Below, piece after piece: positions 1-64,000 of a stretch of 64,000 bases of DNA. How positions within the stretch are numbered: position 1 is the first letter of the stretch; every line of letters begins with the position of its first letter. Position numbers and translations under genes: made by a program. The notes beneath the pieces were generated by a model. It had not been told where the DNA came from. It saw only the letters and a program-made list of their open reading frames with translations, and searched no databases. Source of the stretch: Blastocatellia bacterium (GTDB lineage Bacteria > Acidobacteriota > Blastocatellia > UBA7656); NCBI GenBank assembly GCA_963765495.1, contig CAVXWP010000012.1, positions 128,001 to 192,000 on the forward strand. Reading direction: 5' to 3'.

Positions 1-370
1 AGCAACACGTCAAGATGTCGGAAAACGAGAGCAAGCCTCGCAAAACGCCCGACTGATCAATCACCGGTAGCCGCCTGACCTGTACAGTCGCCATCCAGTT
101 GAGGGCTACTTTGATGTGGTCCTCGGGGCCACATGCGTATACAGGTTTTGACATAACTTCCCCCACGTTGATATTTGACGGGCTGCGAAGCGTCATTGCC
201 ACGGCGATGCTGATATCACGATCAGTGATCAGGCCTATCACGCCATCGTCATCTCCGAGCACCGGCAGCGCGCCGCAATCCTTTGCCCACATGATTTCCG
301 CGGCCGCTACCAGAGACGAATCCGGCCAACACCCAAAAACTTCTTTCGTCATCATCTCCTGAACCTTCAT
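1..370 (-). CDS. CBS-domain pair protein (3' end runs off the window)
   Basis: Not in ORF track. Manual translation from ATG at 370 gives MKVQEMMTKEVFGCWPDSSLVAAAEIMWAKDCGALPV...GLITDRDI...VGEVMSKPV...VRRLPVID, a typical tandem CBS pattern; GGGAG RBS upstream. Confidence 0.9.
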   Translation of the reverse strand, partial: MKVQEMMTKEVFGCWPDSSLVAAAEIMWAKDCGALPVLGDDDGVIGLITDRDISIAVAMTLRSPSNINVGEVMSKPVYACGPEDHIKVALNWMATVQVRRLPVIDQSGVLRGLLSFSDILTCC

Positions 371-436
371 GCTAAAACTCCCTTTTTGCGAGTCGCACCC
401 AACCGGCTCGTTTAATTCTGCTCAAACAGACGAAAG

Positions 437-452
437 GCAATGTTTGTGCCAG
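437..452 (-). promoter_or_regulatory. sigma54 (-24/-12) promoter for the CBS gene
   Basis: Minus strand reads CTGGCACAAACATTGC = TGGCAC-N5-TTGC with exact GG-N10-GC spacing, about 65 nt upstream of the ATG. Confidence 0.8.
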
Positions 453-916
453 CGGCGAAAACCGTCTTGCAGGCGATGGCTGGCGGCTCGGAATATAGGA
501 AATCGTGTAGCGAAATGCTGTTTCTGTTTGAGGGGTAGCCCGCCTAATATGGATTTTCTGTCCTTTCCCGGAGATGGTTGTCGGTGACACTGCCGGAAAG
601 GTTCTTTGATGGTGAGTGTAGAATCAAACCCCTTCGCAGTCCCAATTTGCCACATGCAGAAGATAAGGCTTCTCTTCCTGCGCCCTGTGAATCAGGCATC
701 TCGGCATACTATGATTAAAGAGGTAAGCGGTGATAGATGTGTCTGTAACTCAATGGCCTTCACGGCTGTCTTGCAGGCATTTTTATGATTAAATGAGATG
801 TTTCCTCGTTTTTGAAAAAATGCGGGAGGCGCTCTTGCGGGCCTGACCGGCAAGCAGCCCTTTTGAAGCATTCTGTAGGCTACAACAGGGATAGACTGGC
901 AAGGGAGTTGCACATT

Positions 917-2497
917 ATGAACGAGCTTCAAAAATGGGAGAGCGGGTCCGGGCAACTTTGGTCGTGGTGGAAGCCAATGGCGATAAGCACGCGGTTAATT
1001 CTATTCCTAACAATCGCGGTAAGTGTGGTGATCGCTGTCACCAGTTATACCAGCCTGCGCCGACGCGAGGCCGGTTTGAATCAGGCAATGCGATCAGAGG
1101 TTGTTGCCCACGCCTATACCTTGCAGATTGCCCTTGAGGATCTCTTCAGAGCAGGCCGGTCTTCCGACGCGGCGCATCTGGTTGATCGTTTGAGTGACAA
1201 CCCCTACCTTTTTCGCGTCACCCTGTTTGATGAAACCGGGCGCGTCCTGATCTACTCGGATCTGGATACGGCGGGCGAACAATCTACAGACCCGGAAGTC
1301 CTTAAGACCATTGCCACCGGAAACAGAATTGAGCACTTGCACGTGACCGGAGGTCAGGAGTACTTTGCAATCATCCTGCCCGTACAACTCGGTGAAGGGC
1401 GGCAAGGAGCCTTCGAGATTGCCCAGCCTACCGCTTCTTTGCAAGCCGATATCGCTCATGCCCGTCGCACCCAGGCGACCAATCTGGCTGCTGTCGTCGG
1501 TGTGATTTTAATCATCGTATCGGTAGTATTGCGTCGAAGTCTGGCGCGACCAATCAAGGCGTTGCTCGAAGGGGCAGAAGCCATCGGGCGCGGCGATCTC
1601 AGCTATCGAGTAACTTTGTTGCGGAAGAATGATGAGTTTTCTCGACTGGCGAGCGAGTTCAATCGCATGGCCGACAGTCTCGGCGCTCAGCACGAAGCGG
1701 CAGTACGCGCCGCCGAGCAGAGGGTTGAGCTTGAGAGAGAGTTGCGGCACCGCGACCGGCTCGTGCTGATTGGCAGGATTTCGGCCTCGGTCGCCCACGA
1801 GATGGGCACGCCGCTAAACGTAATCGATGGTCGCGCCGCCCAGTTATTACAGCGACCGGATTCGCCGATTGATATGCGCCAGCGCAACCTGACGATCATA
1901 CGCGAGCAGACCCGGCGCATCGCCCAGGTTGTGCGTCAATTGCTCGATCTGGCGCGCACAAACGGGATACGCCGCCAGCCGGTTGATCTGGCACAGGTTT
2001 TTAACGATGTCAGCGAGTTGATCGAAGGCGAGGCGGACCGCCAGGGCGTCAGCGTCGAGATTGTTGCCGGTCCGCCGGTCTGCATCGAAGGCGATAAGGA
2101 TATGCTGCGCCAGGTTTTTCTCAATCTCTGCATCAACGCCATCCAGGCCATGCCACAGGGCGGGCATCTGCGAGTCGAGTGCCAAAGCGATGGCCCGATC
2201 AAAGCTGACCGGCAATTCATCGTCGCGAGTGTGTCCGATAGCGGCGACGGAATTGCGCCCGAGCACCTGCCGCAGATATTTGATCCTTTTTTCACGACCA
2301 AGGATGTCGGGCAAGGGACGGGGCTTGGGCTGGCCGTGTCTCGCCGCATAGTCGAGGATCACGGCGGCTGGATCACGGCGGCCAATGACCCGCTTAACAA
2401 TGGCGCTGTTTTCGCGGTGTTCCTGCCACAATGGCAAGAGCGCCAGGAAGAAGTCGCCGGGCAAGTGACGGCGGAGGTCGGGCAGGAGACGAGATGA
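917..2497 (+). CDS. membrane sensor histidine kinase (HAMP, HisKA, HATPase)
   Basis: Two TM segments, HAMP, AHEMGTPLN H-box, NLCINAIQAM N-box, DSGDGI, FDPFFTTK, GTGLGL; start moved to ATG 917 after AGGGAG. Confidence 0.93.
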   Translation: MNELQKWESGSGQLWSWWKPMAISTRLILFLTIAVSVVIAVTSYTSLRRREAGLNQAMRSEVVAHAYTLQIALEDLFRAGRSSDAAHLVDRLSDNPYLFRVTLFDETGRVLIYSDLDTAGEQSTDPEVLKTIATGNRIEHLHVTGGQEYFAIILPVQLGEGRQGAFEIAQPTASLQADIAHARRTQATNLAAVVGVILIIVSVVLRRSLARPIKALLEGAEAIGRGDLSYRVTLLRKNDEFSRLASEFNRMADSLGAQHEAAVRAAEQRVELERELRHRDRLVLIGRISASVAHEMGTPLNVIDGRAAQLLQRPDSPIDMRQRNLTIIREQTRRIAQVVRQLLDLARTNGIRRQPVDLAQVFNDVSELIEGEADRQGVSVEIVAGPPVCIEGDKDMLRQVFLNLCINAIQAMPQGGHLRVECQSDGPIKADRQFIVASVSDSGDGIAPEHLPQIFDPFFTTKDVGQGTGLGLAVSRRIVEDHGGWITAANDPLNNGAVFAVFLPQWQERQEEVAGQVTAEVGQETR

Positions 2498-3864
2498 ACG
2501 AACGGTTGCTTATTGCGGAAGATGACGCGGACATGCGCGACCTGTTGCAGGAAGACCTGGAAAACGCCGGTTATGAGACCGTCATCGCGGTTGACGGCGC
2601 GGCGGCGCTGGATTATATCAAGCGCGAGCGCAAACCCGTTGATCTGATAATCACCGACGTGCAAATGCCCGGCCTGAAAGGCGACGTATTGCTCCAGGCG
2701 CTCCGCGAGCACCACGCCGAGATTCCGGTGATTGTTATTACGGGATTTGGCTCGGTCGAGCAAGCCGTGCATATGATCAAAGCGGGTGCCTTTCAATATC
2801 TGACGAAACCCTTTGAGACCGTCGAATTGCTGCAACTCATCGACGCGGCGCTCACGGCAAGCGCACCCCAGCGCGAGCAGGCGCGTCTGCGGCGTGAACT
2901 GCCTGCCGCGCCGGCGCAAATCATCGGCGCATCGCGGCCCATGCGGGAATTGTTCGAGTTGATCGCCCGCGCCGCGCGCAACACCAGCACGGTCTTGATC
3001 GCGGGCCAATCGGGGACCGGCAAAGAACTGGTCGCGCGCGCGCTGCACGAATCTTCTGGAAGGCGCGGCGCTTTCGTGCCGGTCAATTGCGCAGCCATTC
3101 CTGCGGAGTTGATTGAGGCCGAGTTGTTCGGGCATACGGGACAAGCTTTCACCGGCGCAAAGCAGGCGCGTCCGGGCCTTTTTGAATCGGCTGACGAAGG
3201 GACGATATTTCTGGATGAGATAGGCGAATTGCCTCTGGCCATGCAGCCGAAATTACTTCGTGTTTTACAGGAAGGCGCAGTGCGGCGGGTCGGCGCAGAT
3301 CGTGAGCGCGAAATCAAGGTGCGGGTTGTTGCGGCCACCAACCGCGATCTGGAAGAAGAGGTGCGCGCCGGAAGATTTCGCGAGGACCTTTACTGGCGAT
3401 TGAACGTCATACACCTGCGTGTGCCGAGCTTGCGTGAACGCAGGTTCGATATCCCGCTGCTGGTTGAGCACTTCATCGCTAAAGCCGCCGAAGCGTCCGG
3501 CATGCCGTCGCTAGATGTTTCGCCCGAAGCGCTGGCTATGTTGACGGCTTATGATTGGCCGGGAAATGTGCGTGAACTGGGGAACGCCCTCGAGCGCGCC
3601 GTGGCGATGGCGGACGGAGCTATCTTACAGCCCTCCGACCTGCCCGAGCGGATTCAATCAGGCGGTGCCACGGCCGCGCTGATCACTCACGGTCGTGAGC
3701 GGCGGTTGAGCCTCCGAGAGCTTGAGCGCGAGTACATACTTGAGATTCTGCACGAAACAGATGGCAACAAGTTGCGCGCTGCCGAGATACTCAAAGTCGA
3801 CCGCAAAACGCTCTACCGCAAGCTCGATGAGTATCGCGCCGAAGACCCCACGCTGGAAATTTGA
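2494..3864 (+). CDS. sigma54-dependent NtrC/AtoC-family response regulator
   Basis: REC domain, GQSGTGKE Walker A, ELFGH..QAFTGA (GAFTGA variant), FLDEIGE, WPGNVREL, Fis-type HTH; ATGA overlap with kinase stop. Confidence 0.95.
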   Translation: MNERLLIAEDDADMRDLLQEDLENAGYETVIAVDGAAALDYIKRERKPVDLIITDVQMPGLKGDVLLQALREHHAEIPVIVITGFGSVEQAVHMIKAGAFQYLTKPFETVELLQLIDAALTASAPQREQARLRRELPAAPAQIIGASRPMRELFELIARAARNTSTVLIAGQSGTGKELVARALHESSGRRGAFVPVNCAAIPAELIEAELFGHTGQAFTGAKQARPGLFESADEGTIFLDEIGELPLAMQPKLLRVLQEGAVRRVGADREREIKVRVVAATNRDLEEEVRAGRFREDLYWRLNVIHLRVPSLRERRFDIPLLVEHFIAKAAEASGMPSLDVSPEALAMLTAYDWPGNVRELGNALERAVAMADGAILQPSDLPERIQSGGATAALITHGRERRLSLRELEREYILEILHETDGNKLRAAEILKVDRKTLYRKLDEYRAEDPTLEI

Positions 3865-4152
3865 GCCGAAGGTAATCACTCGCCTCTATCCTCCCAGAGA
3901 AACTAAATATTCAAGTCTGGGGAGATTCTTCGAAACGCCTCTTAACGCAATTCCCGGTCGCGTATAAATTGGCTCCGGGTGCCCGCGACTCATAAACTGA
4001 ATGACATTGACAGCGATAGGATAAGCAAAGTATTTTTCTCGCGCTCCGCTTCTATCTTCCGTCTACGGGGGAGGCTGGGCGGCGGGCGGCGCGTAAACGA
4101 ATGACCAGAGTTAGCACGTGAAAGGCATACGCTTCCTTTCATTAGCCTTATC

Positions 4153-5742
4153 TTGTTTTTGAATTTTAATACCTATCACATCTTCTCCGGCAGGCGTGGC
4201 ATAGCCGTAATCGGCTTGGTGGCTGCGGCCCTCTCTTTAACAGCGTTCCTCTATTTTTTCTCTCACGCAATGACGAATCTTTACGGAGATGGAGTTGCCC
4301 ACGTCAACATCGCCCGCAAAGTCGTAGACAGCCCCGACAGTTCTCTGTGGCAGCGATATATGCAGATCGGTTCCCCGTGGCTCCCTCTGCAAACGGCGTT
4401 GATGCTGCCGCTTGTAGCAAACGACTGGATGTGGAGGACCGGAGTGGCAGGAAGCATACTTTCGATGTTCGCTTTCATAGTTGCCGCCGTCGCGTTGTTT
4501 CTTCACGCCAGATACCTGTACGGCAAACAGGAAGAGCCTTACCGTAATCTTTTGCCCGTGATTGCCGCCGCCGTTTTCATCCTGAACCCGAGCGCGCTCT
4601 ACATGCAGACGACTCCCATGACCGAGTTGATTTTTCTGGCAACGATTACGGTCGCGGCGCTCAGTATTCGGCGCTGGGTGGAGGTTCAAACACAGGCGCG
4701 GCTCGTGGTTGCCGCTCTGGCCATGACGGTTGCCACACTCGCCCGTTATGAAGCGTGGCCGGTCGCGTTTCTAGCGGTCGCAGTGGTTGCGCTTTGCTCT
4801 CGCGGCAGCCTCGGTCATAGAGTGAAAAATGCGTCGCTGTTTTCAGCGATTGTTCTTGTAGGGCCGATCTACTGGTTATGGCACAACTGGGCGATCTATG
4901 GCGATGCGCTGTGGTTCCTCACCGGGCCGTATTCGGCGCGGGGCCTCTATCTTCAGAATCGGGCCAATCTCGGCTGGTCGAAAATCTTTGTGGGGCACGC
5001 CTTGCTCGATGTGTTGTTGATGGCCGTGACCGTGGCGGTTTGTGTAGGGCCGCTTGTGATGCTGCTTGCGGCAACCGGGCTGGGCAGGTTGATCTTTGTC
5101 AGACGCCGGGAGTTTATCGAAGAAACGCCGGCTCTGCTGCTGCTGGTCCCCTTCTTTTTTCACGTCTTCAGCCTCTACAGGGGAGAGATTCAGATTTTCC
5201 CTTTGAGCGTTTTCGGGCTCCTCAATGCAAGGTACGGCCTGCCTCATCTGGCAGGCGCGGCATTGTTTGCCCCGGCTGCGGCCCTGCTTTTTAAGCGCGT
5301 GAATCCGCGATGGGCAATCGCCTCGGTCTGTCTGATCGTAGCCGCGCAATACCTCTATTTAGTATCAGACGGCGCAACCGATCTGGCGGTCTATCAGGAA
5401 GCTTACCGTAACGGGGTGAATGCCCGGCCCGCGCGGGAACGCGCTCGCGCTTCCGCGTGGCTAAAAGAGCATCCGCCGGAACCTGTAATACTGATGAACA
5501 CGGGCGCGCTCGGCCCTCTGGTGTCGGAGGGTGGTCTCCGCTTTTCAGAGATAGTTCACGAAGGCACCAAAAGGTGGCATCAGATAAAAGAGCAAATTCC
5601 AGACGATGTCTCTACAATCGTAATTCAGGAGGGCGACCCGCTCGATCTTAAACTGCGAGAAAACGCGGCGCTTGCTCGTGATCTGGCCAAAGACTTTCAA
5701 GAACGTTTTGCGGTTGGCAATATTCGTATCTTCGAACGATGA
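4153..5742 (+). CDS. polytopic membrane glycosyltransferase, GT-C (ArnT/PMT-like)
   Basis: Many TM helices; YGDGVAH, WLPL, PMTE and RYEAW motifs; start uncertain. Confidence 0.7.
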   Translation: MFLNFNTYHIFSGRRGIAVIGLVAAALSLTAFLYFFSHAMTNLYGDGVAHVNIARKVVDSPDSSLWQRYMQIGSPWLPLQTALMLPLVANDWMWRTGVAGSILSMFAFIVAAVALFLHARYLYGKQEEPYRNLLPVIAAAVFILNPSALYMQTTPMTELIFLATITVAALSIRRWVEVQTQARLVVAALAMTVATLARYEAWPVAFLAVAVVALCSRGSLGHRVKNASLFSAIVLVGPIYWLWHNWAIYGDALWFLTGPYSARGLYLQNRANLGWSKIFVGHALLDVLLMAVTVAVCVGPLVMLLAATGLGRLIFVRRREFIEETPALLLLVPFFFHVFSLYRGEIQIFPLSVFGLLNARYGLPHLAGAALFAPAAALLFKRVNPRWAIASVCLIVAAQYLYLVSDGATDLAVYQEAYRNGVNARPARERARASAWLKEHPPEPVILMNTGALGPLVSEGGLRFSEIVHEGTKRWHQIKEQIPDDVSTIVIQEGDPLDLKLRENAALARDLAKDFQERFAVGNIRIFER

Positions 5743-6020
5743 TAGAGTCAGACAGGTATCGAATCTTATTCGGGCAGATTATCCATATGATCTCTGCACC
5801 CTTATTGGAGGTCGATTTATGATCCGAAATCAGACACTCCCGGTTTCTAACCCTCGCTTCAGACAGCGTAATTTATACGGCAAATCACAGCAAAATGCGC
5901 CTCAGATTCAGATGGTCGCTCAGGCTCGGCTGCCGTTGTTTGCCGAGTCGCTTGCAAGGCAGTATCCTGTATGTTAGACATTGAAAGGAATATCATTCTA
6001 TTTAAGAGAGTAAAAACTTT

Positions 6021-6683
6021 ATGACAAGGAGAGGCATGAGAGGTAAGATTACGATATTCATAGATGGCAATAACCTATTTCATGCGGCGAGATCAGTGGG
6101 TGTAGAGATAGATTACGCCAAATTTCTGAATTTCTTGCGCGGTGATTCGGCCCTGCTCAGGGCATTCTTCTACACGGGTGTTGATGAAAAGGCAGAGCGT
6201 CAGCAGGGGTTCCTGCTCTGGATGCGAAGAAACGGGTATCGTGTAGTTGAAAAAGAGCTAAAGACTTATGCCGACGGCACAAAGAAAGCAAATCTCGACG
6301 TGGAGATCGCCGTAGACATGCTCAGTCTGGCCGACAAATACGATACGGCGGTGCTGGTTTCAGGAGATGAAGATTTCGCGTATGCCATAAATGCGGTTGC
6401 CTACAAAGGAGTGCGCGTCGAACTGGCCGGATTCCGCAGCAATACAAGCCCACGATTGATTGATGTGGCTGATCAGTTTATCGAACTGGATTCGCACATT
6501 GATGAAATCACCAAATCAGATAGCCGTTACAACTATCAAACTCATAATCACAATCATCACTATTCAAACGGGTACGGTCAGAATCAATATACTTCGGGTA
6601 ATTATGCTCATCCTCGCTCGGACGATAACCTCTTGCGAGTCACCGATGAGGAACCTGAGATCGAGATGGGCGAGGAAGTATAA
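6021..6683 (+). CDS. NYN (LabA/DUF88) PIN-like domain protein
   Basis: IFIDGNNL, KANLDVEIAVDM, VLVSGDEDF and ADQFIEL motifs. Confidence 0.92.
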   Translation: MTRRGMRGKITIFIDGNNLFHAARSVGVEIDYAKFLNFLRGDSALLRAFFYTGVDEKAERQQGFLLWMRRNGYRVVEKELKTYADGTKKANLDVEIAVDMLSLADKYDTAVLVSGDEDFAYAINAVAYKGVRVELAGFRSNTSPRLIDVADQFIELDSHIDEITKSDSRYNYQTHNHNHHYSNGYGQNQYTSGNYAHPRSDDNLLRVTDEEPEIEMGEEV

Positions 6684-6783
6684 ACGTGATGCGTGAAGAG
6701 TGATTCGTGATTCACCTGTCTTGCCATTTGTCTTTAACAGGCGGTCTGCCTGAAAGTCACGCATCACTCTTCACGCATCACGT
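6684..6783. repeat. heptamer (CGTGATG-type) fold-back element
   Basis: Arms 6684-6712 and 6755-6783 are reverse complements at 27/29. Confidence 0.9.
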
Positions 6784-7799
6784 GAACGCATTTCCGCCGA
6801 TACGTCTGTGCGAATACAGGCAACGCGGTGATGGGGGCGTATCTCGATCAGCGGCGGCTTCTCTTTTCTGCACTCTTCGACGGCTATCGGACAGCGCGTG
6901 TGAAAACGGCACCCGGGAGGCGGGTTGATCGGCGTAGGCGCGTCACCTTCAACGCGAATGCGTCTGCGCTTTGCTCGCGGCACGGGGATCGGTATTGATG
7001 ACAAAAGCGCCTGCGTGTAGGGGTGCAGAGGGTTTGCAAACATCTCTTCGGTTTCGGCCTCTTCGACTATCTCTCCCAGATACATCACAGCAACGCGGTC
7101 GGAAATGTGTTTGACCACGGCCAGGTCGTGCGCGATGAAAAGATATGTGAGATCGAATTCCTGCTGAAGCTCTTTGAGCAGATTCAGTATCTGCGCCTGG
7201 ATGGAAACATCGAGCGCCGACACGGCCTCGTCACACACTATAAAGCGAGGGCGCACGGAAAGCGCGCGCGCGATGCCGATTCTCTGGCGCTGGCCGCCCG
7301 AAAACTCGTGCGGATAACGATTCGCATGCTCAGGCGCAAGCCCCACGAGGCGAAGAAGATCGGCGACCTGATCCCCCACCGTCTGCCGCCGCGAAGCAGC
7401 AGGGCGAGCGTTTGTCTCGTCTGCTTCGATCCGGTGAACAAGCAGCGGTTCGGCAAGCATGGCTCCGACCGTCATACGCGGATTCAGCGAACCGTAAGGG
7501 TCTTGAAATATGATCTGCATCTCGCGACGCAGCCTGCGCATTTCGCGCGCGCTCAGTGAGAGCAATTCCTGCCCGTCAAAAACCAGTCGCCCCGATGTCG
7601 GCTCAATAAGTCTCAGAATGGCTCGCCCTGTAGTGGTCTTTCCGCAGCCAGATTCGCCGACGAGCCCGAGAGTCTGGCCGCGAGGTATCGAAAAGGATAT
7701 TCCGTCTACGGCCCGCACATGCCCGACGATCTTCGGCACTATGCCCTTGCGAATCGGGTAATGTTTCACGAGATTTTCGACTACCAGCAAATCATCCAT
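6771..7799 (-). CDS. oppF: oligopeptide/dipeptide ABC transporter ATP-binding subunit
   Basis: [32 protein letters not shown]-terminal GCRFHTRCP. Confidence 0.92.
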
Positions 7800-8002
7800 G
7801 AAAGGCAAGCTCGTCGCTTTATTTCAAATCTGAAAGAGATTTCAAATCTCATCTCAAATCTCATAATAACTGATTCCGGTATTAGGATAACAAAGCCTGA
7901 TGGCTCTTGCGACTTCCTTCCGTCTTCAAGCGAACCCCTATTCCCACCCGCTCTCATCCTTCCCGGTCGTGAAGGGGGATGATTTTGAGTCTTTATGCGC
8001 TT

Positions 8003-9031
8003 TCACGCCCCTATCGACCCGCGAGTTGCGCGGCCTACCTCTTCGGCAAAATGGCAGGCGGCAAAATGACCTGGTTCGATTGCTCGCAGGTGAGGCTCCT
8101 GTTTGCATATCTCTTCGGCGAGCGGGCAGCGGGTGCGAAAGCGGCACCCTGACGGGAAATCGAGCGGGCTTGGAACCGCGCCCGGAATTACGGAAAGGAC
8201 TCTCTTGTTTTCCGTGAGAGTCGGCAGCGAACGGAAAAGCCCGTGAGTGTATGGATGTCTGGGGTGATCGAATAATTCGACGACGGGCGCGTATTCGACT
8301 ATCTTGCCGGCATACATCACGGCGACCCGTTCACAGGTTTCCGCGACCACCCCGAGATCGTGCGTAATCAACAGGACGGACATCTCAAACTCGTGTTGAA
8401 GATCATTGAGCAAATCGAGTATCTGAGCCTGAATCGTGACATCGAGCGCCGTGGTAGGCTCGTCGGCTACGAGCAGTTTAGGCTGGCATACGAGCGCCAT
8501 AGCGATCATCGCTCGCTGTTTCATGCCGCCCGATAGCTGGTGCGGATAATCATCACAGCGGGACTCAGGCGACGGGATGCCGACCCGCCCCAGCATTTCG
8601 ATGGCAATCGCGCGAGCCTCGCGGCGGGACGCCTTCCGGTGTTCGAGGATGGTCTCTATGATCTGCTGGCCGATGCTCATTATCGGGTTGAGCGAAGACA
8701 TCGGCTCCTGAAAGATCATCGAGATCATATTGCCGCGCACGCGGCGTATTTCGTCCTCATCGAGCGCAAGCAGATTCTCTCCGCGAAAACGTATCTCGCC
8801 TCCGGCATACACGGCCGGAGGCGAGGGCACGAGCTTCAGCATCGAAAAGGCTGTGACCGATTTGCCGCAACCCGATTCGCCTACAAGTCCGAGCGTTTCG
8901 CCAGAAGAGATGTGGAAACTCACTCCGTCCACGGCTTTCACGAGTCCGTCTTCCGTCTGGAAATAGACGCAAAGGTCGCTTATTTCAAGTAACGCGCCTT
9001 CGGGGTCGATGATTTCCGTATTGGCAGACAT
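8003..9031 (-). CDS. oppD: oligopeptide/dipeptide ABC transporter ATP-binding subunit
   Basis: [40 protein letters not shown]. Confidence 0.92.
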
Positions 9032-9120
9032 TCGCTTGTGCTCCCTTTTACAAATTTCAAGATAGCGGATTTACAGACGGAAAGCCCTGATTCACATTTC
9101 AACCGATCTGCAAGAGGACG

Positions 9121-9525
9121 CTATTTATGAGGTGCGAGGATGTCGCTGGCAAGATATATCTGCTGCTGCCCCTGATCCCGCACACGGCGGGCAAGATCGG
9201 CGAGGTTCTGATTTTCGTCCGGCGTGGCGAGTTTTATAACCATAGGCAGATTGACTCCCGTGACGACTTCCACCCGGGTCTCTCCCAGAAAGCTTGCGGC
9301 GATATTCGTAGGCGTGCCGCCGAACATGTCCGTAAGCAAAAGCACGCCCTCGCCCGTATCAACCCGTTGTATGGCGCGTTCAATCTCTTCGCGGGCCACA
9401 TCAACATCGTCGTGCCAGCCTATAGAGACCGCCGTGATGTGATGGATCTCTCCGACAATCATCTCAGCCGCCGATACAAGCTCGTTGGCCAACTGCCCGT
9501 GCGTTACTATTACTCCTCCGATCAT
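9121..9525 (-). CDS. PTS EIIA component, mannose/fructose family
   Basis: IVTHG phospho-His motif, TDMFGGTP, GVNLPM. Confidence 0.93.
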   Translation of the reverse strand: MIGGVIVTHGQLANELVSAAEMIVGEIHHITAVSIGWHDDVDVAREEIERAIQRVDTGEGVLLLTDMFGGTPTNIAASFLGETRVEVVTGVNLPMVIKLATPDENQNLADLARRVRDQGQQQIYLASDILAPHK

Positions 9526-9531
9526 TGGATC

Positions 9532-9609
9532 AGTTTTGAGTTATGAGTTTTAAGTTTTGAATTAGAAGAGTCTGTTTAATTCAAAACTTAAAACTCATAA
9601 CTCATAACT
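9532..9609. repeat. heptamer (GAGTTTT/AAAACTC) fold-back element
   Basis: Arms 9532-9564 and 9577-9609 are reverse complements at 32/33. Confidence 0.92.
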
Positions 9610-9613
9610 CCTT

Positions 9614-10489
9614 TCAGGCTTTGTATCGCTGCTCATCCCTGTTTATGTCGCGATGCACGACACGGGTCTTGAATCCAGCCTCGGCCAGTCGCTTATGAAT
9701 CTCTTCGGCGACCATAACCGAGCGATGACGCCCGCCCGTGCAGCCGATTCCAACCGTCAAATAGCTCTTGCCTTCGCGTTGAAAAAAGGGCAACAGATAG
9801 ATAAGCAGATCGACGAGCCTTGAGATAGTCTCTTCGACTTCGTCCTGTGATTGAAGGAATTCGATCACTGCCGGGTCGCGTCCGGTGAAGGCGCGCAACT
9901 CCGGTACGAAGTGCGGGTTTGGCAAAAACCTGACGTCAAAGAGCATATCCAGCCCGCGAGGTAACCCGTGACGAAAGCCGAACGACGTGATCGTCACAAG
10001 CATCTCCGGCGTCGCGCTCTTTTCGGCAAAGCGGTCTCTGATGGCATCGCGCAGAGTGTGAACCGTGTGTTCGGATGTATCAATGACTATATCGGCCAGT
10101 TCGCGAGTCTCTGCAAGCATCATTCGCTCCTGACCAATCGCCGCAAGCACATTCCGGTCGATCAACGGATGTGGCCTGCGCGTTTCGCTGTAACGGCGCA
10201 GCAGCACTTCATCATCCGCTTCTAAAAAGATCACCGTCACATCAATTTTTTCGTCGGCGAGCGTATCGCGAATATTTGAGAGATTCCCGAGCAGTTCACG
10301 CGAGCGCACATCGACTACGAAGGCTGTGCGGCTGATTTCGCTCGACTCTTCACACAGTCTCACAAGTGTGGGGATGAGCCGGACGGGCAGGTTATCTATT
10401 GCAAAATAGCCCAGGTCCTCAAACGTCTTGAGCGCCGAAGACATCCCCGACCCTGACACCCCGGTGATTATAACGACTGAAACTGGCAT
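9614..10489 (-). CDS. rapZ: RNase adapter RapZ
   Basis: ITGVSGSG, DNLP, RRYSETRRPHPL, SFGF, FDVRFLPNPH, GCTGGRHRSV. Confidence 0.95.
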   Translation of the reverse strand: MPVSVVIITGVSGSGMSSALKTFEDLGYFAIDNLPVRLIPTLVRLCEESSEISRTAFVVDVRSRELLGNLSNIRDTLADEKIDVTVIFLEADDEVLLRRYSETRRPHPLIDRNVLAAIGQERMMLAETRELADIVIDTSEHTVHTLRDAIRDRFAEKSATPEMLVTITSFGFRHGLPRGLDMLFDVRFLPNPHFVPELRAFTGRDPAVIEFLQSQDEVEETISRLVDLLIYLLPFFQREGKSYLTVGIGCTGGRHRSVMVAEEIHKRLAEAGFKTRVVHRDINRDEQRYKA

Positions 10490-10495
10490 AAAGCT

Positions 10496-10669
10496 GTAAG
10501 CAGTAGCAGTAAGCAGTAGGCAGTAACCAGTCCTTTTGAAGCCATGAACTGATCCGCGTAAACCCGCATGAGACGCGTCCGTCCTGGCTTATTTCAACTC
10601 TCCCATTTATGCAGTTGCCTTTAGACTAATAAACGTCCTTACTCAACTGCCTACTGCCTACTGCCTACT
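10496..10669. repeat. heptamer (AGTAGGC/GCCTACT) fold-back element
   Basis: Left arm gtaagcagtagcagtaagcagtaggcagt (10496-10524), right arm actgcctactgcctactgcctact (10646-10669), about 120-nt spacer. Confidence 0.85.
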
Positions 10670-10675
10670 ATCAGG

Positions 10676-11209
10676 TTAAGGTTCGATAAGGCCGAAGTTG
10701 CCGTCTTTGCGTTTATACAGGACTCCGACCTTGCTTGTTTCCGAGTCGCGAAATACGATGAACTGATCGGGCGAATCTTCCACGATCACGGCCGCTTCTT
10801 CGGGTGTCATGGGCTTTACACGGTAGCGGCGCGCAGAGATTATGCGCGGGGCTGGCGGAGCCGCCTCTATAGCGCCGCCGGGCACCGGGGCCACGTCTTT
10901 TACGGAAGCCCGCTTGCGCTTCTTGGCGTGAAATTTCTCTTTTAGCTTCAGAACCTGTTTTTTTACTTTATCGGCGGCCGTGGCGATGGATTGATTGATG
11001 TCCGTGTGCTCGCCTATGCCTCTGAAAACGTTGTCGCGCCAGTAAACGATTATCTCAGCATACATGCGGTGCTTTTCAGACGATAATATTACGTGCGCAT
11101 TCATAGGCGCGGAATCGAGCACGCGGTCGAGTTTTCCCAATTCCTTTCGAGTCAGTTTTTCGATTGCCGGGGTGACCTGTATATGTCGTCCGGTAAATTC
11201 AAATTCCAT
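10676..11209 (-). CDS. hpf: ribosome hibernation promoting factor, long form
   Basis: MEFEFTGRHIQVT N-domain plus C-terminal KPMTPEEA...VLYKRKDGNFGLIEP; directly downstream of rpoN. Confidence 0.93.
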   Translation of the reverse strand: MEFEFTGRHIQVTPAIEKLTRKELGKLDRVLDSAPMNAHVILSSEKHRMYAEIIVYWRDNVFRGIGEHTDINQSIATAADKVKKQVLKLKEKFHAKKRKRASVKDVAPVPGGAIEAAPPAPRIISARRYRVKPMTPEEAAVIVEDSPDQFIVFRDSETSKVGVLYKRKDGNFGLIEP

Positions 11210-11335
11210 CTTTCGTCTCCCAGAAAAAAGTCTATATGAAAAGTGACTGCCGGAGTGGCCCTTATGATAAAGCCGGTTTAGCCTCGGCGGGCGGCCTTTG
11301 GCATAAAGCAAGGGCGAGAGGCCGGCAGATACAGA

Positions 11336-12886
11336 TCAGACGATGGCGCGGCGCTCCCTGGAACCGGGTATATTCATCTGGTCGCGGTACTTGGCTACGG
11401 TGCGGCGACTCATCTTTACGCCCTCCCTGGCCAGGCGCTTGGCGATCTCATCATCCGTAAGGGGGTGGTGTGAATCTTCGGCTTCAATCATCTTCTTTAT
11501 TTGCAGTTTGAGCACGCGAGTAGAGACATCTTCTCCCGTGTCTGACTTCATGCCTTCGGTAAAGAATCGGCGCAACTCATAGACGCCCTGCGGCGTGTTG
11601 ACATATTTGCGATTCACGACGCGCGAGACCGTGCTCAGGTGCATCCCGATGTCTTCGGCCACATCTTTGAGCATCATGGGTCTGAGGTGTTCTATGCCGT
11701 GATCGAGAAATTCGTGCTGACGTTCGACTATAGACTGGCACACGCGATAGATCGTCTGACGCCGATGCTCGATATTCTTGAGCAAATCGACTGCCGAGCG
11801 GAACCGCTCCTTTATGTAATCGCGCGTCTCTTTAGAAGAGTCTTTCGATTCCATCATCTGCCGGTATGTTTTATTGATTCGCAGATGCGGCATGCCGTCA
11901 TCCTCAAAGCGGATAACGTAATCGTCGCCTACTTTTTCGATTGTGACTTCCGGGACGACGGGCTGCGCCTCTTCGGCTGAAAATTTGCGGCCCGGTTTTG
12001 GGTCGAGTTTCTTGATGATCTCCATCTCTTCAAGAATCTCTTCGACCGAGACGCCGAGATTTTTGGCAAGCTCGGGCAGCTTGTGTGTTTGCAGGCTCTC
12101 CAGATGTTCGCGAACCATCACGGTCGCCAATCGATCAGCAAAGCCGTAATAGTCGAGCTGGATCAACAAAGATTCGCGCACATCTCTTGCGGCGACTCCC
12201 ACGGGGTCCAGACGCTGGATTATGTGGAGCGCGTGCTCGACCACCTCGACCGGCCACGGTCCCATCGCGGCTATCTCTTCGACGGTCGCGTCGAGGAATC
12301 CTGTGTTTTCATCGAGGTTGCCGATTATGGCTTCGCCCGCCGCGCGCACATCATCCGAGATGTCAGTCAGATGAAGCTGCCAGATCAGTTGCTCGTAAAG
12401 AGACTGGGACCGCGTGAGCATGTTTTCGAATGAAACGTCGTCCTTAAACTCGTACTCGTGTGTCTTATAGCCGGGGTCGAGGTACTCTTCAAACGTAGAG
12501 CCGAAATCTATCTCTTCAAATGAATCCCGCTCGCGCTCAGGTTCGGTGTCGCCCGCGTCCTGACTTGCCGAGGTGCCGTCGGTCTGCGCCTGAGTTTCGG
12601 CGCGAGATTCACTGGCAGAATCGGGTTCGGATTTGGTTCGGTCGGCGGCTGTGTGGTCGGCGGTTGTGGCATCGATGGTTGCCAGATCATCGCTCAGCGA
12701 TGAGTGTTCGTCGCCGGATTCGCCCGGTGCCAGTTCTTCGAGGATGGGGTTTGCGGCAAGCTCTGTCGTTACCATGTCGGACAGTTCGAGCTTGGTCATC
12801 GCCAGCAGCTCGATGCGCTGCCGCATCTGCGGAGTTAATACCAATCGTTGCGAAAGACTTGTTTGAAGATGTGGCTTGACCGACAT
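11336..12886 (-). CDS. rpoN: RNA polymerase sigma-54 factor
   Basis: LTPQM region I, HLSTVSR HTH, RpoN box SRRTVAKYR. Confidence 0.97.
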
Positions 12887-12893
12887 AATTAAA

Positions 12894-12977
12894 TCAGTGG
12901 TCGGTGGTCAGTGGTCGGTGGTCAGTAATTTAATACCGGAACTACCGGCCACTGACCATCGGCCACCGATCACCGCC
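12894..12977. repeat. heptamer (TC(A/G)GTGG) fold-back element
   Basis: tcagtgg tcggtgg tcagtgg tcggtgg tcagt, then a degenerate complementary arm at 12941-12977; fills the lptB-rpoN gap. Confidence 0.88.
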
Positions 12978-12979
12978 AT

Positions 12980-13789
12980 TCACATTCTGAAATTCTCCCC
13001 AAGATACACTCGTTTGACTTCCTCATCGCGCGTCAGCTCATCGGGCGTCCCCGCGCGAAATATGCGCCCGTCGTTTATTATATACGCTCTGTCCGTTATG
13101 GCCAGAGTCTCTCGCACATTATGATCGGTTATCAACACCCCGATCCCGCGCGCGCGAAGCTTTTGCTGAATGCGTTGTATATCAATAACGGCTATCGGGT
13201 CAATGCCCGCGAAAGGCTCGTCGAGCAAAATAAATCTGGGCTCGATCACCAGACAGCGAGCGATCTCCGTGCGCCTGCGCTCCCCGCCCGAAAGCTGGTA
13301 CGCTTTGGTATGACGCACGTAAGCGATGTCGAGTTCGTCGAGCAATATCTCAAGCCGATGTTCGCGCTCGCGTTTCGTGAGCGGGAGGGTCTGGAGCACA
13401 AGCAATATATTTTCTTCCACCGAAAGCTTGCGAAAAACCGACGCTTCCTGTGGCAGATAGCTTATGCCGTTACGGGCGCGCAGGTACATCGGAAGGCGCG
13501 AAATATCCTGTGAATCGAGGTATATCTTGCCCGCGTCCGGGCGCTCGAGCCCCACTATCATTGCAAAGATCGTTGTCTTGCCTGCACCGTTCGGCCCAAG
13601 CAACCCGACAATTTCACCCTGTCTTATCTGAAGCGATACGTCGTTGACGACGGCGCGCTTGCGATAAGACTTCATCAATCTCTCTACGCCGAGAATACTC
13701 GTTTCTTGTAAGGGAATTTTTGCGCTAAGGTCAGGCTGGGGCTGATTGGCGCTTTCGGTTGCTGATTCGATCAAAGAGACATCCTCCAT
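12980..13789 (-). CDS. lptB: LPS export ABC transporter ATP-binding protein
   Basis: [53 protein letters not shown]. Confidence 0.96.
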
Positions 13790-13803
13790 TATCTGCTGTG
13801 CCT

Positions 13804-16317
13804 CTACTCTCTCTGCTCTTTCGCCAGGCGATGAGTTGATCGAACGCGCCCTGTGCCCTGATTTTCGACGAAAATCTTATCATCGTGACTATACAAAGTC
13901 AATTGAGCGCCTATGGTCGTACCCTGCTCATCCGAATCAACTCTCGCGTTTTTCCCGGTCAAAACCGCCCGCCCATCGTCGGCAGTGTAATTGAGCTTAT
14001 CGCCTGTTCCCCGGCGTCCCGGCTGAGTCATCACTACGTCGCCCGTGGCAATCAGGTGATCTATCTCATTGGTTTCCTGCTTGAGGTACGAGTCAATAGA
14101 TGCGGCGTCAATTCGATCCGTGCCCTGTCGCGCCTTTACCTTGCCGTCGTAGTGGACGAGTCGTTCTTTGTCGGAGTAAGTCATGCGCTCTGCGGAGGCA
14201 AAGCCCGGCACGACTTCGTGTTTGCCGGGCTCGGCTTCACGATTGACTTTGTAGAGCGCGCTATCGACATTGCCCGTGGCAATCATCTTTTTCTCTTCCT
14301 GATAAAGTTCTATCCGGTCGGCCTTCACAAAATTGTCATCCTGCCATGCGCGGGCATTTATAGTGTATACCGCGATGCCGTCCTGATTGCGCAGGTCTGC
14401 GCGCTCGGCCGTTATGAAGACGGGCGATTTGGAGTTGCTGAAAGGAGTCGCATCATTTGTTGCCTCCCGATTGTAGTAAGTTGTGCGCACATCGCCGCGC
14501 CCGTGGGTTTCATCTTTCGCCCGGTCGTAATCAATCTCGTCGGCCTGCGTTCGCGCCTTTGCGTCCCACGCTACGGGGCGCTTGCCTCGCAGCTCAAGAA
14601 ACTCTTTCTGGTCGTCGTAGACGGCCCGGTCGGCGAGGGCGTTGCGGTCCCCTTCGTTGTATTTGAAATCGCCTTCCTGTGATATCTGCGACAGGTCTTG
14701 AGAATCGGGAAGAAAATTAGCCGTAAGCTCCCGGCTTGTCGTAACGCGAGGAGGATGCGTGTTTGCTACAAGCGATTCCACCTCTACTTTAACCCCTCCC
14801 GTGGCGTTGAATGTTTTGAGGCGACCGCCCTCTTCATAGAAATCTCCGGTCATAGAGGGAGCGTGAATAGTCTTTTTGTCAGCGCCCGCAACTGCCCGAA
14901 CCGGCGTGACGATCATCACCGCGTTGTCGTGCGCTACGGCGGTCTGAATGTTTCGCCCGTCGGGATAGAACTGCAATGTCACGTTGTCAGCCATCAACTC
15001 CCGGTTCGCAGGATTGTCCCGGTCGTTTGTGGGCGGCGGAGCGTGAACATAGACCGAAGCGCCGCCCTGGCCTACGAGCGTGTCGATACCGTTGCCTTGC
15101 TCGCCTTCGGCAAATTTAGCTTCGATGTTTTGCGCGCGGGCTTCTCTGAGCGGGTCGGGCCCGAGCGAGCGCGCGTAAGCGTTGCCTGTGGCCACGGCGC
15201 GAGACAGTTGATGATCGTCTCCGAAGAAGAAATCCATATCCGTAGACTTGATCTCGGCCTTGTCTTCCTGTTTGAGGTAAGAGTTGGTCCGCGCTTCTAT
15301 GCGCTCGATCTTGTTCGCATCATCCAGATAGCTGACCATGTGATCGGCGCGCATCTCGTCTGTGCCCTGATCGACTATGACGTTCGTGTCAAAGGTGGCG
15401 CGGTGCTCTTTCTTTTCAAGCAAAGCGGTCTGACAGCGAATATGCGTAGGTTTTTTTGGGGCGGACGGCCCGGCGGTTGAGTTTTGAGTTTTGAGTTTTG
15501 AGTTTTGAGTTTTGAGTTTTGAGTTTTGAGTTTTGAGTTTTGAGTTTTGAGTTTTCTGGTTTTGAGTTTGATTTTTCGATTTTTTAGCTGCCGATTCTTT
15601 GTTCTTCGATTGCTTGGCGAGTTTGCGCGCGCGCTTGCGAGCCTTGCGCGCCGCTTTCTCTTCCGGTGTTTCGTTTCGCTTCTTTTCGGCCTTGTCGCCT
15701 TTGTTCCCTGCTGCCCGAGGCTTGCCGTCCCCGTCCTTTTCGGGCTTGATGGTCAGGTCAACGTCTTTGAGCAGGTGAATACGTTCATCGGTCGCTTCGA
15801 TCAGCATCCCGGTCGAGCGGCCCGCGAGCTTTGGACCCTCGAATTCCACCAGTTCATTGCTGTCAACTGTGTTCTTTTGCTGATCGTAATGAAGGTAAGC
15901 GGTCTTGATGATCATCTCTTCGGTAGTCTCTACCACCACATTAGAGATAAACTCCGCGTCGAGCTTATTGAGGTCCGCAGGGTCACTCACTTTGGCGCGG
16001 TCGGCTGTGACTATATCTTTGCGAGTGCCTGCCGTGCCGTGAGATTCCAGCCTCACCTGTTCAAGCTCGTGCGTGCCGTCTTCGTAAGTCTTGTCTACGC
16101 CCGCCGTCAGGAGGAAACGCACCTGGCCTTCGACTTCGTGGGCGTAGCGGGTATTGTTAAAGACCGCCACCACTCGCCCCTGCAATTTTGGAGTGCTCTG
16201 ATCGGCATGAGGGCGATTGTCACGCACTTTGAGATAGACAACGAGCGCCACGGCTATCGATACGAAAAGCCCCAGCGCCGCCAGCTTGCCTGCCGATAAT
16301 AATTTGGTCCTAAACAT
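13804..16317 (-). CDS. fused LptC / multi-LptA(OstA) beta-jellyroll LPS bridge protein
   Basis: N-terminal TM anchor, LptC-like domain, basic linker, repeated OstA-like segments ([20 protein letters not shown]); immediately upstream of lptB. Confidence 0.8.
15479..15555 (-). repeat. perfect (AAAACTC)11 tandem repeat inside the lptC/A CDS
   Basis: Counted 11 GAGTTTT units on the + strand; translates as KTQNSKL repeats. Confidence 0.97.
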
Positions 16318-16496
16318 AAAATTTCGAAACCTGCCGCGCGTGCAAAACAATCTGCGGCGCGATTTGCGCGCAAGTAAGATTCTTACATGTCAGATGAACA
16401 GGTGTCGAATTTAAATCATACGGCAATGAATTGGTACATCGTACGTAAGAGAAGTGTCGGATTTTTTTGACAGAACTAACGGGATTTACAAGATTT

Positions 16497-17582
16497 TTAA
16501 CTGCGCCAGCGCAAGGTCACGGTTTCCGAGATAGGATGTGTCATCTGCCCGCCGTTGCGCAGAGAGTCAAGATAAGCTGCCTTTAACTGAAAGTACCACC
16601 TTGCAGGGCGGTCTGCGTCATCAATGAGCAGCATCGCAGGGTTGTGTTTCAAACCTGCCGCCTGTTTCTCCATGGTCTGCTGGTCCTGGCGCAAAAATTT
16701 CTTTGCAAACAGGCGAAAGATCGACACTACGAAAGGCATTCGCGGGAAGAGATTCCACGCGGCGCAAAAATCTATGCGGCAATGATCGCTTCTGACAGGC
16801 GTCACAACTGCTCGACTGGAAAACCAGTAAGGCCCACAATGAATCTGTTCGAGGCGCATGTTTGGCAGCACAAATTCTATTGTGCTCGTGATCGGATGAC
16901 CGTAGACGCGCAACAGCTTGTAGGGCGCGCTGTTGGCCGACGGCGCGTGCGCGCGCATGCGAAACCCGTTTGGGATAGGTTCGAATACCTTCTCTTTTTC
17001 GTGAATGCTGCGCCGGCTTCTCCACCACCACGAGCGGTGAACAAACGGCCCGTGAGCCGGGTCCATCAATCCTATGATTCCATGATCTATATTGCAGGGC
17101 AGTTCCGCCGATAGATGGACAAGATTATAGCGGGGGCTGAATACTGGGAGGCGCGGCGCGGGCGGCGCATCTTTTGTTGAGCGCGGGCCCGGCAAGTAAA
17201 CCCAGATGTAACCGTCCTGCTCTTCACAGGGGAAGCTCTCGGCAAAGATGCGTTCGACTTTGAGCCTTGAATCAGAAGCGAGCGAGGGTATGTCTCGGCA
17301 TTGTCCCGTAGCGGCATCAAAGCGCCAGCCGTGATAACAGCATTCAATCAGTTTGCCGTCGAAATTCCCGCAGGAAAGAGGTATGCCCCGGTGTGGGCAG
17401 CTATCGCGCAGGGCGAATGCGCGTCCTTCGGCGTCACGGCCTACGACGAGCGGCACCCCAAGCAGCATGGCCGTTTTCAGCTTTTTGCCGTGCACTTGAG
17501 TGCTGCGAAGTGCCGTATACCAGAATCCCGGAAGCATTTCGCAATCTGGAGTGCTTGTCGTTTTGGATGCCGCGTCACTCAT
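16497..17582 (-). CDS. Rieske 2Fe-2S non-heme iron oxygenase alpha subunit (VanA-like)
   Basis: CPHRG...CCYHGW Rieske motif; DPAHGPFVH mononuclear Fe site. Confidence 0.88.
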   Translation of the reverse strand: MSDAASKTTSTPDCEMLPGFWYTALRSTQVHGKKLKTAMLLGVPLVVGRDAEGRAFALRDSCPHRGIPLSCGNFDGKLIECCYHGWRFDAATGQCRDIPSLASDSRLKVERIFAESFPCEEQDGYIWVYLPGPRSTKDAPPAPRLPVFSPRYNLVHLSAELPCNIDHGIIGLMDPAHGPFVHRSWWWRSRRSIHEKEKVFEPIPNGFRMRAHAPSANSAPYKLLRVYGHPITSTIEFVLPNMRLEQIHCGPYWFSSRAVVTPVRSDHCRIDFCAAWNLFPRMPFVVSIFRLFAKKFLRQDQQTMEKQAAGLKHNPAMLLIDDADRPARWYFQLKAAYLDSLRNGGQMTHPISETVTLRWRS

Positions 17583-17726
17583 GAAAAAACAATCATAACC
17601 TCTGAATTACCCGCCTGCCTCTCTAATCCTACCTCTCTAATAAGGGGCCGATGAGCAAAATCGAGCGAGCGATATATCGCTCACTCTGTCAAAAGCTAAA
17701 AGTGATAGCCGGTCTGCCGGATCAAA

Positions 17727-19478
17727 TCAACCTGAAATCTTAAGATCGGACAGCGTGAGTTGTGCCTGAGTGCTGTTGTTATAGGTATTTTCAGAGAGCA
17801 TGAAAGCGAGACTCACGTGATCGCCGGGGAATATATCGATTGCGTATTCGGCCGCCCCCCACCATAAACAATCTATCCATTTGTTGCCCTGCATGACGCG
17901 CATCTTCAAGTGTTTTTCCTTGAGCACGCGCGGAGCCGAGACTACCTGCGCGTTGTGCGTTTCGAAAATCGGCTGCGGGTTGCCCGGCCCGAACGGCTCG
18001 AGTTGCGAAATCTCTTGAATTGTTTCAAGGGTAGCCTGTTTGAGCGGAAGGCGATAATCGGTTTCAAGGATGGGGACCAAATCTTCATCCGAGATCATAC
18101 TGCTCGCATATTCGTTAAGCCGTCGCCTGAGTTCGCCTACGCGGTCTGCGCGCACAACCATTCCCGCCGCGTGCGCGTGGCCCCCGAAACGCTCGAACAA
18201 ATCGGCGCAGGCAGTAAGCCCGTCGAGCAGATGAAACGAAGCGACGGAGCGCCCGCTGCCGTGTCCGACCCCGTCCTCAAGAGAGATTATGATGGCCGGG
18301 CGGTTGAGATATTCAACGATCCTCGATGCGACTATACCTATCACGCCGCGATGCCAGCCTTCGCCCGCAACCACGGCGACGCGTGATTCGGATATAGCCG
18401 GGTTTCGATCAATTTCGGCCAGCACGCGAGCGAGCGTATCGGCTTCGGCCGCCTGGCGCGCTGCATTTTGCTCATTCATTTCAAGCGCCATCTGCATCGC
18501 CGTTTGAGCATCGGTTGCATCAAAGAGGTTGACGGCCGCGCTGGCCCCGGCCATCCTGCCCACGGCGTTTATGCGCGGACCTATGCGAAACCCCACGTCT
18601 ACGCACGACACGGGTCTGTCGGTGATGCCCGCGACTTCAAGCAGCGCGCGAAGGCCGAAGTTGTTAGGCCGGGCCAGCCCCCTGAGCCCGTGCTTTGCAA
18701 TGATGCGGTTTTCGCCTATGAGCGGAACTATGTCGGCGATAGTGCCGATGGCCGCGATCTTTATGAATGGTTCGACCAGCCGTTCCTGCCCACACGTGGT
18801 AAGCAGCGCCTGCGCAAGCTTGAAAGCCACCCCGCAACCCGCGAGGTCTTTGTTAGGATAAGCGCAATCACGCCGCTTCGGGTTGAGCACGGCATTGGCG
18901 CGCGGAATCTCCGCTTCGGGAAGGTGATGGTCGGTGATGATTATGTCAAGCTCAAGCGCGCGCGCCCTTTCGACAACCCCGTGCGCCCTTATTCCCGTAT
19001 CTACGCTGATAATGAGGCTGTAGCCTTGCGACTTGGCCATATCCATAGCGTCTTCGCGCAGACCATAACCATCCTTCAATCGTTCGGGGATGTAGTAACT
19101 CACATCCGCGCCTATCAACGAGAGCGCTTTCTTGAGTATGACGGTTGAGGTAGTGCCGTCTACGTCGTAATCGCCGTAGATCAAAATCTTTTTCCTGCGC
19201 TCGATTGCACTGAGTATGCATTTGACGGCCTCTTTCATATCGGCCATCTCGAAAGGGTCGTGAAGGTCTGAAATCTTCGGATGGAGGAATTTATAGGCCG
19301 CTTCCGGCTCATTGATGCCGCGATTGACAAGCAGGGTCGCGGTGATTTCAGACAGATTGAGCTCGCGAGCAAGTCTGGCTACAAGCGCCGTGTCGCACTG
19401 CGCCCGAACCCATCTCTTGTTTCGATTTTTGGAAGACATAGACACCACGCAACGCTGATTCGAATTTTGTTCATCCAC
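17727..19478 (-). CDS. recJ: single-stranded DNA exonuclease RecJ
   Basis: YGDYDVDG, DHH, PRINAVGR, GSGRS, FGGHAHAAG, EPFGPGNP. Confidence 0.96.
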   Translation of the reverse strand: MDEQNSNQRCVVSMSSKNRNKRWVRAQCDTALVARLARELNLSEITATLLVNRGINEPEAAYKFLHPKISDLHDPFEMADMKEAVKCILSAIERRKKILIYGDYDVDGTTSTVILKKALSLIGADVSYYIPERLKDGYGLREDAMDMAKSQGYSLIISVDTGIRAHGVVERARALELDIIITDHHLPEAEIPRANAVLNPKRRDCAYPNKDLAGCGVAFKLAQALLTTCGQERLVEPFIKIAAIGTIADIVPLIGENRIIAKHGLRGLARPNNFGLRALLEVAGITDRPVSCVDVGFRIGPRINAVGRMAGASAAVNLFDATDAQTAMQMALEMNEQNAARQAAEADTLARVLAEIDRNPAISESRVAVVAGEGWHRGVIGIVASRIVEYLNRPAIIISLEDGVGHGSGRSVASFHLLDGLTACADLFERFGGHAHAAGMVVRADRVGELRRRLNEYASSMISDEDLVPILETDYRLPLKQATLETIQEISQLEPFGPGNPQPIFETHNAQVVSAPRVLKEKHLKMRVMQGNKWIDCLWWGAAEYAIDIFPGDHVSLAFMLSENTYNNSTQAQLTLSDLKISG

Positions 19479-19586
19479 CCGGGCCTGCTTTATTTGCAGG
19501 CACTAAAATATCATAAACCGGGAGCCTCCGCACTATCCATGCAATCAGCAGGGCCATTCAGCTTTCCAAAATGTAGGATAGTAAAT

Positions 19587-19696
19587 TTGAAATAGGCCGG
19601 GACGGACGCGGATTAGACGGATAAACACGGATTAAATCATATAAGGTCTAATCCGCGTAAATCCGCCGCATCCGTGTCATCCGCGGCCTATTTCAA
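19587..19696. repeat. 9-nt periodic (CGGAT core) fold-back element with AATAGGCC/GGCCTATT termini
   Basis: Arms 19587-19634 and 19649-19696; near-identical copy at 36641-36743. Confidence 0.9.
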
Positions 19697-19927
19697 CTCG
19701 CCTTTGCTTCAAATCAACCTTTGATATTGTTTTCACCTATCACCTGTAGGTCAAAAACTGAACGGCCCTGATCATCCTGAGCATAGCGCCCGATTGGCCC
19801 CGGCTTGCGCGCAGGCAGTCATTCTGCTAATTTCCGAAGACCAAATTTCATAATCCGTACCGAAGCATATATCTGTATTTCCATTGCCCGGCTCTGCCCG
19901 TGATTTTGGAGAGAGAGAGGACCAGCT

Positions 19928-21787
19928 ATGCGCCTTGACACAATAGACATTGTCATTCTGGCCGTCTACTTCGTGATGATGATTCTCATAGGTATATACG
20001 TCACAAAGAAGGCTTCCAGGAATCTCGACTCATATTTCCTGGGCGGCAAGAGCATGCCGTGGTGGCTGCTGGGTCTGTCGAACGCCTCGGCGATGTGGGA
20101 CATCACGGGGACGATGTGGCTTGTCTACAACCTGTTCACATACGGGATTAAGGGCGTGTGGATGCCGTGGTTGTGGCCTACGTTTAACCAGATATTTCTT
20201 ATGGTCTATCTGGCGCGATGGATTCGCCGGTCAAATGTATTGACGGGCGGCGAGTGGATCACAACTCGCTTTGGCGCGGGCCGGGGCGGAGAGTTGTCGC
20301 GCCTCATCATAGTCATCTTTGCCATAGTTTCTGTAGCCATTTTTATCAGCTACGACTTTCAGGGCATGGGCAAATTCTGCGCGGTCTTTCTGCCCTGGGG
20401 TTATTCACCAAACACCTATGCGGTAGCCATCATGGCCGTGACGGCCATTTACGTAGTGCTCGGCGGGATGTTGAGCGTAGTGCTTACGGACTTCGCGCAA
20501 TTCGTCCTGATGGCGATTGCCAGCGTCGCCATCGGCGTTATAGCCATGATGAGGGTCAGCCCTGAAATGCTCGCTGCTGCAACGCCCGCAGGCTGGGGCA
20601 ATATCTTCTTCGGCATGAATTTGAATCTCGACTGGTCGGGCATCCTGCCTGTGATGAACGACAAGATACAAGGGGATGGAATGTCCTCGCTCTTTGGCCT
20701 TTTTTTCAGCGTGATGGTAATCAAGGGAATACTGTCGAGCATGGCCGGGCCTGCGCCCAATTACGACATGCAGCGCATTCTGGCCGCGAAAAGCCCGAAA
20801 GAGGCGAGTCTGATGAGCGCCATCGTCTCTGTATGCCTGGTGCCACGCTGGATGATGATAGGCGGCGTGACGGCGCTCGCGGTGATATTCATAACGCCGC
20901 AGTTCAAAGAGATGGTCGCAAACGGCCAGAAGATTGATTTCGAGCTTGTGTTGCCTTATGTCATAAACAACTTCCTGCCCGCCGGGCTTACGGGGTTGAT
21001 ACTTGCGGGTTTGCTTTCGGCCTTTATGTCTACCTTTAGCGCCACGGTCAACGCGGGCGCGGCCTATATGGTCAACGATATTTACAAGCGATATATCAAT
21101 CCGCGGGCAAACAACAGGCGACTGCTGACCGCAAGTTATCTGAGTTCGGTTCTGATTCTTGTAGTCGGAATGACTATCGGATTCTTTATCTCGTCAATCA
21201 ACGACATCACACTATGGATCGTATCGGGTCTTTACGGAGGCTACACGGCGGCGAACCTGCTCAAGTGGCACTGGTGGCGGCTGAACGGATACGGCTATTT
21301 CTGGGGGATGGTCACAGGGATTGCGGCGGCATTGCTTATGCCCTACATCGCGCCAAACCTGAACGCGCTTTACGGCTTTCCATTTATCCTTGCCGTGTCG
21401 GCGCTGGCAAGCGTTTTTGGAAGTATTTTGTCCCCGCAGGAAAGTGAAGAGACGCTCAAGCGATTTTATCGTCAGGTGCGCCCCTGGGGACTGTGGAAAC
21501 CCGTTTACGAAATGGCCGTCAAAGACGACCCGACGCTTGAGGCGAACAAAGACTTTGCACGCGACGCAGTCAATTGCGTGGTCGGCACCGTCTGGCAACT
21601 GTCGCTTGTTACTACACCGGTCTACCTGATCTTCAGAGACATGAAAGGGCTGTGGATTTCACTTGCGGTCCTCGTCGCTACGACCGCCTTTTTGAAGATC
21701 TTCTGGTACGACCATCTGTCAAAGGAATCTGTAGAATCATCGGAGCCGGTCTATACCCCCGCGCCGCAGAATGTCGCGGCCGATTGA
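19928..21787 (+). CDS. sodium:solute symporter family sugar transporter
   Basis: YFLGGKSMPWW, MQRILAAKS, AFMST motifs; about 14 TM; first gene of the mannan locus. Confidence 0.9.
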   Translation: MRLDTIDIVILAVYFVMMILIGIYVTKKASRNLDSYFLGGKSMPWWLLGLSNASAMWDITGTMWLVYNLFTYGIKGVWMPWLWPTFNQIFLMVYLARWIRRSNVLTGGEWITTRFGAGRGGELSRLIIVIFAIVSVAIFISYDFQGMGKFCAVFLPWGYSPNTYAVAIMAVTAIYVVLGGMLSVVLTDFAQFVLMAIASVAIGVIAMMRVSPEMLAAATPAGWGNIFFGMNLNLDWSGILPVMNDKIQGDGMSSLFGLFFSVMVIKGILSSMAGPAPNYDMQRILAAKSPKEASLMSAIVSVCLVPRWMMIGGVTALAVIFITPQFKEMVANGQKIDFELVLPYVINNFLPAGLTGLILAGLLSAFMSTFSATVNAGAAYMVNDIYKRYINPRANNRRLLTASYLSSVLILVVGMTIGFFISSINDITLWIVSGLYGGYTAANLLKWHWWRLNGYGYFWGMVTGIAAALLMPYIAPNLNALYGFPFILAVSALASVFGSILSPQESEETLKRFYRQVRPWGLWKPVYEMAVKDDPTLEANKDFARDAVNCVVGTVWQLSLVTTPVYLIFRDMKGLWISLAVLVATTAFLKIFWYDHLSKESVESSEPVYTPAPQNVAAD

Positions 21788-21789
21788 AG

Positions 21790-23625
21790 ATGAAAAGAAA
21801 AATACTCTTTGCGGCAATCGTGATTTTGCCGGCTCTTATGTTGCCTGCTTACGCTCAATCCGCCCTCCCTAATTTCATAACTCGCTCGGGTGACAGACTG
21901 ATGGACGGCGCGACCGAGTTCCGCTTTATCTCTTTCAACGTGCCGAACCTGCACATGGTCGAAGACAATCTGACGTTTTCAGAGACAAACCCCTGGCGTC
22001 TGCCCGATGAGTTTGAGATTCGAGACACCTTTGACACGATAAATCAAACCGGCGGCAGGGTCGTGCGAAGTTATGTCATCTCTGTGCATCGGGCGGATGA
22101 CGACCCCGCCATTCCGCGTCACGTGCTTGGGCCGGGCCGGTTCAACGAAGAGGCCTTTCGCGCTCTGGATAAGGTCTTGCAACTCGCAAACGAGAAAGGC
22201 ATCCGCGTGATCGTGCCCTTTGTGGATCAGTGGAAATGGTGGGGCGGCATAGGCGAATACGCCGCCTTTCGCGGGAAGCGCGCCGAAGAGTTCTGGACCG
22301 ATCCGCAACTGATCGCTGACTTCAAACAGACCATCGCCTTTCTCATCAATCGAAAGAACACCTACACTGGCACGCTCTATAAAGATGACAGGGCCATAAT
22401 GGCGTGGGAAACCGGCAACGAACTCAACAGCCCCTACTCGTGGAGCAAAGAGATTGCCGCCTACATAAAATCGCTCGACTCGAATCATCTGGTGATTGAC
22501 GGCAATCACGTCGGCAACAACGGCCTGCAAACGGAGATACCGGACGATCCGAATATAGACATCATCACGGCGCATTATTATCCGGGGCAGAAACCGCCGC
22601 CCGTCGAGGCCATCGAACAGACGAAGCGACAGATTGCCGGGCGCAAGGCCTTTTTCGTGGGCGAATTCGGATTTATTCCGACCGAAGATGTTCGAAAGCT
22701 GCTCGACAAAGTCATCGCCGAACGTCTATCGGGCGCGCTCGTCTGGAGCCTGCGCTTTCACAATCGCGACGGGGGATTTTACTGGCATTCCGAAGGCGCG
22801 GCAGACAACAGCGTCAAGGCTTATCACTGGCCGGGTTTTCAGACGGGCCAGGCTTACGACGGCACGAATCTTGTGCGATTGATGCGCGAAAAAGCCTACG
22901 AGATCAGAGGCGAGCAAGCGCCCGCGCTGCCTGCGCCCTCCCCTCCCGCGATGCTTCCGATCAAATCCGCGTACGCGATTTCGTGGCGAGGTTCAGCCGG
23001 GGCATACGCTTATGATGTGGAACGCGCCACCGTCCGGCGCGGCCCGTGGACGATAGTCGGCGCTGACATAGACGACACCCTTGTGCAATACAGACCGTTG
23101 TTTGCCGACATCTTCGCCGAACAGGGCCGCGAGTATTTTTATCGCGTGCGGGCTAAGAACGCGACCGGAACAAGCGAACCCTCAAACATCGTCGGCCCCG
23201 TCCGTGTCGATTCGCTTTTCGTGGTTGACGAAATGCGCGACCTCGGGCGCGTCTTCTCTCATGGCGGCCCGCTGGCAATAGAGACAAAAGATCAGCGCAA
23301 GGCGAAAGAGGACATCTATCGACTCAAGGGCGGAAAAGATTCCTGGATCGTCTATCGCGGGCTTTACCCTCTGCGCTCGATCAAAGTGATGGTCTTCTTT
23401 GAACGGGAGGTGAGCGATTTCGATTTCCTCGTTTCGAGCGACGGAACGAGCTTCAAAAAAGTGGAGGCAGCGCGCCGGGATCACTTCAAAGGCACAGGCG
23501 ATTACGGTTACTGGAAACCCGTCACCTATGAAATCTCGTCCGTGCCGGCGGGTAATTACTTTGTAAAACTCATATTCAAAACCGACGCGCAGATCTCTCG
23601 CATAGAAATCGAGCACGGAAAGTAA
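21790..23625 (+). CDS. secreted GH5 endo-beta-1,4-mannanase with Fn3-like C-terminal region
   Basis: Signal peptide MKRKILF, WKWWGG, AWETGNE (acid/base), HYY, VGEFG (nucleophile), YRVRAKN; context supports mannan specificity. Confidence 0.82.
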   Translation: MKRKILFAAIVILPALMLPAYAQSALPNFITRSGDRLMDGATEFRFISFNVPNLHMVEDNLTFSETNPWRLPDEFEIRDTFDTINQTGGRVVRSYVISVHRADDDPAIPRHVLGPGRFNEEAFRALDKVLQLANEKGIRVIVPFVDQWKWWGGIGEYAAFRGKRAEEFWTDPQLIADFKQTIAFLINRKNTYTGTLYKDDRAIMAWETGNELNSPYSWSKEIAAYIKSLDSNHLVIDGNHVGNNGLQTEIPDDPNIDIITAHYYPGQKPPPVEAIEQTKRQIAGRKAFFVGEFGFIPTEDVRKLLDKVIAERLSGALVWSLRFHNRDGGFYWHSEGAADNSVKAYHWPGFQTGQAYDGTNLVRLMREKAYEIRGEQAPALPAPSPPAMLPIKSAYAISWRGSAGAYAYDVERATVRRGPWTIVGADIDDTLVQYRPLFADIFAEQGREYFYRVRAKNATGTSEPSNIVGPVRVDSLFVVDEMRDLGRVFSHGGPLAIETKDQRKAKEDIYRLKGGKDSWIVYRGLYPLRSIKVMVFFEREVSDFDFLVSSDGTSFKKVEAARRDHFKGTGDYGYWKPVTYEISSVPAGNYFVKLIFKTDAQISRIEIEHGK

Positions 23626-23639
23626 AGGAATCATAAGAG

Positions 23640-24866
23640 GTGAATGACACGGGTCTTCGTGAATTTCAAGATCAGATCGAGACAGAATTGCGCCAGAATA
23701 TTCTCGCGTTCTGGATAAAGCACGCGCCCGATACCAATAACGGCGGGTTTCACGGCTATATCAGCAATGACCTCATCACAAGAGCGCAGGCCGACAAGGG
23801 CATCATTTTGAATACGCGCATCCTCTGGACTTTTTCACACGCTTTCAGGCTGTACCGGGAAGAGGGTTTGAAACAGATGGCCGAACGCGCTTACAGCTAC
23901 ATCACGCAGAATTTCTTTGATCGGGAATTTGGCGGCGTATTCTGGACGGTAGATCATCTGGGCCGACCGCTCGATACCAGGAAAAGGATTTACGCTCAGG
24001 CATTCGCGGTTTACGCGCTCAGCGAATACTTTCTGGCAACCGGCAAGCAGGAGGCTCTCGATTCTGCCTTAGAGCTTTTTCACCTGATCGAAGGCCAGAG
24101 CCGTGACCGCGTTTATGGCGGGTACTTTGAGACATACGAGCGCGAGTGGAGGCTTGCTGCTGATCAACGCCTGAGCGAAGTGGATCAGGACGACAGCAAA
24201 TCAATGAACACCCACCTGCACGTGCTTGAAGCCTATGCCGGGCTTGCGCGCGCGCGCGATGACGCGAAGGTCAAAGCGGCGCTTTCTGATGTGATTGAAA
24301 TTTTTCTCGATCACATACTCGACCCCGCGACAATGCATTTCCGCCTCTTTTTTGATGAAGACTGGACCGTCAAATCCGATGTCGTCTCTTTTGGTCACGA
24401 CATAGAAGGAAGTTGGCTCTTGTGCGAGGCCGCTGAAATTCAGGGCGATCAGAGTTTGCTTGCGCGAGTGAAAGAAACGGCTGTCAAGATGGCCGGAGCT
24501 ATTCTGGCTGAGGCGATTGATGAGGATGGCGCGCTCGTTTACGAAGCCGACCCTGCCGGAATAATTGATTATGACAGGCACTGGTGGCCGCAGGCTGAAA
24601 CGGTGGTCGGGTTTATAAACGCCTATCAACTGACGGGGCGCGAAGATTTCCTTGGAGCCGCCCTGGAGTGCTGGAATTTTATCGACAGCAATTTGATTGA
24701 TAAAGCGTGGGGCGAATGGTTCTGGAAAGTCTCTCGCGCAGGCACACCCGACCAGACAAAGCCAAAAGTGGATCAATGGAAAGGTCCTTATCATAACGGT
24801 CGCATGTGTTTTGAAGTCCTCTCCAGACTGAAACAGATCGAGGGAAGACCAGATGAACCGAAATGA
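23640..24866 (+). CDS. cellobiose/mannobiose 2-epimerase (AGE family)
   Basis: [46 protein letters not shown]. Confidence 0.92.
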
Positions 24867-26043
24867 ATTTGATGAGAAACTGGGCTGCTTGCTCGGGCAA
24901 CACAACGAATTGATCGCCCGAAAAAACATCAGGGTCGAAGGCGGCAACGGGGTCTATGATCGCTGGGCCGATCCGATTCTCACAGCCGGGCACGCGCCTG
25001 TCTTCTGGCGCTACGATCTGAACTATGAAAGCAATCCGCATCTTCTGGAGCGAATGGTAATAAACGCGGCGTTCAATGCCGGGGCGATTGAGCTTGACGG
25101 AAAAATCCTGCTTGTCGCCCGCGTCGAAGGGGCAGACCGCAAATCATTTTTTGGCGTGGCCGAAAGCGAAACTGGCGTTGACGCGTTTAAGTTTTGGGAC
25201 TATCCCGTATGGATGCCGGAGACCGACGAGCCTGATGTGAATGTTTACGACATGCGCGTGGTCCGTCACGAAGACGGCTGGATTTATGGTCTGTTTTGCA
25301 CCGAGCGCAAAGACCCCGAGGCCGGGCCGGGCGATACTTCATCGGCCATAGCGCAGTGCGCAATTGCGCGCACAAGGGATTTGAATAGTTGGGAACGGCT
25401 TCCAGATTTGAAGACCCGCTCGCCGCAACAGCGAAACGTAGTCCTGCACCCTGAATTCGTAGACGGCAAATACGCTTTTTATACGCGTCCGCAGGACGAC
25501 TTTATCCAGGCGGGGTCCGGCGGCGGGATCGGCTGGGGGCTTGCCGATTCAATCAGCGGGGCTGTGATTGACGAAGAGAAGGTGATTGATGCCCGCGTCT
25601 ATCACACTATAAAGGAGGTGAAAAACGGCCTCGGCCCGTCGCCTATCAAAACGGATAGAGGCTGGCTGCAACTGGCGCACGGCGTTCGCAATACAGCGGC
25701 GGGGCTCCGCTATGTGCTTTATCTTTTTCTGAGCGATCTCCGAGAACCGTGGCGCATAACTCACGTTCCGGCCGGGTATTTCATCGCGCCTCGGAGGGAA
25801 GAGCGCGTAGGCGATGTCTCTAACGTCGTCTTCAGCAACGGCTGGGTAGCGCGAGCAAACGGCGAAGTCTTTATTTACTATGCGTCGTCGGATACGCGCA
25901 TGCACGTTGCGACAACCACGATTGAAAAGCTGCTCGATTATGTTTTGAACACCCCCGAAGACCCGCTTCGTTCACACGCCTGTGTGCAGCAAAGATACGA
26001 TTTGATCGCGCGAAATCTGGAATTGATGAAGAAGAAGGCGTGA
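24853..26043 (+). CDS. 4-O-beta-D-mannosyl-D-glucose phosphorylase (GH130)
   Basis: [52 protein letters not shown]. Confidence 0.92.
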
Positions 26044-26126
26044 TACGTGATGCGTGATTCGTGACCTGAAAGAGAGCTTTCTATTTACAGTGATTCCCAA
26101 TCTCACGAATCACGCATCACGTATCA
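26041..26126. repeat. heptamer (CGTGAT-type) fold-back element
   Basis: Perfect 24-bp arms at 26041-26064 and 26103-26126; begins with the GH130 TGA stop. Confidence 0.92.
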
Positions 26127-26388
26127 GATGCCATCTCGTCACATTATAAGGACGGCTCATCACAAACCTGTTCTAAAGCAACAATAGAAGGCGTAAAGTG
26201 TAGCGTGTGGGTTATAGCCCGGAATGCCTTTCGGACTGAGGGGAGATAGTTCGATGTGTATTCCCACCCGGTCTTACGCGGGCACTCACTTATATTAAAA
26301 CCCAAACAATATAGACCTCGTGTGAGCGGGGCGCGGCAGTAGTATGCCTTTGAGGGGGATCGCTTCATGAAAAAAGGGAGGTTGTTTT

Positions 26389-26997
26389 ATGAAGAGATCA
26401 AAACTTGTGAACCTCACCGTCCTCTCGTTCGCGCTTTTTCAGATCGCGGTCGTCAATCTCGGTGTCACATCCGTTACCGTTACGGCTCAGGGATTATTGA
26501 AAGGTTACGCTCCGCGCGGATTCAAAACGCCCACAGACGCCGCTACGAAATCAGGCCGCCCCACCTCGGAACCGGCTCCCGCCTTCGCGCTGTCAGGGGT
26601 TGATCAGAACGTTGTAAACGGGTTCGAGACAATCTGGAAACGCGCCGGGCTGGGCACAAGAGACGTAGAGGCCCTCGCCTTGATCTATCGCAATGCAGAC
26701 GGCTCTTACAGGACCGAGCCGCTGGCTCAGACAAACGAGTTCAGAAAATTCTCTTTCAAATGGAACCCCACGGCGATTGCCATAGTTCACACCCATCCAA
26801 ATAATCGTGATCCTCAGCCCTCAGACGTAGATCAGCAGACATCCGACAAGCTGGGCGTTCCGATATTCACACTCTCCATCCACGGCATGTATATGTATGA
26901 CCCGGCGGCAAAAAAGGTGAGCCAGATACAGGACGGGCTTGACTGGTTGAAGATGAACAGGTGGGAACAGACCGTAGTGCATGCGTTCGAGAAATAG
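26389..26997 (+). CDS. secreted protein with JAB/MPN-like (JAMM) motif
   Basis: Signal peptide; E...AIVHTHPNNRDPQPSDVD; GGAGG RBS. Confidence 0.65.
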   Translation: MKRSKLVNLTVLSFALFQIAVVNLGVTSVTVTAQGLLKGYAPRGFKTPTDAATKSGRPTSEPAPAFALSGVDQNVVNGFETIWKRAGLGTRDVEALALIYRNADGSYRTEPLAQTNEFRKFSFKWNPTAIAIVHTHPNNRDPQPSDVDQQTSDKLGVPIFTLSIHGMYMYDPAAKKVSQIQDGLDWLKMNRWEQTVVHAFEK

Positions 26998-27052
26998 TCC
27001 GAGAGACCGGAGTTGTTTGAAAAACTCGCCCGTTGAAGGTAAGACATTATCT

Positions 27053-28015
27053 ATGAGATTGATCTTCATGGGCACGCCGGAGTTTGCCACTCCAACGCTT
27101 GAGCGACTGATTCATGACCGTCACGAAATCGCCGCCGTCTTCACCCAGCCCGATAAGCCTTCGGGCCGGGGGAAAAAGCTCCAGCCTCCGCCGGTCAAGC
27201 TACTTGCCCTCTCGCACGGCATCCCGGTTTATCAACCCGCAAAGATACGCACAAACGAAGAGGTGCGCGCGGTCTTTGAAAGCATAAGGCCCGATGCCTG
27301 CGTGGTTGCCGCTTACGGCAAAATACTCCCCGAATGGATGCTTGCCATTCCGAGGTTTGGCTGCATCAATGTTCACGCTTCGTTGCTGCCCAAATATCGG
27401 GGCGCGGCTCCTATAAACTGGGCCATCGCAAGCGGAGAGCGCGAGACGGGCGTGACGATAATGCAGATGGACGTGGGACTCGATACGGGGCCGATGCTTG
27501 CCGCCCGCGCCCTTGAAATAGGGCCGGAAGAGATCGCGCCCACGCTATCGGCGCGGCTCGCCTTGCTTGGCCGAGAGTTGCTTGCTGAGACTCTCCCGGC
27601 AATCGAGGCCGGTAAGATATCGCCCGTCGCTCAGGATGAGAGCGCGGCGACTTACGCGCCCATGCTAAAGCGAGAAGATGGGTTGATCGACTGGCAGATG
27701 TCGGCGACTCAGATAGCAAATCGTGTGCGAGCCTTTCAGCCCTGGCCCGGCACTTACACTCGATTTCGCGGCGGGCGATTGATACTCTGGCGCGCGCATC
27801 CGATAGAAACCGCCCCGCTCTTAGAAACCGCTCGGCTCTCGGGTGCGCGACTGGCTCAGTTAATCGACATCGATAAATCGGGCATTGTCGTAGCGTGTGG
27901 AGAGGATTCGGCCCTGCGCATAGAAGAGCTACAGGTAGAAGGCAAGCGAAGAGTCGCGGGGCGGGATTTTGCAAACGGATTCCGACTGGTCGCGGGCGAC
28001 CGGATCATCGACTGA
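27053..28015 (+). CDS. fmt: methionyl-tRNA formyltransferase
   Basis: FMGTPEFA, TQPDKP, NVHASLLPKYRGAAPI, GLDTGPM. Confidence 0.97.
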   Translation: MRLIFMGTPEFATPTLERLIHDRHEIAAVFTQPDKPSGRGKKLQPPPVKLLALSHGIPVYQPAKIRTNEEVRAVFESIRPDACVVAAYGKILPEWMLAIPRFGCINVHASLLPKYRGAAPINWAIASGERETGVTIMQMDVGLDTGPMLAARALEIGPEEIAPTLSARLALLGRELLAETLPAIEAGKISPVAQDESAATYAPMLKREDGLIDWQMSATQIANRVRAFQPWPGTYTRFRGGRLILWRAHPIETAPLLETARLSGARLAQLIDIDKSGIVVACGEDSALRIEELQVEGKRRVAGRDFANGFRLVAGDRIID

Positions 28016-28054
28016 AAGCCTGCGCGGATAAATATTCAAGCAAGTAATAAACTT

Positions 28055-28121
28055 GGCTCAGAGACACAAAGACACAGAGCTTTTCAGACTCTTTTCTCCG
28101 TGTCTTTGTGTCTCTGTGGCC
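28055..28121. repeat. 8-nt periodic (ACAGAGAC) fold-back element
   Basis: ggctcagagacacaaagacacagag ... ctccgtgtctttgtgtctctgtggcc; sister copy at 31475-31550. Confidence 0.85.
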
Positions 28122-28162
28122 ATCTTGGACCGCGCGGATAAATTGACCCGCATGTCGGGTGG

Positions 28163-29134
28163 TTGCTAACATCGGGCGTGGTGAGCCGGGAAAATATAAC
28201 GCGATTGATACCAGTCATTGTCGGGCCTACCGCTTCGGGCAAGAGCGATTTGGGCATCAAGATCGCCCTTGCTTCCGGCGGCGAAATCATCAACCTGGAT
28301 TCGGTGCAGGTTTATAAACGAATCGAGATTGCCACGGCTAAAGTCCCCCTAGCCGAGCGCCGGGACGTTCCGCATCATCTGATAGACATCGTCGAGCCGA
28401 CCGTGAATTTCACGGCGGGCGAATATGCGAGGGTGGCGAGCCGTGCGCTTTACGACATCGAATCGCGCAACCGGCAGGCCATCTTCGTAGGCGGCACAGG
28501 GTTTTATTTGCGTGCGATTCTGGAGCCGTTGTTTGAAGGGCCGACCACGGATTTGAAATTGCGCGCGCGGCTGATGAGCCTGCGTGACCGGCGAGGCCCG
28601 GAGCATCTGCATCAAATGCTCTCTCGCCTCGACCCGAGGGCCTCGGCGGCCCTGAGTCCTCGCGACTGGTCTCGCAGCATGCGCGGGCTTGAGTTTTATT
28701 TTCAAACCGGGCAGCGTATCTCCGAAGCGCAGCCGGAAACTCCCCCGCCGCCCGATTTCGCTCCGCGAGTCAGGGTCATTGCGCTCAACCCCGACCGGGA
28801 ACCGCTATACAATCGAATCAACCGGCGGGCAGAAATGATGTTTGAGCGCGGACTGGTCGAAGAAGTTGAAGGGCTGCTGGCAGCGGGCATACCTCCCGGT
28901 GCCAAAGCCTTTCAAGCCCATGGTTATCGCCGCGTAGTCGAGTATCTTCAGGGAAAACGTTCACGCGAAGACGCCCTGAATCAGATGAAACTCGATACGC
29001 GCCATTATGCCAAGCGACAGCTTTCCTGGTGGCGCGCCTGGCCCGGCGTGAAATGGATTCACCGATTCGGCGATGCCCCGGAAGCATTCGCCGAGGCCCT
29101 GGAGTATCTGAAGGGTTGCGACCAGACGGAATGA
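28163..29134 (+). CDS. miaA: tRNA dimethylallyltransferase
   Basis: GPTASGKS, DSVQVY, PHHLID, VGGTGFY, TRHYAKRQ; exact start uncertain. Confidence 0.96.
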   Translation: MLTSGVVSRENITRLIPVIVGPTASGKSDLGIKIALASGGEIINLDSVQVYKRIEIATAKVPLAERRDVPHHLIDIVEPTVNFTAGEYARVASRALYDIESRNRQAIFVGGTGFYLRAILEPLFEGPTTDLKLRARLMSLRDRRGPEHLHQMLSRLDPRASAALSPRDWSRSMRGLEFYFQTGQRISEAQPETPPPPDFAPRVRVIALNPDREPLYNRINRRAEMMFERGLVEEVEGLLAAGIPPGAKAFQAHGYRRVVEYLQGKRSREDALNQMKLDTRHYAKRQLSWWRAWPGVKWIHRFGDAPEAFAEALEYLKGCDQTE

Positions 29135-29187
29135 CAGGCGCAAGGCCGGGTTTTGCGGAAATGCTTTTAAGTGGAAATGCTTTTAAG

Positions 29188-29217
29188 TTGACTTCCTCTG
29201 TTATGAATGGATATTAT
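29188..29217 (+). promoter_or_regulatory. sigma70-type promoter preceded by a 16-bp tandem duplication
   Basis: TTGACT-N18-TATTAT; GGAAATGCTTTTAAGT twice at 29157-29188. Confidence 0.55.
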
Positions 29218-29282
29218 CCCGCAAACATTGCGTCGGGATCTTTGTTGCCGAGTTGATGTAAAGAACTAAGGATGAATAGAGC

Positions 29283-29639
29283 ATGCCCATCAAGATCCGA
29301 TGCGCCTGGTGCGGTCTTTTGACGGGAATCAAAGACGGCGAGGCAGTAGCAGGATTTGACACAAGTCATACGATCTGCCCCTCTTGCGCGGAGAGAGTCA
29401 ACGCCGGATTGCTGAGCCCTGTGCCAACGTGGAGCGGCACAGACAGGCGCTTGCAACCCGAACGCCGCAGGCGCGAGCGAAGAAACTCTTTGCGGTGCCT
29501 GACCGATACCCTGATAATAATTGACGGGATAACCCTGATAGACGGCGTAGGCGTAGACAGACGGCACAAGGTTCGTCGTCAGAGGGACCGCGAATGGCTG
29601 GCCGAGAAAATTATAGATATGATCTTCAACTCAAAATAG
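29283..29639 (+). CDS. small putative Zn-binding protein with Arg-rich DRR/ERR repeats
   Basis: CAWC...SHTICPSC; DRRLQPERRRRERR and DRRHKVRRQRDR. Confidence 0.7.
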   Translation: MPIKIRCAWCGLLTGIKDGEAVAGFDTSHTICPSCAERVNAGLLSPVPTWSGTDRRLQPERRRRERRNSLRCLTDTLIIIDGITLIDGVGVDRRHKVRRQRDREWLAEKIIDMIFNSK

Positions 29640-29711
29640 CAATAGCGGAATGAATCCTCGATTGCCCGGATTTATACATCTGAGCTAGAATCTGTTCCTG
29701 GCTTTGTATAG

Positions 29712-29819
29712 TGATACGTGATACCCGATGCGTGATACGTGATGCGTGACTTTCAGTCAGACAACTTGTCACAGGTGAAATCCCTACCTCACGAATCACG
29801 AGTCACAAATCACGTATCA
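29712..29819. repeat. heptamer (TGATACG/TGATGCG) fold-back element
   Basis: Left arm 29712-29750, right arm 29789-29819; spacer homologous to the 6684 element in the opposite orientation. Confidence 0.88.
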
Positions 29820-29840
29820 TTCAACCGACTGGAGGCAATT

Positions 29841-30353
29841 ATGAAATTAGTACTGATCCTCGTGGCTGTCGCCCTCGTAGGCGCTCCGGCTCTTTCCAGA
29901 CAGAAGGCCGATGAGGGCGCAAACGATTTGAAAGCGATGCCTGCGATAAAGCTGCAAGACTTCGACGGCAAGCAGGTGAATGCCGATACGCTCAAAGGCA
30001 ACATCCTGATCATTGATTTCTGGGCTACGTGGTGCGGCCCCTGCATAAAAGAGATTCCCGCTTATAACGATTTGCAGGCAAAGTACCGGGACAAGGGCGT
30101 GAAGATAGTAGGCGTGACCCTTGCATCGGGCGAAGCAAAGGATGTCAAGCCATTCGTCAATCGCTTCAATATGAAATACACGGTTCTGATGGGCGATGAC
30201 AATCAGGCTTATGATTTAAATCTGGTTGGATTCCCAACTACTTATCTCGTAACCGACGATTGGAAGATATATAACACCTACAGGGGCGCGGGGCCAGGCA
30301 AGACAGCCCGCCTCGAAGCCGACATCCAGAAACTCCTGGCCGGAAAGAATTAG
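29841..30353 (+). CDS. TlpA-family thiol:disulfide oxidoreductase
   Basis: Signal peptide, DFWATWCGPC, GFPTTY; GGAGG RBS. Confidence 0.92.
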   Translation: MKLVLILVAVALVGAPALSRQKADEGANDLKAMPAIKLQDFDGKQVNADTLKGNILIIDFWATWCGPCIKEIPAYNDLQAKYRDKGVKIVGVTLASGEAKDVKPFVNRFNMKYTVLMGDDNQAYDLNLVGFPTTYLVTDDWKIYNTYRGAGPGKTARLEADIQKLLAGKN

Positions 30354-30403
30354 CAGATACCAGACCGGATAGATTTCTGCAATCGTCCGTCACGGCTGAA
30401 GGT

Positions 30404-30466
30404 AACGCGCTGAAACGGCGCAAGGTATTTTGAAGGATTTTCCTTGCGTCGTTTCAGCGCGTTTTT
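30404..30466. terminator. long hairpin between convergent genes, probable terminator
   Basis: 22-bp arms 30404-30425 and 30442-30463 followed by a T run. Confidence 0.65.
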
Positions 30467-30505
30467 ATCTCTGATGCGAAGAGAAATACTCTAACGCGAC
30501 CGGCC

Positions 30506-31318
30506 CTATTTGCGGCGCGATCCGGCGGGGGGCTTGAGGCTCTGCGCGAAAAGCCAGTCGAAGAATTCCGGCTCGGCGTAAGCCTTGTCCCACGAGTTAT
30601 GTCCTACGCCCTCGTATTCGTTGTATTTCACGTTGCCGCCCTCGGCCTTTATCGCTTCCACCATTTTCTGAGATTCCGACACTGGGACGACCGGATCAGC
30701 GCCCCCGTGAAAAACCCAGACCGGCGTTTTGCCTACCTTTTGCGCCATAATTGCGTAAGGATCGCCCGTACCGACGGGTTCGGGTCTGGGCTCGTTGGCG
30801 GAGGCTGAAGGAGGTGGACGAAGCCCGCCGCAGATGGGCGCAAGCGCGGCGAATTTATCGGGGTGGCTCGCAACAAGCGCCCACGTGCCGTACCCGCCCA
30901 TCGAAAGCCCCGTAAGATAAACCCGCTGCGGGTCTCCGTTGAATTCTTTTATTGACTGGTCGAGCGCCTTGAGCGCCTGCGCCTGCATTTCAGGCTCAGG
31001 CCACCAGCTATCCTTCGCGCACTGCGGCAGGACGACGATGGCGGGAACGCGCTCTTTGTGTCGGCGTATGACGGTACCTATCCCTACTTCGGTCTGTATC
31101 AACCCGTCATCCCCTCGCTCTCCGGCTCCGTGCAGAAAGAGGATGACCGGCCATCTCTTTCCGGCGTTCCAATCATTGGGAACATAGACCTGATAACGAT
31201 AAACGGTTCCTTCCAATGTGACGGCGCGATCAAGGAATCCGGTTTCGTGTTTGCGTCCCTGGGCAAAAGCTGATGCGCTTAAAAACAAGATCAGAAATGC
31301 GCTCTTCATCCTAAGCAT
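30506..31318 (-). CDS. secreted alpha/beta-hydrolase esterase/peptidase
   Basis: FLHGAGERG, GLSMGG nucleophile elbow, HGGADPVV, GHNSW. Confidence 0.88.
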   Translation of the reverse strand: MLRMKSAFLILFLSASAFAQGRKHETGFLDRAVTLEGTVYRYQVYVPNDWNAGKRWPVILFLHGAGERGDDGLIQTEVGIGTVIRRHKERVPAIVVLPQCAKDSWWPEPEMQAQALKALDQSIKEFNGDPQRVYLTGLSMGGYGTWALVASHPDKFAALAPICGGLRPPPSASANEPRPEPVGTGDPYAIMAQKVGKTPVWVFHGGADPVVPVSESQKMVEAIKAEGGNVKYNEYEGVGHNSWDKAYAEPEFFDWLFAQSLKPPAGSRRK

Positions 31319-31474
31319 GTTTCGGCTCCTGTTTGACAGATTTTAATACCTGCTTACTCTACATCGAATGCGGCCCCTCGCAAAAGCGATTCAGGCTGCT
31401 TCCCCGACCTGTGCAACAGGTGTCGGACAAACGCGCATCAAAATAGAATTGGGATCTGTTCAGAAAGGAAGAAA

Positions 31475-31550
31475 AGTAGCCACAGAGACACGGAGCCACA
31501 GAGATTTTTTATAATCTTTTCTCTGTGCCTGCGGTGGCTTTGTGGCTACT
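31475..31550. repeat. 8-nt periodic fold-back element
   Basis: agtagccacagagacacggagccacagaga ... tctctgtgcctgcggtggctttgtggctact. Confidence 0.85.
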
Positions 31551-31668
31551 GCTGAACTCATACTGGAACTGACGTAACTTGATAGGCGGTGCCGGATCAG
31601 ATAGGATTTTGGTACTTGATCAAATCAGGTCAGAACTTAAGACGTTTGATTAACCCGGGAGATAAACT

Positions 31669-33030
31669 ATGAAGCATGTGAAACGGGCGCTGAGCCTGAA
31701 CCTCGCCCTGCTCTTTTCTTTCTCGTTTGCCACAGTCGTTCGAGCGCAGGATGCCAACGTAAAGACGCATACGCTCAAGAATGGGATGAAGGTGCTCGTT
31801 CAGGAAGACCATTCCATTCCAAACGTGGCTATGTATATTTTCTATCGCATAGGCTCGCGCAACGAGCGACCCGGAACCACCGGGCTATCGCATTTCTTTG
31901 AGCACATGATGTTCAACGGCGCGAAGAAGTACGGACCCGGCGAGTTTGACCGAACCATGGAAGCCGCGGGCGGGTCCAACAACGCTTACACGAATCAAAA
32001 TGTGACCGTTTATCAGGACTGGTTTCCAAAATCGGCCCTCGATTTGATATTCGATCTCGAAGCCGACCGTATTGAAAATCTCAACTTCGATCCAAAGATG
32101 ATTTCATCCGAACGCGGCGTGGTGGCAAGCGAGCGGCGCACATCGGTTGACTCTAATAATTTCGGCATACTCGACGAGCAGTTATGGGCGACCGCCTTTA
32201 CCGCCCATCCGTATCAATGGCCGGTCGTAGGCTGGATGGTAGACATCGAAAACTGGACGATGGAAGACCTCAAGAACCACTTCCGCATGGGGTACTCACC
32301 CTCGAACGCGACCATGGTAGTGGTGGGCGATGTGAGCGCCGACGAGATATTCAAGGAGGCCGAAAAACATATCGAGCCAATCGCTTCGCACGATCCGCCG
32401 CCAAAGGTGACCACCCAGGAACCCGAACAACTCGGCGAGCGCAGGGTCAATGTCAACAAGTATGCACAGTTGCCCGTCTTGATGGTGGGCTATCACATAC
32501 CCGAGACATCAAACCCGGATTACTATCCGCTTCAGGTCTTGAAGACGATTCTGTTTTCGGGGCAAAGCTCGCGCATGTACCAGCGCCTTGTCGATAAAGA
32601 TCAGCTCGCGCTTTTTATAAACGGCGATTCCGATTTCAGTTTCGATCCTACGCTTTTCATCGTCACGGCGCAGCCGAAAGCGGGCGTCGCTACCGATGCG
32701 GTCGAGAAGGCCATCTATGAAGAGCTTGATAAAGTGAAATCCACCGGCGTCACCGATCAGGAGATCGAGAAGGCGAAAAATATTCTGCTCGCCAACTTCT
32801 ATCGCCAGATGAAGACGATAAACGGCAAGGCCAATCTGCTTGGCAGTTACGAAGTGTTCTTTGGCGATTACAAAAAGCTCTTCACCGCAGCCGACGATTA
32901 CAGCAAGGTGACAAAAGACGATGTTCGCCGCGTAGCCGAAAAGTATTTCACACAGAAGAACCGCACCGTAGCCACGCTCGTGCCCGAACAGGAAGCTGCC
33001 GGGGCGAAGGCGGAAAGCAGCAGCAAGTAG
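31669..33030 (+). CDS. M16 zinc peptidase, catalytic subunit
   Basis: HFFEH (HxxEH) motif; signal peptide. Confidence 0.94.
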   Translation: MKHVKRALSLNLALLFSFSFATVVRAQDANVKTHTLKNGMKVLVQEDHSIPNVAMYIFYRIGSRNERPGTTGLSHFFEHMMFNGAKKYGPGEFDRTMEAAGGSNNAYTNQNVTVYQDWFPKSALDLIFDLEADRIENLNFDPKMISSERGVVASERRTSVDSNNFGILDEQLWATAFTAHPYQWPVVGWMVDIENWTMEDLKNHFRMGYSPSNATMVVVGDVSADEIFKEAEKHIEPIASHDPPPKVTTQEPEQLGERRVNVNKYAQLPVLMVGYHIPETSNPDYYPLQVLKTILFSGQSSRMYQRLVDKDQLALFINGDSDFSFDPTLFIVTAQPKAGVATDAVEKAIYEELDKVKSTGVTDQEIEKAKNILLANFYRQMKTINGKANLLGSYEVFFGDYKKLFTAADDYSKVTKDDVRRVAEKYFTQKNRTVATLVPEQEAAGAKAESSSK

Positions 33031-33052
33031 AAGGATTGAAGGAGCGAGAACA

Positions 33053-34453
33053 ATGATAAAGCGATTATCCATAATGTCACTGATCGTCTTGTTGACGGTT
33101 TCGATCATACCGGCCACGAGGGCTGATGACGGTTCTTTGAAACTGCCACCCTACAAAAAGGTCAAGCTAAAAAACGGCGTGACTCTCCTCTTGATGGAAC
33201 AGCACGAAGTCCCCATCATCAGTTTCGATTTCATCGTCAAAGCGGGCTCGGTCGCGGACCCGGCAGGCAAAGAGGGGCTTGCCTCGCTTACGGCCGGACT
33301 GCTTCGCAAGGGGACGAAGACGCGCAGCGCCGACCGGCTCTCTGAGGAACTGGACTTTATCGGGGGCCAGCTCAATGCGGATTCGCAAAGCGATTTCACC
33401 GAAGGCCGCGCCGAGTTTGTAAAGAAAGACATAAACAAGGGGCTCGATCTTCTGGGAGACGTGTTGCTGAATCCGACCTTCCCCGAAGACGAAATCACAA
33501 AGATGCTCGCGCAGCGAATTGACGGCATAAAGGCCGCAAAGGATCGCGCGCAAAGCGTAATCGGCGAGTATTACGCCTCGTATCTTTACGGAAAACATCC
33601 ATACGGCCAGCCTACCGACGGCGATGAAACGTCTCTGGCCGCGATAAAGCGCGACGATGTAATGAAGTTTTATAAGGACTATTACACGCCCGCAAACACG
33701 ATCCTCGCCGTGGCCGGTGATTTCACGACTGCCGACATGGAGCGAATGCTTACCGACAAATTCGGCGCGTGGCCTGCTCACGAAAGCCCGGCGATAAAAC
33801 TGCCTGATGTCACCGAAGTGCAGGGCAAGAAACTGTTGCTGGTTGATAAGCCCGATTCCACGCAGACTTTCTTTATGATAGGAAACTTAGGGATAAATCG
33901 CACAAACCCCGATCGGGTTTACATTCAGGTGATCAATACGCTTTTTGGCGGGCGGTTCACATCCATGTTGAACTCGGCGCTTCGCATCAATTCTGGTCTG
34001 ACCTACGGCGCGAGATCAACCTTTGACGAGCGCAAGGTGGCGGGGCCGTTCACGATATTCTCTTACACTCGCAACGAGACTACCGAGAAGGCGATTGATA
34101 TGGCGCTCGATGTGCTGAAGCGGCTTCACGAAAAGGGCATCACCGAAGAGGAGTTGAAATCGGCAAAGAACTATATCAAAGGCCAGTTCCCGCCGCGCAT
34201 AGAGACCACCGATCAGCTTGCCTCGCGCATCGCGGCGCTCGAATTTTACGGACTCGATGAGAGTGACATAAACAACTTTTACGCAAAGATTGATTCGATG
34301 ACCCTGACGGATGCTCAGCGAATCATAAAGCAGTACTTTCCTGCCGACAATCTGGTCTTTGTGCTCATAGGAAAAGCGAGCGAGATACAGCCGATTGTGA
34401 AGAAGTACGCGACCAAAATGGATGCGAAATCAATAAGCGACCCGGGGTTTTGA
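33053..34453 (+). CDS. M16 peptidase partner subunit lacking HxxEH
   Basis: M16 fold motifs; LRINSGLTYG R/Y pair; signal peptide. Confidence 0.9.
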   Translation: MIKRLSIMSLIVLLTVSIIPATRADDGSLKLPPYKKVKLKNGVTLLLMEQHEVPIISFDFIVKAGSVADPAGKEGLASLTAGLLRKGTKTRSADRLSEELDFIGGQLNADSQSDFTEGRAEFVKKDINKGLDLLGDVLLNPTFPEDEITKMLAQRIDGIKAAKDRAQSVIGEYYASYLYGKHPYGQPTDGDETSLAAIKRDDVMKFYKDYYTPANTILAVAGDFTTADMERMLTDKFGAWPAHESPAIKLPDVTEVQGKKLLLVDKPDSTQTFFMIGNLGINRTNPDRVYIQVINTLFGGRFTSMLNSALRINSGLTYGARSTFDERKVAGPFTIFSYTRNETTEKAIDMALDVLKRLHEKGITEEELKSAKNYIKGQFPPRIETTDQLASRIAALEFYGLDESDINNFYAKIDSMTLTDAQRIIKQYFPADNLVFVLIGKASEIQPIVKKYATKMDAKSISDPGF

Positions 34454-34520
34454 CAGGATTAACAGGATTTTTTTAGGATTCAACAAGATTTCTTTTTCAT
34501 CTTGTTGAATCCTGTCTAAA
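34448..34520. repeat. 9-nt periodic (ACAGGATTA) fold-back element
   Basis: ttttgacaggattaacaggatt...aatcctgtctaaa; sister copy at 46677-46757. Confidence 0.85.
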
Positions 34521-34556
34521 GCCTTTTTACGCATCGATGAAGTTAAGGGAAAAATC

Positions 34557-36626
<2,070 letters not shown>

Positions 36627-36640
36627 GATCAGCGATTCGG

Positions 36641-36743
36641 AATAGGCCACGGATGCCACGGATTAGACGGATTTACGCGGATTTGGCTCTTTATGATCTA
36701 ATCCGCGTAAATCCGTCGCATCCGCGTTTATCCGTGGCCTATT
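36641..36743. repeat. 9-nt periodic fold-back element, AATAGGCC family
   Basis: aataggccacggatgccacggattagacggatttacgcggatt ... aatccgcgtaaatccgtcgcatccgcgtttatccgtggcctatt. Confidence 0.92.
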
Positions 36744-36906
36744 TATGATTACGCTACTTTGGACCTTCGTTTGTACCACTCCTGCGCATTTCGATTTAGA
36801 GCCTGACTCTCACGGTGCGAGTAACTGGTCTCCTCTCAATCACTCCTGTTATGCTGATTTTTTCGGGCCACGCCCGACAATCTCAATTTTTAGATCAGCT
36901 TTTCCT

Positions 36907-37416
36907 ATGAAGAAAGATCGTATCGTCACCGTAAATGACCTCATGCAACAGGGCTATGTTTACCTTCTGTCCGAACCTGCGGGGCGAAATTTTCATCCTG
37001 ATTTTCATCCTGAACTTACTCCGAAACAGATGCTCAGGCTCGGCGTGTTCGGTGGAAAATATATGACCGATTGCAAGGATGAGTTTCCTCCCGACTGGTT
37101 CGAGCACGCCCGATTGTGCTGTGAGCGTCACGACCCGGAATTAAATTACTTTGGCGTTAACGCTTCAAAACCTTTATCCTACTGGCGAAAGAAGGGCTGG
37201 ATTTATCACGAAGACCCTCGCGGCTGGTTTCAGTGGTATTGCCGTTATTACATGGGCCGCAGATGTCACGATGATGAGCGTCAAATAAAACGATGGCGCG
37301 CTATTCGAAGACACGTCGCGCAATTAAAGAAGAACTGCCCCGAAGGCGACATGGATTGCCGCCCTAAACAAAGACAAGCATTGCTTCACTGGGCTTACGA
37401 TTCGCGGAAGTTATAA
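36907..37416 (+). CDS. conserved hypothetical Trp/Arg-rich protein
   Basis: LTPKQML..GVFGGKY, DPRGWFQWYCRYYMGRR, RQIKRW, RQALLHWAYD look like a conserved uncharacterised family; start moved to ATG 36907. Confidence 0.8.
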   Translation: MKKDRIVTVNDLMQQGYVYLLSEPAGRNFHPDFHPELTPKQMLRLGVFGGKYMTDCKDEFPPDWFEHARLCCERHDPELNYFGVNASKPLSYWRKKGWIYHEDPRGWFQWYCRYYMGRRCHDDERQIKRWRAIRRHVAQLKKNCPEGDMDCRPKQRQALLHWAYDSRKL

Positions 37417-37501
37417 GAGAAGTTATAAGCTATAAGCAGTAACGCGGGCCTGTACGACTCGATGCGAGTCAAAAGATTAAAGCAGCCGGAACGGAAAAAT
37501 T

Positions 37502-39910
37502 ATGGCTGAAGACGAATCCTCCGAGCAACAGATCAGGAAATTGGCCGAGCATGTAAAGCGGCTTGAAAACATGCTGCGTGAACAGACCGCGCGGCTTTAC
37601 GCGCTCGAACAGCATTTCGGGCTAACCTATCGCTTCAACCAGCCCGAAGCGCCCAAACCCGCGTATCCGCCCGAATCGGTTTTAAGGCCGCCCGCGCCTC
37701 CGGTTGAAACGCCGCCTCAACCCACAATATCGGGCGAGCCTCGGACGCCTCCTCCTCCCACGGTCCACCCTCAATCGCCGCGCATTCAGCCGCCTTACGC
37801 TCAACCCCCTTTTCCTCCACCGCCGCGCCCCCAGACGCCGCCACCTTCGGGCGCGCAGGCGCGAGCGCGCGGAAGTCTTGAAAATCGCATAGGCGGTCGC
37901 CTCCTGCTCTGGATAGGCATTTTGGCCATCGCGTTTGGCGTGGCCTTTTTTCTCAAACTCGCTTTTGAAAATGAATGGATCGGCCCGACAGGACGCGTCA
38001 TGATAGGCGTGGTAATCGGGCTGGGCTTTTTGATCGGAGCCGAGCGGCTGAGAGCGCGCTACCCGGCCTATGCCTACGGGCTTACGGGCGGCGGCATCCT
38101 GATTCTTTACATGTCGTTTTTCGCCTCCTCCGCGCGGTACGAGTTGATACCGCGACCGGTGGCCTTTCTTTTGATGGCGCTTGTTACGGCGACCGCCGCG
38201 CTGCTTGCGGCCCGCTACAACGCGCTTGCGATAGCGATACTCGGGTTGATAGGCGGCTTCCTCACGCCCGTTCTGCTTTCAACAGGGGTGGATAATGAGG
38301 CGGGTCTGTTCGGCTACATCGCGTTGCTCGATCTGGGAGTGCTTGCGCTCGCTTATTCCAAACACTGGCGCAGTCTCAACTATCTGGCGTTTTCGGCTAC
38401 GGTGCTGATGTTTGCCGCGTGGATGTTTACGTGGTACGAGCCGTATAAGCTCTGGACCACATTTGGATTTCTCACGCTCTTTTTTGCGATATTCGCGTTG
38501 CTCGCCGTCCTGTATAACGTGATCAATCGACGGCCCACGGGGTGGTTCGATCTGGCACTGGTATTTCTCAACGCCCTGATCTATTTCTTCACAAGCTATG
38601 ATCTTCTCGACGACCGCTATCGCGCTTATCTGGGACTCTTTGCGGTGCTGGTCGCGGCCTTTTATCTCGCGCTCGGATACTTTGCCTACGAGCGCGACCG
38701 CCAGGATAAACTGCTGGTTTATACATTTATCGGGCTGGCAGTTCTGTTTCTGGTGCTTGCGGTGCCGATTCAATTCCATCAGCGATGGGTGACTATAGGA
38801 TGGGCGGTCGAAGGCGCGGTGATGACCTGGGTGGGCTTGCGCGCAAAGGATCAAACATCGCGTGTAGCGGCGCTTGTTGTGTTCCTTATCGGCGTTACTC
38901 ACTGGTTGCTGATAGACGTTAGCGATTACGGCTATCCTTCAAACGCGGACTTCACGCCGTTTTTGAACAGCCGCGCTCTATCGGCCGCCGTGTTGATAGT
39001 TGCGCTCGCGGCAGCCGCGTTGTTTTACAAACGATATCAATCCGAGGTCAAAGAAAAGGAGGACGCGATATTCCCATCCATCTACATACTTGCGGCAAAT
39101 CTGCTTGCCGTAACATTGCTGAGCCTGGATGTGAATGATTATTTCGAGAAGGCAATCGCGGCCTCCGCCGGTCAGTCGACGCAGGAAATCATCAGGGCGC
39201 AAATCGACAGCACGAGGCAATTCGCGCTCACTACGCTATGGATCGTCTATGCCGGGATGGCGATGTTTATAGGCTTTTTGCGCGGCCAGATGCTTGTCCG
39301 CGTGAGCGCGCTTATCCTGCTCGGGCTGGCGGCGCTGAAAGCCGTGTTGATCGATTTACAATACTATGACGCGCAGTGGCATACGCCTGTGCTCAATCAA
39401 ACCTTCGCCGTGTTTGCCTTGCTGGTTCTGGCCATAGCGACCGGAGCATGGTTTTACGATAAGGCCGAGAACGTAGGCGATGAAGAAAGAAGCGTAGCCT
39501 CGCAGTTGCTTATAGTCGCGGGCAATCTGCTTGCGGTGATCGCTTTGAGCGCCGAAGCTCTCGGCTACTACGATGTGAAGATCGCGCGCGGCGACATAAT
39601 CGCAAACAACGTTCGCGACCTCAGCCTTGCCCGTCAGCTTTCGCTTTCGGTGATCTGGGCTCTATACGCCGGAGGGATGCTGGTTACAGGAATATTGCGC
39701 GAAAAACTCGCGCTGCGAGTGATGGCGCTTTTGCTCTTTGGGCTCACTATAGCAAAAGTCTTTTTCATAGACCTCGCCTCGCTCGACCGGATCTATCGGA
39801 TCATCTCTTTCATAGTGCTTGGCGCGATACTGCTCGCGGTCTCGTTCCTCTATCAACGATTCCGGCAGCAGACCGAAGCGGCAGACGCCGCCGCCGAATC
39901 TGATGCGTAA
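37502..39910 (+). CDS. DUF2339-type predicted membrane protein
   Basis: Pro-rich N-terminus, LENRIGG, GGFLTPVLLSTG, C-terminal KVFFIDL...YRIISFIVLG. Confidence 0.88.
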   Translation: MAEDESSEQQIRKLAEHVKRLENMLREQTARLYALEQHFGLTYRFNQPEAPKPAYPPESVLRPPAPPVETPPQPTISGEPRTPPPPTVHPQSPRIQPPYAQPPFPPPPRPQTPPPSGAQARARGSLENRIGGRLLLWIGILAIAFGVAFFLKLAFENEWIGPTGRVMIGVVIGLGFLIGAERLRARYPAYAYGLTGGGILILYMSFFASSARYELIPRPVAFLLMALVTATAALLAARYNALAIAILGLIGGFLTPVLLSTGVDNEAGLFGYIALLDLGVLALAYSKHWRSLNYLAFSATVLMFAAWMFTWYEPYKLWTTFGFLTLFFAIFALLAVLYNVINRRPTGWFDLALVFLNALIYFFTSYDLLDDRYRAYLGLFAVLVAAFYLALGYFAYERDRQDKLLVYTFIGLAVLFLVLAVPIQFHQRWVTIGWAVEGAVMTWVGLRAKDQTSRVAALVVFLIGVTHWLLIDVSDYGYPSNADFTPFLNSRALSAAVLIVALAAAALFYKRYQSEVKEKEDAIFPSIYILAANLLAVTLLSLDVNDYFEKAIAASAGQSTQEIIRAQIDSTRQFALTTLWIVYAGMAMFIGFLRGQMLVRVSALILLGLAALKAVLIDLQYYDAQWHTPVLNQTFAVFALLVLAIATGAWFYDKAENVGDEERSVASQLLIVAGNLLAVIALSAEALGYYDVKIARGDIIANNVRDLSLARQLSLSVIWALYAGGMLVTGILREKLALRVMALLLFGLTIAKVFFIDLASLDRIYRIISFIVLGAILLAVSFLYQRFRQQTEAADAAAESDA

Positions 39911-40028
39911 AAGCTCAGACCGGATCAACAAGATTCACAGTATTTCTTAAATGCGGCCGTTTGTGATTGGCGCGGGTCGTATGTATCATTGGGTTACTGA
40001 AAATCAAAGCGACTACGAAGGAGCAAAG

Positions 40029-41072
40029 ATGTTTCACCGATTGAATTCTTTTCGCATGATTATTCTGATAACGATTCTGGGGTTGCTGATTATGTCTGTT
40101 CCGACAGGAATCTCTTACGGTCAGGATAGCAAATCCGACCATGTCTTCAGGCTGGTGATCCACGGCGGGGCGGGCACGATTCTAAAAAGCCACATGACAC
40201 CCGAACTTGAAAAGGCATACACAGACAAGCTGACCGAGGCTTTAAATACCGGCTACGATATCCTGAAGAAAGGCGGGACGAGCCTCGATGCCGTAGAGGC
40301 TTCGATCAGGATTCTCGAAGATTCGCCCCTGTTTAACGCGGGCAAAGGGGCCGTATTCACGGGCGAGGGGACCAACGAACTCGATTCTTCGATAATGGAC
40401 GGGCGAACGCTCAGCGCGGGCGCGGTGGCGGGCGTCAAGCACATAAAAAATCCGATAAGCCTTGCGCGACTCGTGATGGAAAAATCCCCGCACGTTATGA
40501 TGGTCGGCACCGGGGCCGAAGCTTTTGCTTCCGAGCACGGCATCCAGATGGTGGATGAAAAATACTTTTACACCGAGAAGCGGTGGAAAGAGTTGCAGCA
40601 CGAAAAGCAGATGGAAAAAGAGAAGAAACCCGAAAAGCCCGAACCGCCCGACAAGAAATTCGGAACCGTCGGTTGTGTGGCCCTCGACAAACGCGGAGAC
40701 CTCGCCGCGGGCACATCTACCGGCGGCATGACAAACAAGAAGTTCGGTCGCGTAGGCGATTCTCCGATCATCGGCGCGGGCACTTACGCTAATAATAAAA
40801 CGTGCGCCGTATCGGCTACCGGGCACGGCGAATACTTCATCCGCCTCGGCATAGCCCGCGACATCTCCGCGATGATGGAATACAAAGGCGTGTCCTTGAA
40901 GACGGCAGCCGAGGCCGTGATTATGGACAAGCTGACCGCGCTTGGCGGAACAGGCGGCGTCATAGCCATAGACAAAGACGGCAATATAGCGATGCCCTTC
41001 AACACGGACGGAATGTATCGCGCCTATATCGACGACAACGGCAAGCCTGTGGTGAAAATTTACAAGGATTGA
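40029..41072 (+). CDS. iaaA: isoaspartyl peptidase/L-asparaginase (Ntn hydrolase), exported
   Basis: IHGGAG, FNAGKG, GTVGCVA autoproteolytic Thr, GRVGDSP, TGHGE. Confidence 0.93.
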   Translation: MFHRLNSFRMIILITILGLLIMSVPTGISYGQDSKSDHVFRLVIHGGAGTILKSHMTPELEKAYTDKLTEALNTGYDILKKGGTSLDAVEASIRILEDSPLFNAGKGAVFTGEGTNELDSSIMDGRTLSAGAVAGVKHIKNPISLARLVMEKSPHVMMVGTGAEAFASEHGIQMVDEKYFYTEKRWKELQHEKQMEKEKKPEKPEPPDKKFGTVGCVALDKRGDLAAGTSTGGMTNKKFGRVGDSPIIGAGTYANNKTCAVSATGHGEYFIRLGIARDISAMMEYKGVSLKTAAEAVIMDKLTALGGTGGVIAIDKDGNIAMPFNTDGMYRAYIDDNGKPVVKIYKD

Positions 41073-41106
41073 GCATCGCCGCAAAAACCGTGACTGCCGG
41101 ATAAAT

Positions 41107-41178
41107 GCTTTGCGAGCCCGGCGTCTTAGTAAGCGACAGGTTCTCGCAAAGACGCTGAGTACGCTAGGCTCGCAAAGC
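41107..41178. repeat. fold-back element with CGCAAAG-type units
   Basis: gctttgcgagcc ... ggctcgcaaagc outer arms; internal cgcaaagacgc. Confidence 0.65.
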
Positions 41179-41220
41179 TTTTCCTGAGAATCGAATTATC
41201 CTGCTTACACACATCCTAGT

Positions 41221-42741
41221 ATGCCGACAATCTCGCCTCAAGCCGCCGCGCCGCCCATCGTGCTTGCGATTGATCTGGGAACCTCATCCGCAAGAGCCAT
41301 TCTCTTCGACGGACGGGGCCGAAAGATTCAGGGGGCCGATTCTCAAATTCACTATCGGATGGACACGACCGACGACGGGGGAGTCGAGATCGACGCCGAC
41401 CGGCTTGTCGAAATAGTTGCGCTCGCAGTTGACGGTCTTCTTACAAAAACCGAAGGTTTGAGGATCGAAGCGGTTGCGGTTTCTACGTTCTGGCACTCGC
41501 TTATGGGTGTTGACGACCGGAACAAAGCCGTGACTCCGCTCTATAGCTGGAACGATACGCGGGCATCGGTCGCCGCTCAAAAACTCAAGCTGGATATTGA
41601 TGAGAGCAGCCTTCACGCGAGGACCGGCTGCGTGCTGCACGCGAGCTACTGGCCTGCCAAGATCACGTGGCTCCGCGAGTCGGACGGAGAACTGTTCGGG
41701 CGCATAAGCCGGTGGATTTCTATAGGCGAATACTTTTACCTGTGCCTGTTCGGCCAGGCTGTTTCGAGCATCTCGATGGCTTCGGCTACGGGGCTGTTCA
41801 ACCAGAACCGATGCGATTGGGACGAAGAGACGCTTTTACACCTCGCCGTCTCTCGCGATCAATTGTCGCCCGTAGGCGATATGGATGTTCGCTTTGACAA
41901 CCTCACATCCGAATACGGCAACCGCTGGCCTGCGCTCAAAGGCGCGGAGTGGTTTTTGGCCCTGGGCGATGGAGCCTGTAACAACATAGGCGCGGGTTCG
42001 GTGACGGCAGACCGCGCCGCTTTGATGATAGGCACATCGGGCGCGCTCAGGGTCCTGTGGAAGGCCGAGGCGGTCAAGATACCTGCGGGTTTGTGGTGCT
42101 ATCGCGCCGACCGTCGAAGGTTCGTGATGGGGGGCGCGCTTTCAAACGGCGGCGATGTTTACGCGTGGATGAAAAATACGCTCAATCTTAAATCATCCGA
42201 ACTTGTCGAAGCGGAAATCGCCGCGATGAAACCGGACGCGCACGGGCTTACGCTGCTGCCGTTTCTTTCGGGCGAGCGGTCTACGGGGTGGCGCGACGAT
42301 GCGCGGGCGGCAATCACAGGGATAGGTCTTGATACTTCGCCGATTGAGTTGCTGCGAGCAGGGCTTGAATCGGTGGCGTATCGCTTCGCGGCCATCTATG
42401 ATCTGCTTGTGAAAGAGGTGGGCGAGCCGCGCGAAATCATAGGATCAGGCGCGGCGCTGTTGCGCTCGCCCGCGTGGGCGCAGATAATTAGTGATGTGAT
42501 CGGAAAACAGATTATCGCTTCGGATGAAGTCGAGACTTCGAGCCGGGGGGCGGCGCTCGAAGTGCTCGAAGCACTCGGGGCGATTTCCGACATCGAAGAA
42601 TTAGAGACCGCGCCCGGACGCCTTTATTCGCCCAATCCTGAACACCACGCGCAGTACCTGAAAGCGCGAGCGCGGCAACAGCGTCTTTATGAAGCGATCA
42701 TCGAGCAACATCCGATGTTTGGATTGAAGACAAGGATCTGA
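41221..42741 (+). CDS. gntK: FGGY-family carbohydrate kinase, gluconokinase type
   Basis: IDLGTSS, TFWHSL, SMASATGL, IGTSGALR, PFLSGERS; next to tal and zwf. Confidence 0.82.
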   Translation: MPTISPQAAAPPIVLAIDLGTSSARAILFDGRGRKIQGADSQIHYRMDTTDDGGVEIDADRLVEIVALAVDGLLTKTEGLRIEAVAVSTFWHSLMGVDDRNKAVTPLYSWNDTRASVAAQKLKLDIDESSLHARTGCVLHASYWPAKITWLRESDGELFGRISRWISIGEYFYLCLFGQAVSSISMASATGLFNQNRCDWDEETLLHLAVSRDQLSPVGDMDVRFDNLTSEYGNRWPALKGAEWFLALGDGACNNIGAGSVTADRAALMIGTSGALRVLWKAEAVKIPAGLWCYRADRRRFVMGGALSNGGDVYAWMKNTLNLKSSELVEAEIAAMKPDAHGLTLLPFLSGERSTGWRDDARAAITGIGLDTSPIELLRAGLESVAYRFAAIYDLLVKEVGEPREIIGSGAALLRSPAWAQIISDVIGKQIIASDEVETSSRGAALEVLEALGAISDIEELETAPGRLYSPNPEHHAQYLKARARQQRLYEAIIEQHPMFGLKTRI

Positions 42742-42820
42742 GCGCGGCTCGCCACAGACCGAAGCGGGAACGGGCGGTCTTGCGGCGACGGCTCAGCACT
42801 CAATTAAGGAAGGAAAAATT

Positions 42821-43996
42821 ATGGCTAATAACCCTCTTGTAGAATTGACGAAATCAGGCCAGTCCGTCTGGCACGACAGCATCTCGCGGAGCTTTATGGC
42901 ATCGGGCGAGTTAAAACGCCTGATAGACGAAGACGACCTGCGCGGGGTCACATCAAATCCGGCTATATTCGAGAAGGCCATCAGCGGCTCGGACGATTAC
43001 CTCGAACAGGTGCGCGAACTGGCCGAACAGGAAAAAAACGCTACGGAAATATATGAGGCGCTCGCCGTACAGGATATTCAGGCGGCAGCCGATGTGCTCG
43101 CGCCCGTCTATGATAAGACCGGCGGCATCGACGGCTACGTGAGCCTCGAATGTTCGCCCTTTCTCGCCCACGATACGCAGGGAACCATCGATGAGGCAAT
43201 CAGATTGTGGAAGTGGGTAGACCGCAAAAACGTGATGATCAAGATACCGGGCACGCCAGAAGGAATGCCCGCAATCGAAGAGTGCCTCTATCAGGGGCTC
43301 AACATAAACATCACGCTGCTGTTTTCGCTCGACGCCTACCGCGAAACCATCGAAGCCTATATGCGCGCGCTCGAACGCCGCGTCGGCGAAGGCAAACCTA
43401 TCGACTCGATCGCTTCGGTCGCGAGTTTCTTTGTCAGCCGCATAGACACTGCCGTGGATAAACGGCTCGAAGAAAAGCTTGCCGCTGTTTCAAGCGAAGA
43501 GGAGAAAGAGAATCTTCGCGGGCTTGAGGGCCGCATCGCCATCGCAAACGCAAAGATGGCTTATGAGGTCTTCAAGGAAGAGTTTGGTGGCGACCGTTTT
43601 CAGAAGCTCCGCGAACACGGCGCTAAGGTGCAGCGCCCGCTGTGGGCTTCTACTTCGACCAAGAACCCCGAGTACAGCGATGTCTATTATGTAGAGGCGC
43701 TGATAGGCCCGGACACGGTTGACACCCTGCCGCCTGAAACGATCAAGGCATTCCGCGATCACGGAAAAGTCGCGCGCACTCTGGATGCAAACCTCGATGA
43801 GGAGCGCGCTATACTTGCGCGGCTCGAAGCCGCCGGTATCAGTCTCGAGGATGTCACCGATCAGGTGCTTGCCGAAGGCGTGGCGAAATTTGCCGAGCCG
43901 TTTGAAAAACTCCTTAACGCCATTCGCGCTCGACGCGACGAAGTGGTCGCCGAACGCGGACGTTCCGCTCAAGGCTCAACCGGCCAGGGCGACTGA
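42821..43996 (+). CDS. tal: transaldolase
   Basis: GVTSNPAIF, MIKIPGT, NITLLFS, SFFVSRID, QRPLWAST. Confidence 0.95.
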   Translation: MANNPLVELTKSGQSVWHDSISRSFMASGELKRLIDEDDLRGVTSNPAIFEKAISGSDDYLEQVRELAEQEKNATEIYEALAVQDIQAAADVLAPVYDKTGGIDGYVSLECSPFLAHDTQGTIDEAIRLWKWVDRKNVMIKIPGTPEGMPAIEECLYQGLNINITLLFSLDAYRETIEAYMRALERRVGEGKPIDSIASVASFFVSRIDTAVDKRLEEKLAAVSSEEEKENLRGLEGRIAIANAKMAYEVFKEEFGGDRFQKLREHGAKVQRPLWASTSTKNPEYSDVYYVEALIGPDTVDTLPPETIKAFRDHGKVARTLDANLDEERAILARLEAAGISLEDVTDQVLAEGVAKFAEPFEKLLNAIRARRDEVVAERGRSAQGSTGQGD

Positions 43997-43999
43997 TTT

Positions 44000-44060
44000 A
44001 GGGATGAGGGATGAGGGATGAGGGATGAAAAGGAAGTGGGTTCATCCTTTATCCTTCCTT
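44000..44060. repeat. heptamer (AGGGATG)4 fold-back element
   Basis: agggatg x4 at 44000-44027; degenerate complement ttcatcctttatccttcctt at 44041-44060. Confidence 0.85.
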
Positions 44061-44071
44061 CAGATTTATCT

Positions 44072-45661
44072 ATGCCTGAAAGAGAAAAGCCAGACCTCGT
44101 TTCTGAACATTCTGCCTACAACAAGCTAAAAAATCCTTTGCGCGAGGGGATGAGGATTCAACGTGCCGCCGAACCCTGCGCTATGGTGCTGTTCGGCGCG
44201 TCGGGCGACCTCGCCCGCAGAAAGCTCATCCCCGCGCTCTTCAATCTGTGGCTCCAGCAGTTGCTCCCTCCGGGGTTCACACTGCTCGGCACATCGCGCA
44301 CCGAAATGGGAACAGACGAGTTTCGCCGGATAATGCGCGATGCGATAAGCGAATTCGAGCCCGATCTGAAGTTTGATGAACAGATGTGGCAGGCTTTTGC
44401 CGAAGGATTATTTTACGCGGCGGCCGATGCCGCAAAAGCGAGTGATTTCAAGACCCTGTTTTCGGAGCTTCAGCGGATCGAGCGCGAGCGCGGAACCGAA
44501 GGCAATCGCCTGTACTACCTCTCGATCCCTCCGAGCCTGTTCGACGCGATTGCCGATCAGATAAAAGAGTTCAATCTGACAAAACGCGAAAAAGGGTGGG
44601 ACCGAATAGTACTTGAAAAGCCCTTTGGCCGCGACCTCGACTCTGCCATCGAACTCAACGATAAGCTCGGAGAGATTTTCCGCGAAGACCAGGTATTTCG
44701 CATCGATCATTTTCTCGGCAAAGAGACGGTCCAAAACCTGCTGGTCTTTCGTTTCTCGAACGGTTTGTTCGAGCCCGTCTGGAATCGCCGCTATGTGGAT
44801 CACGTGCAGATCACGGCCGCCGAGCAGATCGGCGTAGGCTCGCGGGCGGGATTTTACGAAGAGGCGGGCGCGCTCCGCGATATGATTCAAAACCACTGCA
44901 TTCAGCTTCTGTCGCTTGTGGCGATGGACCCTCCCGTATCGTTTGAGGCCGAAGACGTGCGCAATGAAAAGGTGCGGCTCATGCACGCGATTCGCCCGTT
45001 TACGCACGAAGAGGTAAACGAGGCGGCCGTGCGCGGGCAGTACGGACCCGGCACGGTCAACGGAGAGCGCGTTGCTGGTTATCGCGAAGAAGAGGGGGTT
45101 GATCCTGAATCTGCGACCGAAACATACGCGGCGGTGAAGTTTGCCATCGACAACTGGCGCTGGGCCGATGTGCCTTTTTATATCCGTTCGGGGAAGCGAC
45201 TGGCCAAGAGAGTGACCGAGATCGCCATCAGATTCAAGCGCGTGCCTCATCTCTTATTCGGGCGCACGCCTGAAAATCAAATCGAGCCGAATCAGTTGAT
45301 ACTTCGCATACAGCCGGACGAAGGCATAACGCTCAGGTTCGGCGCAAAGGTGCCCGATCTGGAAGAATCCGAAGAGATGAAAATCCGCCAGGTCAACATG
45401 ACTTTTGAATACGACACGACGTTTGCCTCAGAGTTGCCGGAAGCCTACGAGCGATTGCTGCGCGACGCGATGCTCGGAGATGCGCGCCGTTTTGCGCGAC
45501 GCGACATGGTCGAGACCGCGTGGGCAATCGTTCAGCCTATACTCGATGTCTGGGGAGACGAGCGACCCGAGGATTTTCCAAACTACGACGCGGGCACGTG
45601 GGGGCCGGAGGCGGCTGATAAGTTGATAGAAAAAGACGGCTGCCGATGGCGCAGGCCATAA
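44072..45661 (+). CDS. zwf: glucose-6-phosphate dehydrogenase
   Basis: GASGDL, EKPFG, RIDHFLGKE, RDMIQNH, YERL; the track's N-terminal extension comes from the repeat. Confidence 0.96.
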   Translation: MPEREKPDLVSEHSAYNKLKNPLREGMRIQRAAEPCAMVLFGASGDLARRKLIPALFNLWLQQLLPPGFTLLGTSRTEMGTDEFRRIMRDAISEFEPDLKFDEQMWQAFAEGLFYAAADAAKASDFKTLFSELQRIERERGTEGNRLYYLSIPPSLFDAIADQIKEFNLTKREKGWDRIVLEKPFGRDLDSAIELNDKLGEIFREDQVFRIDHFLGKETVQNLLVFRFSNGLFEPVWNRRYVDHVQITAAEQIGVGSRAGFYEEAGALRDMIQNHCIQLLSLVAMDPPVSFEAEDVRNEKVRLMHAIRPFTHEEVNEAAVRGQYGPGTVNGERVAGYREEEGVDPESATETYAAVKFAIDNWRWADVPFYIRSGKRLAKRVTEIAIRFKRVPHLLFGRTPENQIEPNQLILRIQPDEGITLRFGAKVPDLEESEEMKIRQVNMTFEYDTTFASELPEAYERLLRDAMLGDARRFARRDMVETAWAIVQPILDVWGDERPEDFPNYDAGTWGPEAADKLIEKDGCRWRRP

Positions 45662-45683
45662 TAATAGAGAAAGCGAGACCTTG

Positions 45684-46226
45684 ATGCCGACATTTGCAAG
45701 AACCATCAATGTGGAGATGGAATGGCTCGATGACGCGAGTTTCGAGATACGCGGCACGCTCAAAGATAACGTCCATTCGCTTCGAGCGCGCCTCGTCGTG
45801 GGCTTTCCCGATTATGTGATACGCGAGGCCACGGGCGAGATAAACCGTATGCCTTACCCCGGTTTTTGCACGGGCGCGGTCGCGCCGCTCGAAAGCCTCG
45901 CGGGTCTCAGGATAGGGCGGGGTTTTCGCAAGCGGGCGGGCGAACTGCTTGGCGGGGCCGCAAGCTGCAATCATCTGCACACGCTCATAAACGATATGGC
46001 CGCAAGCGCCTTTCAGATGAATTATCTGGCGGCCAAGCAAAGACCCGAAGCCGCCAAAGCTATTCGTGAGCTTGGCGACGATCACGCGCGCCGCCGCGAG
46101 ATGGTGCTCGGATGGATGCCGCAGTTAAGGGATACCTGTTATGTTTTCAGCGAGGCCAACGATTCGCTCTTTCAACTGAAGAGAGAGAGACTGCCTGAAG
46201 ATGATCCTATTGTAAAATCTGAGTGA
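45684..46226 (+). CDS. DUF2889-like protein
   Basis: PYPGFC, GLRIGRGF, LGGAASCNHL, DTCY motifs. Confidence 0.75.
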   Translation: MPTFARTINVEMEWLDDASFEIRGTLKDNVHSLRARLVVGFPDYVIREATGEINRMPYPGFCTGAVAPLESLAGLRIGRGFRKRAGELLGGAASCNHLHTLINDMAASAFQMNYLAAKQRPEAAKAIRELGDDHARRREMVLGWMPQLRDTCYVFSEANDSLFQLKRERLPEDDPIVKSE

Positions 46227-46238
46227 GGAGTCACAGGG

Positions 46239-46679
46239 ATGGGAAAATATTTTGAAGACTTCGAACCGGGCGAAGAGTCCGTGACCGCAGGCCGCACTAT
46301 AACAGAGACCGACATAGTGAATTTCGCAGGCATAACCGGCGACTGGAACGAGATTCACACAAACAGGGAGTTGGCCGAGCGCGGCCCCTTCAAGCAGCGC
46401 ATAGCTCACGGCGCGCTCATCTTCTCAATCTCTACGGGGCTCTCCGTGCGAATGGGGCAGACCGCCGACACGGTGATAGCCTTTTACGGGCTCGACCGGC
46501 TGAGGTTCGTCAAGCCGACCTTTATCGGTGATACGATCCACGTTCGCCAGAAGGTAGAAGAGAAGATGGAACGGGACGAACGCTCCGGGCTCATCACTAT
46601 GCTCAACGAAGTGATCAACCAGCGGGATGAAGTAGTCGTAAGCTATACGGCGAAAGTGCTGCTCAAGCGCCGCGCCTGA
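46239..46679 (+). CDS. MaoC-family dehydratase
   Basis: YFEDF, GRTITETD, GDWNEIH, IAHG, PTFIGDTI. Confidence 0.92.
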   Translation: MGKYFEDFEPGEESVTAGRTITETDIVNFAGITGDWNEIHTNRELAERGPFKQRIAHGALIFSISTGLSVRMGQTADTVIAFYGLDRLRFVKPTFIGDTIHVRQKVEEKMERDERSGLITMLNEVINQRDEVVVSYTAKVLLKRRA

Positions 46680-46757
46680 CAACAGGATTAACAAGATTTG
46701 GAAGGATTAACAGGATTCTTTCCTTATCTTCTTGAATCCTGTTAATCCTGTCTAAAA
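46677..46757. repeat. 9-nt periodic (AACAGGATT) fold-back element
   Basis: aacaggattaacaagatttggaaggattaacaggatt ... aatcctgttaatcctgtctaaaa. Confidence 0.88.
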
Positions 46758-46829
46758 AAACCGGCTCTCCATTCTCGTGCGCTCCGATTCAGCGCCGGGG
46801 TCATATTTTGATCGCGAGAGGTTCGATCA

Positions 46830-47387
46830 ATGCCTGTCAACAGAACTGATACTGCGCGAAGGTTTCTGGCCAAAGAGATGGCGAAGCTCTCGGAACAGGA
46901 GCGCGCTATAATCGAACGGTTCATCCATCGCGGGCGGGTGGCGCGCAACGTAGCCCACGAGTTCGAGCAGCAATTGTCGATGGGCGAGCGCGTCTCTGAT
47001 CGTTTTGCCGAGGTGATGGGTTCGTGGCGGTTTATAATAATTCAATCCATAATCCTCGTCATCTGGGTTGCGCTCAATATCACGGCCTACGTCCGGCACT
47101 GGGACCCTTATCCGTTTATCCTGCTCAACCTGGCGCTCTCGTTTCAGGCCGCATACGCCGCGCCGATCATAATGATGAGCCAGAACCGGCAGGCCGACAA
47201 AGACCGCCTGCAATCGAAAAACGATTATGAGGTAAACCTCAAGGCTGAGATGGAGATCATGCAACTGCACGAAAAACTGAACGAGTTGCGCGACCTCTAC
47301 TGGGCCGACCTGATTCAAATGCAGCAGAGGCAGATCGAGTTGCTTGAGCGGATAGAATGCTCGGTTGACAGATCGATTTCCGAGTAG
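46830..47387 (+). CDS. DUF1003 membrane protein
   Basis: GSWRFI, DPYPFILLNL, APIIMMSQNRQ, VNLKAE. Confidence 0.92.
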   Translation: MPVNRTDTARRFLAKEMAKLSEQERAIIERFIHRGRVARNVAHEFEQQLSMGERVSDRFAEVMGSWRFIIIQSIILVIWVALNITAYVRHWDPYPFILLNLALSFQAAYAAPIIMMSQNRQADKDRLQSKNDYEVNLKAEMEIMQLHEKLNELRDLYWADLIQMQQRQIELLERIECSVDRSISE

Positions 47388-47408
47388 TGACTGCACAAGG
47401 AGATTAAT

Positions 47409-49091
47409 ATGCAAACGATGACGGGCGCGGAAGCGCTGTACGAAATGCTTGTGCGCGAAGGCACACGCTATGTATTCGGCAACCCCGGAACGACCGAGCT
47501 TCCGCTTATGGATTTGTTCGCCGCCCGCGACGAGATCACATACATTCTGGCTTTGCACGAAGATTCCGCTCTGGGGATGGCCGCGGGCTACGCCGATGCT
47601 ACGGGGCGGGCGGCTGTCGTCAATCTTCACACGAATCCGGGGCTTGCTCACGCGCTCGGCAATCTCTATAACGCATATCGCGCGGGCACTCCGCTGATAG
47701 TCACAGCCGGGCAGCAGGACACGCGGGCGATGATTGACGAGCCGCTTCTGTTTGCGGACATGCTTGAACTCGCCCGCCAGCATACGAAGTGGGTATGGGA
47801 AGCGCGTCACGCATCCGAGGTGCCCCGCCTTGTGGCTCGCGCATTCAAGATAGCCGAGACCCCGCCGACCGGCCCCGTCTTCATCTCCTTTCCCGTGGAT
47901 GTTCTCGAAGAAAAGGCCGACATCGAATTGCCCGCGATCACTCGAATAGGCTCGCGGATACGCGGCGACCGCGAAAAAATCGAAGAGGCGGCCAGAATGC
48001 TTGCCACGGCGCAGAACCCTGCGATCATCGCGGGCGACGGCTGCGCGAGAAGCGGCGCGGTGCCGGAAGTCGTAAGACTTGCCGAAATCCTTGGCGCGCG
48101 AGCCCACGTCGAACCGCTAAACTCGCTGATGGATTTTCCAACGACGCATCCGCTTTATGCCGGGCCTCTGTTCCCAAACGCTCAACAGACAAACACGATC
48201 CTCGAAGGCGTTGACGTGATTCTCCTGCTCGGAGTAAACACGCTCGCGCCCCTGGTCTATACCGGTGCCAGTATGCTTCCCCGTTCCGCGCGGCTCATTC
48301 AGATAGATGTGAACGACCGCGAACTGGGCAAGAATTACTTTGCGGATGTAGCCGTGCTTGCCGACCCCCGCTCAGGCGTAGAAGAATTGATCGAGGCGCT
48401 TGCGCCGCTCGTCGCGGGAGGGGCGGCTGAAAAGATTGCCCATCGCAGAGAAGCTGTGACGGCGGCCATCGCGGAAGCGCGCGCAAAGTTTGTCGAGCAA
48501 TCCCTATCAGCGCCCGATGAAGGGCCGATACCGCCCGCTTACCTTGTGCGCGAGATGCGCCGGGCGGCCTCAAAGGACGCCGTGCTCGTAGACGAAGCCG
48601 TGACATCGACGGCTTATGTCCGAACTCTTTTCGGCGCGGCGGAACCCGATACGTACTTTTATGCGAAGGCGGGGTCGCTTGGGCTTGGGCTTCCGGCGGC
48701 TGTAGGGGTCAAGCTTGCGATGCCCGACCGTCAGGTTATTTGCGCGGTGGGTGACGGGTCGGCGCTCTATTCCATTCAGGCGCTCTGGACGGCGGCGCGC
48801 TACAATCTGGCTGTAGTCTTTGTGATCTTTAACAACGCAAGCTACGCAATACTCAAAGGCGGATTGCTCGCGATGCAGGGCGCATCGGTCGAGCGCGGGA
48901 AGTTTACGGGGATGGATTTGACCGAGCCTGAAATTAATTTCGTAAAACTATCGGAGGGGCTGGGAATCGCGGCGCGCCAGGTCCTGAATAAATCAGAGTT
49001 GCAGCCCGCGCTCGACTGGGCGTTTGCACAAACGGGGCCGACTCTAATCGATGTGGCTATCAGCCGCGATGTGCGAAGCCTTTTGCGCTGA
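47409..49091 (+). CDS. TPP-dependent enzyme, benzoylformate decarboxylase-like
   Basis: FGNPGTTELP, HE, GQQD, GDGSALY...NN TPP-binding motif. Confidence 0.88.
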   Translation: MQTMTGAEALYEMLVREGTRYVFGNPGTTELPLMDLFAARDEITYILALHEDSALGMAAGYADATGRAAVVNLHTNPGLAHALGNLYNAYRAGTPLIVTAGQQDTRAMIDEPLLFADMLELARQHTKWVWEARHASEVPRLVARAFKIAETPPTGPVFISFPVDVLEEKADIELPAITRIGSRIRGDREKIEEAARMLATAQNPAIIAGDGCARSGAVPEVVRLAEILGARAHVEPLNSLMDFPTTHPLYAGPLFPNAQQTNTILEGVDVILLLGVNTLAPLVYTGASMLPRSARLIQIDVNDRELGKNYFADVAVLADPRSGVEELIEALAPLVAGGAAEKIAHRREAVTAAIAEARAKFVEQSLSAPDEGPIPPAYLVREMRRAASKDAVLVDEAVTSTAYVRTLFGAAEPDTYFYAKAGSLGLGLPAAVGVKLAMPDRQVICAVGDGSALYSIQALWTAARYNLAVVFVIFNNASYAILKGGLLAMQGASVERGKFTGMDLTEPEINFVKLSEGLGIAARQVLNKSELQPALDWAFAQTGPTLIDVAISRDVRSLLR

Positions 49092-49092
49092 G

Positions 49093-49263
49093 TCATTCTT
49101 CTTCGATCAGGCGGCGCGGGTCTTTTTTATGTTTCTCCCGCCGTTCTTCCTTGTGACGTTTGTCTTCGATTTTCTTTGTAGGCATTATCGGAGCACGCTC
49201 TCGCGGGCGGAGTTTCTCTTTCTCAATAGTTATCTTTTCATTCTTTTTTGCCATGTTGTTCAT
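49093..49263 (-). CDS. 56-aa highly charged basic protein (not in ORF track)
   Basis: Manual translation MNNMAKKNEKITIEKEKLRPRERAPIMPTKKIEDKRHKEERREKHKKDPRRLIEEE*; GAGGGG upstream; fills the gap convergent with the TPP enzyme. Confidence 0.65.
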   Translation of the reverse strand: MNNMAKKNEKITIEKEKLRPRERAPIMPTKKIEDKRHKEERREKHKKDPRRLIEEE

Positions 49264-49442
49264 GCCCCTCTTGTGCTAAAAGCTGATACATAGAATGATT
49301 TTACCAAGGAATTGCCGATGTATCAGCCGGAAGTGAGATGTCACAGCCTCCGGGAATATTGACAGAGATTTCAGGCCGCATAAAATACACTGGATGGTTG
49401 GCGAATAGTCACACTCAGGTCGAGCGCGGGAGACGAATATAG

Positions 49443-50213
49443 ATGAGTTCAAACAATCCCCATATTCTGATCATCGAGGACGATGAGGATACGCGCTTCG
49501 TCTATAGCATACTGCTGAAGATGGAAGGCTATCTGGTCACAAACGTAGGCACCATCGCCGAAGGATTATCGAGAGTGCTTTCGACCAGTTACGATTTGAT
49601 AATGATGGATGTCAGGCTCCCGGATGGAGACGGGGTCGAGTTATGCAGAAAGATAAGATCGTTCAATCGAGTGACCCCCATTCTGTTTGTCTCAGCCGCG
49701 GCATACGAAAAAGATGTTCAGCGCGGTATGCAGGCGGGCGCTCAAGGATATATCACAAAACCGGCCGATGCCGATAACCTGCTCGATAAAGTATCCTACC
49801 TGCTCGGACAAAAAGGGATGGGGTCGTCGCAGTTGGATTACACGGCGCTGGCGGGTCTGGTCGCGGAAGCGCCCGTCGCTGTGGCGCTGATAGATGCGAA
49901 CCGGCAGTACAAGGCAGTAAGCCCGGCCTATGCAGCCGCGGGCGGGTACAAAAGAGCCGATTTGATAGGCAAGCCTGTGACCGATATTTTCCCTGATGTA
50001 AGCGGAGAGGCGGGCCAGTTGCTCGAACAGGTTCAGCAGACCAAACAACCTTCTTTTATCTCGCGTTACGCCCTCTCGTTTCCCAACCAGCCCGAACGCG
50101 GCATCACTTATTGGGACGCCGCGATGTGGCCCATCGAAAGCGGCCTGTCAGGCCCCGATATCCTGATCGTCGTTCGCCAGAAAGAGCAAAGCGGCGACAT
50201 TGCCACTACGTGA
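49443..50213 (+). CDS. response regulator (REC + PAS)
   Basis: IIEDD, MDVRLPDGDG, YITKP; C-terminal PAS4-like region; TTGACA-N16-TAAAAT at 49359-49386. Confidence 0.85.
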   Translation: MSSNNPHILIIEDDEDTRFVYSILLKMEGYLVTNVGTIAEGLSRVLSTSYDLIMMDVRLPDGDGVELCRKIRSFNRVTPILFVSAAAYEKDVQRGMQAGAQGYITKPADADNLLDKVSYLLGQKGMGSSQLDYTALAGLVAEAPVAVALIDANRQYKAVSPAYAAAGGYKRADLIGKPVTDIFPDVSGEAGQLLEQVQQTKQPSFISRYALSFPNQPERGITYWDAAMWPIESGLSGPDILIVVRQKEQSGDIATT

Positions 50214-50215
50214 GC

Positions 50216-50338
50216 AGAAGTAGGCAGTAGGCAGTTTGTAGTGACGGAGACGCATACCAACTACTCATATGCCATACCTGGCTAGGTGTTCCTGGCCTTT
50301 TAGCTTTGGACTTGATCGTCTGCCTACTGCCTACTTCT
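50216..50338. repeat. heptamer (AGTAGGC) fold-back element
   Basis: Perfect 19-bp arms 50216-50234 and 50320-50338; right arm contains the ppiD/surA stop. Confidence 0.88.
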
Positions 50339-52511
50339 TCGGCGCCGGTACAGCGGGGCCGCCCGGCAAGGTGCGTCCGGGGATTCGCGGAACTGCGGGC
50401 GGCAGACTCTGATTCGGCCGAGCTTGCGGCAGACCCTGCGGCAGACCCCGACCGGGGAAACCGCCTGCCTGTCCCGGGCCCGGAATAGGCGATCCACCGA
50501 TTGGTGCGCCTATCGCTGAATCAATCAGGCTTTGATAGATTTTGATGTCGCCCGCGTCTTTCAGACGTTTCTCAAGCGCCTCCAGGTAATTCATAAACAG
50601 GGCGGTGCGTTTGGTCGTCAGCAGATTCTCTTCGATGGATTTCTGCTGATTCTTAAACGCATCTCCCATATCGGGGTCGGTGCGGCTCAAAAGCGATGCG
50701 ACTACATATGTATCGTCTGACGGAGACTTTATCGGCTCGTGCGTTACCTGACCGGGACTCAGATTATAGATAGGGATGCGATTGCCTTCGTTTACCAGCG
50801 AGCCTATTGAATCGCTCGCCGTCAGGCTCTCTCTTTCGTCTATCTTCAATCCCATAGCGGCTACCGCCGCCTTCAGCGCATCGCCCGTCTGCGCCTGGGC
50901 AAGTTGCCTGGCGCGTTCTGCGGCCAGGTCTTTTGCTTTTTCAGCGCGATAACTGTTTTCGACTTTTGCTTTTACGTCTTCAAAATTGGCGTCGCGCGGA
51001 TCGCTCTTTTCCAGATACCTCGCGACCGCGATACCGCCTGTGACGTTTATCGGCTCGGTCACATCGCCGGGGTTGGCAAGATTGAAGATCTGAGACTCAA
51101 ACTCGGAAGCCGTGCCGAGATCGGGGATGTTGTCGCCTACCGCAAATAGCGGCGTCTGTCTGGCCGTGGCCACTTCAGCGCCGTACTTGTCGTTGATCTC
51201 TTTGGCCGCATCATCGGCCGACTTGTTCTCTTTCATCTTCTGCTGAACTTCGCCCGCGATCTCGATTGCCTTTGTGTAGCTCTTCTTAACGCGGGCTTCT
51301 TTCAACAGTTGCTCGCGCGCCTCTTCGAAAGTCGGGAGCTTTCGTTCGGTGACCTTCAGAATATAAAACTTATCGCCCTTGCGTATGGGCTGGCTCACAT
51401 CTCCCTGTTGCATGTTAAAGACGCGATTGAGCGGATCGTCCGTCTCGCGTTTGTCATTCTTGTTGATCCATCCGATGTCGCCACCTGAGGCTTTGCTCTT
51501 CGCATCGTTGCTGTACTGTCTGGCAAGCGCCGCGAAATCTTCTGCCTGCCCGTTGCCTGTGCCCTTGGCGCGGTTAACGATGTCTTCGGCCTTATTCTTT
51601 GCCTCTGCCGTCGGATCTGTAACGGGGGCGGCGGCGTTGCTGTTAGAAGTCTTGGCATCCTTACTCGGGGCGGCTTTGGGGATGTCGAGGACTATCTGGC
51701 TGACGCGCACCTGTTGTACGCCTCGTTCGGGGTTGAAATCCTGTTTCAATTCATCGTCGGTCACCTGCACGGTCGCCATCGCCTTGTTCTGATCGACCAG
51801 CACATAGCCGGCGCGGCGCTGCTCCTGGTTTATGCGGAAATCAGACTTGTGCTCGTCGAAGTAAGCCATGAGACCGGCATCATCCACCTGGACTTTGTCG
51901 TGAAGCTCATTGGGATTCACTTCGACCCATCGAACGGTGTATTTGGTATTGTTGTGGCGGTAATCCTGTTCGACCTCTTCGGGCGAGACCTGAATGGCGG
52001 CCCCGATATAGCCGCGCAGCTTTTCTTCGGCTATGGCGGCCCGGAGATTATCTTCGAATTCAACGGGCTTTACGCCAACCTGTTGAAGCCGCGCACGATA
52101 CTGCTCGGGTCCGGGCCAGGGGTTGAATAATTGCTTGAGGCGATCCTGCACTTCGTTGTCTGTGGTCTGGAAGTTGAGCTTGTCGGCCTCGTAAAGGATC
52201 AGTTTCTGACGAACGAGATTGTCAATCACCTGTGGTCCGTAATTGGCGTAGATCACGGAGGGGTCGTCGACTCGCGTGGACCCTTGCCCGGAGGCGATCT
52301 GCCGTCCGAAGGTCGAAAGCGCGGTGCGCAATTCTCCGAGCGTGATCTCACGATCAGCCACTTTGGCTATAACGGTGTCTTCGCCCCCCTGTCCTCTCAG
52401 CCCGCCTGCCGACGGCATGAAGACCACGATAAGACCCAGAGCCAGAAGCCCTACGAATATTATAAGCACGATATTGCGCGAACGTTTGCGTCTACCTAAA
52501 AACTTCAACAT
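50331..52511 (-). CDS. PpiD/SurA-type periplasmic chaperone, parvulin PPIase
   Basis: N-terminal TM, SurA_N-like region, FAALARQYS..SGGDIGW rotamase motif; start at ATG 52511 after GGAGG. Confidence 0.88.
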   Translation of the reverse strand: MLKFLGRRKRSRNIVLIIFVGLLALGLIVVFMPSAGGLRGQGGEDTVIAKVADREITLGELRTALSTFGRQIASGQGSTRVDDPSVIYANYGPQVIDNLVRQKLILYEADKLNFQTTDNEVQDRLKQLFNPWPGPEQYRARLQQVGVKPVEFEDNLRAAIAEEKLRGYIGAAIQVSPEEVEQDYRHNNTKYTVRWVEVNPNELHDKVQVDDAGLMAYFDEHKSDFRINQEQRRAGYVLVDQNKAMATVQVTDDELKQDFNPERGVQQVRVSQIVLDIPKAAPSKDAKTSNSNAAAPVTDPTAEAKNKAEDIVNRAKGTGNGQAEDFAALARQYSNDAKSKASGGDIGWINKNDKRETDDPLNRVFNMQQGDVSQPIRKGDKFYILKVTERKLPTFEEAREQLLKEARVKKSYTKAIEIAGEVQQKMKENKSADDAAKEINDKYGAEVATARQTPLFAVGDNIPDLGTASEFESQIFNLANPGDVTEPINVTGGIAVARYLEKSDPRDANFEDVKAKVENSYRAEKAKDLAAERARQLAQAQTGDALKAAVAAMGLKIDERESLTASDSIGSLVNEGNRIPIYNLSPGQVTHEPIKSPSDDTYVVASLLSRTDPDMGDAFKNQQKSIEENLLTTKRTALFMNYLEALEKRLKDAGDIKIYQSLIDSAIGAPIGGSPIPGPGQAGGFPGRGLPQGLPQARPNQSLPPAVPRIPGRTLPGGPAVPAPKK

Positions 52512-52722
52512 GACGGTTTTAATGCCTCCGATAGATTGCCTGGCCTGGCAGGCAAGAAAAATTTGATCCGGGAAAAAGGGAATTTTAGATGAATCCTTGC
52601 ACCCTTGACAACCCTGCCGGAAAAAAGTTTTTGACACTCTCCCGGCAAATCTGCTAAATTCAGTCACTTGTAGACCTGTCCGTCTCCGCGGCATGGGCAA
52701 GTTCCGGCAGGGAAGGAAATAA

Positions 52723-54621
52723 ATGAGGAATATCACACTGGAAGAGGTCGCTCAGACCTATGGTGTGGAAAACTGGGGGGCAGGATACTTTGAGGTAAAC
52801 CGAAAAGGACATCTTGCGGTACGCCCGGCCAAGGACGATCCCCGATCCGTTGATCTCAAAGAAGTCATAGACGATCTGGTAGAACAGCGCAAGCTTTCGC
52901 TACCCATCCTGATTCGGTTCCCGCAGATACTGGTCAATCAGCTAAAGAAGCTCAATAAATCCTTCAAGGAGTCGTCGCGCGAATTCGACTACGCCGGCAA
53001 CCACTACGCCGTGTTTCCAATGAAGGTCAATCCCCGGCGCGAGGTTGTAGAAGAATTCTTGCGCGAAGGCAGAAGATACAACTTCGGCGTGGAATGCGGG
53101 TCAAAGGCCGAGCTTTACGCGGCGCTTTCGCTCAATCAGGCACCGGAATCGCTGCTTATCTGCAACGGGTTCAAAGATCAGTCCTTTGTGGACCTCGCTT
53201 TGATAGGGACTCGGATAGGCAAGCGAGTTATGATCGTCGTAGAGAAGCTCAACGAATTGAAGATGATCGTTCGCCGCGTGCAAGAGACGGGCGTGCGCCC
53301 CTGGATAGGGCTCAGGGCAAAGCTCTATTCGCGCGGATCTGGCAAATGGGCTTCATCGGGCGGCGAATCGGCCAAGTTCGGTCTCACTACCTCGGAAATA
53401 CTCGATTGCATACGCGTGCTCCGCGAGTACGAGATGGAAGACTCGCTCAAGCTGCTCCATTTTCACATAGGCTCGCAGATAACCGACATCAAGCGTGTAA
53501 AGAACGCGATGAAGGAATCGGCCCGCGTCTATGCCAAGATACGCCAGATGCACATAAACATAGAATATCTGGACATAGGCGGCGGCATGGGCGTCGATTA
53601 CGACGGATCGAAGACCACCTTTGAATCGAGCGTAAACTATACTACGCAGGAATTTGCAAACGATGTGATCTACACTATAAAATCGGTTTGCGAAGACGAG
53701 GGTGTGCCCGAGCCGCATCTGGTCACCGAAAGCGGGCGTGTGATGTCGGCATATCACGCTGTCTTTGTGACCTCTATCCGCGACGAGATTGAGACCTTTG
53801 CCGACGACCGGCCCGAAGTAACTGTAACCGATGACGACCCGCAGGTGATAATAGAGCTTAAAGACCTCTACGACGATATAAACGCAAAGGTCTATCGCGA
53901 ATACTACCACGATGCGCTCGACCACAAAGACGAGTTGCACACGCAGTTTAATCTGGGGCTGATCAGTCTCGAAGACCGGGCCAAGGGCGAGGTGCTGTTC
54001 TGGGAAGTATGCGCGCGCGCATCAAAATTTGCCCGCGCTGCAAAGATACAGGAAGAAGAGTTTGATGAGTTGAAAAGGATTCTGGCGTCGAAGTATCTTT
54101 GCAATTTTTCGGTCTTTCGCTCGGTGCCCGATCACTGGGCCATTGACCAGCTTTTTCCTATAATGCCCATACACCGGCTCAACGAAACGCCGACCGACTA
54201 TGCCACTTTCGTGGATATAACCTGCGATTCCGATGGCCATATAGACAAGTTCGTAGACCTTAAAGATGTGAAAGAAGTGCTCGAACTTCATCCTTTCACA
54301 GGCGACCCATATTACATAGGCATATTTCTGGTCGGCGCATATCAGGAGGTAATGGGCAGCTATCACAATCTTTTCGGCATGCCAAACGAGGCTCATGTTA
54401 ATATAGACAAGGACGGCCGTTATCACATTACCCGTACTGTTCAGGGCAGTCGCATCGGCGACATGATCGCTTTTGCACGCTACGACCGCAGTCAGGCATG
54501 GGAGAATTTTCGGCGAATGACGAAGGAGCGAGTGGACGGCGGACACCTCACTCAGGATGAAGCCGACGCCCTCGTCAAGCGATACGAAGATGATATCAAC
54601 CGGTATACATATCTAGAATAG
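52723..54621 (+). CDS. speA: biosynthetic arginine decarboxylase
   Basis: WGAGYF, FPMKVN (PLP Lys), GSKAEL, HFHIGSQ, TESGR, DITCDSDG, GAYQE. Confidence 0.96.
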   Translation: MRNITLEEVAQTYGVENWGAGYFEVNRKGHLAVRPAKDDPRSVDLKEVIDDLVEQRKLSLPILIRFPQILVNQLKKLNKSFKESSREFDYAGNHYAVFPMKVNPRREVVEEFLREGRRYNFGVECGSKAELYAALSLNQAPESLLICNGFKDQSFVDLALIGTRIGKRVMIVVEKLNELKMIVRRVQETGVRPWIGLRAKLYSRGSGKWASSGGESAKFGLTTSEILDCIRVLREYEMEDSLKLLHFHIGSQITDIKRVKNAMKESARVYAKIRQMHINIEYLDIGGGMGVDYDGSKTTFESSVNYTTQEFANDVIYTIKSVCEDEGVPEPHLVTESGRVMSAYHAVFVTSIRDEIETFADDRPEVTVTDDDPQVIIELKDLYDDINAKVYREYYHDALDHKDELHTQFNLGLISLEDRAKGEVLFWEVCARASKFARAAKIQEEEFDELKRILASKYLCNFSVFRSVPDHWAIDQLFPIMPIHRLNETPTDYATFVDITCDSDGHIDKFVDLKDVKEVLELHPFTGDPYYIGIFLVGAYQEVMGSYHNLFGMPNEAHVNIDKDGRYHITRTVQGSRIGDMIAFARYDRSQAWENFRRMTKERVDGGHLTQDEADALVKRYEDDINRYTYLE

Positions 54622-54701
54622 GGGCCAGGGGCCGGGGGCCAGGGGCCAGGAAACTCAGTATGTCTGATCCTGACCCCCGCCCCCCCGACCCCCGATCCCC
54701 G
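54620..54701. repeat. heptamer (AGGGGCC) fold-back element
   Basis: aggggcc aggggcc gggggcc aggggcc agg ... cctgacccccgcccccccgacccccgatccccg. Confidence 0.85.
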
Positions 54702-54719
54702 ATTGAGGCCAATAACACA

Positions 54720-55769
54720 ATGATGAGGAAACAAAAAAGCTCGAAATTCCTGACTACCCCCACGCGTCCCGTGCAGATAGACCGTGATCGTTCGGTCGCA
54801 GGACTGCTCACCAAGATGGAAGGCGCGGGCTTTCAAGCCCGCACGCTTGCCGCCGCGCACAACCTCTGGCTGGAGATGCTATCGGACAACGCGACGATTT
54901 TCATGGGGTTGTCGGGGTCACTGGTCGCTTCCGGGATGCGGCGGCTGATCTCTTATCTGATCAAGAACCACTATGTGGACGCTGTCGTCGCTACGGGAGC
55001 GAATCTCTTCCACGATCTGCACGAAACGCTTGGCCGCTATCATTATCAGGCATCCGAAGAAATGGGCGACGACGAGCTTCAGGATGCACAGGTGGGGCGC
55101 TTCTACGATATACTCGCAAGCGAGCACGAATACCGCGAGGCCGACGAGTGGGTAGGCAATTTCGCCAACACAGTCGACCACTCGCGCCCCTATTCAACGC
55201 GGGAATTTTTGCATCTGCTCGGACGCGAGCTTGCCGAAATAGCCACCGAAGACGGCATATTGACATCGGCCTACAAGGCCAAGGTTCCGGTATTTTGCCC
55301 GAGCGTTGCTGATTCGGCCATAGCCGTAGGCATAGCCACATCGCGAATCAATCGCAAAAATCCGTTTCAATTCGACATTATTCAGGATGTGGTAGAGGCT
55401 TCACACGTCATCGCGCGCTCGGTCAACACGGCTACGGTGCTCTTTGGCGGCGGCCCTCCCCGAAGCTTTCTTCATCAAACCGAGATAGCGGCCTCGATCA
55501 TCAAGCAATCGATTCGCGGCCACAAGTACGCGCTGCAAATCGGGCTTGATCTGCCCGAAAGCAGCACAACATCGGATCGGAGTTTTGAGGAAGCGCAGAC
55601 CTGGGGCCGCGTGGCCAAAGATGCCAACATGGTTTCGGTTCTCTGCGACCCGACCATCGCAATGCCGATACTTGTGACGGCACTGTCACAGACGGGGACG
55701 AAAGCGCTCAAGCAGCGCCGACGCCCTCAATTCAACTTTGGCCGTGACCTCTCGGTCAACTTTTCATAA
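54720..55769 (+). CDS. deoxyhypusine synthase-like protein, catalytic Lys replaced by Arg
   Basis: GFQA, ATGANLFHD, PVFCPSVADS, GGG, EAQTWGR (canonical EAxSWGK), DPTIAMP. Confidence 0.88.
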   Translation: MMRKQKSSKFLTTPTRPVQIDRDRSVAGLLTKMEGAGFQARTLAAAHNLWLEMLSDNATIFMGLSGSLVASGMRRLISYLIKNHYVDAVVATGANLFHDLHETLGRYHYQASEEMGDDELQDAQVGRFYDILASEHEYREADEWVGNFANTVDHSRPYSTREFLHLLGRELAEIATEDGILTSAYKAKVPVFCPSVADSAIAVGIATSRINRKNPFQFDIIQDVVEASHVIARSVNTATVLFGGGPPRSFLHQTEIAASIIKQSIRGHKYALQIGLDLPESSTTSDRSFEEAQTWGRVAKDANMVSVLCDPTIAMPILVTALSQTGTKALKQRRRPQFNFGRDLSVNFS

Positions 55770-55821
55770 GGCACCAGGTGGCAAAAATTTTAGTGGTTAA
55801 TTTGTAGGCGAGTTTTGCGCT

Positions 55822-55868
55822 AATAGGTCACAGATGACGCGAATTAGACGCGTCATCTGTGACCTATT
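55822..55868. repeat. perfect 20-bp hairpin, short AATAGG-family element
   Basis: aataggtcacagatgacgcg-N7-cgcgtcatctgtgacctatt. Confidence 0.85.
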
Positions 55869-56033
55869 TCTATTTCACAGCCCAAAAACGACGGGTCTGC
55901 TGCCCGGCACCTCTCGCCTGTGTTAATATCTTAGTCGCGGGCGTTTATCTGGCACTTATCCTTGCGCACAATCGCGGCGGCTTTACTTTCGCGACGCGCC
56001 AGTAAATCAATCTATTACGTGGAGGTTCGAACA

Positions 56034-56732
56034 ATGAAAGCTTTCTTTACATCATTAGTGCTTTTGCTCGTCGTGACGCCGGCCGCGCTCGCTCGTCAAA
56101 ATAAAGAACGTGCCGACGAAGTGAAGCGGCTCAATCGCGCTACACAGGTCTTTTCGGAAATCATGCGCACGCCCGATAAGGGCATCCCCGAAGACCTGCT
56201 CGACAAGGCCGAATGCGTTGCCATAGTGCCGGGCTTGAAAAAAGGTGCGCTCGGGTTAGGCGGTCGCTACGGCAAGGGCGTCGTCACCTGCCGACAGGCA
56301 AACAGACGGTGGAGCGCGCCCTCTTTCCTTACGGTTGAAGGCGGCAGCGTGGGGTTTCAAATAGGCTTTGAGCAGGTGGATGTCGTTATGCTCATAATGA
56401 ACCGCACAGGAATGGAAAAACTGGTCGGTGACAAATTCACCGTAGGCGCAGACGCGTCGGCCGCTGCCGGTCCTGTCGGACGCCATACATCGGCCGGGAC
56501 AAACATAAGAATGGACGCGCAGATATTGACCTACTCGCGCGCGAAGGGGTTGTTTGCCGGTATTTCGCTTGACGGAGCCGTGGTCAAACAGGATAAGGAC
56601 GATAACCGCGATTTCTATGGCAGTGATGTAGATGCGCGGGCGATCCTCTTTGAGGCCAAAGTGCCTATGCCTGCCGAAGGACGCTCGCTCGCCGCTGCTC
56701 TTTCCCGCAACTCGCCTAGAAAGAAAAGATAA
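56034..56732 (+). CDS. lipid-binding SYLF (Ysc84) domain protein
   Basis: Signal peptide, WSAPSF, GGSVGFQIG, AAAGPVGR, YSRAKGLFAGISLDG. Confidence 0.93.
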   Translation: MKAFFTSLVLLLVVTPAALARQNKERADEVKRLNRATQVFSEIMRTPDKGIPEDLLDKAECVAIVPGLKKGALGLGGRYGKGVVTCRQANRRWSAPSFLTVEGGSVGFQIGFEQVDVVMLIMNRTGMEKLVGDKFTVGADASAAAGPVGRHTSAGTNIRMDAQILTYSRAKGLFAGISLDGAVVKQDKDDNRDFYGSDVDARAILFEAKVPMPAEGRSLAAALSRNSPRKKR

Positions 56733-56753
56733 AATCCGGTGCGCCATCCAAAG

Positions 56754-56789
56754 CGGATCTGAGATTTCAGATTTGAAATCTCAGATCCG
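56754..56789. repeat. 16-bp perfect hairpin made of ATCTGAG/ATTTCAG heptamers
   Basis: cggatctgagatttca-gatt-tgaaatctcagatccg; related single-arm array at 7821-7863. Confidence 0.8.
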
Positions 56790-56933
56790 TGGCCTTTCTT
56801 CACCTGCCTTTCGTTCAAATTAATCTGTAAAAATTAATCTGTAAAAGGATTTGACGCCGATTGCTCGCAGATCAAAAACTGAATAGTTCTGGGGAAAAAG
56901 CCGGATTGGGATACACACAAAGGAAGGATTTGC

Positions 56934-56962
56934 TTGACTTATCGAAGTCAAAGCAGTATTAT
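56934..56962 (+). promoter_or_regulatory. sigma70 promoter overlapped by a palindrome
   Basis: TTGACT-N17-TATTAT; TTGACTT-N4-AAGTCAA inverted repeat at 56934-56951. Confidence 0.7.
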
Positions 56963-56965
56963 GCT

Positions 56966-57094
56966 GCGGTGCGCCAGGTCGTCTAATCGACAAGCCCCCT
57001 TGAACATTCAGTAGCCCCCTTTCTGAATGTTCCATACCCCAGCGCACCGCCAAAACAGTACCGCTTTATGGCAGGAACATAAAGCGGTTTTGTT
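56966..57094 (+). ncRNA. putative structured small RNA with C-rich loops
   Basis: Promoter, 9-bp closing stem, two internal hairpins and an intrinsic terminator; no plausible ORF. Confidence 0.6.
57060..57094 (+). terminator. intrinsic terminator
   Basis: accgctttatg-N7-cataaagcggt followed by tttgtt. Confidence 0.75.
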
Positions 57095-57489
57095 CACGGG
57101 GGTAGTTTGTACCATACCTTTCAACAGGATGCAAGAAAAAAGTTAAAGTAACACTTGAAGAATCTGAAATAATCCCCCTGCCTTTTTGTTAAATCCTTAT
57201 TTTACTATAGTTTAAGCCTTAGCAGCACAGATGATTTTTTTTCTGTGACTTAAAGTATTTTCTCATTTTGCACTGGCTAACTGCTAAACGGAAAAGCGAT
57301 CAGGGCTGGACGCGGGAGGCGCTACAGAAAGATCGGCTCTGCTCGCCGAAATTCCGTTTCAGCTTTTGAGCCTTTTGATCGGTGTTTGGAGCCAAAGTGG
57401 TTTCTAATTTTCTGTATAATAAGAGTTTAGCGATTTAATCGCCTATAGGTTTAGGAAAGGCCGTTTTTCCTGATAACATAGGGGCGATC

Positions 57490-58242
57490 ATGGTATTGAC
57501 GGATGTAACAGACGAGTTGCTGATGATGTTCGATAGCGCCCGAACCGTGGCTTGTTTGACCGGGGCAGGAATATCGGCTGAAAGCGGAGTGCCTACGTTC
57601 AGAGGCGGCGGCGGGTCCGAGATATGGACATGGCGTGGCAGACCCGTGACCGAGCTCTCATCGGCTGAATTAATCGCGACCGACCCACGTCTGGTCTGGG
57701 AGTGGTTTGATTACCGGCGCGGGTTACTTAGCGATGTGACGCCAAATCCGGGTCATTTTGCGCTTGCCCAGTGGGAGCGGCGATTTGATGAATTCACGCT
57801 AATTACTCAAAACATTGATGATCTTCATAGAGAAGCCGGGAGTCTAAATCTGCTTGAGCTTCACGGCAACATCTGGCGCGCGCGCTGCCTGCGCTGTTCA
57901 AGCGTATTCGAGGCGAGGGAGTGTCCGCTTGAGCAGAACCCGCCGCTCTGCCTTGCCTGTGGTGGACCTGCCCGGCCCGATGTGGTGCTGTTTGGCGAAT
58001 TGTTGCCCTCGGGTGTATTTGAGCGCGCGGAGGAAGCCGCCTACAACGCGGACATCTTTTTTGTCATAGGCACATCCGCCGTGGTCTATCCGGCGGCAGG
58101 GCTTCCGATTGCCGCGAAGCAGGCCGGAGCGCGAGTGATCGAAGTCAACCCGGAGCTTACCGATATATCAGTGCTCGCGGATGTGAGTTTACTGGGTAAA
58201 GCCGGCGAGATATTGCCACGATTCATAAAGGAGCGAGGGTGA
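57490..58242 (+). CDS. cobB: NAD-dependent protein deacylase (sirtuin)
   Basis: TGAGISAESGVPTFRG, TQNIDDLH, ELHGN, CxxC..CxxC, RPDVVLFGE, IGTS. Confidence 0.95.
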   Translation: MVLTDVTDELLMMFDSARTVACLTGAGISAESGVPTFRGGGGSEIWTWRGRPVTELSSAELIATDPRLVWEWFDYRRGLLSDVTPNPGHFALAQWERRFDEFTLITQNIDDLHREAGSLNLLELHGNIWRARCLRCSSVFEARECPLEQNPPLCLACGGPARPDVVLFGELLPSGVFERAEEAAYNADIFFVIGTSAVVYPAAGLPIAAKQAGARVIEVNPELTDISVLADVSLLGKAGEILPRFIKERG

Positions 58243-59462
58243 TGCGCGCGCTTTATTTCGACTGCTATGCGGGCATAAGCGGCGATATGATAATCGGCGC
58301 TCTCATTGATCTGGGCGTAAGGCTTGAACTGATTGCGGATCAATTATTATCGCTCGGCCTCGAAGGATACCGGATCAAAGCCGACAAAGTGATGCGCAGC
58401 CAGATTGCCGCAACGAAATTCGGTGTTGAGATTGATGACAGGGCTCAGCCTGCGCGCCATCTCGACGACATCATAAGCATCATCGATGGTTCGCGTCTGA
58501 GCCATACGGTCAAATCTCTTTCAAAGCGAGTCTTCGAGCGATTGGCCGAAGCCGAAGCGCGTGTGCACGGCACTACCTCGGAGCGAGTTCATTTTCACGA
58601 GGTAGGGGCGGTAGATTCGATCATTGATATAGTCGGGGCGATGATTGGATTTGAAGAGTTGGGAATAGAAGTCTATTACTCATCTCGGCTGAGAGTAGGT
58701 CGCGGCTCGATTGAGGCGGCGCACGGGCTTTTACCCGTTCCGGCTCCGGGTACGGCCGAGCTTCTTCGCGGAGTCCCCATTTATGCGGGCGCGCTCGAAG
58801 GCGAGTTTGTCACGCCAACGGGCGCGGCGATTGTGACAACCCTTTGCGAACATTTCATACCAATCCCTCAAATGAAACTGGATCGAACAGGCTACGGCGC
58901 AGGCGCTCGCGACCCGGAAGGGTTTCCGAATACGTTGCGATTGATCCTGGGAGAGACGGAGCAAGAGCAGGCAGTGGCGAGCGCAGAACACGTATTAGTA
59001 ATCGAAACCAACATTGATGATATGAATCCACAGGTCTACGGATTTGTGATGGACCGCGCCTTTCAGATGGGCGCACTCGATGTTTTCATAACACCTGTTC
59101 AGATGAAAAAGAACCGGCCCGGCGCTATGTTGACCGTCATCTGTGAAGCGCAATATCTCGACTCTTTAACAGAGATGCTGCTTGCCGAGACCACGACTCT
59201 TGGTGTGCGGTATTACGAAGCGAAACGCCGCGTGCTTGCTCGTGCAATCGAGACGGTAGAGACTCCCTACGGACGGGTGCGGATTAAAGTGGCGCGGGCG
59301 GGCATTCGCACGTTACACTTTCATCCTGAGTATGAAGATTGCCTGCGACTGGTTGAGCAGGCGCGTGTGCCGCTGCTTGAAATCCAATCGGCCGCCATCG
59401 CCGCCTACCGAGACAGGCTGGACGCGAATCAGGAAAAGAACGAAACGGATGGAAAGCACTAA
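58242..59462 (+). CDS. larC: nickel pincer cofactor biosynthesis protein LarC
   Basis: [55 protein letters not shown]. Confidence 0.93.
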
Positions 59463-60069
59463 AAAGACAAAGATAAAAGATGGACAAAAGCCTGCCACTT
59501 CGGTTGATCTGGAAAAGATCGAAGCCGGTATCAGGCTGATACTGGAAGGCATAGGCGAAGACCCTGATCGGCCGGGACTTGAAGGCACTCCGCGTCGAGT
59601 TGCGCTCATGTATAAAGAGATTTGCGCCGGGCTGCACGAAGATGCGCGCAAGCTTCTTCAGGTCATACCGGCTGAGACTCACGACGAAATGGTTATCGTC
59701 AAAGACATTCCTATTTACAGCCTGTGTGAACATCACCTCACACCGTTCAGCGGAGTGGCACACATCGCCTACATTCCCAAACAGGGCAGAATCGTGGGCT
59801 TATCCAAACTCGCCCGCGTGGCCGACCTGATGGCCAAGAAGCCGCAGATTCAGGAGCGACTCACTACGGAAATCGCCGACCTGCTTTTTGAAGAACTGGG
59901 CGCGACCGGCGTGATGGTCGTAATCGAGGCCGAGCACATGTGCATGGAGATGCGCGGAATAAAGAAGCCCGGAGCAAGAACGATCACAAGCGCGCTCCGT
60001 GGAGGGTTCCTGAAAGACCCGCGCACCCGCGCCGAAGCGATGTCGCTCATAGGCCGCCGCGACAGGTAA
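59449..60069 (+). CDS. folE: GTP cyclohydrolase I
   Basis: [42 protein letters not shown]. Confidence 0.97.
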
Positions 60070-60126
60070 TCCAATAAAATCGAGTTGGTATATCTTTCCA
60101 ACCTTCAGTCAGGGAATAGAATCGCT

Positions 60127-62190
60127 ATGGCAGAAACCTTTTACGTCACTACACCGATTTATTACGTCAACCGCGAGCCGCATCTGGGCCACGCCTACAC
60201 TACGCTCGTTGCCGATTCGCTCACGCGGTTCAAGAGGCAACGCGGTATTAATTCTTTCTTTTTGACCGGGACCGATGAGCACGGCGTAAACATCGAGCGC
60301 GCAGCAGCCGCCCGAAATATCCCTATCGCTCAGCACGTAGACGAAATCGTGAGCCGTTACAAGGCGGCCTTTGCTTCGCTCGGCGTCGAGTATGATCGAT
60401 GGATACGCACCACCGATTCGTTTCACGAAGAGGCCGTGCAGCGGCTCTGGCAGATACTTGCCGAGCGCGGTTACATCTACAAGGGAGAATATGAAGGATG
60501 GTTTTGCGGATACTGCAACGAGTTCAAAGATGTTGACGTTGATGACAACCATCCGGTCTGCCCCGTACACGAGCGTCCGCTCGACCGCGTTTCGGAAGAG
60601 AGTTATTTCTTCAAGCTCTCTGAGTTTCAAAAGCCTCTGCTTGAACTCTACGAATCACGCCCGGATTTTGTGCAGCCGGATGCGCGCCGCAATGAAGTTA
60701 TCTCTTTCGTTTCGGGCGGGCTCAAGGATTTGTCGGTCAGCCGCGCCTCGGTCAAGTGGGGCGTGCAGGTTCCAGATGATCCCGGCCACACTGTTTATGT
60801 CTGGCTCGATGCGCTGACGAATTACATCACGGCGCTCGGCTGGGGCAATGACGAATATAAAGATTTCGACCGCTACTGGCCCGCGCTTCATCTGGTGGGC
60901 AAAGACATTCTGAGATTTCACGCCGTCTACTGGCCCGCGTTTTTGATAGCCGCTGGCATAGAGGTTCCGCGTCAGGTATTTGCACACGGGATGTTGTTAT
61001 CGGGCGGGCGCAAGATGTCCAAGACGCTTGGGAACACCATAGAACTTCCGTTGCTTCAAAAGCATTTCACGCCTGATATGATCCGCTATTTCCTGCTGCG
61101 TGAAATCTCTTTCGGTCAGGATGGAGATGTCACATACGAGGCGTTGATTGATCGAATCAATGCCGATCTTGCGGACGGGCTTGGAAATCTCGCAAGTCGG
61201 ACTCTCACGATGGTGCGAAATTATTTCGAAGGACGAGCGCCTCGTCCCGCTGCCGAAAGCGATGCGGAGGACGCGGACGAAGTGCGTCACGCCATTGATC
61301 AGGCCGGAGCGAAATTCAATCAAGAGTTTGGTGTGATGAATTTCGCCCGCGCGCTTGAATCGGTGTGGGCAGGCATATCGCGGCTGGACAAATTCATCAC
61401 CGATAATCAGCCGTGGAAACTTGCCAAGGATGAATCGGCGCGCAACCGTCTTGAAAGCGTGCTTGCGACTGCTTACGAAGGGCTGCGCCATCTGGTGCTG
61501 TTTGCCGCGCCTGCGCTCCCGGAAAGCGCTCGCGAGATATGGAAGCAGATGGGGCTTTCCGGTGATCCGCTTCTCATCAACCCGAACGAAACGACGTGGG
61601 GCGAGCCGTTAGACCAGGCTGTGATTGATAAGATCAGTCCCGTATTCCCGAAACTCAACAAGGAGAAGATAATGTCGGAGATCGAAAAAGAGAGAGAGCA
61701 GCCGGCTGAACAATCCGCGCCTGAGCAGGTTGCGCCCGAATCGGCTGCCTCCGAACAGACCGGGACCAAAGTTGAAGAAGCAAAGGCTGAAGAGGCAAAG
61801 GCTGAAGAGGCAAAGGCGACCCCGGGAGCCACGCAGGCCGTCCCTGCTGCCGCGACTGAAAAGATAGCGATTGATGATTTTGCAAAAGTTGAGCTTCGCG
61901 CTGCCACCGTGCTTGAAGCCGAGCGCATACCGAAGGCTGACCGCTTGCTGCGATTGGTTGTAGACGTGGGCGAAGCCGAACCTAGACAGATACTCGCGGG
62001 CATCGCTCAGCACTACTCGCCCGAAGAGGTCGTAGGCCGCAAGATCATAATCGTAGCTAATCTGGCCCCGCGAAAGATGCGAGGACTTGAATCGAATGGA
62101 ATGCTGCTGGCCGCATCAATCGGCGAAGAGGGGCGGCCCGTGCTTGCCACCTTTGGCGAAGACGTGCCAAACGGCGCGCGGCTCAAATAA
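60127..62190 (+). CDS. metG: methionyl-tRNA synthetase with C-terminal tRNA-binding domain
   Basis: TTPIYYVN, HLGH, GTDEHG, KMSKT, C-terminal Trbp111-like domain. Confidence 0.97.
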   Translation: MAETFYVTTPIYYVNREPHLGHAYTTLVADSLTRFKRQRGINSFFLTGTDEHGVNIERAAAARNIPIAQHVDEIVSRYKAAFASLGVEYDRWIRTTDSFHEEAVQRLWQILAERGYIYKGEYEGWFCGYCNEFKDVDVDDNHPVCPVHERPLDRVSEESYFFKLSEFQKPLLELYESRPDFVQPDARRNEVISFVSGGLKDLSVSRASVKWGVQVPDDPGHTVYVWLDALTNYITALGWGNDEYKDFDRYWPALHLVGKDILRFHAVYWPAFLIAAGIEVPRQVFAHGMLLSGGRKMSKTLGNTIELPLLQKHFTPDMIRYFLLREISFGQDGDVTYEALIDRINADLADGLGNLASRTLTMVRNYFEGRAPRPAAESDAEDADEVRHAIDQAGAKFNQEFGVMNFARALESVWAGISRLDKFITDNQPWKLAKDESARNRLESVLATAYEGLRHLVLFAAPALPESAREIWKQMGLSGDPLLINPNETTWGEPLDQAVIDKISPVFPKLNKEKIMSEIEKEREQPAEQSAPEQVAPESAASEQTGTKVEEAKAEEAKAEEAKATPGATQAVPAAATEKIAIDDFAKVELRAATVLEAERIPKADRLLRLVVDVGEAEPRQILAGIAQHYSPEEVVGRKIIIVANLAPRKMRGLESNGMLLAASIGEEGRPVLATFGEDVPNGARLK

Positions 62191-62228
62191 CTTTTCCTCT
62201 TACCCTAACAGAAGTCGCACCAATGTTC

Positions 62229-62255
62229 AGGACGGGATTTGCATATTCCCGTCCT
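62229..62255 (+). terminator. hairpin after metG, possible terminator
   Basis: aggacggga-N9-tcccgtcct; weak U tract. Confidence 0.45.
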
Positions 62256-62745
62256 CTTCATTAGAGTTTGATGATGTGGCTTGCGATGAGCTTTGTGTAA
62301 ATCCAATCCATTTCAGTCTGTCGTATATCAGTGTCGGTGGAGCGATCTGTTTGGTTTGGGGGCTTTCCGCCGACAATCGACAATCTTGCAGCTCGGAGAT
62401 GCAGAGACAAATAAGCAATCGGGGTCTGAGAAATTGCTCCGAAAGGTCTGTTTTAAGAAAAACCCGTCTTCTTCAGAGGAGACAACATTTGATCGCGCAC
62501 GGGGAGTTGTTGTTATTTGTCTGTGAAGAAGCCGGGTTGTGAATCTCCGTCCAGGAGCGACTGCAAACAATTGTGTTGATCTTTCGTCTATATACCTGAG
62601 AACATTTGATCTCATCATGAGAAATCAAACAGCAGATGACTGAGAACCTGCATACTTCCGTAGAGTAGCCAACGGCTCGCAATCCCGCTTTTGGCCATTC
62701 ACAGACTTACGAATGTGTTCGCAATACGAAAAAAGGAGAAAACAT

Positions 62746-63954
62746 ATGATTCGCTCAAGCAGTAAGAGGATCGCAATGGCAGCCCTTGTTTTGACCCTGG
62801 CCTTTGCGATTTTGCTGACCCCCGCTCCGCCCATCAATGCCTCCGATCACGGTGACGCGCCGATCAATTCTAACGATCAGGCCATTGATCAGGGTGACAC
62901 CTATGCTTTCCTCGATCCGAATGATAATTCAAAGCTGGTTATTATGCTGACCGTGCGTGGCTTTATCGTTCCCGGCGAGGCCGTCAACTTTGCCTTCTTC
63001 GACCACCTGGTCAGTTACAGGTTCCGCCTGGAGACGAACGGCGATGCCAACCCGGATGAAATTATTTCCATTCGCTTCTCGGAACGAACCTCTACGAGTG
63101 TGCCGCAAACAGCGACAGTAATATTGCCGAATGGTCAGACCTTTACGGCCCCGACCACGCTGCCTACTCTCTCGGGCACTCCCAATCCGCCTACGGTAAC
63201 GACCGATTCCAGTTCAGGAGTCTCTTTCTTTGCGGGCGAAGTGGATGATCCATTCTTCTTCGATATCCCGGCCTTTTCGCGTTTCCGCTCATCGGTGCTT
63301 GCCGGTACGCCGGATGCCTCGCAGCTTAGTCGCGGGCGCGACTCTTTTGCGGGCTATAATATTCTGGCGATTGCGCTCAGCATCCCCGTATCTAATTTCA
63401 GCCTGAATGGAAAAGATCAGATCGGCGTTTATTCCGAAACCCGCCGCCAGAGAAAGATAACGATAAACAATGACGGCACGATCACCGGCTCGGGAGAATT
63501 CAGAACCCTTGATCGTAGCGGGATTCCGGGGATCAATGCCCTGATCATTCCGTTTGCCCGCAAGAACGAATACAACGCCTCGACGCCTGTTGATGATGCC
63601 AGAGGCAAGTTCGCAGCCGACATCATCGCCACGTTCAAGGCGCTCGGGACGAACGACGAGAACATAGCGATTCTCGCAAGCGTAGCCGTGCTCAACGGCG
63701 ATTATCTCCGCGTCAATCTCGGTGTTGCAAACACAGGCTCGGGCGGAGGCACAAACGCGGGCGCGGGCTTCCCGAACGGACGCCGTCTGGCCGACGATGT
63801 GATTGACGCGTTTCTCACCTTCGTCGCCAACCAGACTCCGCTCGGCGATAATGTCGATTCAAACGACGTAGCTTTCCGCGATACTTTCCCGTTCCTGGCC
63901 CCGCCGCAACAGCCACGCACGGCAGGAACTACGGACGACAACACGCGCAACTAG
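62746..63954 (+). CDS. secreted DUF4331-family protein
   Basis: Signal peptide, ASDHGDAP, DDPFFFD, FPNGRRLADDVID, FPFLAPP; AAGGAG RBS. Confidence 0.88.
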   Translation: MIRSSSKRIAMAALVLTLAFAILLTPAPPINASDHGDAPINSNDQAIDQGDTYAFLDPNDNSKLVIMLTVRGFIVPGEAVNFAFFDHLVSYRFRLETNGDANPDEIISIRFSERTSTSVPQTATVILPNGQTFTAPTTLPTLSGTPNPPTVTTDSSSGVSFFAGEVDDPFFFDIPAFSRFRSSVLAGTPDASQLSRGRDSFAGYNILAIALSIPVSNFSLNGKDQIGVYSETRRQRKITINNDGTITGSGEFRTLDRSGIPGINALIIPFARKNEYNASTPVDDARGKFAADIIATFKALGTNDENIAILASVAVLNGDYLRVNLGVANTGSGGGTNAGAGFPNGRRLADDVIDAFLTFVANQTPLGDNVDSNDVAFRDTFPFLAPPQQPRTAGTTDDNTRN

Positions 63955-64000
63955 CTGAGACGTAGCTAAGTGTCGCGCTTCTCCCGCGCTGAGGCGTCCG

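Follow-up and report, generated by a model that had tools for sequence, protein, structure and literature searches.

STRR-like heptamer fold-backs lie in most gaps between the genes of a Blastocatellia chromosomal region, including those of a conserved operon

The window, i.e. the whole 64,000-nucleotide stretch analysed here, is ordinary chromosome of a soil acidobacterium (Blastocatellia, Acidobacteriota), and most gaps between its genes contain a heptamer array followed by its reverse complement. By our own reading, a fold-back element is present in 19 of the 30 intergenic gaps of at least 60 nt, and in 17 of these 19 the arms are built from short tandem units, mostly heptamers. According to Tandem Repeats Finder, arrays with a period of 7 are located at 6685, 6757, 9532, 9577, 10491, 10646, 12897, 26039, 26103, 29711, 29789, 44000, 50219, 50320, 54620, 54672 and 56756, while the period is 8 at 28095 and 9 at 36646 and 46681.

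Inverted repeats were counted with our own ungapped stem detector, using 15 dinucleotide shuffles of the window as control. There are 24 stems in the window against a shuffle mean of 4.1 (maximum 7), and 9 stems with strictly periodic arms against 0.13 (maximum 1). Strong stems, with a score of at least 14, number 15 against a mean of 0.33 (maximum 1), so the fold-back elements with tandem arms that a preliminary description had listed are clearly real. The predicted RNA folding energies (MFE) of the 19 elements range from -13.6 to -70 kcal/mol, with z from -2.8 to -11.8. The arm pairs and their percentages of matching given below are those of an inverted-repeat finder.

The first element, a CGTGATG-type fold-back at 6684..6783 (arms 6684-6710 and 6757-6783, spacer 46 nt), pairs at 26 of 27 nt (96%; MFE -52.5, z -9.1). 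It fills the convergent gap between an NYN-domain gene and an ABC ATPase gene, and reaches 13 nt into the end of this ATPase gene. The single arm noted earlier at 7821, which lies between two ABC ATPase genes, is present as a small AGATTTG/GAAATCT element (7815..7866), although it is weak (MFE -13.6, z -2.8).

Even the tight junctions within the conserved lptB-rpoN-hpf-rapZ-EIIA operon are filled. At rapZ|EIIA, a GAGTTTT/GAGTTAT fold-back (9532..9609; arms 9532-9564 and 9577-9609, loop 12 nt; 32 of 33 nt, 97%; MFE -40.0, z -11.8) is preceded by TGA AAGGAG on the sense (minus) strand. The hpf|rapZ junction holds an AGTAGGC/CAGTAGG fold-back (10491..10669; arms 10491-10531 and 10646-10669; MFE -70.0) whose 114-nt spacer contains, at about 10550-10600, half a copy of the 9-mer family to which 19572 and 36641 belong, with GGCTTATTT at 10586. 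At lptB|rpoN lies a TCRGTGG fold-back (12893..12975; arms 12893-12922 and 12941-12970; 25 of 30 nt, 83%; MFE -47.2), and the orthologous elements in 17 other genomes have other units. An 848-aa LptC/LptA-like ORF has in a lysine-rich linker an in-frame array missing from the earlier list, 13 copies of TTGAGTT at 15477..15569 on the minus strand (13.1 copies, 93% matches in Tandem Repeats Finder). This array shares its unit family with 9532 but has a single arm, and is related to the fold-backs without being one.

Two palindromes have a CGGAT core. The longer one, with 9/10-mer units (19572..19711; arms 19572-19641 and 19642-19711; 70 nt, 70%; MFE -63.3, z -8.5), is imperfect, lies in the divergent region between recJ and a symporter gene, and has the termini AAATAGGCC...GGCCTATTT. 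The other, with 9-mer units (36641..36744; arms 36659-36683 and 36700-36724; 25 nt, 92%; MFE -68.0, z -11.1), has the termini AATAGGCC...GGCCTATTT, and its 3' end is the start of the next ORF. Both had been described as 9-mer arrays, at 19587 and 36641; the elements stand, while their periodicity is weak (autocorrelation 0.45-0.67). Another pair of 9-mer fold-backs, of ACAGGATTA type, have termini in common: one begins at the stop codon of the second M16 peptidase gene (34454..34527; 15/15 core), the other immediately 3' of the stop codon of a MaoC-like gene (46680..46755; arms 46703-46718 and 46734-46749; 16 nt, 100%).

The stop codon of a GH130 gene falls within the first unit of a CGTGATN fold-back at 26041..26126 (arms 26041-26064 and 26103-26126; 24 nt, 100%; MFE -44.2), and a CGTGATA fold-back at 29711..29819 (44 nt, 70%; MFE -41.3) is located 22 nt 5' of a thioredoxin-like gene. 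Units of eight nucleotides build the fold-back between fmt and miaA (CASAGACA; 28059..28116; arms 28059-28079 and 28096-28116; 21 nt, 95%; period-8 score 0.85; MFE -33.4) and that in a divergent region at 31475..31550 (CCACAGAG; 15/17; MFE -40.5, z -6.7). The 8-mer label given to 41107 is not confirmed, since periodicity is unclear in what is a nested hairpin (41103..41182; 22 nt, 86%; period score 0.38-0.54; MFE -41.1).

Four perfect AGGGATG units (4.1 copies, 100%) with a degenerate complementary arm begin 3 nt past the tal stop codon (44000..44070; MFE -30.2, z -3.2). An AGTAGGC fold-back (50216..50338; arms 50216-50234 and 50320-50338, spacer 85 nt; 19 nt, 100%; MFE -54.5) occupies the whole of a convergent gap and runs into the end of a SurA-like gene. 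The AGGGGCC array that overlaps the speA stop codon is followed by a complementary GRCCCCC array (54620..54702; 19/24; MFE -48.5). The supposed 9-mer array at 55822 is instead a perfect 20-bp palindrome that is not periodic (55822..55868; arms 55822-55841 and 55849-55868; 100%; z -10.0), with termini resembling those of the 9-mer family. The last element is an ATCTGAG/ATTTCAG fold-back (56754..56789; arms 56754-56769 and 56774-56789, loop 4 nt; 16/16, 100%).

The 64-kb window was compared with 79 related loci, for which the DNA amounts to about 21 kb per genome. A complementary partner lies within 300 nt of 274 of the 335 intergenic heptamer arrays (at least 3 copies). In total, 437 arrays use at least 170 distinct heptamer units, the commonest being GGATTGC, GGATTTT, CAGAAGT, CAGTGGT and GTCATTT, and most units are without G-runs; this bears out the description of one architecture with many unit sequences. 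The architecture is a convergent pair, i.e. a G-rich array, a spacer and the reverse complement, which makes every element a long, imperfect palindrome. The polarity is clear among the intergenic heptamer arrays: of the G-rich arrays, 122 have the partner downstream and 17 upstream, while of the C-rich arrays, 118 have it upstream and 11 downstream; the 5' arm has more G than C in 114 of 133 Tandem Repeats Finder pairs.

The fold-backs occur only between genes (of 165 periodic stems, 0 are intragenic), and just 3 of the 165 are in divergent promoter regions. The arms and spacers have median lengths of 29 and 31 nt, and the stem starts a median of 3 nt past the upstream stop codon (IQR -1 to 7). 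The distances to the next start are lower bounds because downstream starts are longest-ORF calls, with conserved N-termini only at lptB|rpoN and rapZ|EIIA; at these two junctions the 3' arm stops a few nt 5' of the conserved ATG. In several genomes the ribosome-binding motif sits in the stem base, and first units often take in the stop codon or ribosome-binding site of the upstream gene itself, for example TAG-TCATTTG, TAG-TGCTGAG and TGA-AAGGAG-TCAGGAG.

The class is found lineage-wide in Blastocatellia, with a small set of unit families peculiar to each genome: 14 of 164 within-genome pairs share a unit compared with 128 of 7462 between-genome pairs, a difference reached by 0 of 1000 permutations. 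Comparison of occupied and empty sites among relatives, as had been proposed, reveals presence/absence polymorphism at orthologous junctions. The hpf|rapZ junction is occupied in 29 of 37 relatives. At rapZ|EIIA, 18 of 36 genomes have the element, with a median gap of 89 nt against 20 nt without it, and at some empty sites the stop codon directly meets or overlaps the next start (TGA then ATG, gap 0 to -4). The abc2|abc1 junction is occupied in 5 of 31, with gaps of 187 and 13 nt, respectively. Within the same operon, the element is absent from 21 of 41 distant loci and from 4 of 38 close ones.

A single site can carry many different units, 20 at hpf|rapZ and 15 at lptB|rpoN, and units at the same site differ between genomes by single-base steps. 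Pairing is kept while the sequence changes, in agreement with the earlier claim that fold-back matters more than sequence. In the lptB|rpoN element of 18 genomes, where the arms co-vary, 69.1% of the cells are paired against 28-46% with the partners slid, and the main helix has double changes in 13 of 21 pairs. Changes on both sides affect 44 cells, compared with 24.5 in the shuffles (reached by 0 of 500), a control that is inflated by relatedness for a structure chosen after the alignment was viewed. This co-variation could also come from replacement of the whole element. The mirroring of unit variants between arms, also claimed before, is clear in 6684, 9532 and 26041 and small overall: best arm-to-arm scores average 22.2, compared with 21.2 once the unit order of one arm has been shuffled, and 54 of 94 elements beat their own unit-order shuffles (Wilcoxon p = 6e-5).

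The elements are STRR-type, or "long simple sequence repeat", heptamer microsatellite arrays, with some 8- and 9-mers. The analogy to cyanobacterial STRRs drawn earlier holds: these are 7-bp intergenic units able to form hairpins between co-transcribed genes, e.g. hupS / hupL, with proposed roles in transcript stability, translational coupling or termination (PMC2670836, PMC2408588). Two units found here, AGTTGTC (6 arrays) and AATTGCG (5 arrays), correspond by rotation to the repeats ttgtcagttgtcag and attgcgaattg of Nostoc PCC 7120. However, the STRRs are described locus by locus in filamentous cyanobacteria, and the cited passages give no census of fold-back, polarity or turnover at orthologous sites.

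The system is also less poorly described than had been stated, as convergent, stop-codon-adjacent heptamer arrays are published for Xanthomonas (PMC4692102). In that study (Rehm et al. 2015), the G-rich heptamers GGGAATC in Xanthomonas and GGGGA(C/T)T in Nostoc/Anabaena are about 90% intergenic and under-represented between divergent genes, and GGGAATC forms 70 and 75 convergent array pairs with possible stem-loops. The G-rich strand is the sense strand where arrays overlap the stop codon or lie no more than 50 bp from it, and the antisense strand just upstream of ORFs, and copy number and sequence differ at the same site between close relatives. The tandem, intergenic and stop-adjacent arrangement, the convergent pairs and the site variation are thus shared with our elements. 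However, one unit dominates each of those genomes and interest lies in G-quadruplexes, while here there are at least 170 units, mostly without G-runs. Fold-back is the rule here, while only a few pairs are reported for Nostoc. The Acidobacteriota phylum, the filling of tight core-operon junctions and the arm co-variation across species are further differences.

Intergenic heptamer arrays scattered sporadically across phyla are also known from the TAACTGA direct repeats of marine Beggiatoaceae, some cyanobacteria and Bacteroidetes (MacGregor 2015; PMC4679880). These arrays stop a few nt short of start codons, show 7-nt-step indels between strains, and are suspected of a post-transcriptional role. 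The reverse complement of TAACTGA is one base from our unit TCAGTTT. In contrast to the paired, inverted arrays of many units found here, TAACTGA is one unit in single direct arrays upstream of starts (169 direct, 1 inverted). The REP, BIME and REPIN elements are likewise abundant noncoding intergenic palindromes, often just 3' of genes and within operons, a REPIN being two inverted copies that form a long hairpin (PMC3116915, PMC3333891). However, a genome has REPs of one or a few sequences only, in nearly identical copies that lack internal periodicity and are linked to a RAYT gene, while our elements have tandem-array arms in many sequence families, and no RAYT is found among the 75 ORFs scanned.

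We suggest, with a probability of about one half, that the elements are STRR-like heptamer palindromes renewed by slippage and arm-to-arm copying, and tolerated through fold-back of the transcript. In the mechanism that we infer, replication slippage would lengthen and shorten the arrays in 7-nt steps and unit variants would spread along the array, while DNA-level copying between the arms, by template switching or gene conversion across the palindrome, would keep them complementary. New sites would be seeded from other arrays via microhomology with the local sequence, which could be why the first unit often carries a stop codon or ribosome-binding site; such first units fit a local origin or microhomology copying better than cut-and-paste. 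Classical transposition would not be necessary for new arrays to originate. In the transcript, the arms would pair as a hairpin of -25 to -70 kcal/mol and loop out the inserted DNA, keeping the stop and the next start side by side in the spacing of genomes without the element, and hence only fold-backs would survive. The elements are thus probably tolerated because the transcript folds back on itself. A hairpin 3' of the stop may, as side effects, protect mRNA ends, serve as an RNase III substrate and couple the translation of neighbours. However, slippage leaves the G-first polarity unexplained, arm-to-arm copying predicts more mirroring than the small overall effect, and the patchy distribution among loci suggests a genome-specific factor that simple slippage does not predict.

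It is less probable that the elements are selected RNA devices, acting in mRNA 3'-end protection, as RNase III sites between cistrons, or by making downstream initiation depend on a ribosome that melts the stem base after the upstream gene. Similar roles in transcript stability or translational coupling have been proposed for cyanobacterial STRR hairpins (PMC2670836). The very stable predicted hairpins, the position of the 5' arm just past the stop codon and of the 3' arm just before a conserved ATG, the ribosome-binding motif in the stem base, the occupancy of the same junctions in most relatives (as at hpf|rapZ), the arm co-variation and the scarcity in divergent promoter regions all agree with this. 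However, mismatches on the sense strand are as often of A·C type (111) as of G·U type (118; p = 0.69), so the excess of G·U that RNA-level selection normally leaves is lacking and the earlier notion of an RNA-structure constraint is not supported. This points to upkeep of the fold-back at the DNA level. Further, many close relatives have no element at the same junction, with adjacent or overlapping genes, and 19572 and 31475 lie in divergent regions, where one transcript need not span both arms.

Equally doubtful is movement in trans, as non-autonomous MITE- or REPIN-like elements, by an enzyme encoded elsewhere, the window copies being empty relatives of cassettes with small selfish genes such as the four-helix-bundle (23S rRNA IVS-type) gene. 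Besides the genome-specific unit families and the patchy distribution, some elements look like dispersed copies more than local growths: locus L009 carries an element twice, almost unchanged even in the spacer (1-164 and 5737-5884), the spacers of three elements in L064 are related, and the 9-mer family with its shared, conserved termini is specific to the window, where exact GGCCTATTT occurs 3 times against 0 in the 79 other loci. One family is nested in the spacer of another at 10491-10669 and at L017:1349-1779. One of the 75 small ORFs adjoining arrays, L064:2768-3127, is a four-helix-bundle gene (TIGR02436/PF05635), the sole tblastn match in 1.38 Mb. It lies directly 3' of a TTAGCTG fold-back and runs into another TTAGCTG array, while the junction in the closest relative, L071, has the fold-back alone. 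As with the 23S rRNA intervening-sequence genes, a small gene thus sits beside or inside a long stem; unlike them, it lies in the array of an arm and not in the loop, and the window has none. The link to such genes mentioned earlier is thus real but rare, and that to GxxExxY genes found no example among the 75.

However, no target-site duplications were found among 162 elements: the longest direct flank match averages 4.19 nt against 4.15 nt for unrelated flanks, and matches of at least 6 nt occur in 12 of 162 against 8.2%. IS200/605-type enzymes leave no duplications. Among the 75 ORFs, which come from 64 kb of this genome and about 21 kb per further genome, none is a Y1 transposase/RAYT, PDDEXK_3 (GxxExxY) or DUF559 gene, and the description of the elements as empty, non-autonomous members of a mobile system is not supported. 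The single-base unit steps at one site look like evolution in place, and the stop codon or ribosome-binding site built into first units is local.

Structures or protein sites at the DNA level, such as cruciforms, G-quadruplex/i-motif pairs or arrays binding nucleoid or repair proteins, are quite improbable. The strand-symmetric architecture, with a polarity independent of the direction of the flanking genes, and the missing wobble signal would fit, and G-rich heptamers of Xanthomonas and Nostoc form G-quadruplexes in vitro (PMC4692102). However, quadruplexes cannot be general because most units here lack G-runs, a single sequence-specific binding protein is hard to reconcile with 170 different units, and the strict placement at stop codons points to gene expression over chromosome structure. 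Ordinary factor-independent terminators are rejected as the least likely class, although the hairpins lie just 3' of stop codons and 2 of 20 listed window parts (55822-55868 and 56753-56790) pass a loose pattern scan, which accepts loops of 3-8 nt only and so cannot judge most elements: the 3' arm is not followed by a run of T (on average 3.1 T in 10 nt, compared with 3.55 for the other strand; at least 6 T in 12%), the arms and spacers are long, the sites lie between co-transcribed core genes of a conserved operon, and classical hairpins with T-runs are found separately at 30404-30470 and 57054-57094.

The STRR-like palindromes thus belong to a poorly understood kind of repeat that is already known from cyanobacteria and Xanthomonas. 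What is new in comparison with these repeats is that the palindromes here come in dozens of sequence versions, at sites even within conserved operons.

The fold-back elements, in which a tandem array is followed by a spacer and the reverse-complement array, are located where the preliminary description placed them; Tandem Repeats Finder (TRF) and an inverted-repeat finder recovered them, and each was confirmed in the sequence. Our own ungapped stem detector finds 24 stems in the window, 15 with a score of at least 14 and 9 with strictly periodic arms, while the means of 15 dinucleotide shuffles of the window are 4.1, 0.33 and 0.13, respectively. By direct reading, 19 of the 30 window gaps of at least 60 nt contain a fold-back, with visibly periodic arms in 17 of these 19, and the density is roughly one element per 3 kb. 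Period 7 is the commonest tandem-repeat class (22 of 46 window arrays), and at least seven unit families occur inside the 64 kb. The predicted RNA hairpins of the window elements have minimum free energies from -13.6 to -70 kcal/mol and z-scores from -2.8 to -11.8. The arms of the three CGTGATG and two AGTAGGC elements align with MAFFT, but their spacers align only patchily.

Some earlier labels needed revision. The element at 41103-41182, listed as an 8-mer array, is a nested hairpin, and the one at 55822-55868, listed as a 9-mer array, is a perfect palindrome that shows no periodicity. Of the 9-mer elements, those at 19587 and 36641 exist but are only weakly periodic, and the single arm at 7821 is marginal. 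The list also lacked a 13-copy single arm at 15477-15569. These 93 nt keep the frame through all 13 heptamer copies inside an 848-aa minus-strand ORF (13804-16350), which joins LptC-like and LptA-like domains, and they encode a KTQNSKL-type repeat in a lysine-rich linker. Either the ORF encodes a genuine fusion protein, its linker supplied by the repeat, or it merges two genes, the array being free of stop codons in that frame. In the fmt-miaA gap, an exact 12-nt direct repeat (GCGCGGATAAAT, at 28022-28033 and 28132-28143) brackets the 8-mer fold-back, and the similar CGGATAAAT is found at 41097-41105. The bracketing repeat could be an insertion-made duplication or remnants of the CGGAT-core family, i.e., the 9/10-mer palindromes at 19572 and 36641 with a half copy near 10550-10600. 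Direct repeats of longer period lie at 61773-61817, 29157-29188, 56817-56846 and 17614-17641, namely a 15-mer in three copies inside metG and, in intergenic DNA, one 16-mer and two 14-mers in two copies each; none of them is a fold-back.

The window is ordinary chromosome with a G+C of 0.53-0.57. The gene list, hand-curated from Pfam matches, contains a histidine kinase/NtrC pair, two oligopeptide ABC ATPases, recJ, a sodium:solute symporter, the conserved cluster LptC/LptA-lptB-rpoN-hpf-rapZ-EIIA, GH5 and GH130 enzymes, fmt, miaA, two M16 peptidases and an S46 peptidase, as well as transaldolase, glucose-6-phosphate dehydrogenase, arginine decarboxylase, deoxyhypusine synthase, larC, folE and metG. 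The tRNA/tmRNA scan of the window found no gene, and Rfam gave no match at gathering thresholds on either strand of the 64 kb. A 707-nt gap holds a 118-aa ORF (29283-29639, plus strand) with paired cysteine motifs, zinc-ribbon-like by eye, that matches no family in Pfam or NCBIfam. For rapZ and hpf, the longest ORFs extend beyond the conserved N-termini (10435-10489 and 11209-11311); relatives align from residue 19 of rapZ and from about residue 30 of hpf, whose start was set to the ATG at 11208. Start-codon calls beside arrays are unreliable.

The window RpoN is 84-85% identical to its best database relatives, and those with names are Blastocatellia (Acidobacteriota). The arrays were compared across 79 rpoN-centred loci, 1.31 Mb in total, which exclude the window's own genome. 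Here, arrays of period 7 far outnumber any other tandem-repeat class (538 of 1252 arrays). Periodic stems number 103 in 642 kb among the 38 loci whose RpoN is at least 74% identical, only 4 of which lack them, and 54 in 671 kb among the 41 more distant loci, 21 of which lack them. Window and loci together contain 366 heptamer arrays with at least three copies, of which 335 are intergenic, and for 274 of these 335 a complementary partner lies at most 300 nt away. None of 165 periodic stems is inside a gene. The median arm is 29 nt and the median spacer 31 nt, with a complementarity of 0.93. In all, 170 distinct heptamer units are found among 437 arrays of the window and the loci, the commonest being GGATTGC, GGATTTT, CAGAAGT, CAGTGGT, GTCATTT and CAGAAGG.

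Some loci show further arrangements. In locus L017, a composite at 1349-1779 has three nested layers: outer heptamer arms, a second inverted repeat and about five REP-like GC-rich palindromes (GCGCCC.TTCAGGGC). In L022, a BrnT-family toxin gene (PF04365; 7993-8859), followed by its probable antitoxin gene, is inserted between hpf and rapZ with a different heptamer fold-back on either side. The record label of L004, L021, L022, L031 and L037, "uncultured Clostridia bacterium", looks wrong, since their RpoN is 59-84% identical to that of the window and their rpoN operon order is that of Blastocatellia.

The order lptB-rpoN-hpf-rapZ-EIIA-ABC-ABC is kept in close relatives, so that orthologous junctions can be compared. 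A periodic fold-back is present in 19 of 36 genomes at lptB-rpoN, 14 of 39 at rpoN-hpf, 29 of 37 at hpf-rapZ, 18 of 36 at rapZ-EIIA, 7 of 35 at EIIA-abc2 and 5 of 31 at abc2-abc1. The same junctions are thus occupied in some genomes and empty in others, which is the presence/absence polymorphism that had been proposed as a check; rpoN-hpf is empty in the window and occupied in 14 other genomes. At junctions without an element the genes are close or overlapping. The rapZ-EIIA gap has a median of 20 nt when empty and 89 nt when occupied, and the abc2-abc1 gap is 13 nt and 187 nt, respectively; the occupied gap is about as long as the element. Empty rapZ-EIIA sites include stop and start codons that abut or overlap (TGA then ATG, gap 0 to -4). 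The units at one site vary between genomes: 20 distinct units are found across genomes at hpf-rapZ, 15 at lptB-rpoN and 11 at rapZ-EIIA. Many are separated by single-base steps, such as GTCATTT, GTCATTG, GTCAGTT, GCCAGTT and GTCCGTT at lptB-rpoN. Several rapZ-EIIA elements start with TGA-AAGGAG, and the unit AGGAGTC of the L028 element at this junction contains a ribosome-binding motif.

The elements have a clear polarity. In the window and the loci, the partner of a G-rich array lies downstream in 122 cases and upstream in 17, the partner of a C-rich array lies upstream in 118 and downstream in 11, and in 114 of 133 TRF pairs the 5' arm has more G than C. A palindrome reads the same from either strand, and therefore this G-first polarity belongs to the element and not to the direction of transcription; the G-rich strand points 5' to 3' from the adjoining gene towards the center of the gap, regardless of gene direction. 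Between co-directional genes, the median distance from the upstream stop codon to the start of the stem is 3 nt (IQR -1 to 7), and this stop codon is often inside the first unit. The median distance to the next start is 9 nt, a lower bound since the longest ORFs were used; at lptB-rpoN and rapZ-EIIA, with their conserved N-termini, 2-10 nt separate the end of the 3' arm from the ATG. A supply of stop codons was rejected as the cause of the polarity, as the commonest units have no stop triplet in the G-rich reading. Candidate causes are avoidance of an unpaired C-rich first arm on which Rho could load, a need for an unstructured A/C-rich stretch beside start codons, or a writing mechanism that adds G-rich units at 3' ends.

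Complementarity between the arms appears to be kept while the sequences change. The lptB-rpoN junctions of 18 genomes were aligned with MAFFT without fitting to any structure, and were scored on a 30-pair structure drawn after seeing this alignment, i.e., from the same sequences; on it, 69.1% of the cells are paired, compared to 60.8% after shuffling and 28-46% with the partners slid by 1-3 columns. Changes on both sides occur in 44 cells against 24.5 in shuffles (none of 500 reaches 44), a control that is inflated by relatedness. The covariation score is 0.249, against 0.142 shuffled and 0.05-0.12 slid, and double changes are seen in 13 pairs of the 21-pair main helix. Replacement of whole elements would give the same picture.

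Unit variants had been described as mirrored between the arms. This is clear in the elements at 6684, 9532 and 26041, but the overall effect is small: in the within-element test the mirrored unit order scores 22.2 against 21.2 and is favored in 54 of 94 elements. A first mirror test (314 mismatches, 527.7 expected) was discarded as biased, because the detector chooses the best register. Sense-strand mismatches of the G·U type (118) and of the A·C type (111) are about equally frequent and give no signal of RNA-specific selection, thus the upkeep of pairing does not look RNA-specific, and we favor arm-to-arm copying at the DNA level. Template switching across quasi-palindromes is well established as a source of mutations.

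The arrays could be dispersed, as mobile elements are, rather than home-grown. A unit is shared in 14 of 164 within-genome pairs and in 128 of 7462 between-genome pairs, a five-fold difference that none of 1000 permutations reaches. L009 contains near-identical copies of one element (1-164 and 5737-5884), including the ~95-nt spacer, and L064 has three elements with related spacers. The CGGAT-core family with GGCCTATTT termini has three exact copies in the window and none in the 79 loci, and elements are nested in the spacers of other elements at 10491-10669 in the window and in the L017 composite. Several results speak against classical transposition. Local stop codons and ribosome-binding sites are built into first units, and target-site duplications, which MITEs show together with terminal inverted repeats, were not found among 162 elements. 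The longest direct match of the 25-nt flanks averages 4.19 nt, compared to 4.15 nt for unrelated flanks, and matches of at least 6 nt occur in 12 of the 162 elements, compared to 8.2% for unrelated flanks. The Y1 transposase (RAYT, PF01797) matched none of 50 window proteins and none of 75 small ORFs adjoining arrays, and neither PDDEXK_3 (GxxExxY) nor DUF559 was found among these 75. The first copy in L009 lies at the very start of its contig, a position that would be expected if short-read assemblies break at such repeats.

The preliminary description named four-helix-bundle and GxxExxY genes as companions of such arrays, and noted that the window has none; indeed, no gene of either kind is enclosed by arrays there. 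For the four-helix bundle the association is real but rare, with one gene in the 79 loci. It encodes a TIGR02436/PF05635 protein (L064:2768-3127; E = 1.7e-37 and 6.6e-38), starts 2 nt past a TTAGCTG fold-back and runs into a further TTAGCTG array, and L071, the closest relative of L064, has only a fold-back at this junction. A tblastn search with the L064 protein matched only itself; with a family this diverse, one query has little power to find other members.

Alternatively, the arrays might be written by an enzyme and not by passive slippage, with G-rich units template-added to the two 3' ends of an intergenic break that is then joined, a bacterial counterpart of head-to-head telomere fusion. 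A G-rich strand running from the gene to the gap center is the pattern expected from templated 3'-end addition and joining. Heptamer units are also common to Blastocatellia, cyanobacteria and Beggiatoaceae, and related genomes have many arrays or none; on this model these patterns would imply a machinery that is shared and moves horizontally. It might be a reverse transcriptase or a primase-polymerase, and the Avd-like four-helix-bundle gene beside one array is a possible accessory. We regard this scenario as very improbable.

REP/REPIN sequences occupy the same habitat and also form a hairpin, but they are not internally periodic, and their uniform sequence and, so far, their RAYT have no counterpart here. 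A REP/REPIN genome carries many near-identical copies of one short palindrome, but at least seven unit families are found here in 64 kb and 170 units overall; only the CGGAT-core family, with 3.5 copies, comes close to that pattern. Intrinsic terminators are ruled out by the 29-nt median arms, by the placement inside the lptB-rpoN-hpf-rapZ operon and by the lack of a T-tract after the 3' arm (3.1 T per 10 nt, compared to 3.55 on the opposite strand; at least 6 T in 12%). Of the elements, only 55822-55868 and 56753-56790 are picked up by a terminator pattern scan, which is limited to loops of 3-8 nt and so has no bearing on most of them. Non-periodic hairpins with T-runs at 30404-30470, between convergent genes and with T-runs on both sides, and at 57054-57094 look like ordinary terminators; the genome thus also uses classical terminators, and the arrays are something else. 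A CRISPR array is excluded, as no spacers separate the units and the second half runs in the opposite orientation.

We favor STRR-like heptamer microsatellite palindromes (STRR, short tandemly repeated repetitive sequences). Bacterial heptamer repeats, both STRR and long simple-sequence repeats, have been known since about 1990, and to our knowledge there is no agreement on their origin and function. As in STRRs, the 7-nt units are head-to-tail, in several copies and at many dispersed loci. The closest description is that of the Xanthomonas GGGAATC arrays (PMC4692102, Rehm et al. 2015), which are about 90% intergenic, within 50 bp of a stop codon or overlapping it with the G-rich strand as sense, rare between divergent genes and mostly transcribed, with 70 and 75 cases of convergent pairs. 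The same rule, intergenic with the G-rich sense strand beside the stop codon, is found here, and so are convergent inverted pairs able to form a stem-loop. Other papers state that STRR hairpins of cyanobacteria are "not unusual" between co-transcribed genes and that their function is not known (PMC2670836), list two Nostoc PCC 7120 repeats that are rotations of units found here (PMC2408588), and describe the TAACTGA repeats of Beggiatoaceae as single direct arrays upstream of start codons (PMC4679880). [quoted passage not shown]

To account for this architecture, polarity, placement and turnover, and for the absence of terminator and transposon signatures, we suggest that slippage and arm-to-arm copying could renew the arrays, while microhomology-based copying between arrays might spread unit families within a genome. 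Transcribed gaps may tolerate only inserts that fold back, because the hairpin loops the insert out, so that stop and start remain next to each other as at empty sites. Likely candidate consequences for the mRNA are 3'-end protection, RNase III cleavage and translation coupling.

The elements are real, abundant and lineage-wide, and the kind of repeat to which they belong is known but still lacks an explanation. New here are the phylum, the dominance of the fold-back form and the number of unit families, together with the occupation of tight core-operon junctions whose orthologous sites are empty and the covariation of arms across species. In practice, short-read assemblies break at these elements, the calling of start codons is disturbed by them, and they may be misread as terminators or small RNAs. 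The lineage is unusually easy to analyse, as the arrays are dense, almost always paired and present in many sequence versions, and it provides a structural rule to explain, namely that the G-rich arm comes first and begins at the stop codon. Elements at the same junctions of a universally conserved operon in dozens of species, beside relatives with empty junctions, are natural before-and-after comparisons, and allow one to test directly whether foreign DNA can, by means of a hairpin, sit in an operon without uncoupling its genes.

Follow-up and report, generated by a model that had tools for sequence, protein, structure and literature searches.

A lysine-less SpeY paralogue encoded next to speA in Blastocatellia is probably a dead enzyme kept for binding or regulation

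The window analysed here, a 64,000-nucleotide stretch of a Blastocatellia genome, carries next to the biosynthetic arginine decarboxylase gene speA a gene for a full-length protein of the deoxyhypusine synthase (DS) family from which the imine-forming lysine (human K329, CdmS K299) is absent, R317 occupying its place in the alignment. We call this protein type A. Since the lysine needed by the enzyme that makes the homospermidine precursor is lost, type A of this organism is probably a "dead enzyme" retained for a binding or regulatory job. The gene is nonetheless under strong purifying selection, being as constrained as speA, and constraint has moved from the catalytic pocket to the N-terminal half of the protein and a helix at the tunnel mouth.

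SpeY, the bacterial homologue of deoxyhypusine synthase (DHS), condenses two agmatines into N1,N9-bis(guanidino)homospermidine (G44G, or diagmatine) (PMC13625781, PMC10981699). Its role as diagmatine synthase was demonstrated only recently, all SpeY proteins tested having made G44G (PMC13625781), and the mechanism proposed for it depends on the conserved Lys (PMC13625781, PMC10981699). No mention of a Lys-less form or of a paralogue pair was found in the available passages of PMC13625781. A literature search covering titles and the opening parts of abstracts found no Lys-less bacterial DS-family protein; such sequences might appear in the alignments and gene lists that supplement PMC13625781 and PMC10981699.

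Results

Organization of the speA-type A locus

The elements of the locus, all on the forward strand, are as follows.

52631 to 52660, forward strand: promoter-like site 5' of speA, from a consensus scan (a pattern match only: TTGACA, 18 nt, TAAATT; 10 of 12 matches, with TG preceding the second hexamer)
52723 to 54621, forward strand: speA, biosynthetic arginine decarboxylase, 632 amino acids (P0002), from NCBIfam and Pfam profiles
54621 to 54700, forward strand: G-run/C-run hairpin in the speA-type A spacer, from RNA folding, with ATG 54660 within the loop
54660 to 55769, forward strand: intact open frame of the type A gene counted from ATG 54660 (P0001)
54720 to 55769, forward strand: type A DS-family gene, a Lys-less SpeY paralogue, 349 amino acids from its probable start (P0272), from Pfam DS, NCBIfam, AF2 and Foldseek
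55122 to 55151, forward strand: EHEYREADEW helix, spanning P0001 residues 155-164, the best conserved of the stretches specific to type A
55461 to 55463, forward strand: R268 codon CGA in GGGPPR, matching human K287, from alignment
55557 to 55580, forward strand: ESSTTSDR, degenerate counterpart of the GGLSG loop, from alignment
55608 to 55610, forward strand: R317 codon CGC in EAQTWGR, at the catalytic-Lys position (human K329, CdmS K299), from alignment to solved DHS chains
55822 to 55868, forward strand: terminator-like hairpin 3' of the type A gene (a pattern match only: 20-bp stem with 10 G-C pairs, 7-nt loop, T-rich tail)

The speA product matched NCBIfam models NF003763 (830.6 bits; cut-off 369) and TIGR01273 (726 bits) and contains the Pfam domains Orn_Arg_deC_N, Arg_decarb_HB and Arg_decarbox_C. 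The type A frame had been described in the original prediction as intact and full length, and it is; the three unusual motifs on which that prediction rested (EAQTWGR, GGGPPR and ESSTTSDR) are all in frame at the coordinates given above. Translation probably starts at ATG 54720, because most homologues have 349 amino acids and ATG 54660 lies within the loop of a strong intergenic hairpin. Folding of 54600-54740 gave -51.4 kcal/mol (z = -1.9 against dinucleotide shuffles), and the 98-nt spacer by itself gave z = -4.4 against mononucleotide shuffles. The hairpin theme is seen again in relatives. A conserved riboswitch-like element in the spacer was considered and rejected, the hairpin sequence being unconserved and the spacer measuring just 7-9 nt in two families.

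Type A matched the Pfam DS profile (PF01916) with 258.2 bits, its residues 49-341 covering positions 2-287 of 288, that is, a full-length domain. It lies under every NCBIfam equivalog cut-off (TIGR00321, 247.2 bits against 304; NF002699, 220.2 against 500; NF001980, 198.8 against 450), and its best NCBIfam match was to NF002006 (334.8 bits; cut-off 434). The AF2 model (pLDDT 92.2, pTM 0.91) found human DHS chains as its top Foldseek matches (E 1e-21, TM 0.82), 8a0f among them. Its only part with pLDDT below 50 comprises residues 281-283 of P0272, in the ESSTTSDR loop. In HMMER alignments to solved DHS chains, R317 aligns with a Lys: that of WGK in 7cmc and 6w3z, and that of WNK in 8put. The GGLSG loop that lies ahead of E..SWGK is missing, and SSTTSD is found instead. 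We take the NAD-binding motifs of the family to be a Gly-rich GxSG, an Asp (human D238), GGG and a further Asp (human D342); as judged from alignment, the residues of these motifs (G86, G113, H118/D119, D218, G263-265 and D330) are present in type A here. In human DHS, E137 also belongs to the NAD site (PMC10042821). The EADEW helix aligns with human DHS N173/Y176, at the tunnel mouth, according to a HMMER alignment read together with passages of PMC10042821.

Loss of catalytic residues under purifying selection

All 47 unique sequences with 74% identity or more across residues 30-345 have Arg at position 317, and 21 genomes of the same family encode it with four different codons (CGC 13, CGG 5, CGA 2, AGG 1). 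R317 is therefore neither a private mutation nor a read error; a read error had already been argued against from the fact that CGC differs from AAA and AAG at all three positions. R307, in ESSTTSDR, is also retained in 47/47. The case of GGGPPR is different: the motif is present here but is no feature of the clade. At the R268 position 41 of the 47 close sequences have K, five have R and one has N, so that Arg at this site is lineage-private. A compensating Lys in VAKD (K320), the substitute nucleophile that might have undone the prediction, was rejected; the position is K in 45, R in 14 and P in 2 of 61 sequences, and M, P, S, L or R in close homologues. This Lys therefore cannot serve as a universal replacement nucleophile.

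Across type A orthologues the Lys site is filled by R, K, Q, A, G or V. In the 40 genomes with both paralogues (see below) it is K in 9, R in 27, A in 3 and Q in 1, and every position of the loop varies; the catalytic columns fall between the 49th and 98th percentile of type A variability, whereas they are invariant in the canonical paralogue. Lys was lost at least 3-5 times within the class, with R, Q, A, G or V as replacement: the tree of 61 type A sequences requires at least four changes between K and non-K and that of 120 at least five, and an apparent R-to-K reversal is seen as well. One type A family, with locus L024 as an example, bears Lys in a canonical GGMSG..SWGK. In other type A families the E323 equivalent is changed to Q and the W327 equivalent to F, Y or L. 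The 61-sequence class sample shows little or no variation at the NAD-contact equivalents (G86, G113, H118, D119, D218, GGG and D330). The combined GGG and Asp state is not intact in 17 of 120 type A sequences, most of which have one Gly changed; at loci L191-L195, L209 and L210, GGG is reduced to GTS, GSS, GSA, GST or GSN and the Asp is changed.

As had been foreseen, orthologues carrying the Arg group in a conserved clade on which purifying selection acts strongly. Within the family, dN/dS was 0.056 for type A, 0.061 for speA and 0.073 for the canonical paralogue, with dS near saturation. In the 120 unique type A sequences, invariance of 99% or more is seen at 69 positions. Nearly all of these fall within residues 31-243, and almost none within residues 244-329, the part with the GGG motif, the loop and the Lys site. 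Even among the 47 close sequences, constraint is lowest in the pocket half of the protein. Ten residues are invariant in type A only (E157, E160, A161, E163, W164, E190, I194, D198, R229 and K233); E157, E160, A161 and W164, invariant in the 120, are variable in 48 distant DS-family proteins. K52, K206 and K233 are the other Lys residues invariant in the 120.

Linkage of type A to speA throughout the class

The type A clade was found only in class Blastocatellia. At 60 of 60 class loci speA lies directly upstream on the same strand and the type A frame is intact. In the best 80 named loci, speA lies on the same strand within -50 to +400 nt at 69; six more have a SpeA match with frames overlapping type A, and the remaining five have less than 0.8 kb of upstream DNA. 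An arginase-family gene is located 3' of type A at 14/60 class loci and at 14 of the best 80 named loci, L017 being one example, and these include Lys-less loci as well as loci without the NAD motifs. Outside the class, each of the 10 nearest relatives is canonical and keeps the GGLSG loop, with G[AL]S variants, and an arginase-family gene comes next in 7/7 of those tested. Since the nearest outside relatives are canonical, and an arginase-family gene follows both them and some type A genes, the ancestor of type A was probably the SpeY of a speA-speY-speB (ureohydrolase) operon.

A canonical SpeY encoded elsewhere in the genome

A search for a second DHS with WGK had been suggested, and the genome indeed holds such a DS-family gene: in addition to type A (C12), it encodes a protein (C14) with GGLSG..SWGK, here called type B, that exceeds the NCBIfam cut-off for 'homospermidine biosynthesis protein' (NF001980, 565.6 bits; cut-off 450). 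The GGLSG, E, W and K residues of type B are invariant in 40/40 genomes. The two types are 31% identical and were never adjacent at 40 type-B loci, each examined over about ±4 kb. The genome also contains AIH-like and N-carbamoylputrescine-amidase-like genes as a pair. At least two DS matches were obtained in 107 of 121 class genomes. In one family, each of nine genomes yielded one DS match only, with the type B pattern in 8/8 of the matches listed, and speA was present in 5/5 genomes tested from this family. Conversely, two 98%-complete genomes contain a degenerate type A as their sole DS-family gene and no type B; one of the two, L209, has an arginase-family gene after type A. That each paralogue occurs without the other (type A only in two genomes, type B only in nine) argues against an obligate pair of the prozyme kind.

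In a mirror-tree comparison over 40 genomes, type A distances tracked those of SpeA more closely than those of type B (partial r 0.63 versus 0.37), a result given little weight because the pairs are non-independent, the genes are adjacent and the comparison is without a significance test. A complex prediction for SpeA with type A returned a score of 0.00 and a mark of 0.32, with controls not folded, and counts neither for nor against binding.

Discussion

We consider it somewhat probable, with appreciable doubt, that type A descends from the SpeY of the ancestral speA-speY-speB operon but is no longer catalytic, and that it persists as a component of the agmatine module which binds a ligand or a partner. 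Counted in favour of this reading are the catalytic losses and their recurrence, the purifying selection, the linkage to speA, the N-terminal constraint, the ancestry, the presence of a canonical SpeY and the precedent of human DHS K329A (see below). Type A would be unable to run the SpeY reaction (two agmatines to G44G), since Arg replaces the imine-forming Lys and the GGLSG loop has been remodelled, and would have been retained class-wide, co-transcribed with speA, for a role independent of the catalytic pocket. The type A protein of this genome may still bind NAD(H), as its NAD scaffold is intact. The acidic mouth could take up a cationic molecule (agmatine, G44G or homospermidine) or dock a partner protein, and such binding would regulate or organise the production and use of agmatine, most plausibly through SpeA. 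Diagmatine synthesis would be left to the unlinked type B protein, and the AIH-like/amidase-like pair would then finish homospermidine.

Type A resembles SpeY/CdmS in its DS fold, Pfam family and NAD scaffold and in clustering with the arginine decarboxylase gene and, in relatives, with a ureohydrolase gene as well. It has acidic residues where CdmS E136 and D143 are proposed to hold the second agmatine, a match estimated from residue offsets and not from an alignment. It differs from them in having Arg for the catalytic Lys (CdmS K299), a replaced GGLSG and scores below all NCBIfam equivalog cut-offs. The K329A variant of human DHS (PDB 8a0f, 8a0e) is inactive and nearly devoid of spermidine dehydrogenation, while NAD, spermidine and eIF5A are still bound (PMC10042821). 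It is altered at the same site as type A and keeps its fold, and binding without turnover is the very behaviour proposed for type A; however, K329A was made by engineering one residue of an enzyme that modifies a protein, whereas type A has a natural Arg together with a rebuilt loop and belongs to a small-molecule pathway.

Type A might instead be a neofunctionalised, Lys-independent NAD enzyme with a rebuilt pocket (Ser/Thr-rich loop, R307, R317), acting on agmatine or a related SpeA-made amine without a covalent enzyme-imine, or on a substrate with an anionic group; we rate its likelihood as fairly low. Much of what suggests it also tells against the non-catalytic reading. The NAD-contact equivalents are intact in the family of this genome and nearly so in the class sample; R317 and R307 are fixed in 47/47 close sequences in spite of synonymous codon turnover, and a pocket selected in this way is how an altered enzyme would look; and a degenerate type A, being the sole DS-family gene of two genomes, may still contribute chemistry there. 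The gene sits in a biosynthetic operon, with a ureohydrolase gene next in some relatives, and bacterial HSS couples polyamines in an NAD-dependent reaction without a Lys-imine (PMC4725965). HSS can thus serve as a model for such an enzyme, although it is non-homologous to type A, of unrelated fold and putrescine-dependent. The invariant Lys residues outside the active-site position may also count against the non-catalytic reading, depending on where they lie relative to the nicotinamide site. Against a Lys-independent enzyme, no single residue is kept at the Lys site, the equivalents of E323 and W327 are replaced in other families, the pocket half is the least constrained even within the family, and the loop is the sole low-confidence part of the model; human DHS K329A, moreover, nearly lacks even the dehydrogenation step (PMC10042821). 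Since the GGG and Asp motifs are gone from orthologues at the same operon position, a function shared by the whole clade cannot be NAD catalysis.

The original prediction had offered two roles for type A, a prozyme-like subunit or a polyamine/NAD sensor coupled to agmatine synthesis. The active sites of DS-family enzymes are found where subunits meet, and type A could hetero-oligomerise with canonical type B and activate or tune it. A precedent exists in trypanosomatids, where the dead paralogue DHSp activates an impaired DHS, DHSc (PMC3663545), and there too a selected Lys-less DS-family paralogue is found beside a Lys-bearing one in one genome, as in this genome and as the two or more DS matches in most class genomes would allow. 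In Blastocatellia, however, the Lys-bearing copy is canonical in all 40 genomes and by its sequence needs no complementation; the paralogues are old, at 31% identity, and unlinked; the dead copy is tied to speA and not to the live one; each is found alone in some genomes; and type A distances are nearer to those of SpeA than to those of type B, a weak point confounded by adjacency. As originally worded, the prozyme analogy does not hold, and we think such a subunit quite unlikely. The sensor suits the data better and may come closer to what type A does. A decaying, functionless gene, an incipient pseudogene left after takeover by type B, would explain why catalytic motifs were lost in different ways in each family. 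It is highly improbable: the dN/dS on a par with that of speA and the 69 invariant positions already contradict it, and the frame is intact at all 60 class loci, with its place after speA kept across the class.

We also envisage, as an unlikely turn of events, an antizyme-like regulator derived from a dead biosynthetic enzyme, which would sense pathway metabolites and act on the co-translated biosynthetic arginine decarboxylase. In the family of this genome the former amine tunnel would have been rebuilt with the two selected arginines (R307, R317) and the Ser/Thr-rich loop. Together with the acidic mouth, where a guanidinium group would be held, this pocket could bind L-arginine through both its guanidinium and its carboxylate, and such binding would couple SpeA activity to substrate supply and to the NAD(H) state. 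If true, the DHS family would gain its first bacterial pseudoenzyme and polyamine synthesis a new mode of control.

A whole bacterial class thus carries a second SpeY-like protein that has dropped its Lys several times, and its NAD site in places, yet is conserved like SpeA. On the non-catalytic reading, nature would here provide a clean case of a pseudoenzyme in bacterial polyamine metabolism, a phenomenon documented until now chiefly in trypanosomatids. Type A genes should accordingly be neither annotated as 'deoxyhypusine synthase' nor used to infer homospermidine synthesis. What a dead SpeY may do for arginine decarboxylase becomes a testable question, for which the natural Lys-bearing, Lys-less and NAD-motif-less orthologues within the class provide ready-made controls.

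Organization of the speA-type A locus

The deoxyhypusine synthase (DS) family gene that follows speA in the window (type A hereafter) matches the entire Pfam DS profile. Residue numbers below are those of P0001, the longer frame from ATG 54660.

Features of the speA-type A region (coordinates; strand; description; basis)
52631-52660; +; promoter-like site before the speA-type A pair; pattern match only
52723-54621; +; speA, biosynthetic arginine decarboxylase, 632 aa; NF003763, 830.6 bits (cut-off 369)
54621-54700; +; G-run/C-run hairpin in the speA-type A spacer; RNA fold, -51 kcal/mol
54660-55769; +; type A DS-family gene, open frame; Pfam DS (PF01916), entire profile, 258 bits
55461-55463; +; R268 codon CGA of GGGPPR; read from sequence
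55557-55580; +; ESSTTSDR; read from sequence
55608-55610; +; R317 codon CGC of EAQTWGR; read from sequence
55822-55868; +; terminator-like hairpin, 20 bp, after the speA-type A pair; pattern match only
57490-58242; strand not given; Sir2 family protein
58239-59462; strand not given; LarC-type nickel insertion protein

The three motifs on which the original prediction was built (EAQTWGR, GGGPPR and ESSTTSDR) are all present at these positions, and HMMER alignments with solved DHS chains place R317 opposite the Lys of WGK, bearing out the proposed Arg at the catalytic-Lys site. GGGPPR does carry R268 in the window but is private to a few among 47 close sequences. Because homologues are mostly 349 aa long and ATG 54660 sits in the loop of the spacer hairpin, ATG 54720 (protein P0272, 349 aa) is the likelier start, rather than the ATG 54660 of the longest ORF. 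The sequence GAGG occurs about 14 nt upstream of ATG 54720. Strong spacer hairpins (z < -4 against shuffles), with arms made of short repeats in tandem (repeated heptamers, for example), are found in many loci (the window at 54621-54700, L004, L005, L007, L010, L011, L022, L028, L032, L043, L044, L046 and L052). Their sequence differs from genome to genome, and two families have 7-9 nt spacers instead; such hairpins could be mobile palindromic elements, or signals for intercistronic processing or stability. The gene downstream of type A in the window encodes a Ysc84-domain protein.

A canonical paralogue in the same genome

A second DS-family copy with WGK was sought in the genome and found on another contig. 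This paralogue (type B) is 380 aa long, carries GGGSPK, GGLSG and SWGK, and reaches 565.6 bits against NF001980 (cut-off 450), the model for "homospermidine biosynthesis protein". It is 31% identical to type A, whose best NCBIfam match, NF002006, reaches 334.8 bits (cut-off 434) and which also falls under every other DS equivalog cut-off. A third weak DS match was set aside as a GSU2086-family protein, not a DHS (L003, G000 contig 8, 1345-2313, plus strand; 429.7 bits); this protein weakly resembles both DS and nickel-pincer ornithine cyclodeaminase, and its gene adjoins a 215-aa ORF (694-1341).

As described in the available text of PMC13625781, SpeY, the bacterial DHS homologue, joins two agmatines into N1,N9-bis(guanidino)homospermidine (G44G), a product made by every SpeY assayed; G44G is converted to homospermidine either by a ureohydrolase (DUH) or by an iminohydrolase plus an amidase, and speY is found clustered with genes for arginine decarboxylase and with speB or AIH genes. 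Work on Thermus thermophilus CdmS assigns formation of the enzyme imine to the conserved Lys299 and proposes that the second agmatine is held by Glu136 and Asp143, at the entrance to the tunnel (PMC10981699, available sections). The human DHS mutant K329A is inactive, with spermidine dehydrogenation nearly absent, and still binds NAD, spermidine and eIF5A (PMC10042821, available sections). A term search of the available PMC13625781 text returned no "Acidobacter", "paralog" or "inactive", and no description of a Lys-less speA-linked SpeY paralogue was found in the literature searched (bacterial DHS pseudoenzymes, SpeY/homospermidine).

Distribution of type A and its linkage to speA

A DS match was present in all 121 sampled Blastocatellia genomes, two or more in 107. 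Sixty type A loci were fetched from ten families of the class, and in 60/60 the gene immediately upstream, on the same strand, is speA, with a shortened match in two. When 185,579 species genomes were scanned with peptides specific to type A, 455 relatives emerged, the best 80 of which were examined; their records bear titles such as Blastocatellia, Pyrinomonadaceae, Chloracidobacterium and Acidobacteriota, and a few "uncultured Clostridia". Among these 80, speA lies within -50 to +400 nt on the same strand in 69; six more have a SpeA match, with stop-to-stop frames overlapping type A by 59-265 nt, and the remaining five loci have less than 0.8 kb of upstream DNA. Several speA-type A loci (L128, L139, L143, L148, L149, L151-L153, L163, L174, L181), 57-88% identical to Blastocatellia ones, come from records titled "uncultured Clostridia", "Heliomicrobium" or "Heliobacteriaceae"; these bin labels look wrong. 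Beside its intact type A, genome G017 has a second, fragmentary copy (L196 and L198, contig 1), split in two, with a TGA stop.

In a phylum sample of 151 genomes, matches of at least 49% identity are confined to the class Blastocatellia. The ten nearest out-of-class relatives (32-43% identical) are all canonical, with (W/Y/F)GG(L/A)SG..SWGK, GGG and Asp, and show no E. coli-type SpeA match within about 3 kb upstream; in 7/7 tested, an arginase-family gene directly follows the DS-family gene, which is the classical speY-duh module. In L204 (genome G189, outside the class), a stop-to-stop frame of 1298 aa (from 464) ends in a canonical DS match; it may be a fusion or merely an open upstream frame in GC-rich DNA. 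Three DS-family cluster representatives (P0237, P0238, P0122) have E or N at the Lys site or lack the GGG motif, so Lys-less forms may also exist outside the speA-linked clade.

Repeated change in the catalytic pocket

In 40 genomes holding both paralogues, type B reads G, G, L, S, G, E, W, K at its catalytic motifs in 40/40. In the same genomes the type A Lys site is K in nine, R in 27, A in three and Q in one, and every loop column is variable; the loop, E, W and Lys columns rank between the 49th and 98th percentiles of variability in type A. By alignment, neither paralogue varies at the NAD-contact equivalents in this sample. The roles of human DHS residues D238, D313, D342, T104/S105 and G282-284 are presumed here from the general DHS literature.

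Lys-site residue in 61 type A sequences, by family
f1 (the window's family): R 21/21; loop rebuilt
f2, f3, f10: K; loop canonical or near-canonical
f4: K; W to Y/F, one residue inserted
f5: R 10, K 4, Q 1; W to F, E323-equivalent to Q
f6: K; loop gone, GGG to G(A/T)G
f7: K; loop GSSAED
f8: A 3, G 1, V 1

On trees built without the trait columns, K/non-K changes number at least four among these 61 sequences and at least five among 120, one being an apparent R-to-K reversal within f5. The GGG-plus-Asp state is not intact in 17 of 120 unique sequences, mostly through a single-Gly change, and this requires at least four changes on the 120-sequence tree. In L191-L195, L209 and L210, GGG has become GTS, GSS, GSA, GST or GSN, with T, G or S in place of the NAD Asp; all keep the upstream speA and an intact EADEW helix.

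Constraint on the type A protein

Pairwise dN/dS within the window's family has a median of 0.056 for type A (21 genomes), 0.061 for speA (21) and 0.073 for type B (17), with dS near saturation at about 1.4-1.6. Together with the retention of R317 in 47/47 close unique sequences, this agrees with the proposal that the Arg-bearing orthologues form a conserved clade under purifying selection. Invariance reaches 99% or more at 69 positions across 120 unique type A sequences, nearly all within residues 31-243 (DRDRS, GMRR, HE.LGR.H, E..EA..W, RE...L.G.EL.EI..EDG.LT, R...K....FD); residues 244-329, which include the GGG motif, loop and Lys site, have almost none. A set of 48 distant DS-family proteins varies at twelve residues that are identical in 70/70 type A proteins (E54, R126, E157, E160, A161, E163, W164, E190, I194, D198, R229, K233). 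The E155-W164 helix aligns with human N173/Y176 (B. malayi DHS alignment; human numbering taken as +2), residues that contact eIF5A at the tunnel mouth (PMC10042821, available sections); by residue offset rather than alignment, it is estimated to lie near CdmS E136/D143. The AF2 model of type A (pLDDT 92.2, below 50 at the degenerate loop, P0272 residues 281-283) superimposes on human DHS with a TM of 0.82.

Within the window's own family, selection still acts on the pocket: R307, like R317, is kept in 47/47 close sequences, and each is encoded by four Arg codons across 21 genomes. Even among these sequences, however, the C-terminal half is less conserved than the N-terminal half (mean entropy 0.46 versus 0.30). 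Because the pocket of this family seems to have been rebuilt and not just to have decayed, we retain a changed enzyme as a rather improbable alternative, and a version in which type A senses a ligand as a more speculative one. A prozyme-like subunit was one of the roles first proposed; an obligate prozyme pairing of type A with type B is unlikely as a function shared by the clade, though it may apply in this genome, because each paralogue occurs without the other in some genomes. In one family, nine genomes have only one DS match each, of type B pattern in the eight listed, indicating that type B can work without type A; speA is present in 5/5 tested of these, followed by a Nudix/MBL-like frame in the one locus inspected. 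Conversely, a degenerate type A is the only DS match (E <= 0.001) in two 98%-complete genomes, and type B is also absent from one genome whose type A is canonical. None of 40 type B loci fetched (about ±4 kb) adjoins type A or speA.

Operon history and probable role

Immediately after type A, and on its strand, 14 of 60 class loci carry an arginase-family gene (five in f8, four in f1, three in f4 and two in f7), and so do 14 of the best 80 named loci and L194, L195 and L209; the ancestral layout was therefore speA-speY-speB. This layout persists around Lys-less copies and copies without NAD motifs. The sole arginase-family gene of the window's genome scores as a rocF arginase. On another contig, an AIH-like gene shares a 4-nt overlap with an N-carbamoylputrescine-amidase-like gene (L105, G000 contig 2, 1492-3506, minus strand), both well under the NCBIfam agmatine-enzyme cut-offs (282 versus 483; 299.7 versus 410); this pair would fit a G44G-specific iminohydrolase and amidase, the "DIH" route in the available text of PMC13625781.

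Type A is best read as a SpeY-derived pseudoenzyme, kept for a function that is linked to arginine decarboxylase and relies on the tunnel mouth and the N-terminal half. It would bind NAD(H) plus a cationic ligand or partner, and would thereby regulate or organize agmatine flux. Dead paralogues are already known in polyamine synthesis, and type A would be one within the DS family.

Follow-up and report, generated by a model that had tools for sequence, protein, structure and literature searches.

A conserved small-RNA locus of one Blastocatellia family, with inward-facing promoter-like blocks on both strands and a core fold selected on the minus strand

The locus at ~56934-57160 of the window (the whole 64-kb stretch of Blastocatellia DNA analyzed here) represents a previously uncatalogued, lineage-specific bacterial sRNA gene which matches no Rfam family. 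Its conservation, its fold and its promoter-like blocks make it almost certainly a real, conserved RNA gene, for which a convergent arrangement involving both strands is proposed. The structured RNA is probably the product of the minus strand, and the reading that we favor overall, with some reserve, is that of a convergent, overlapping sRNA pair in which this minus-strand RNA is accompanied by a plus-strand antisense RNA. The preliminary description of this DNA had proposed a small RNA read from the plus strand; that the locus is genuine, conserved and independently promoted was borne out, whereas the C-rich plus-strand RNA does not hold up as the structured effector, as the wobble pattern detailed below places selection on the core on the minus strand.

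The element is located in a gap of ~750 nt between an ORF ending at 56732 and an ORF starting at 57490, described earlier as gene-free. A cmscan search of the whole window on both strands against Rfam 15 returned no family at the gathering score (RsaE, 6C, Acido-1, Acido-Lenti-1, 6S, Y RNA and 5S included), in agreement with the earlier failure to recognize a known family, and at these scores the window contains no tRNA, riboswitch or known sRNA. A permissive search of positions 56700 to 57500 (E<=10) yielded just miRNA-hairpin and S15-leader noise. The spurious miRNA matches originate from a near-perfect 17-bp palindromic hairpin at 56753-56790, which directly follows the stop codon of the upstream SYLF/Ysc84-like ORF and is terminator-like on the plus strand. 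Within its own 7.3-Mb genome (17 contigs, 97.9% complete), the locus was found to be single-copy by blastn, and a covariance-model search likewise identified one copy. A dispersed repeat, which the preliminary description had named as an outcome that would undermine its claim, was rejected, as was a mobile element, on the basis of this copy number, being one here and one or two in relatives.

The distribution of the locus is that of a family-specific gene. Blastn detected it in 22 of 24 further members of its GTDB family and in no genome among 16 drawn from seven other families of the class, while the covariance model (R1) retrieved it from 31 of 34 sampled genomes of this one Blastocatellia family and, under stricter filters, from none of 116 genomes representing nine other families of the class. 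A search at E<=1 recovered nothing from the three family genomes without the RNA, nor from two sister-family genomes. A scan for the core pattern, applied to one genome per GTDB species, identified 48 loci, the titles of which read Blastocatellia bacterium (36 loci), Acidobacteriota or Acidobacteria (4), “uncultured Clostridia bacterium” (6), Chloracidobacterium sp. (1) and Candidatus Onstottus arcticum (1). The six metagenome-assembled genomes with Clostridia titles (L034, L038, L039, L048, L051 and L052) carry high-identity copies of this otherwise Blastocatellia-restricted RNA, and their titles are probably placeholders or reflect wrong taxonomy. A looser metagenome scan, defined by two motifs and a free spacer, produced at least 119 loci; among the 80 that were scored with the covariance model, five were true homologues, each scoring above 147 bits, and none was a divergent homologue. 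Second copies occur in a few genomes (L112, also listed as L064; L113; L114; and L115). One diverged second copy has a TTGACT-N18-TATAAA promoter of its own, and one has retained the minus-strand promoter block alone. In L112, positions 100-215 hold a circularly permuted copy, whose hairpin with a GCCAGGAAC loop flanks the core on the opposite side.

Both strands of the element fold with high stability. The plus strand has a minimum free energy of -55 kcal/mol (z -6.86), which none of 200 shuffles equaled; the minus strand, with a value of -62.2 kcal/mol (z -6.3 to -6.7), forms a fold at least as stable. The stretch retains 83-95% identity across genera (blastn), which places the fold beyond chance. 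The core, a three-way junction at 56966-57050 assigned to the minus strand from covariation and wobble pattern, is closed by helix P1 (56966-56978 with 57038-57050), in which six pairs have changed on both sides. The 9-bp stem previously noted at 56966-56974 (gcggtgcgc) and 57042-57050 (gcgcaccgc) is present as part of P1, and so are, inside it, the two hairpins that had been described, gtcg/cgac and gaacattcag/ctgaatgttc. The latter corresponds to P3 (57002-57011 with 57023-57032), which has no both-sided changes among orthologues and is compensated in paralogues. The small hairpin P2 (~56981-56991, minus strand) comprises three pairs, without covariation and in an ambiguous register. The motif which had drawn attention to the element is indeed repeated: it reads AAGGGGGCU on the minus strand and AGCCCCCTT on the plus strand, with one copy in the P3 loop (57013-57021) and the other in the P3/P2 junction (56993-57001). 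The ACCCC at 57036-57040, formerly listed as an additional free motif, is present, yet it constitutes the inner part of P1, where its pairs covary.

Outside the core, the 11-bp hairpin P4 (57060-57088), reported earlier as a terminator, is present and is followed on the plus strand by TTTGTT. Pairing of an A-tract with a U-tract (57053-57058 with 57090-57095) lengthens this helix, so that P4 as a whole occupies 57053-57095; its loop is invariant (GGCAGGAAC on the plus strand, GUUCCUGCC on the minus strand), it is terminator-like on both strands, and nine of its pairs, extension included, have changed on both sides.

Covariation was assessed on an alignment of 42 distinct orthologues (A2) against a specified structure, which was paired in 93.1% of cells. 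Fifteen pairs had changed on both sides, a number reached in 0 of 500 shuffles (shuffle mean 5.8), these counts being drawn from closely related orthologues and hence not independent events; sliding the partners reduced pairing from 93% to 34-46%. The paralogues are rebuilt to a greater extent. P1 is wholly replaced by CACGCUGC/GCAGCGUG in L112/L064 and by CGCGCUGG/CCAGCGCG in L115, while L113 displays a U-A swap in P1 and a P3 rebuilt as GGAAUAUU/AAUAUUCC, with the motif words kept. In L112, a hairpin with the same loop as P4 is found on the opposite side of the core.

The strand on which this structure has been selected is revealed by the nature of the departures from Watson-Crick pairing. 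Read on the plus strand, P1 comprises 474 Watson-Crick cells, 70 A.C or C.A cells, no G.U cell and 2 other cells (G.G), and P3 comprises 397 Watson-Crick cells, 23 A.C or C.A cells and neither G.U nor other cells. Across the two helices, 93 of the 95 non-Watson-Crick cells are consequently A.C on the plus strand, equivalent to G.U on the minus strand, and this one-sided pattern was observed at 12 or more different pairs. As the departures in P1 and P3 are A.C on the plus strand, i.e., G.U on the minus strand, it is on the minus strand that selection preserves the fold of the core. Pairing on that strand amounts to 99.3% for P1 and 100% for P3 (A3, 23 sequences), and to 86.8% and 94.5%, respectively, on the plus strand (A2, 42 sequences). 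In the window, P1 forms 13 continuous pairs on the minus strand; in the plus-strand reading, a 2x2 mismatch occupies its inner part in the majority of genomes. The wobble of P4 is mixed, with 48 G.U cells on the plus strand (31 of them at a single pair) versus 17 A.C cells, and its pairing is 96.6% on the plus strand versus 92.1% on the minus strand; owing to this mixed wobble and the higher plus-strand pairing, P4 has the appearance of a hairpin that serves both strands, the plus strand being favored. As a matter of method, a simple count of G.U versus A.C cells overturned a strand call that a textbook promoter and terminator had made seem obvious.

Those plus-strand signals are themselves conserved. 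The sigma-70-type promoter noted previously, TTGACT-N17-TATTAT at 56934-56962, directed into the element, matches the consensus at 10 of 12 positions, and its TTGAC and TA..AT positions are identical in 23 of 23 orthologues (A1), in contrast to the freely varying spacer of 17 nt. Paralogue L113 retains this promoter, which is degraded in paralogue L114. At the other end, P4 and the U-tail that follows it (UUUUGUUC in the predicted plus-strand RNA) would act as the intrinsic terminator of the plus-strand transcript and, read in the other direction, as the 5′ hairpin of the minus-strand transcript.

A second promoter-like block, at 57096-57160 and directed leftwards on the minus strand, is conserved, with conservation extending to ~57165. 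It comprises an UP-like T-rich stretch (57138-57151), a -35 element TTGCAT (57134-57129) invariant in 23 of 23 sequences, a 17-nt variable spacer without indels, the invariant TG of an extended -10 (57114-57113) and, one base on, the -10 hexamer TACAAA (57111-57106), of which the T, A, A and A positions are invariant. The overall pattern is TG, one base, TAYAAN (TGnTAnAA), followed 7-9 bases on by a conserved CCCGTAAAC that runs into P4. We read this block as an extended -10 promoter which would fire leftwards from a start at ~57096-57099. It is imperfect, in that its -35 element matches the consensus at three of six positions and its -10 element never ends in T, and it was missed by the promoter scan because of the three-of-six match of the -35 element. 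The second copy in genome G119 (L114) retains the block word for word, next to its degraded plus-strand promoter, and L113 possesses a diverged, recognizable version alongside its plus-strand promoter. An inward-facing promoter-like block is accordingly found on each strand, and the transcripts predicted from the sequence of these two blocks would overlap. A reading of the P4 loop and the TTGCAT block as sigma-54 elements, made by eye, was rejected on spacing. No consistent minus-strand terminator was identified to the left of the core: a hairpin plus U-run occurred within 400 nt in 11 of 37 loci, at scattered positions, and none was present in the window. The 3′ end of the minus-strand RNA would, therefore, need processing or another mechanism.

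Sampled words of the stretch are present in at least 17 runs recorded as RNA. Contigs were aligned from four runs belonging to four studies, all of them soil libraries, and span 56961-57151. The deep contigs lie within 56964-57088 and reach 20.7x and 102x (up to 102-123x) in library X8, 23.5x in X1 and 8-12x in X2. On the left, an Illumina read-1 adapter directly adjoins 56966 or 56973 in X1, X2 and X8; on the right, a read-2 adapter adjoins 57078 in X2 and X8, X1 having the left junction only. Adapters at both ends indicate inserts that are short and discrete, their read 1 lying on the plus strand. Ligation-based dUTP libraries yield a read 1 that is antisense to the RNA, and the abundant RNA would thus be the minus-strand one if X1, X2 and X8 are of the dUTP type; this is a supporting hint, which agrees with the wobble test, from contigs that by themselves show neither strand nor ends and from a kind of library that can hold DNA. 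The preliminary description had anticipated a plus-strand RNA of ~125 nt, and its expectation of a transcript is supported by the depth of these contigs, whereas the adapter orientation fits a minus-strand RNA, given dUTP-type libraries, and not the plus strand. Contigs of low depth (2-6.5x) extend to 57133-57151, one of them carrying the plus-strand promoter of a relative, and may represent DNA or read-through. Neither the uncovered parts of 56800-57300 nor the points at which contigs stop constitute evidence of transcript ends.

Taken as a convergent pair, the locus can be outlined as follows. The minus-strand RNA would measure ~130 nt (~57097 to ~56966) and consist of the 5′ hairpin P4 followed by the three-way junction closed by the 13-bp P1, from which two copies of AAGGGGGCU would be exposed, in the P3 loop and at the P3/P2 junction. 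Since the plus-strand promoter and terminator are conserved, a plus-strand transcript probably exists as well, as an antisense partner; it would start at ~56966-56970, end at the P4 terminator and be fully complementary to the minus-strand RNA, whose level or 3′ end it may control in cis. Transcription of both strands is, on balance, expected from this layout. The most likely role of the G-rich motifs would be to pair with, or act as decoys for, a C/U-rich ligand, which could be the antisense partner, some other RNA, the anti-Shine-Dalgarno (anti-SD) tail of 16S rRNA or a protein. If the convergent pair is real, it packs a compact sRNA and its antisense into ~230 bp.

The closest known case in layout appears to be the SdsR/RyeA (SraC) pair of E. 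coli and Salmonella, two sRNAs produced from opposite strands of one locus (PMC6610125). The pair resembles the present arrangement in that both RNAs have their own promoters, are convergent and are fully complementary over the shorter RNA, with one thought to check the other. It differs in belonging to another phylum and in having no sequence or structural likeness to the present locus (Rfam), at which transcription from the two strands is predicted on the basis of conservation.

The convergent pair has one rival of some weight, which we consider possible but appreciably less probable, namely that the functional RNA is the plus-strand transcript of ~125 nt (56966-57094), acting in trans, probably with the assistance of Hfq, and pairing through its two AGCCCCCUU copies with G-rich ribosome-binding sites, the minus-strand features being incidental or a minor antisense. 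In its favor is the textbook sRNA layout, with a near-consensus promoter of invariant hexamers and free spacer and an intrinsic terminator with a U-tract, plus-strand G.U wobbles and better plus-strand pairing. An Hfq gene is present (93.8 bits), and the hairpin and U-tail of the predicted plus-strand RNA could serve as an Hfq-type 3′ end, the minus-strand RNA being without a 3′ terminator. The left adapter junction at 56966, which coincides with the first base of P1, would also fit a sense-oriented library, but this requires every one of the three adapter-bearing libraries to belong to the less common sense-read type. Further weighing against the plus-strand model are the absence of G.U cells and the 93 A.C cells of P1 and P3, the mismatched inner P1 and paralogue L114, which has lost the plus-strand promoter and kept the minus-strand block.

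The targets that this model calls for were also sought. The exact complement of the plus-strand motif, AAGGGGGCT, is followed by a start codon at 0 of 34 genomic sites, which are scattered and mostly located inside ORFs. The shorter word AAGGGGG precedes a candidate start at 21 of 425 sites (4.9%), in favor of the model as far as it goes, as opposed to 143 of 759 (18.8%) for AAGGAGG and ~2% for two control words, and is, therefore, a weak ribosome-binding word. Around 2968 SD-supported starts, a crude set, C-rich and G-rich words showed no clear placement; a slight excess of AGCCCC at -60 to -40 (31 occurrences versus ~7-17 in the other bins of this set) was judged too weak. AGCCCCC is absent from the rRNA operons and the 49 tRNAs of the genome. 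The pairing of C-rich motifs with G-rich ribosome-binding sites, as put forward in the preliminary description, thus found no clear backing in these counts.

That proposal had been modeled on RNAs with which the locus can be compared. The 6C RNA of Actinobacteria is an sRNA with repeated C-rich motifs. Such motifs are likewise repeated in the RsaE/RoxS sRNAs of Firmicutes (PMC4409812, PMC6158497). In the plus-strand reading, the locus shares with these RNAs recurring C-runs, located in an apical loop and in an unpaired stretch, a promoter of its own and an intrinsic terminator. It differs from them in giving no cmscan match at E<=10, in having its helices selected on the opposite strand, in the lack of enrichment of its G-rich complements at ribosome-binding sites (within the crude start set) and in having two motif copies, the third (ACCCC) being paired. 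The motifs are unpaired on either strand; the selected strand, however, reads G-rich, and unpaired C-rich motifs are accordingly not found on the structured strand.

Within the preferred reading of a structured minus-strand RNA, the G-rich motifs raise the question of mimicry, since each copy of AAGGGGGCU resembles a Shine-Dalgarno sequence. The 16S rRNA gene, found in two copies with the Rfam SSU model, has a canonical tail, GGAUCACCUCCUUU, with which the minus-strand motifs pair at -11.0 and -10.3 kcal/mol, versus -20.2 kcal/mol for a full-length SD control. A function as an SD mimic is rather unlikely, and we hold as correspondingly doubtful the fuller scenario in which an abundant minus-strand RNA mimics ribosome-binding sites, pairs with the 16S anti-SD (or with a C-rich partner) and is silenced by its own convergent antisense, driven by a near-consensus promoter. 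Were it true, the locus would encode a self-contained sRNA/anti-sRNA switch on translation capacity in slow-growing soil Acidobacteria.

An RNA that sequesters CsrA/RsmA, the protein-sponge alternative of the preliminary description, was rejected. No CsrA gene (PF02599) was matched in the 97.9%-complete genome, control genomes having given matches in the same search, and multiple loop-borne GGA motifs are absent, the single GGA-type motif being an AGGA in the plus-strand P4 loop. The consensus of the CsrA site is GGA. The resemblance to CsrB/RsmZ lies in an abundant small RNA with copies of a purine-rich motif both in a loop and in single-stranded sequence, but the present locus has two repeats only, in a genome where no CsrA gene was found, and its motif is GGGGG instead of the GGA of the CsrA site.

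A cis-acting role, in which the minus-strand element would be a riboswitch-like or attenuator-type 5′ leader of a downstream minus-strand gene, is improbable. The three-way junction is aptamer-like in the invariance of its junction and loop bases, and ORF clustering across 38 loci identified, in 15 of them, a co-directional minus-strand ORF 194-436 nt to the left, which we take to be nuoC-like from its translated sequence and which could be the regulated gene. This ORF is, however, absent from the window genome, where the left neighbor is the convergent plus-strand gene ending at 56732, and in eight loci of another genus the left neighbors are similarly on the plus strand; PqqD-like or LuxR-type genes were found to the right in other loci. 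The four flanking proteins of the window had no tblastn match in the loci of 52 relatives, in a search run without a positive control. The element thus occupies no constant site upstream of a co-directional gene, and its unconserved neighbors favor a stand-alone gene over a leader, as do the conserved opposing promoter, which would sit between the element and the supposed regulated gene, and the deep RNA-library contigs, which are short and have adapters at both ends. The nuoC-like ORF (L010:1977-3044 and 14 other loci) has a long, low-complexity N-terminal extension rich in Pro, Ala and Lys.

The notion that no RNA gene exists here, the locus being instead a DNA-level element (regulator sites between two promoters) or a small protein gene, could draw on the promoter-like words on both flanks, a 39-aa ORF at 57027-57146 (plus strand) and a 19-codon ORF at 57008-56949 (minus strand) behind the first G-rich, SD-like motif, but is extremely unlikely in view of helices maintained by compensatory changes, sequence present at depth in RNA libraries and conservation without three-periodicity. 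The small ORFs on both strands were rejected separately, as one-base indels break their frames in several orthologues.

In the open-access full text, no regulatory small RNA was found to be characterized in Acidobacteria, and none to be described for Blastocatellia, which are common, mostly uncultured soil bacteria. The Acido-1 (RF01686) and Acido-Lenti-1 (RF01687) RNAs are orphan structured RNAs of Acidobacteria (PMC2864571). They have in common with the present locus their phylum and their status as orphan non-coding RNAs recognized by comparative genomics; neither model reaches its gathering score in the window or gives a match in the gap at E<=10, and the present locus is confined to one Blastocatellia family. 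An RNA that is nearly letter-for-letter conserved across genera and occurs at depth in soil RNA-library contigs of several studies offers a ready marker and an entry to RNA-based regulation in the phylum. Within the same gap, ~100 nt to the left of the plus-strand promoter, a 14-nt unit (TTAATCTGTAAAA-like) occurs as a direct tandem repeat at 56819-56847 and could be a regulator binding site.
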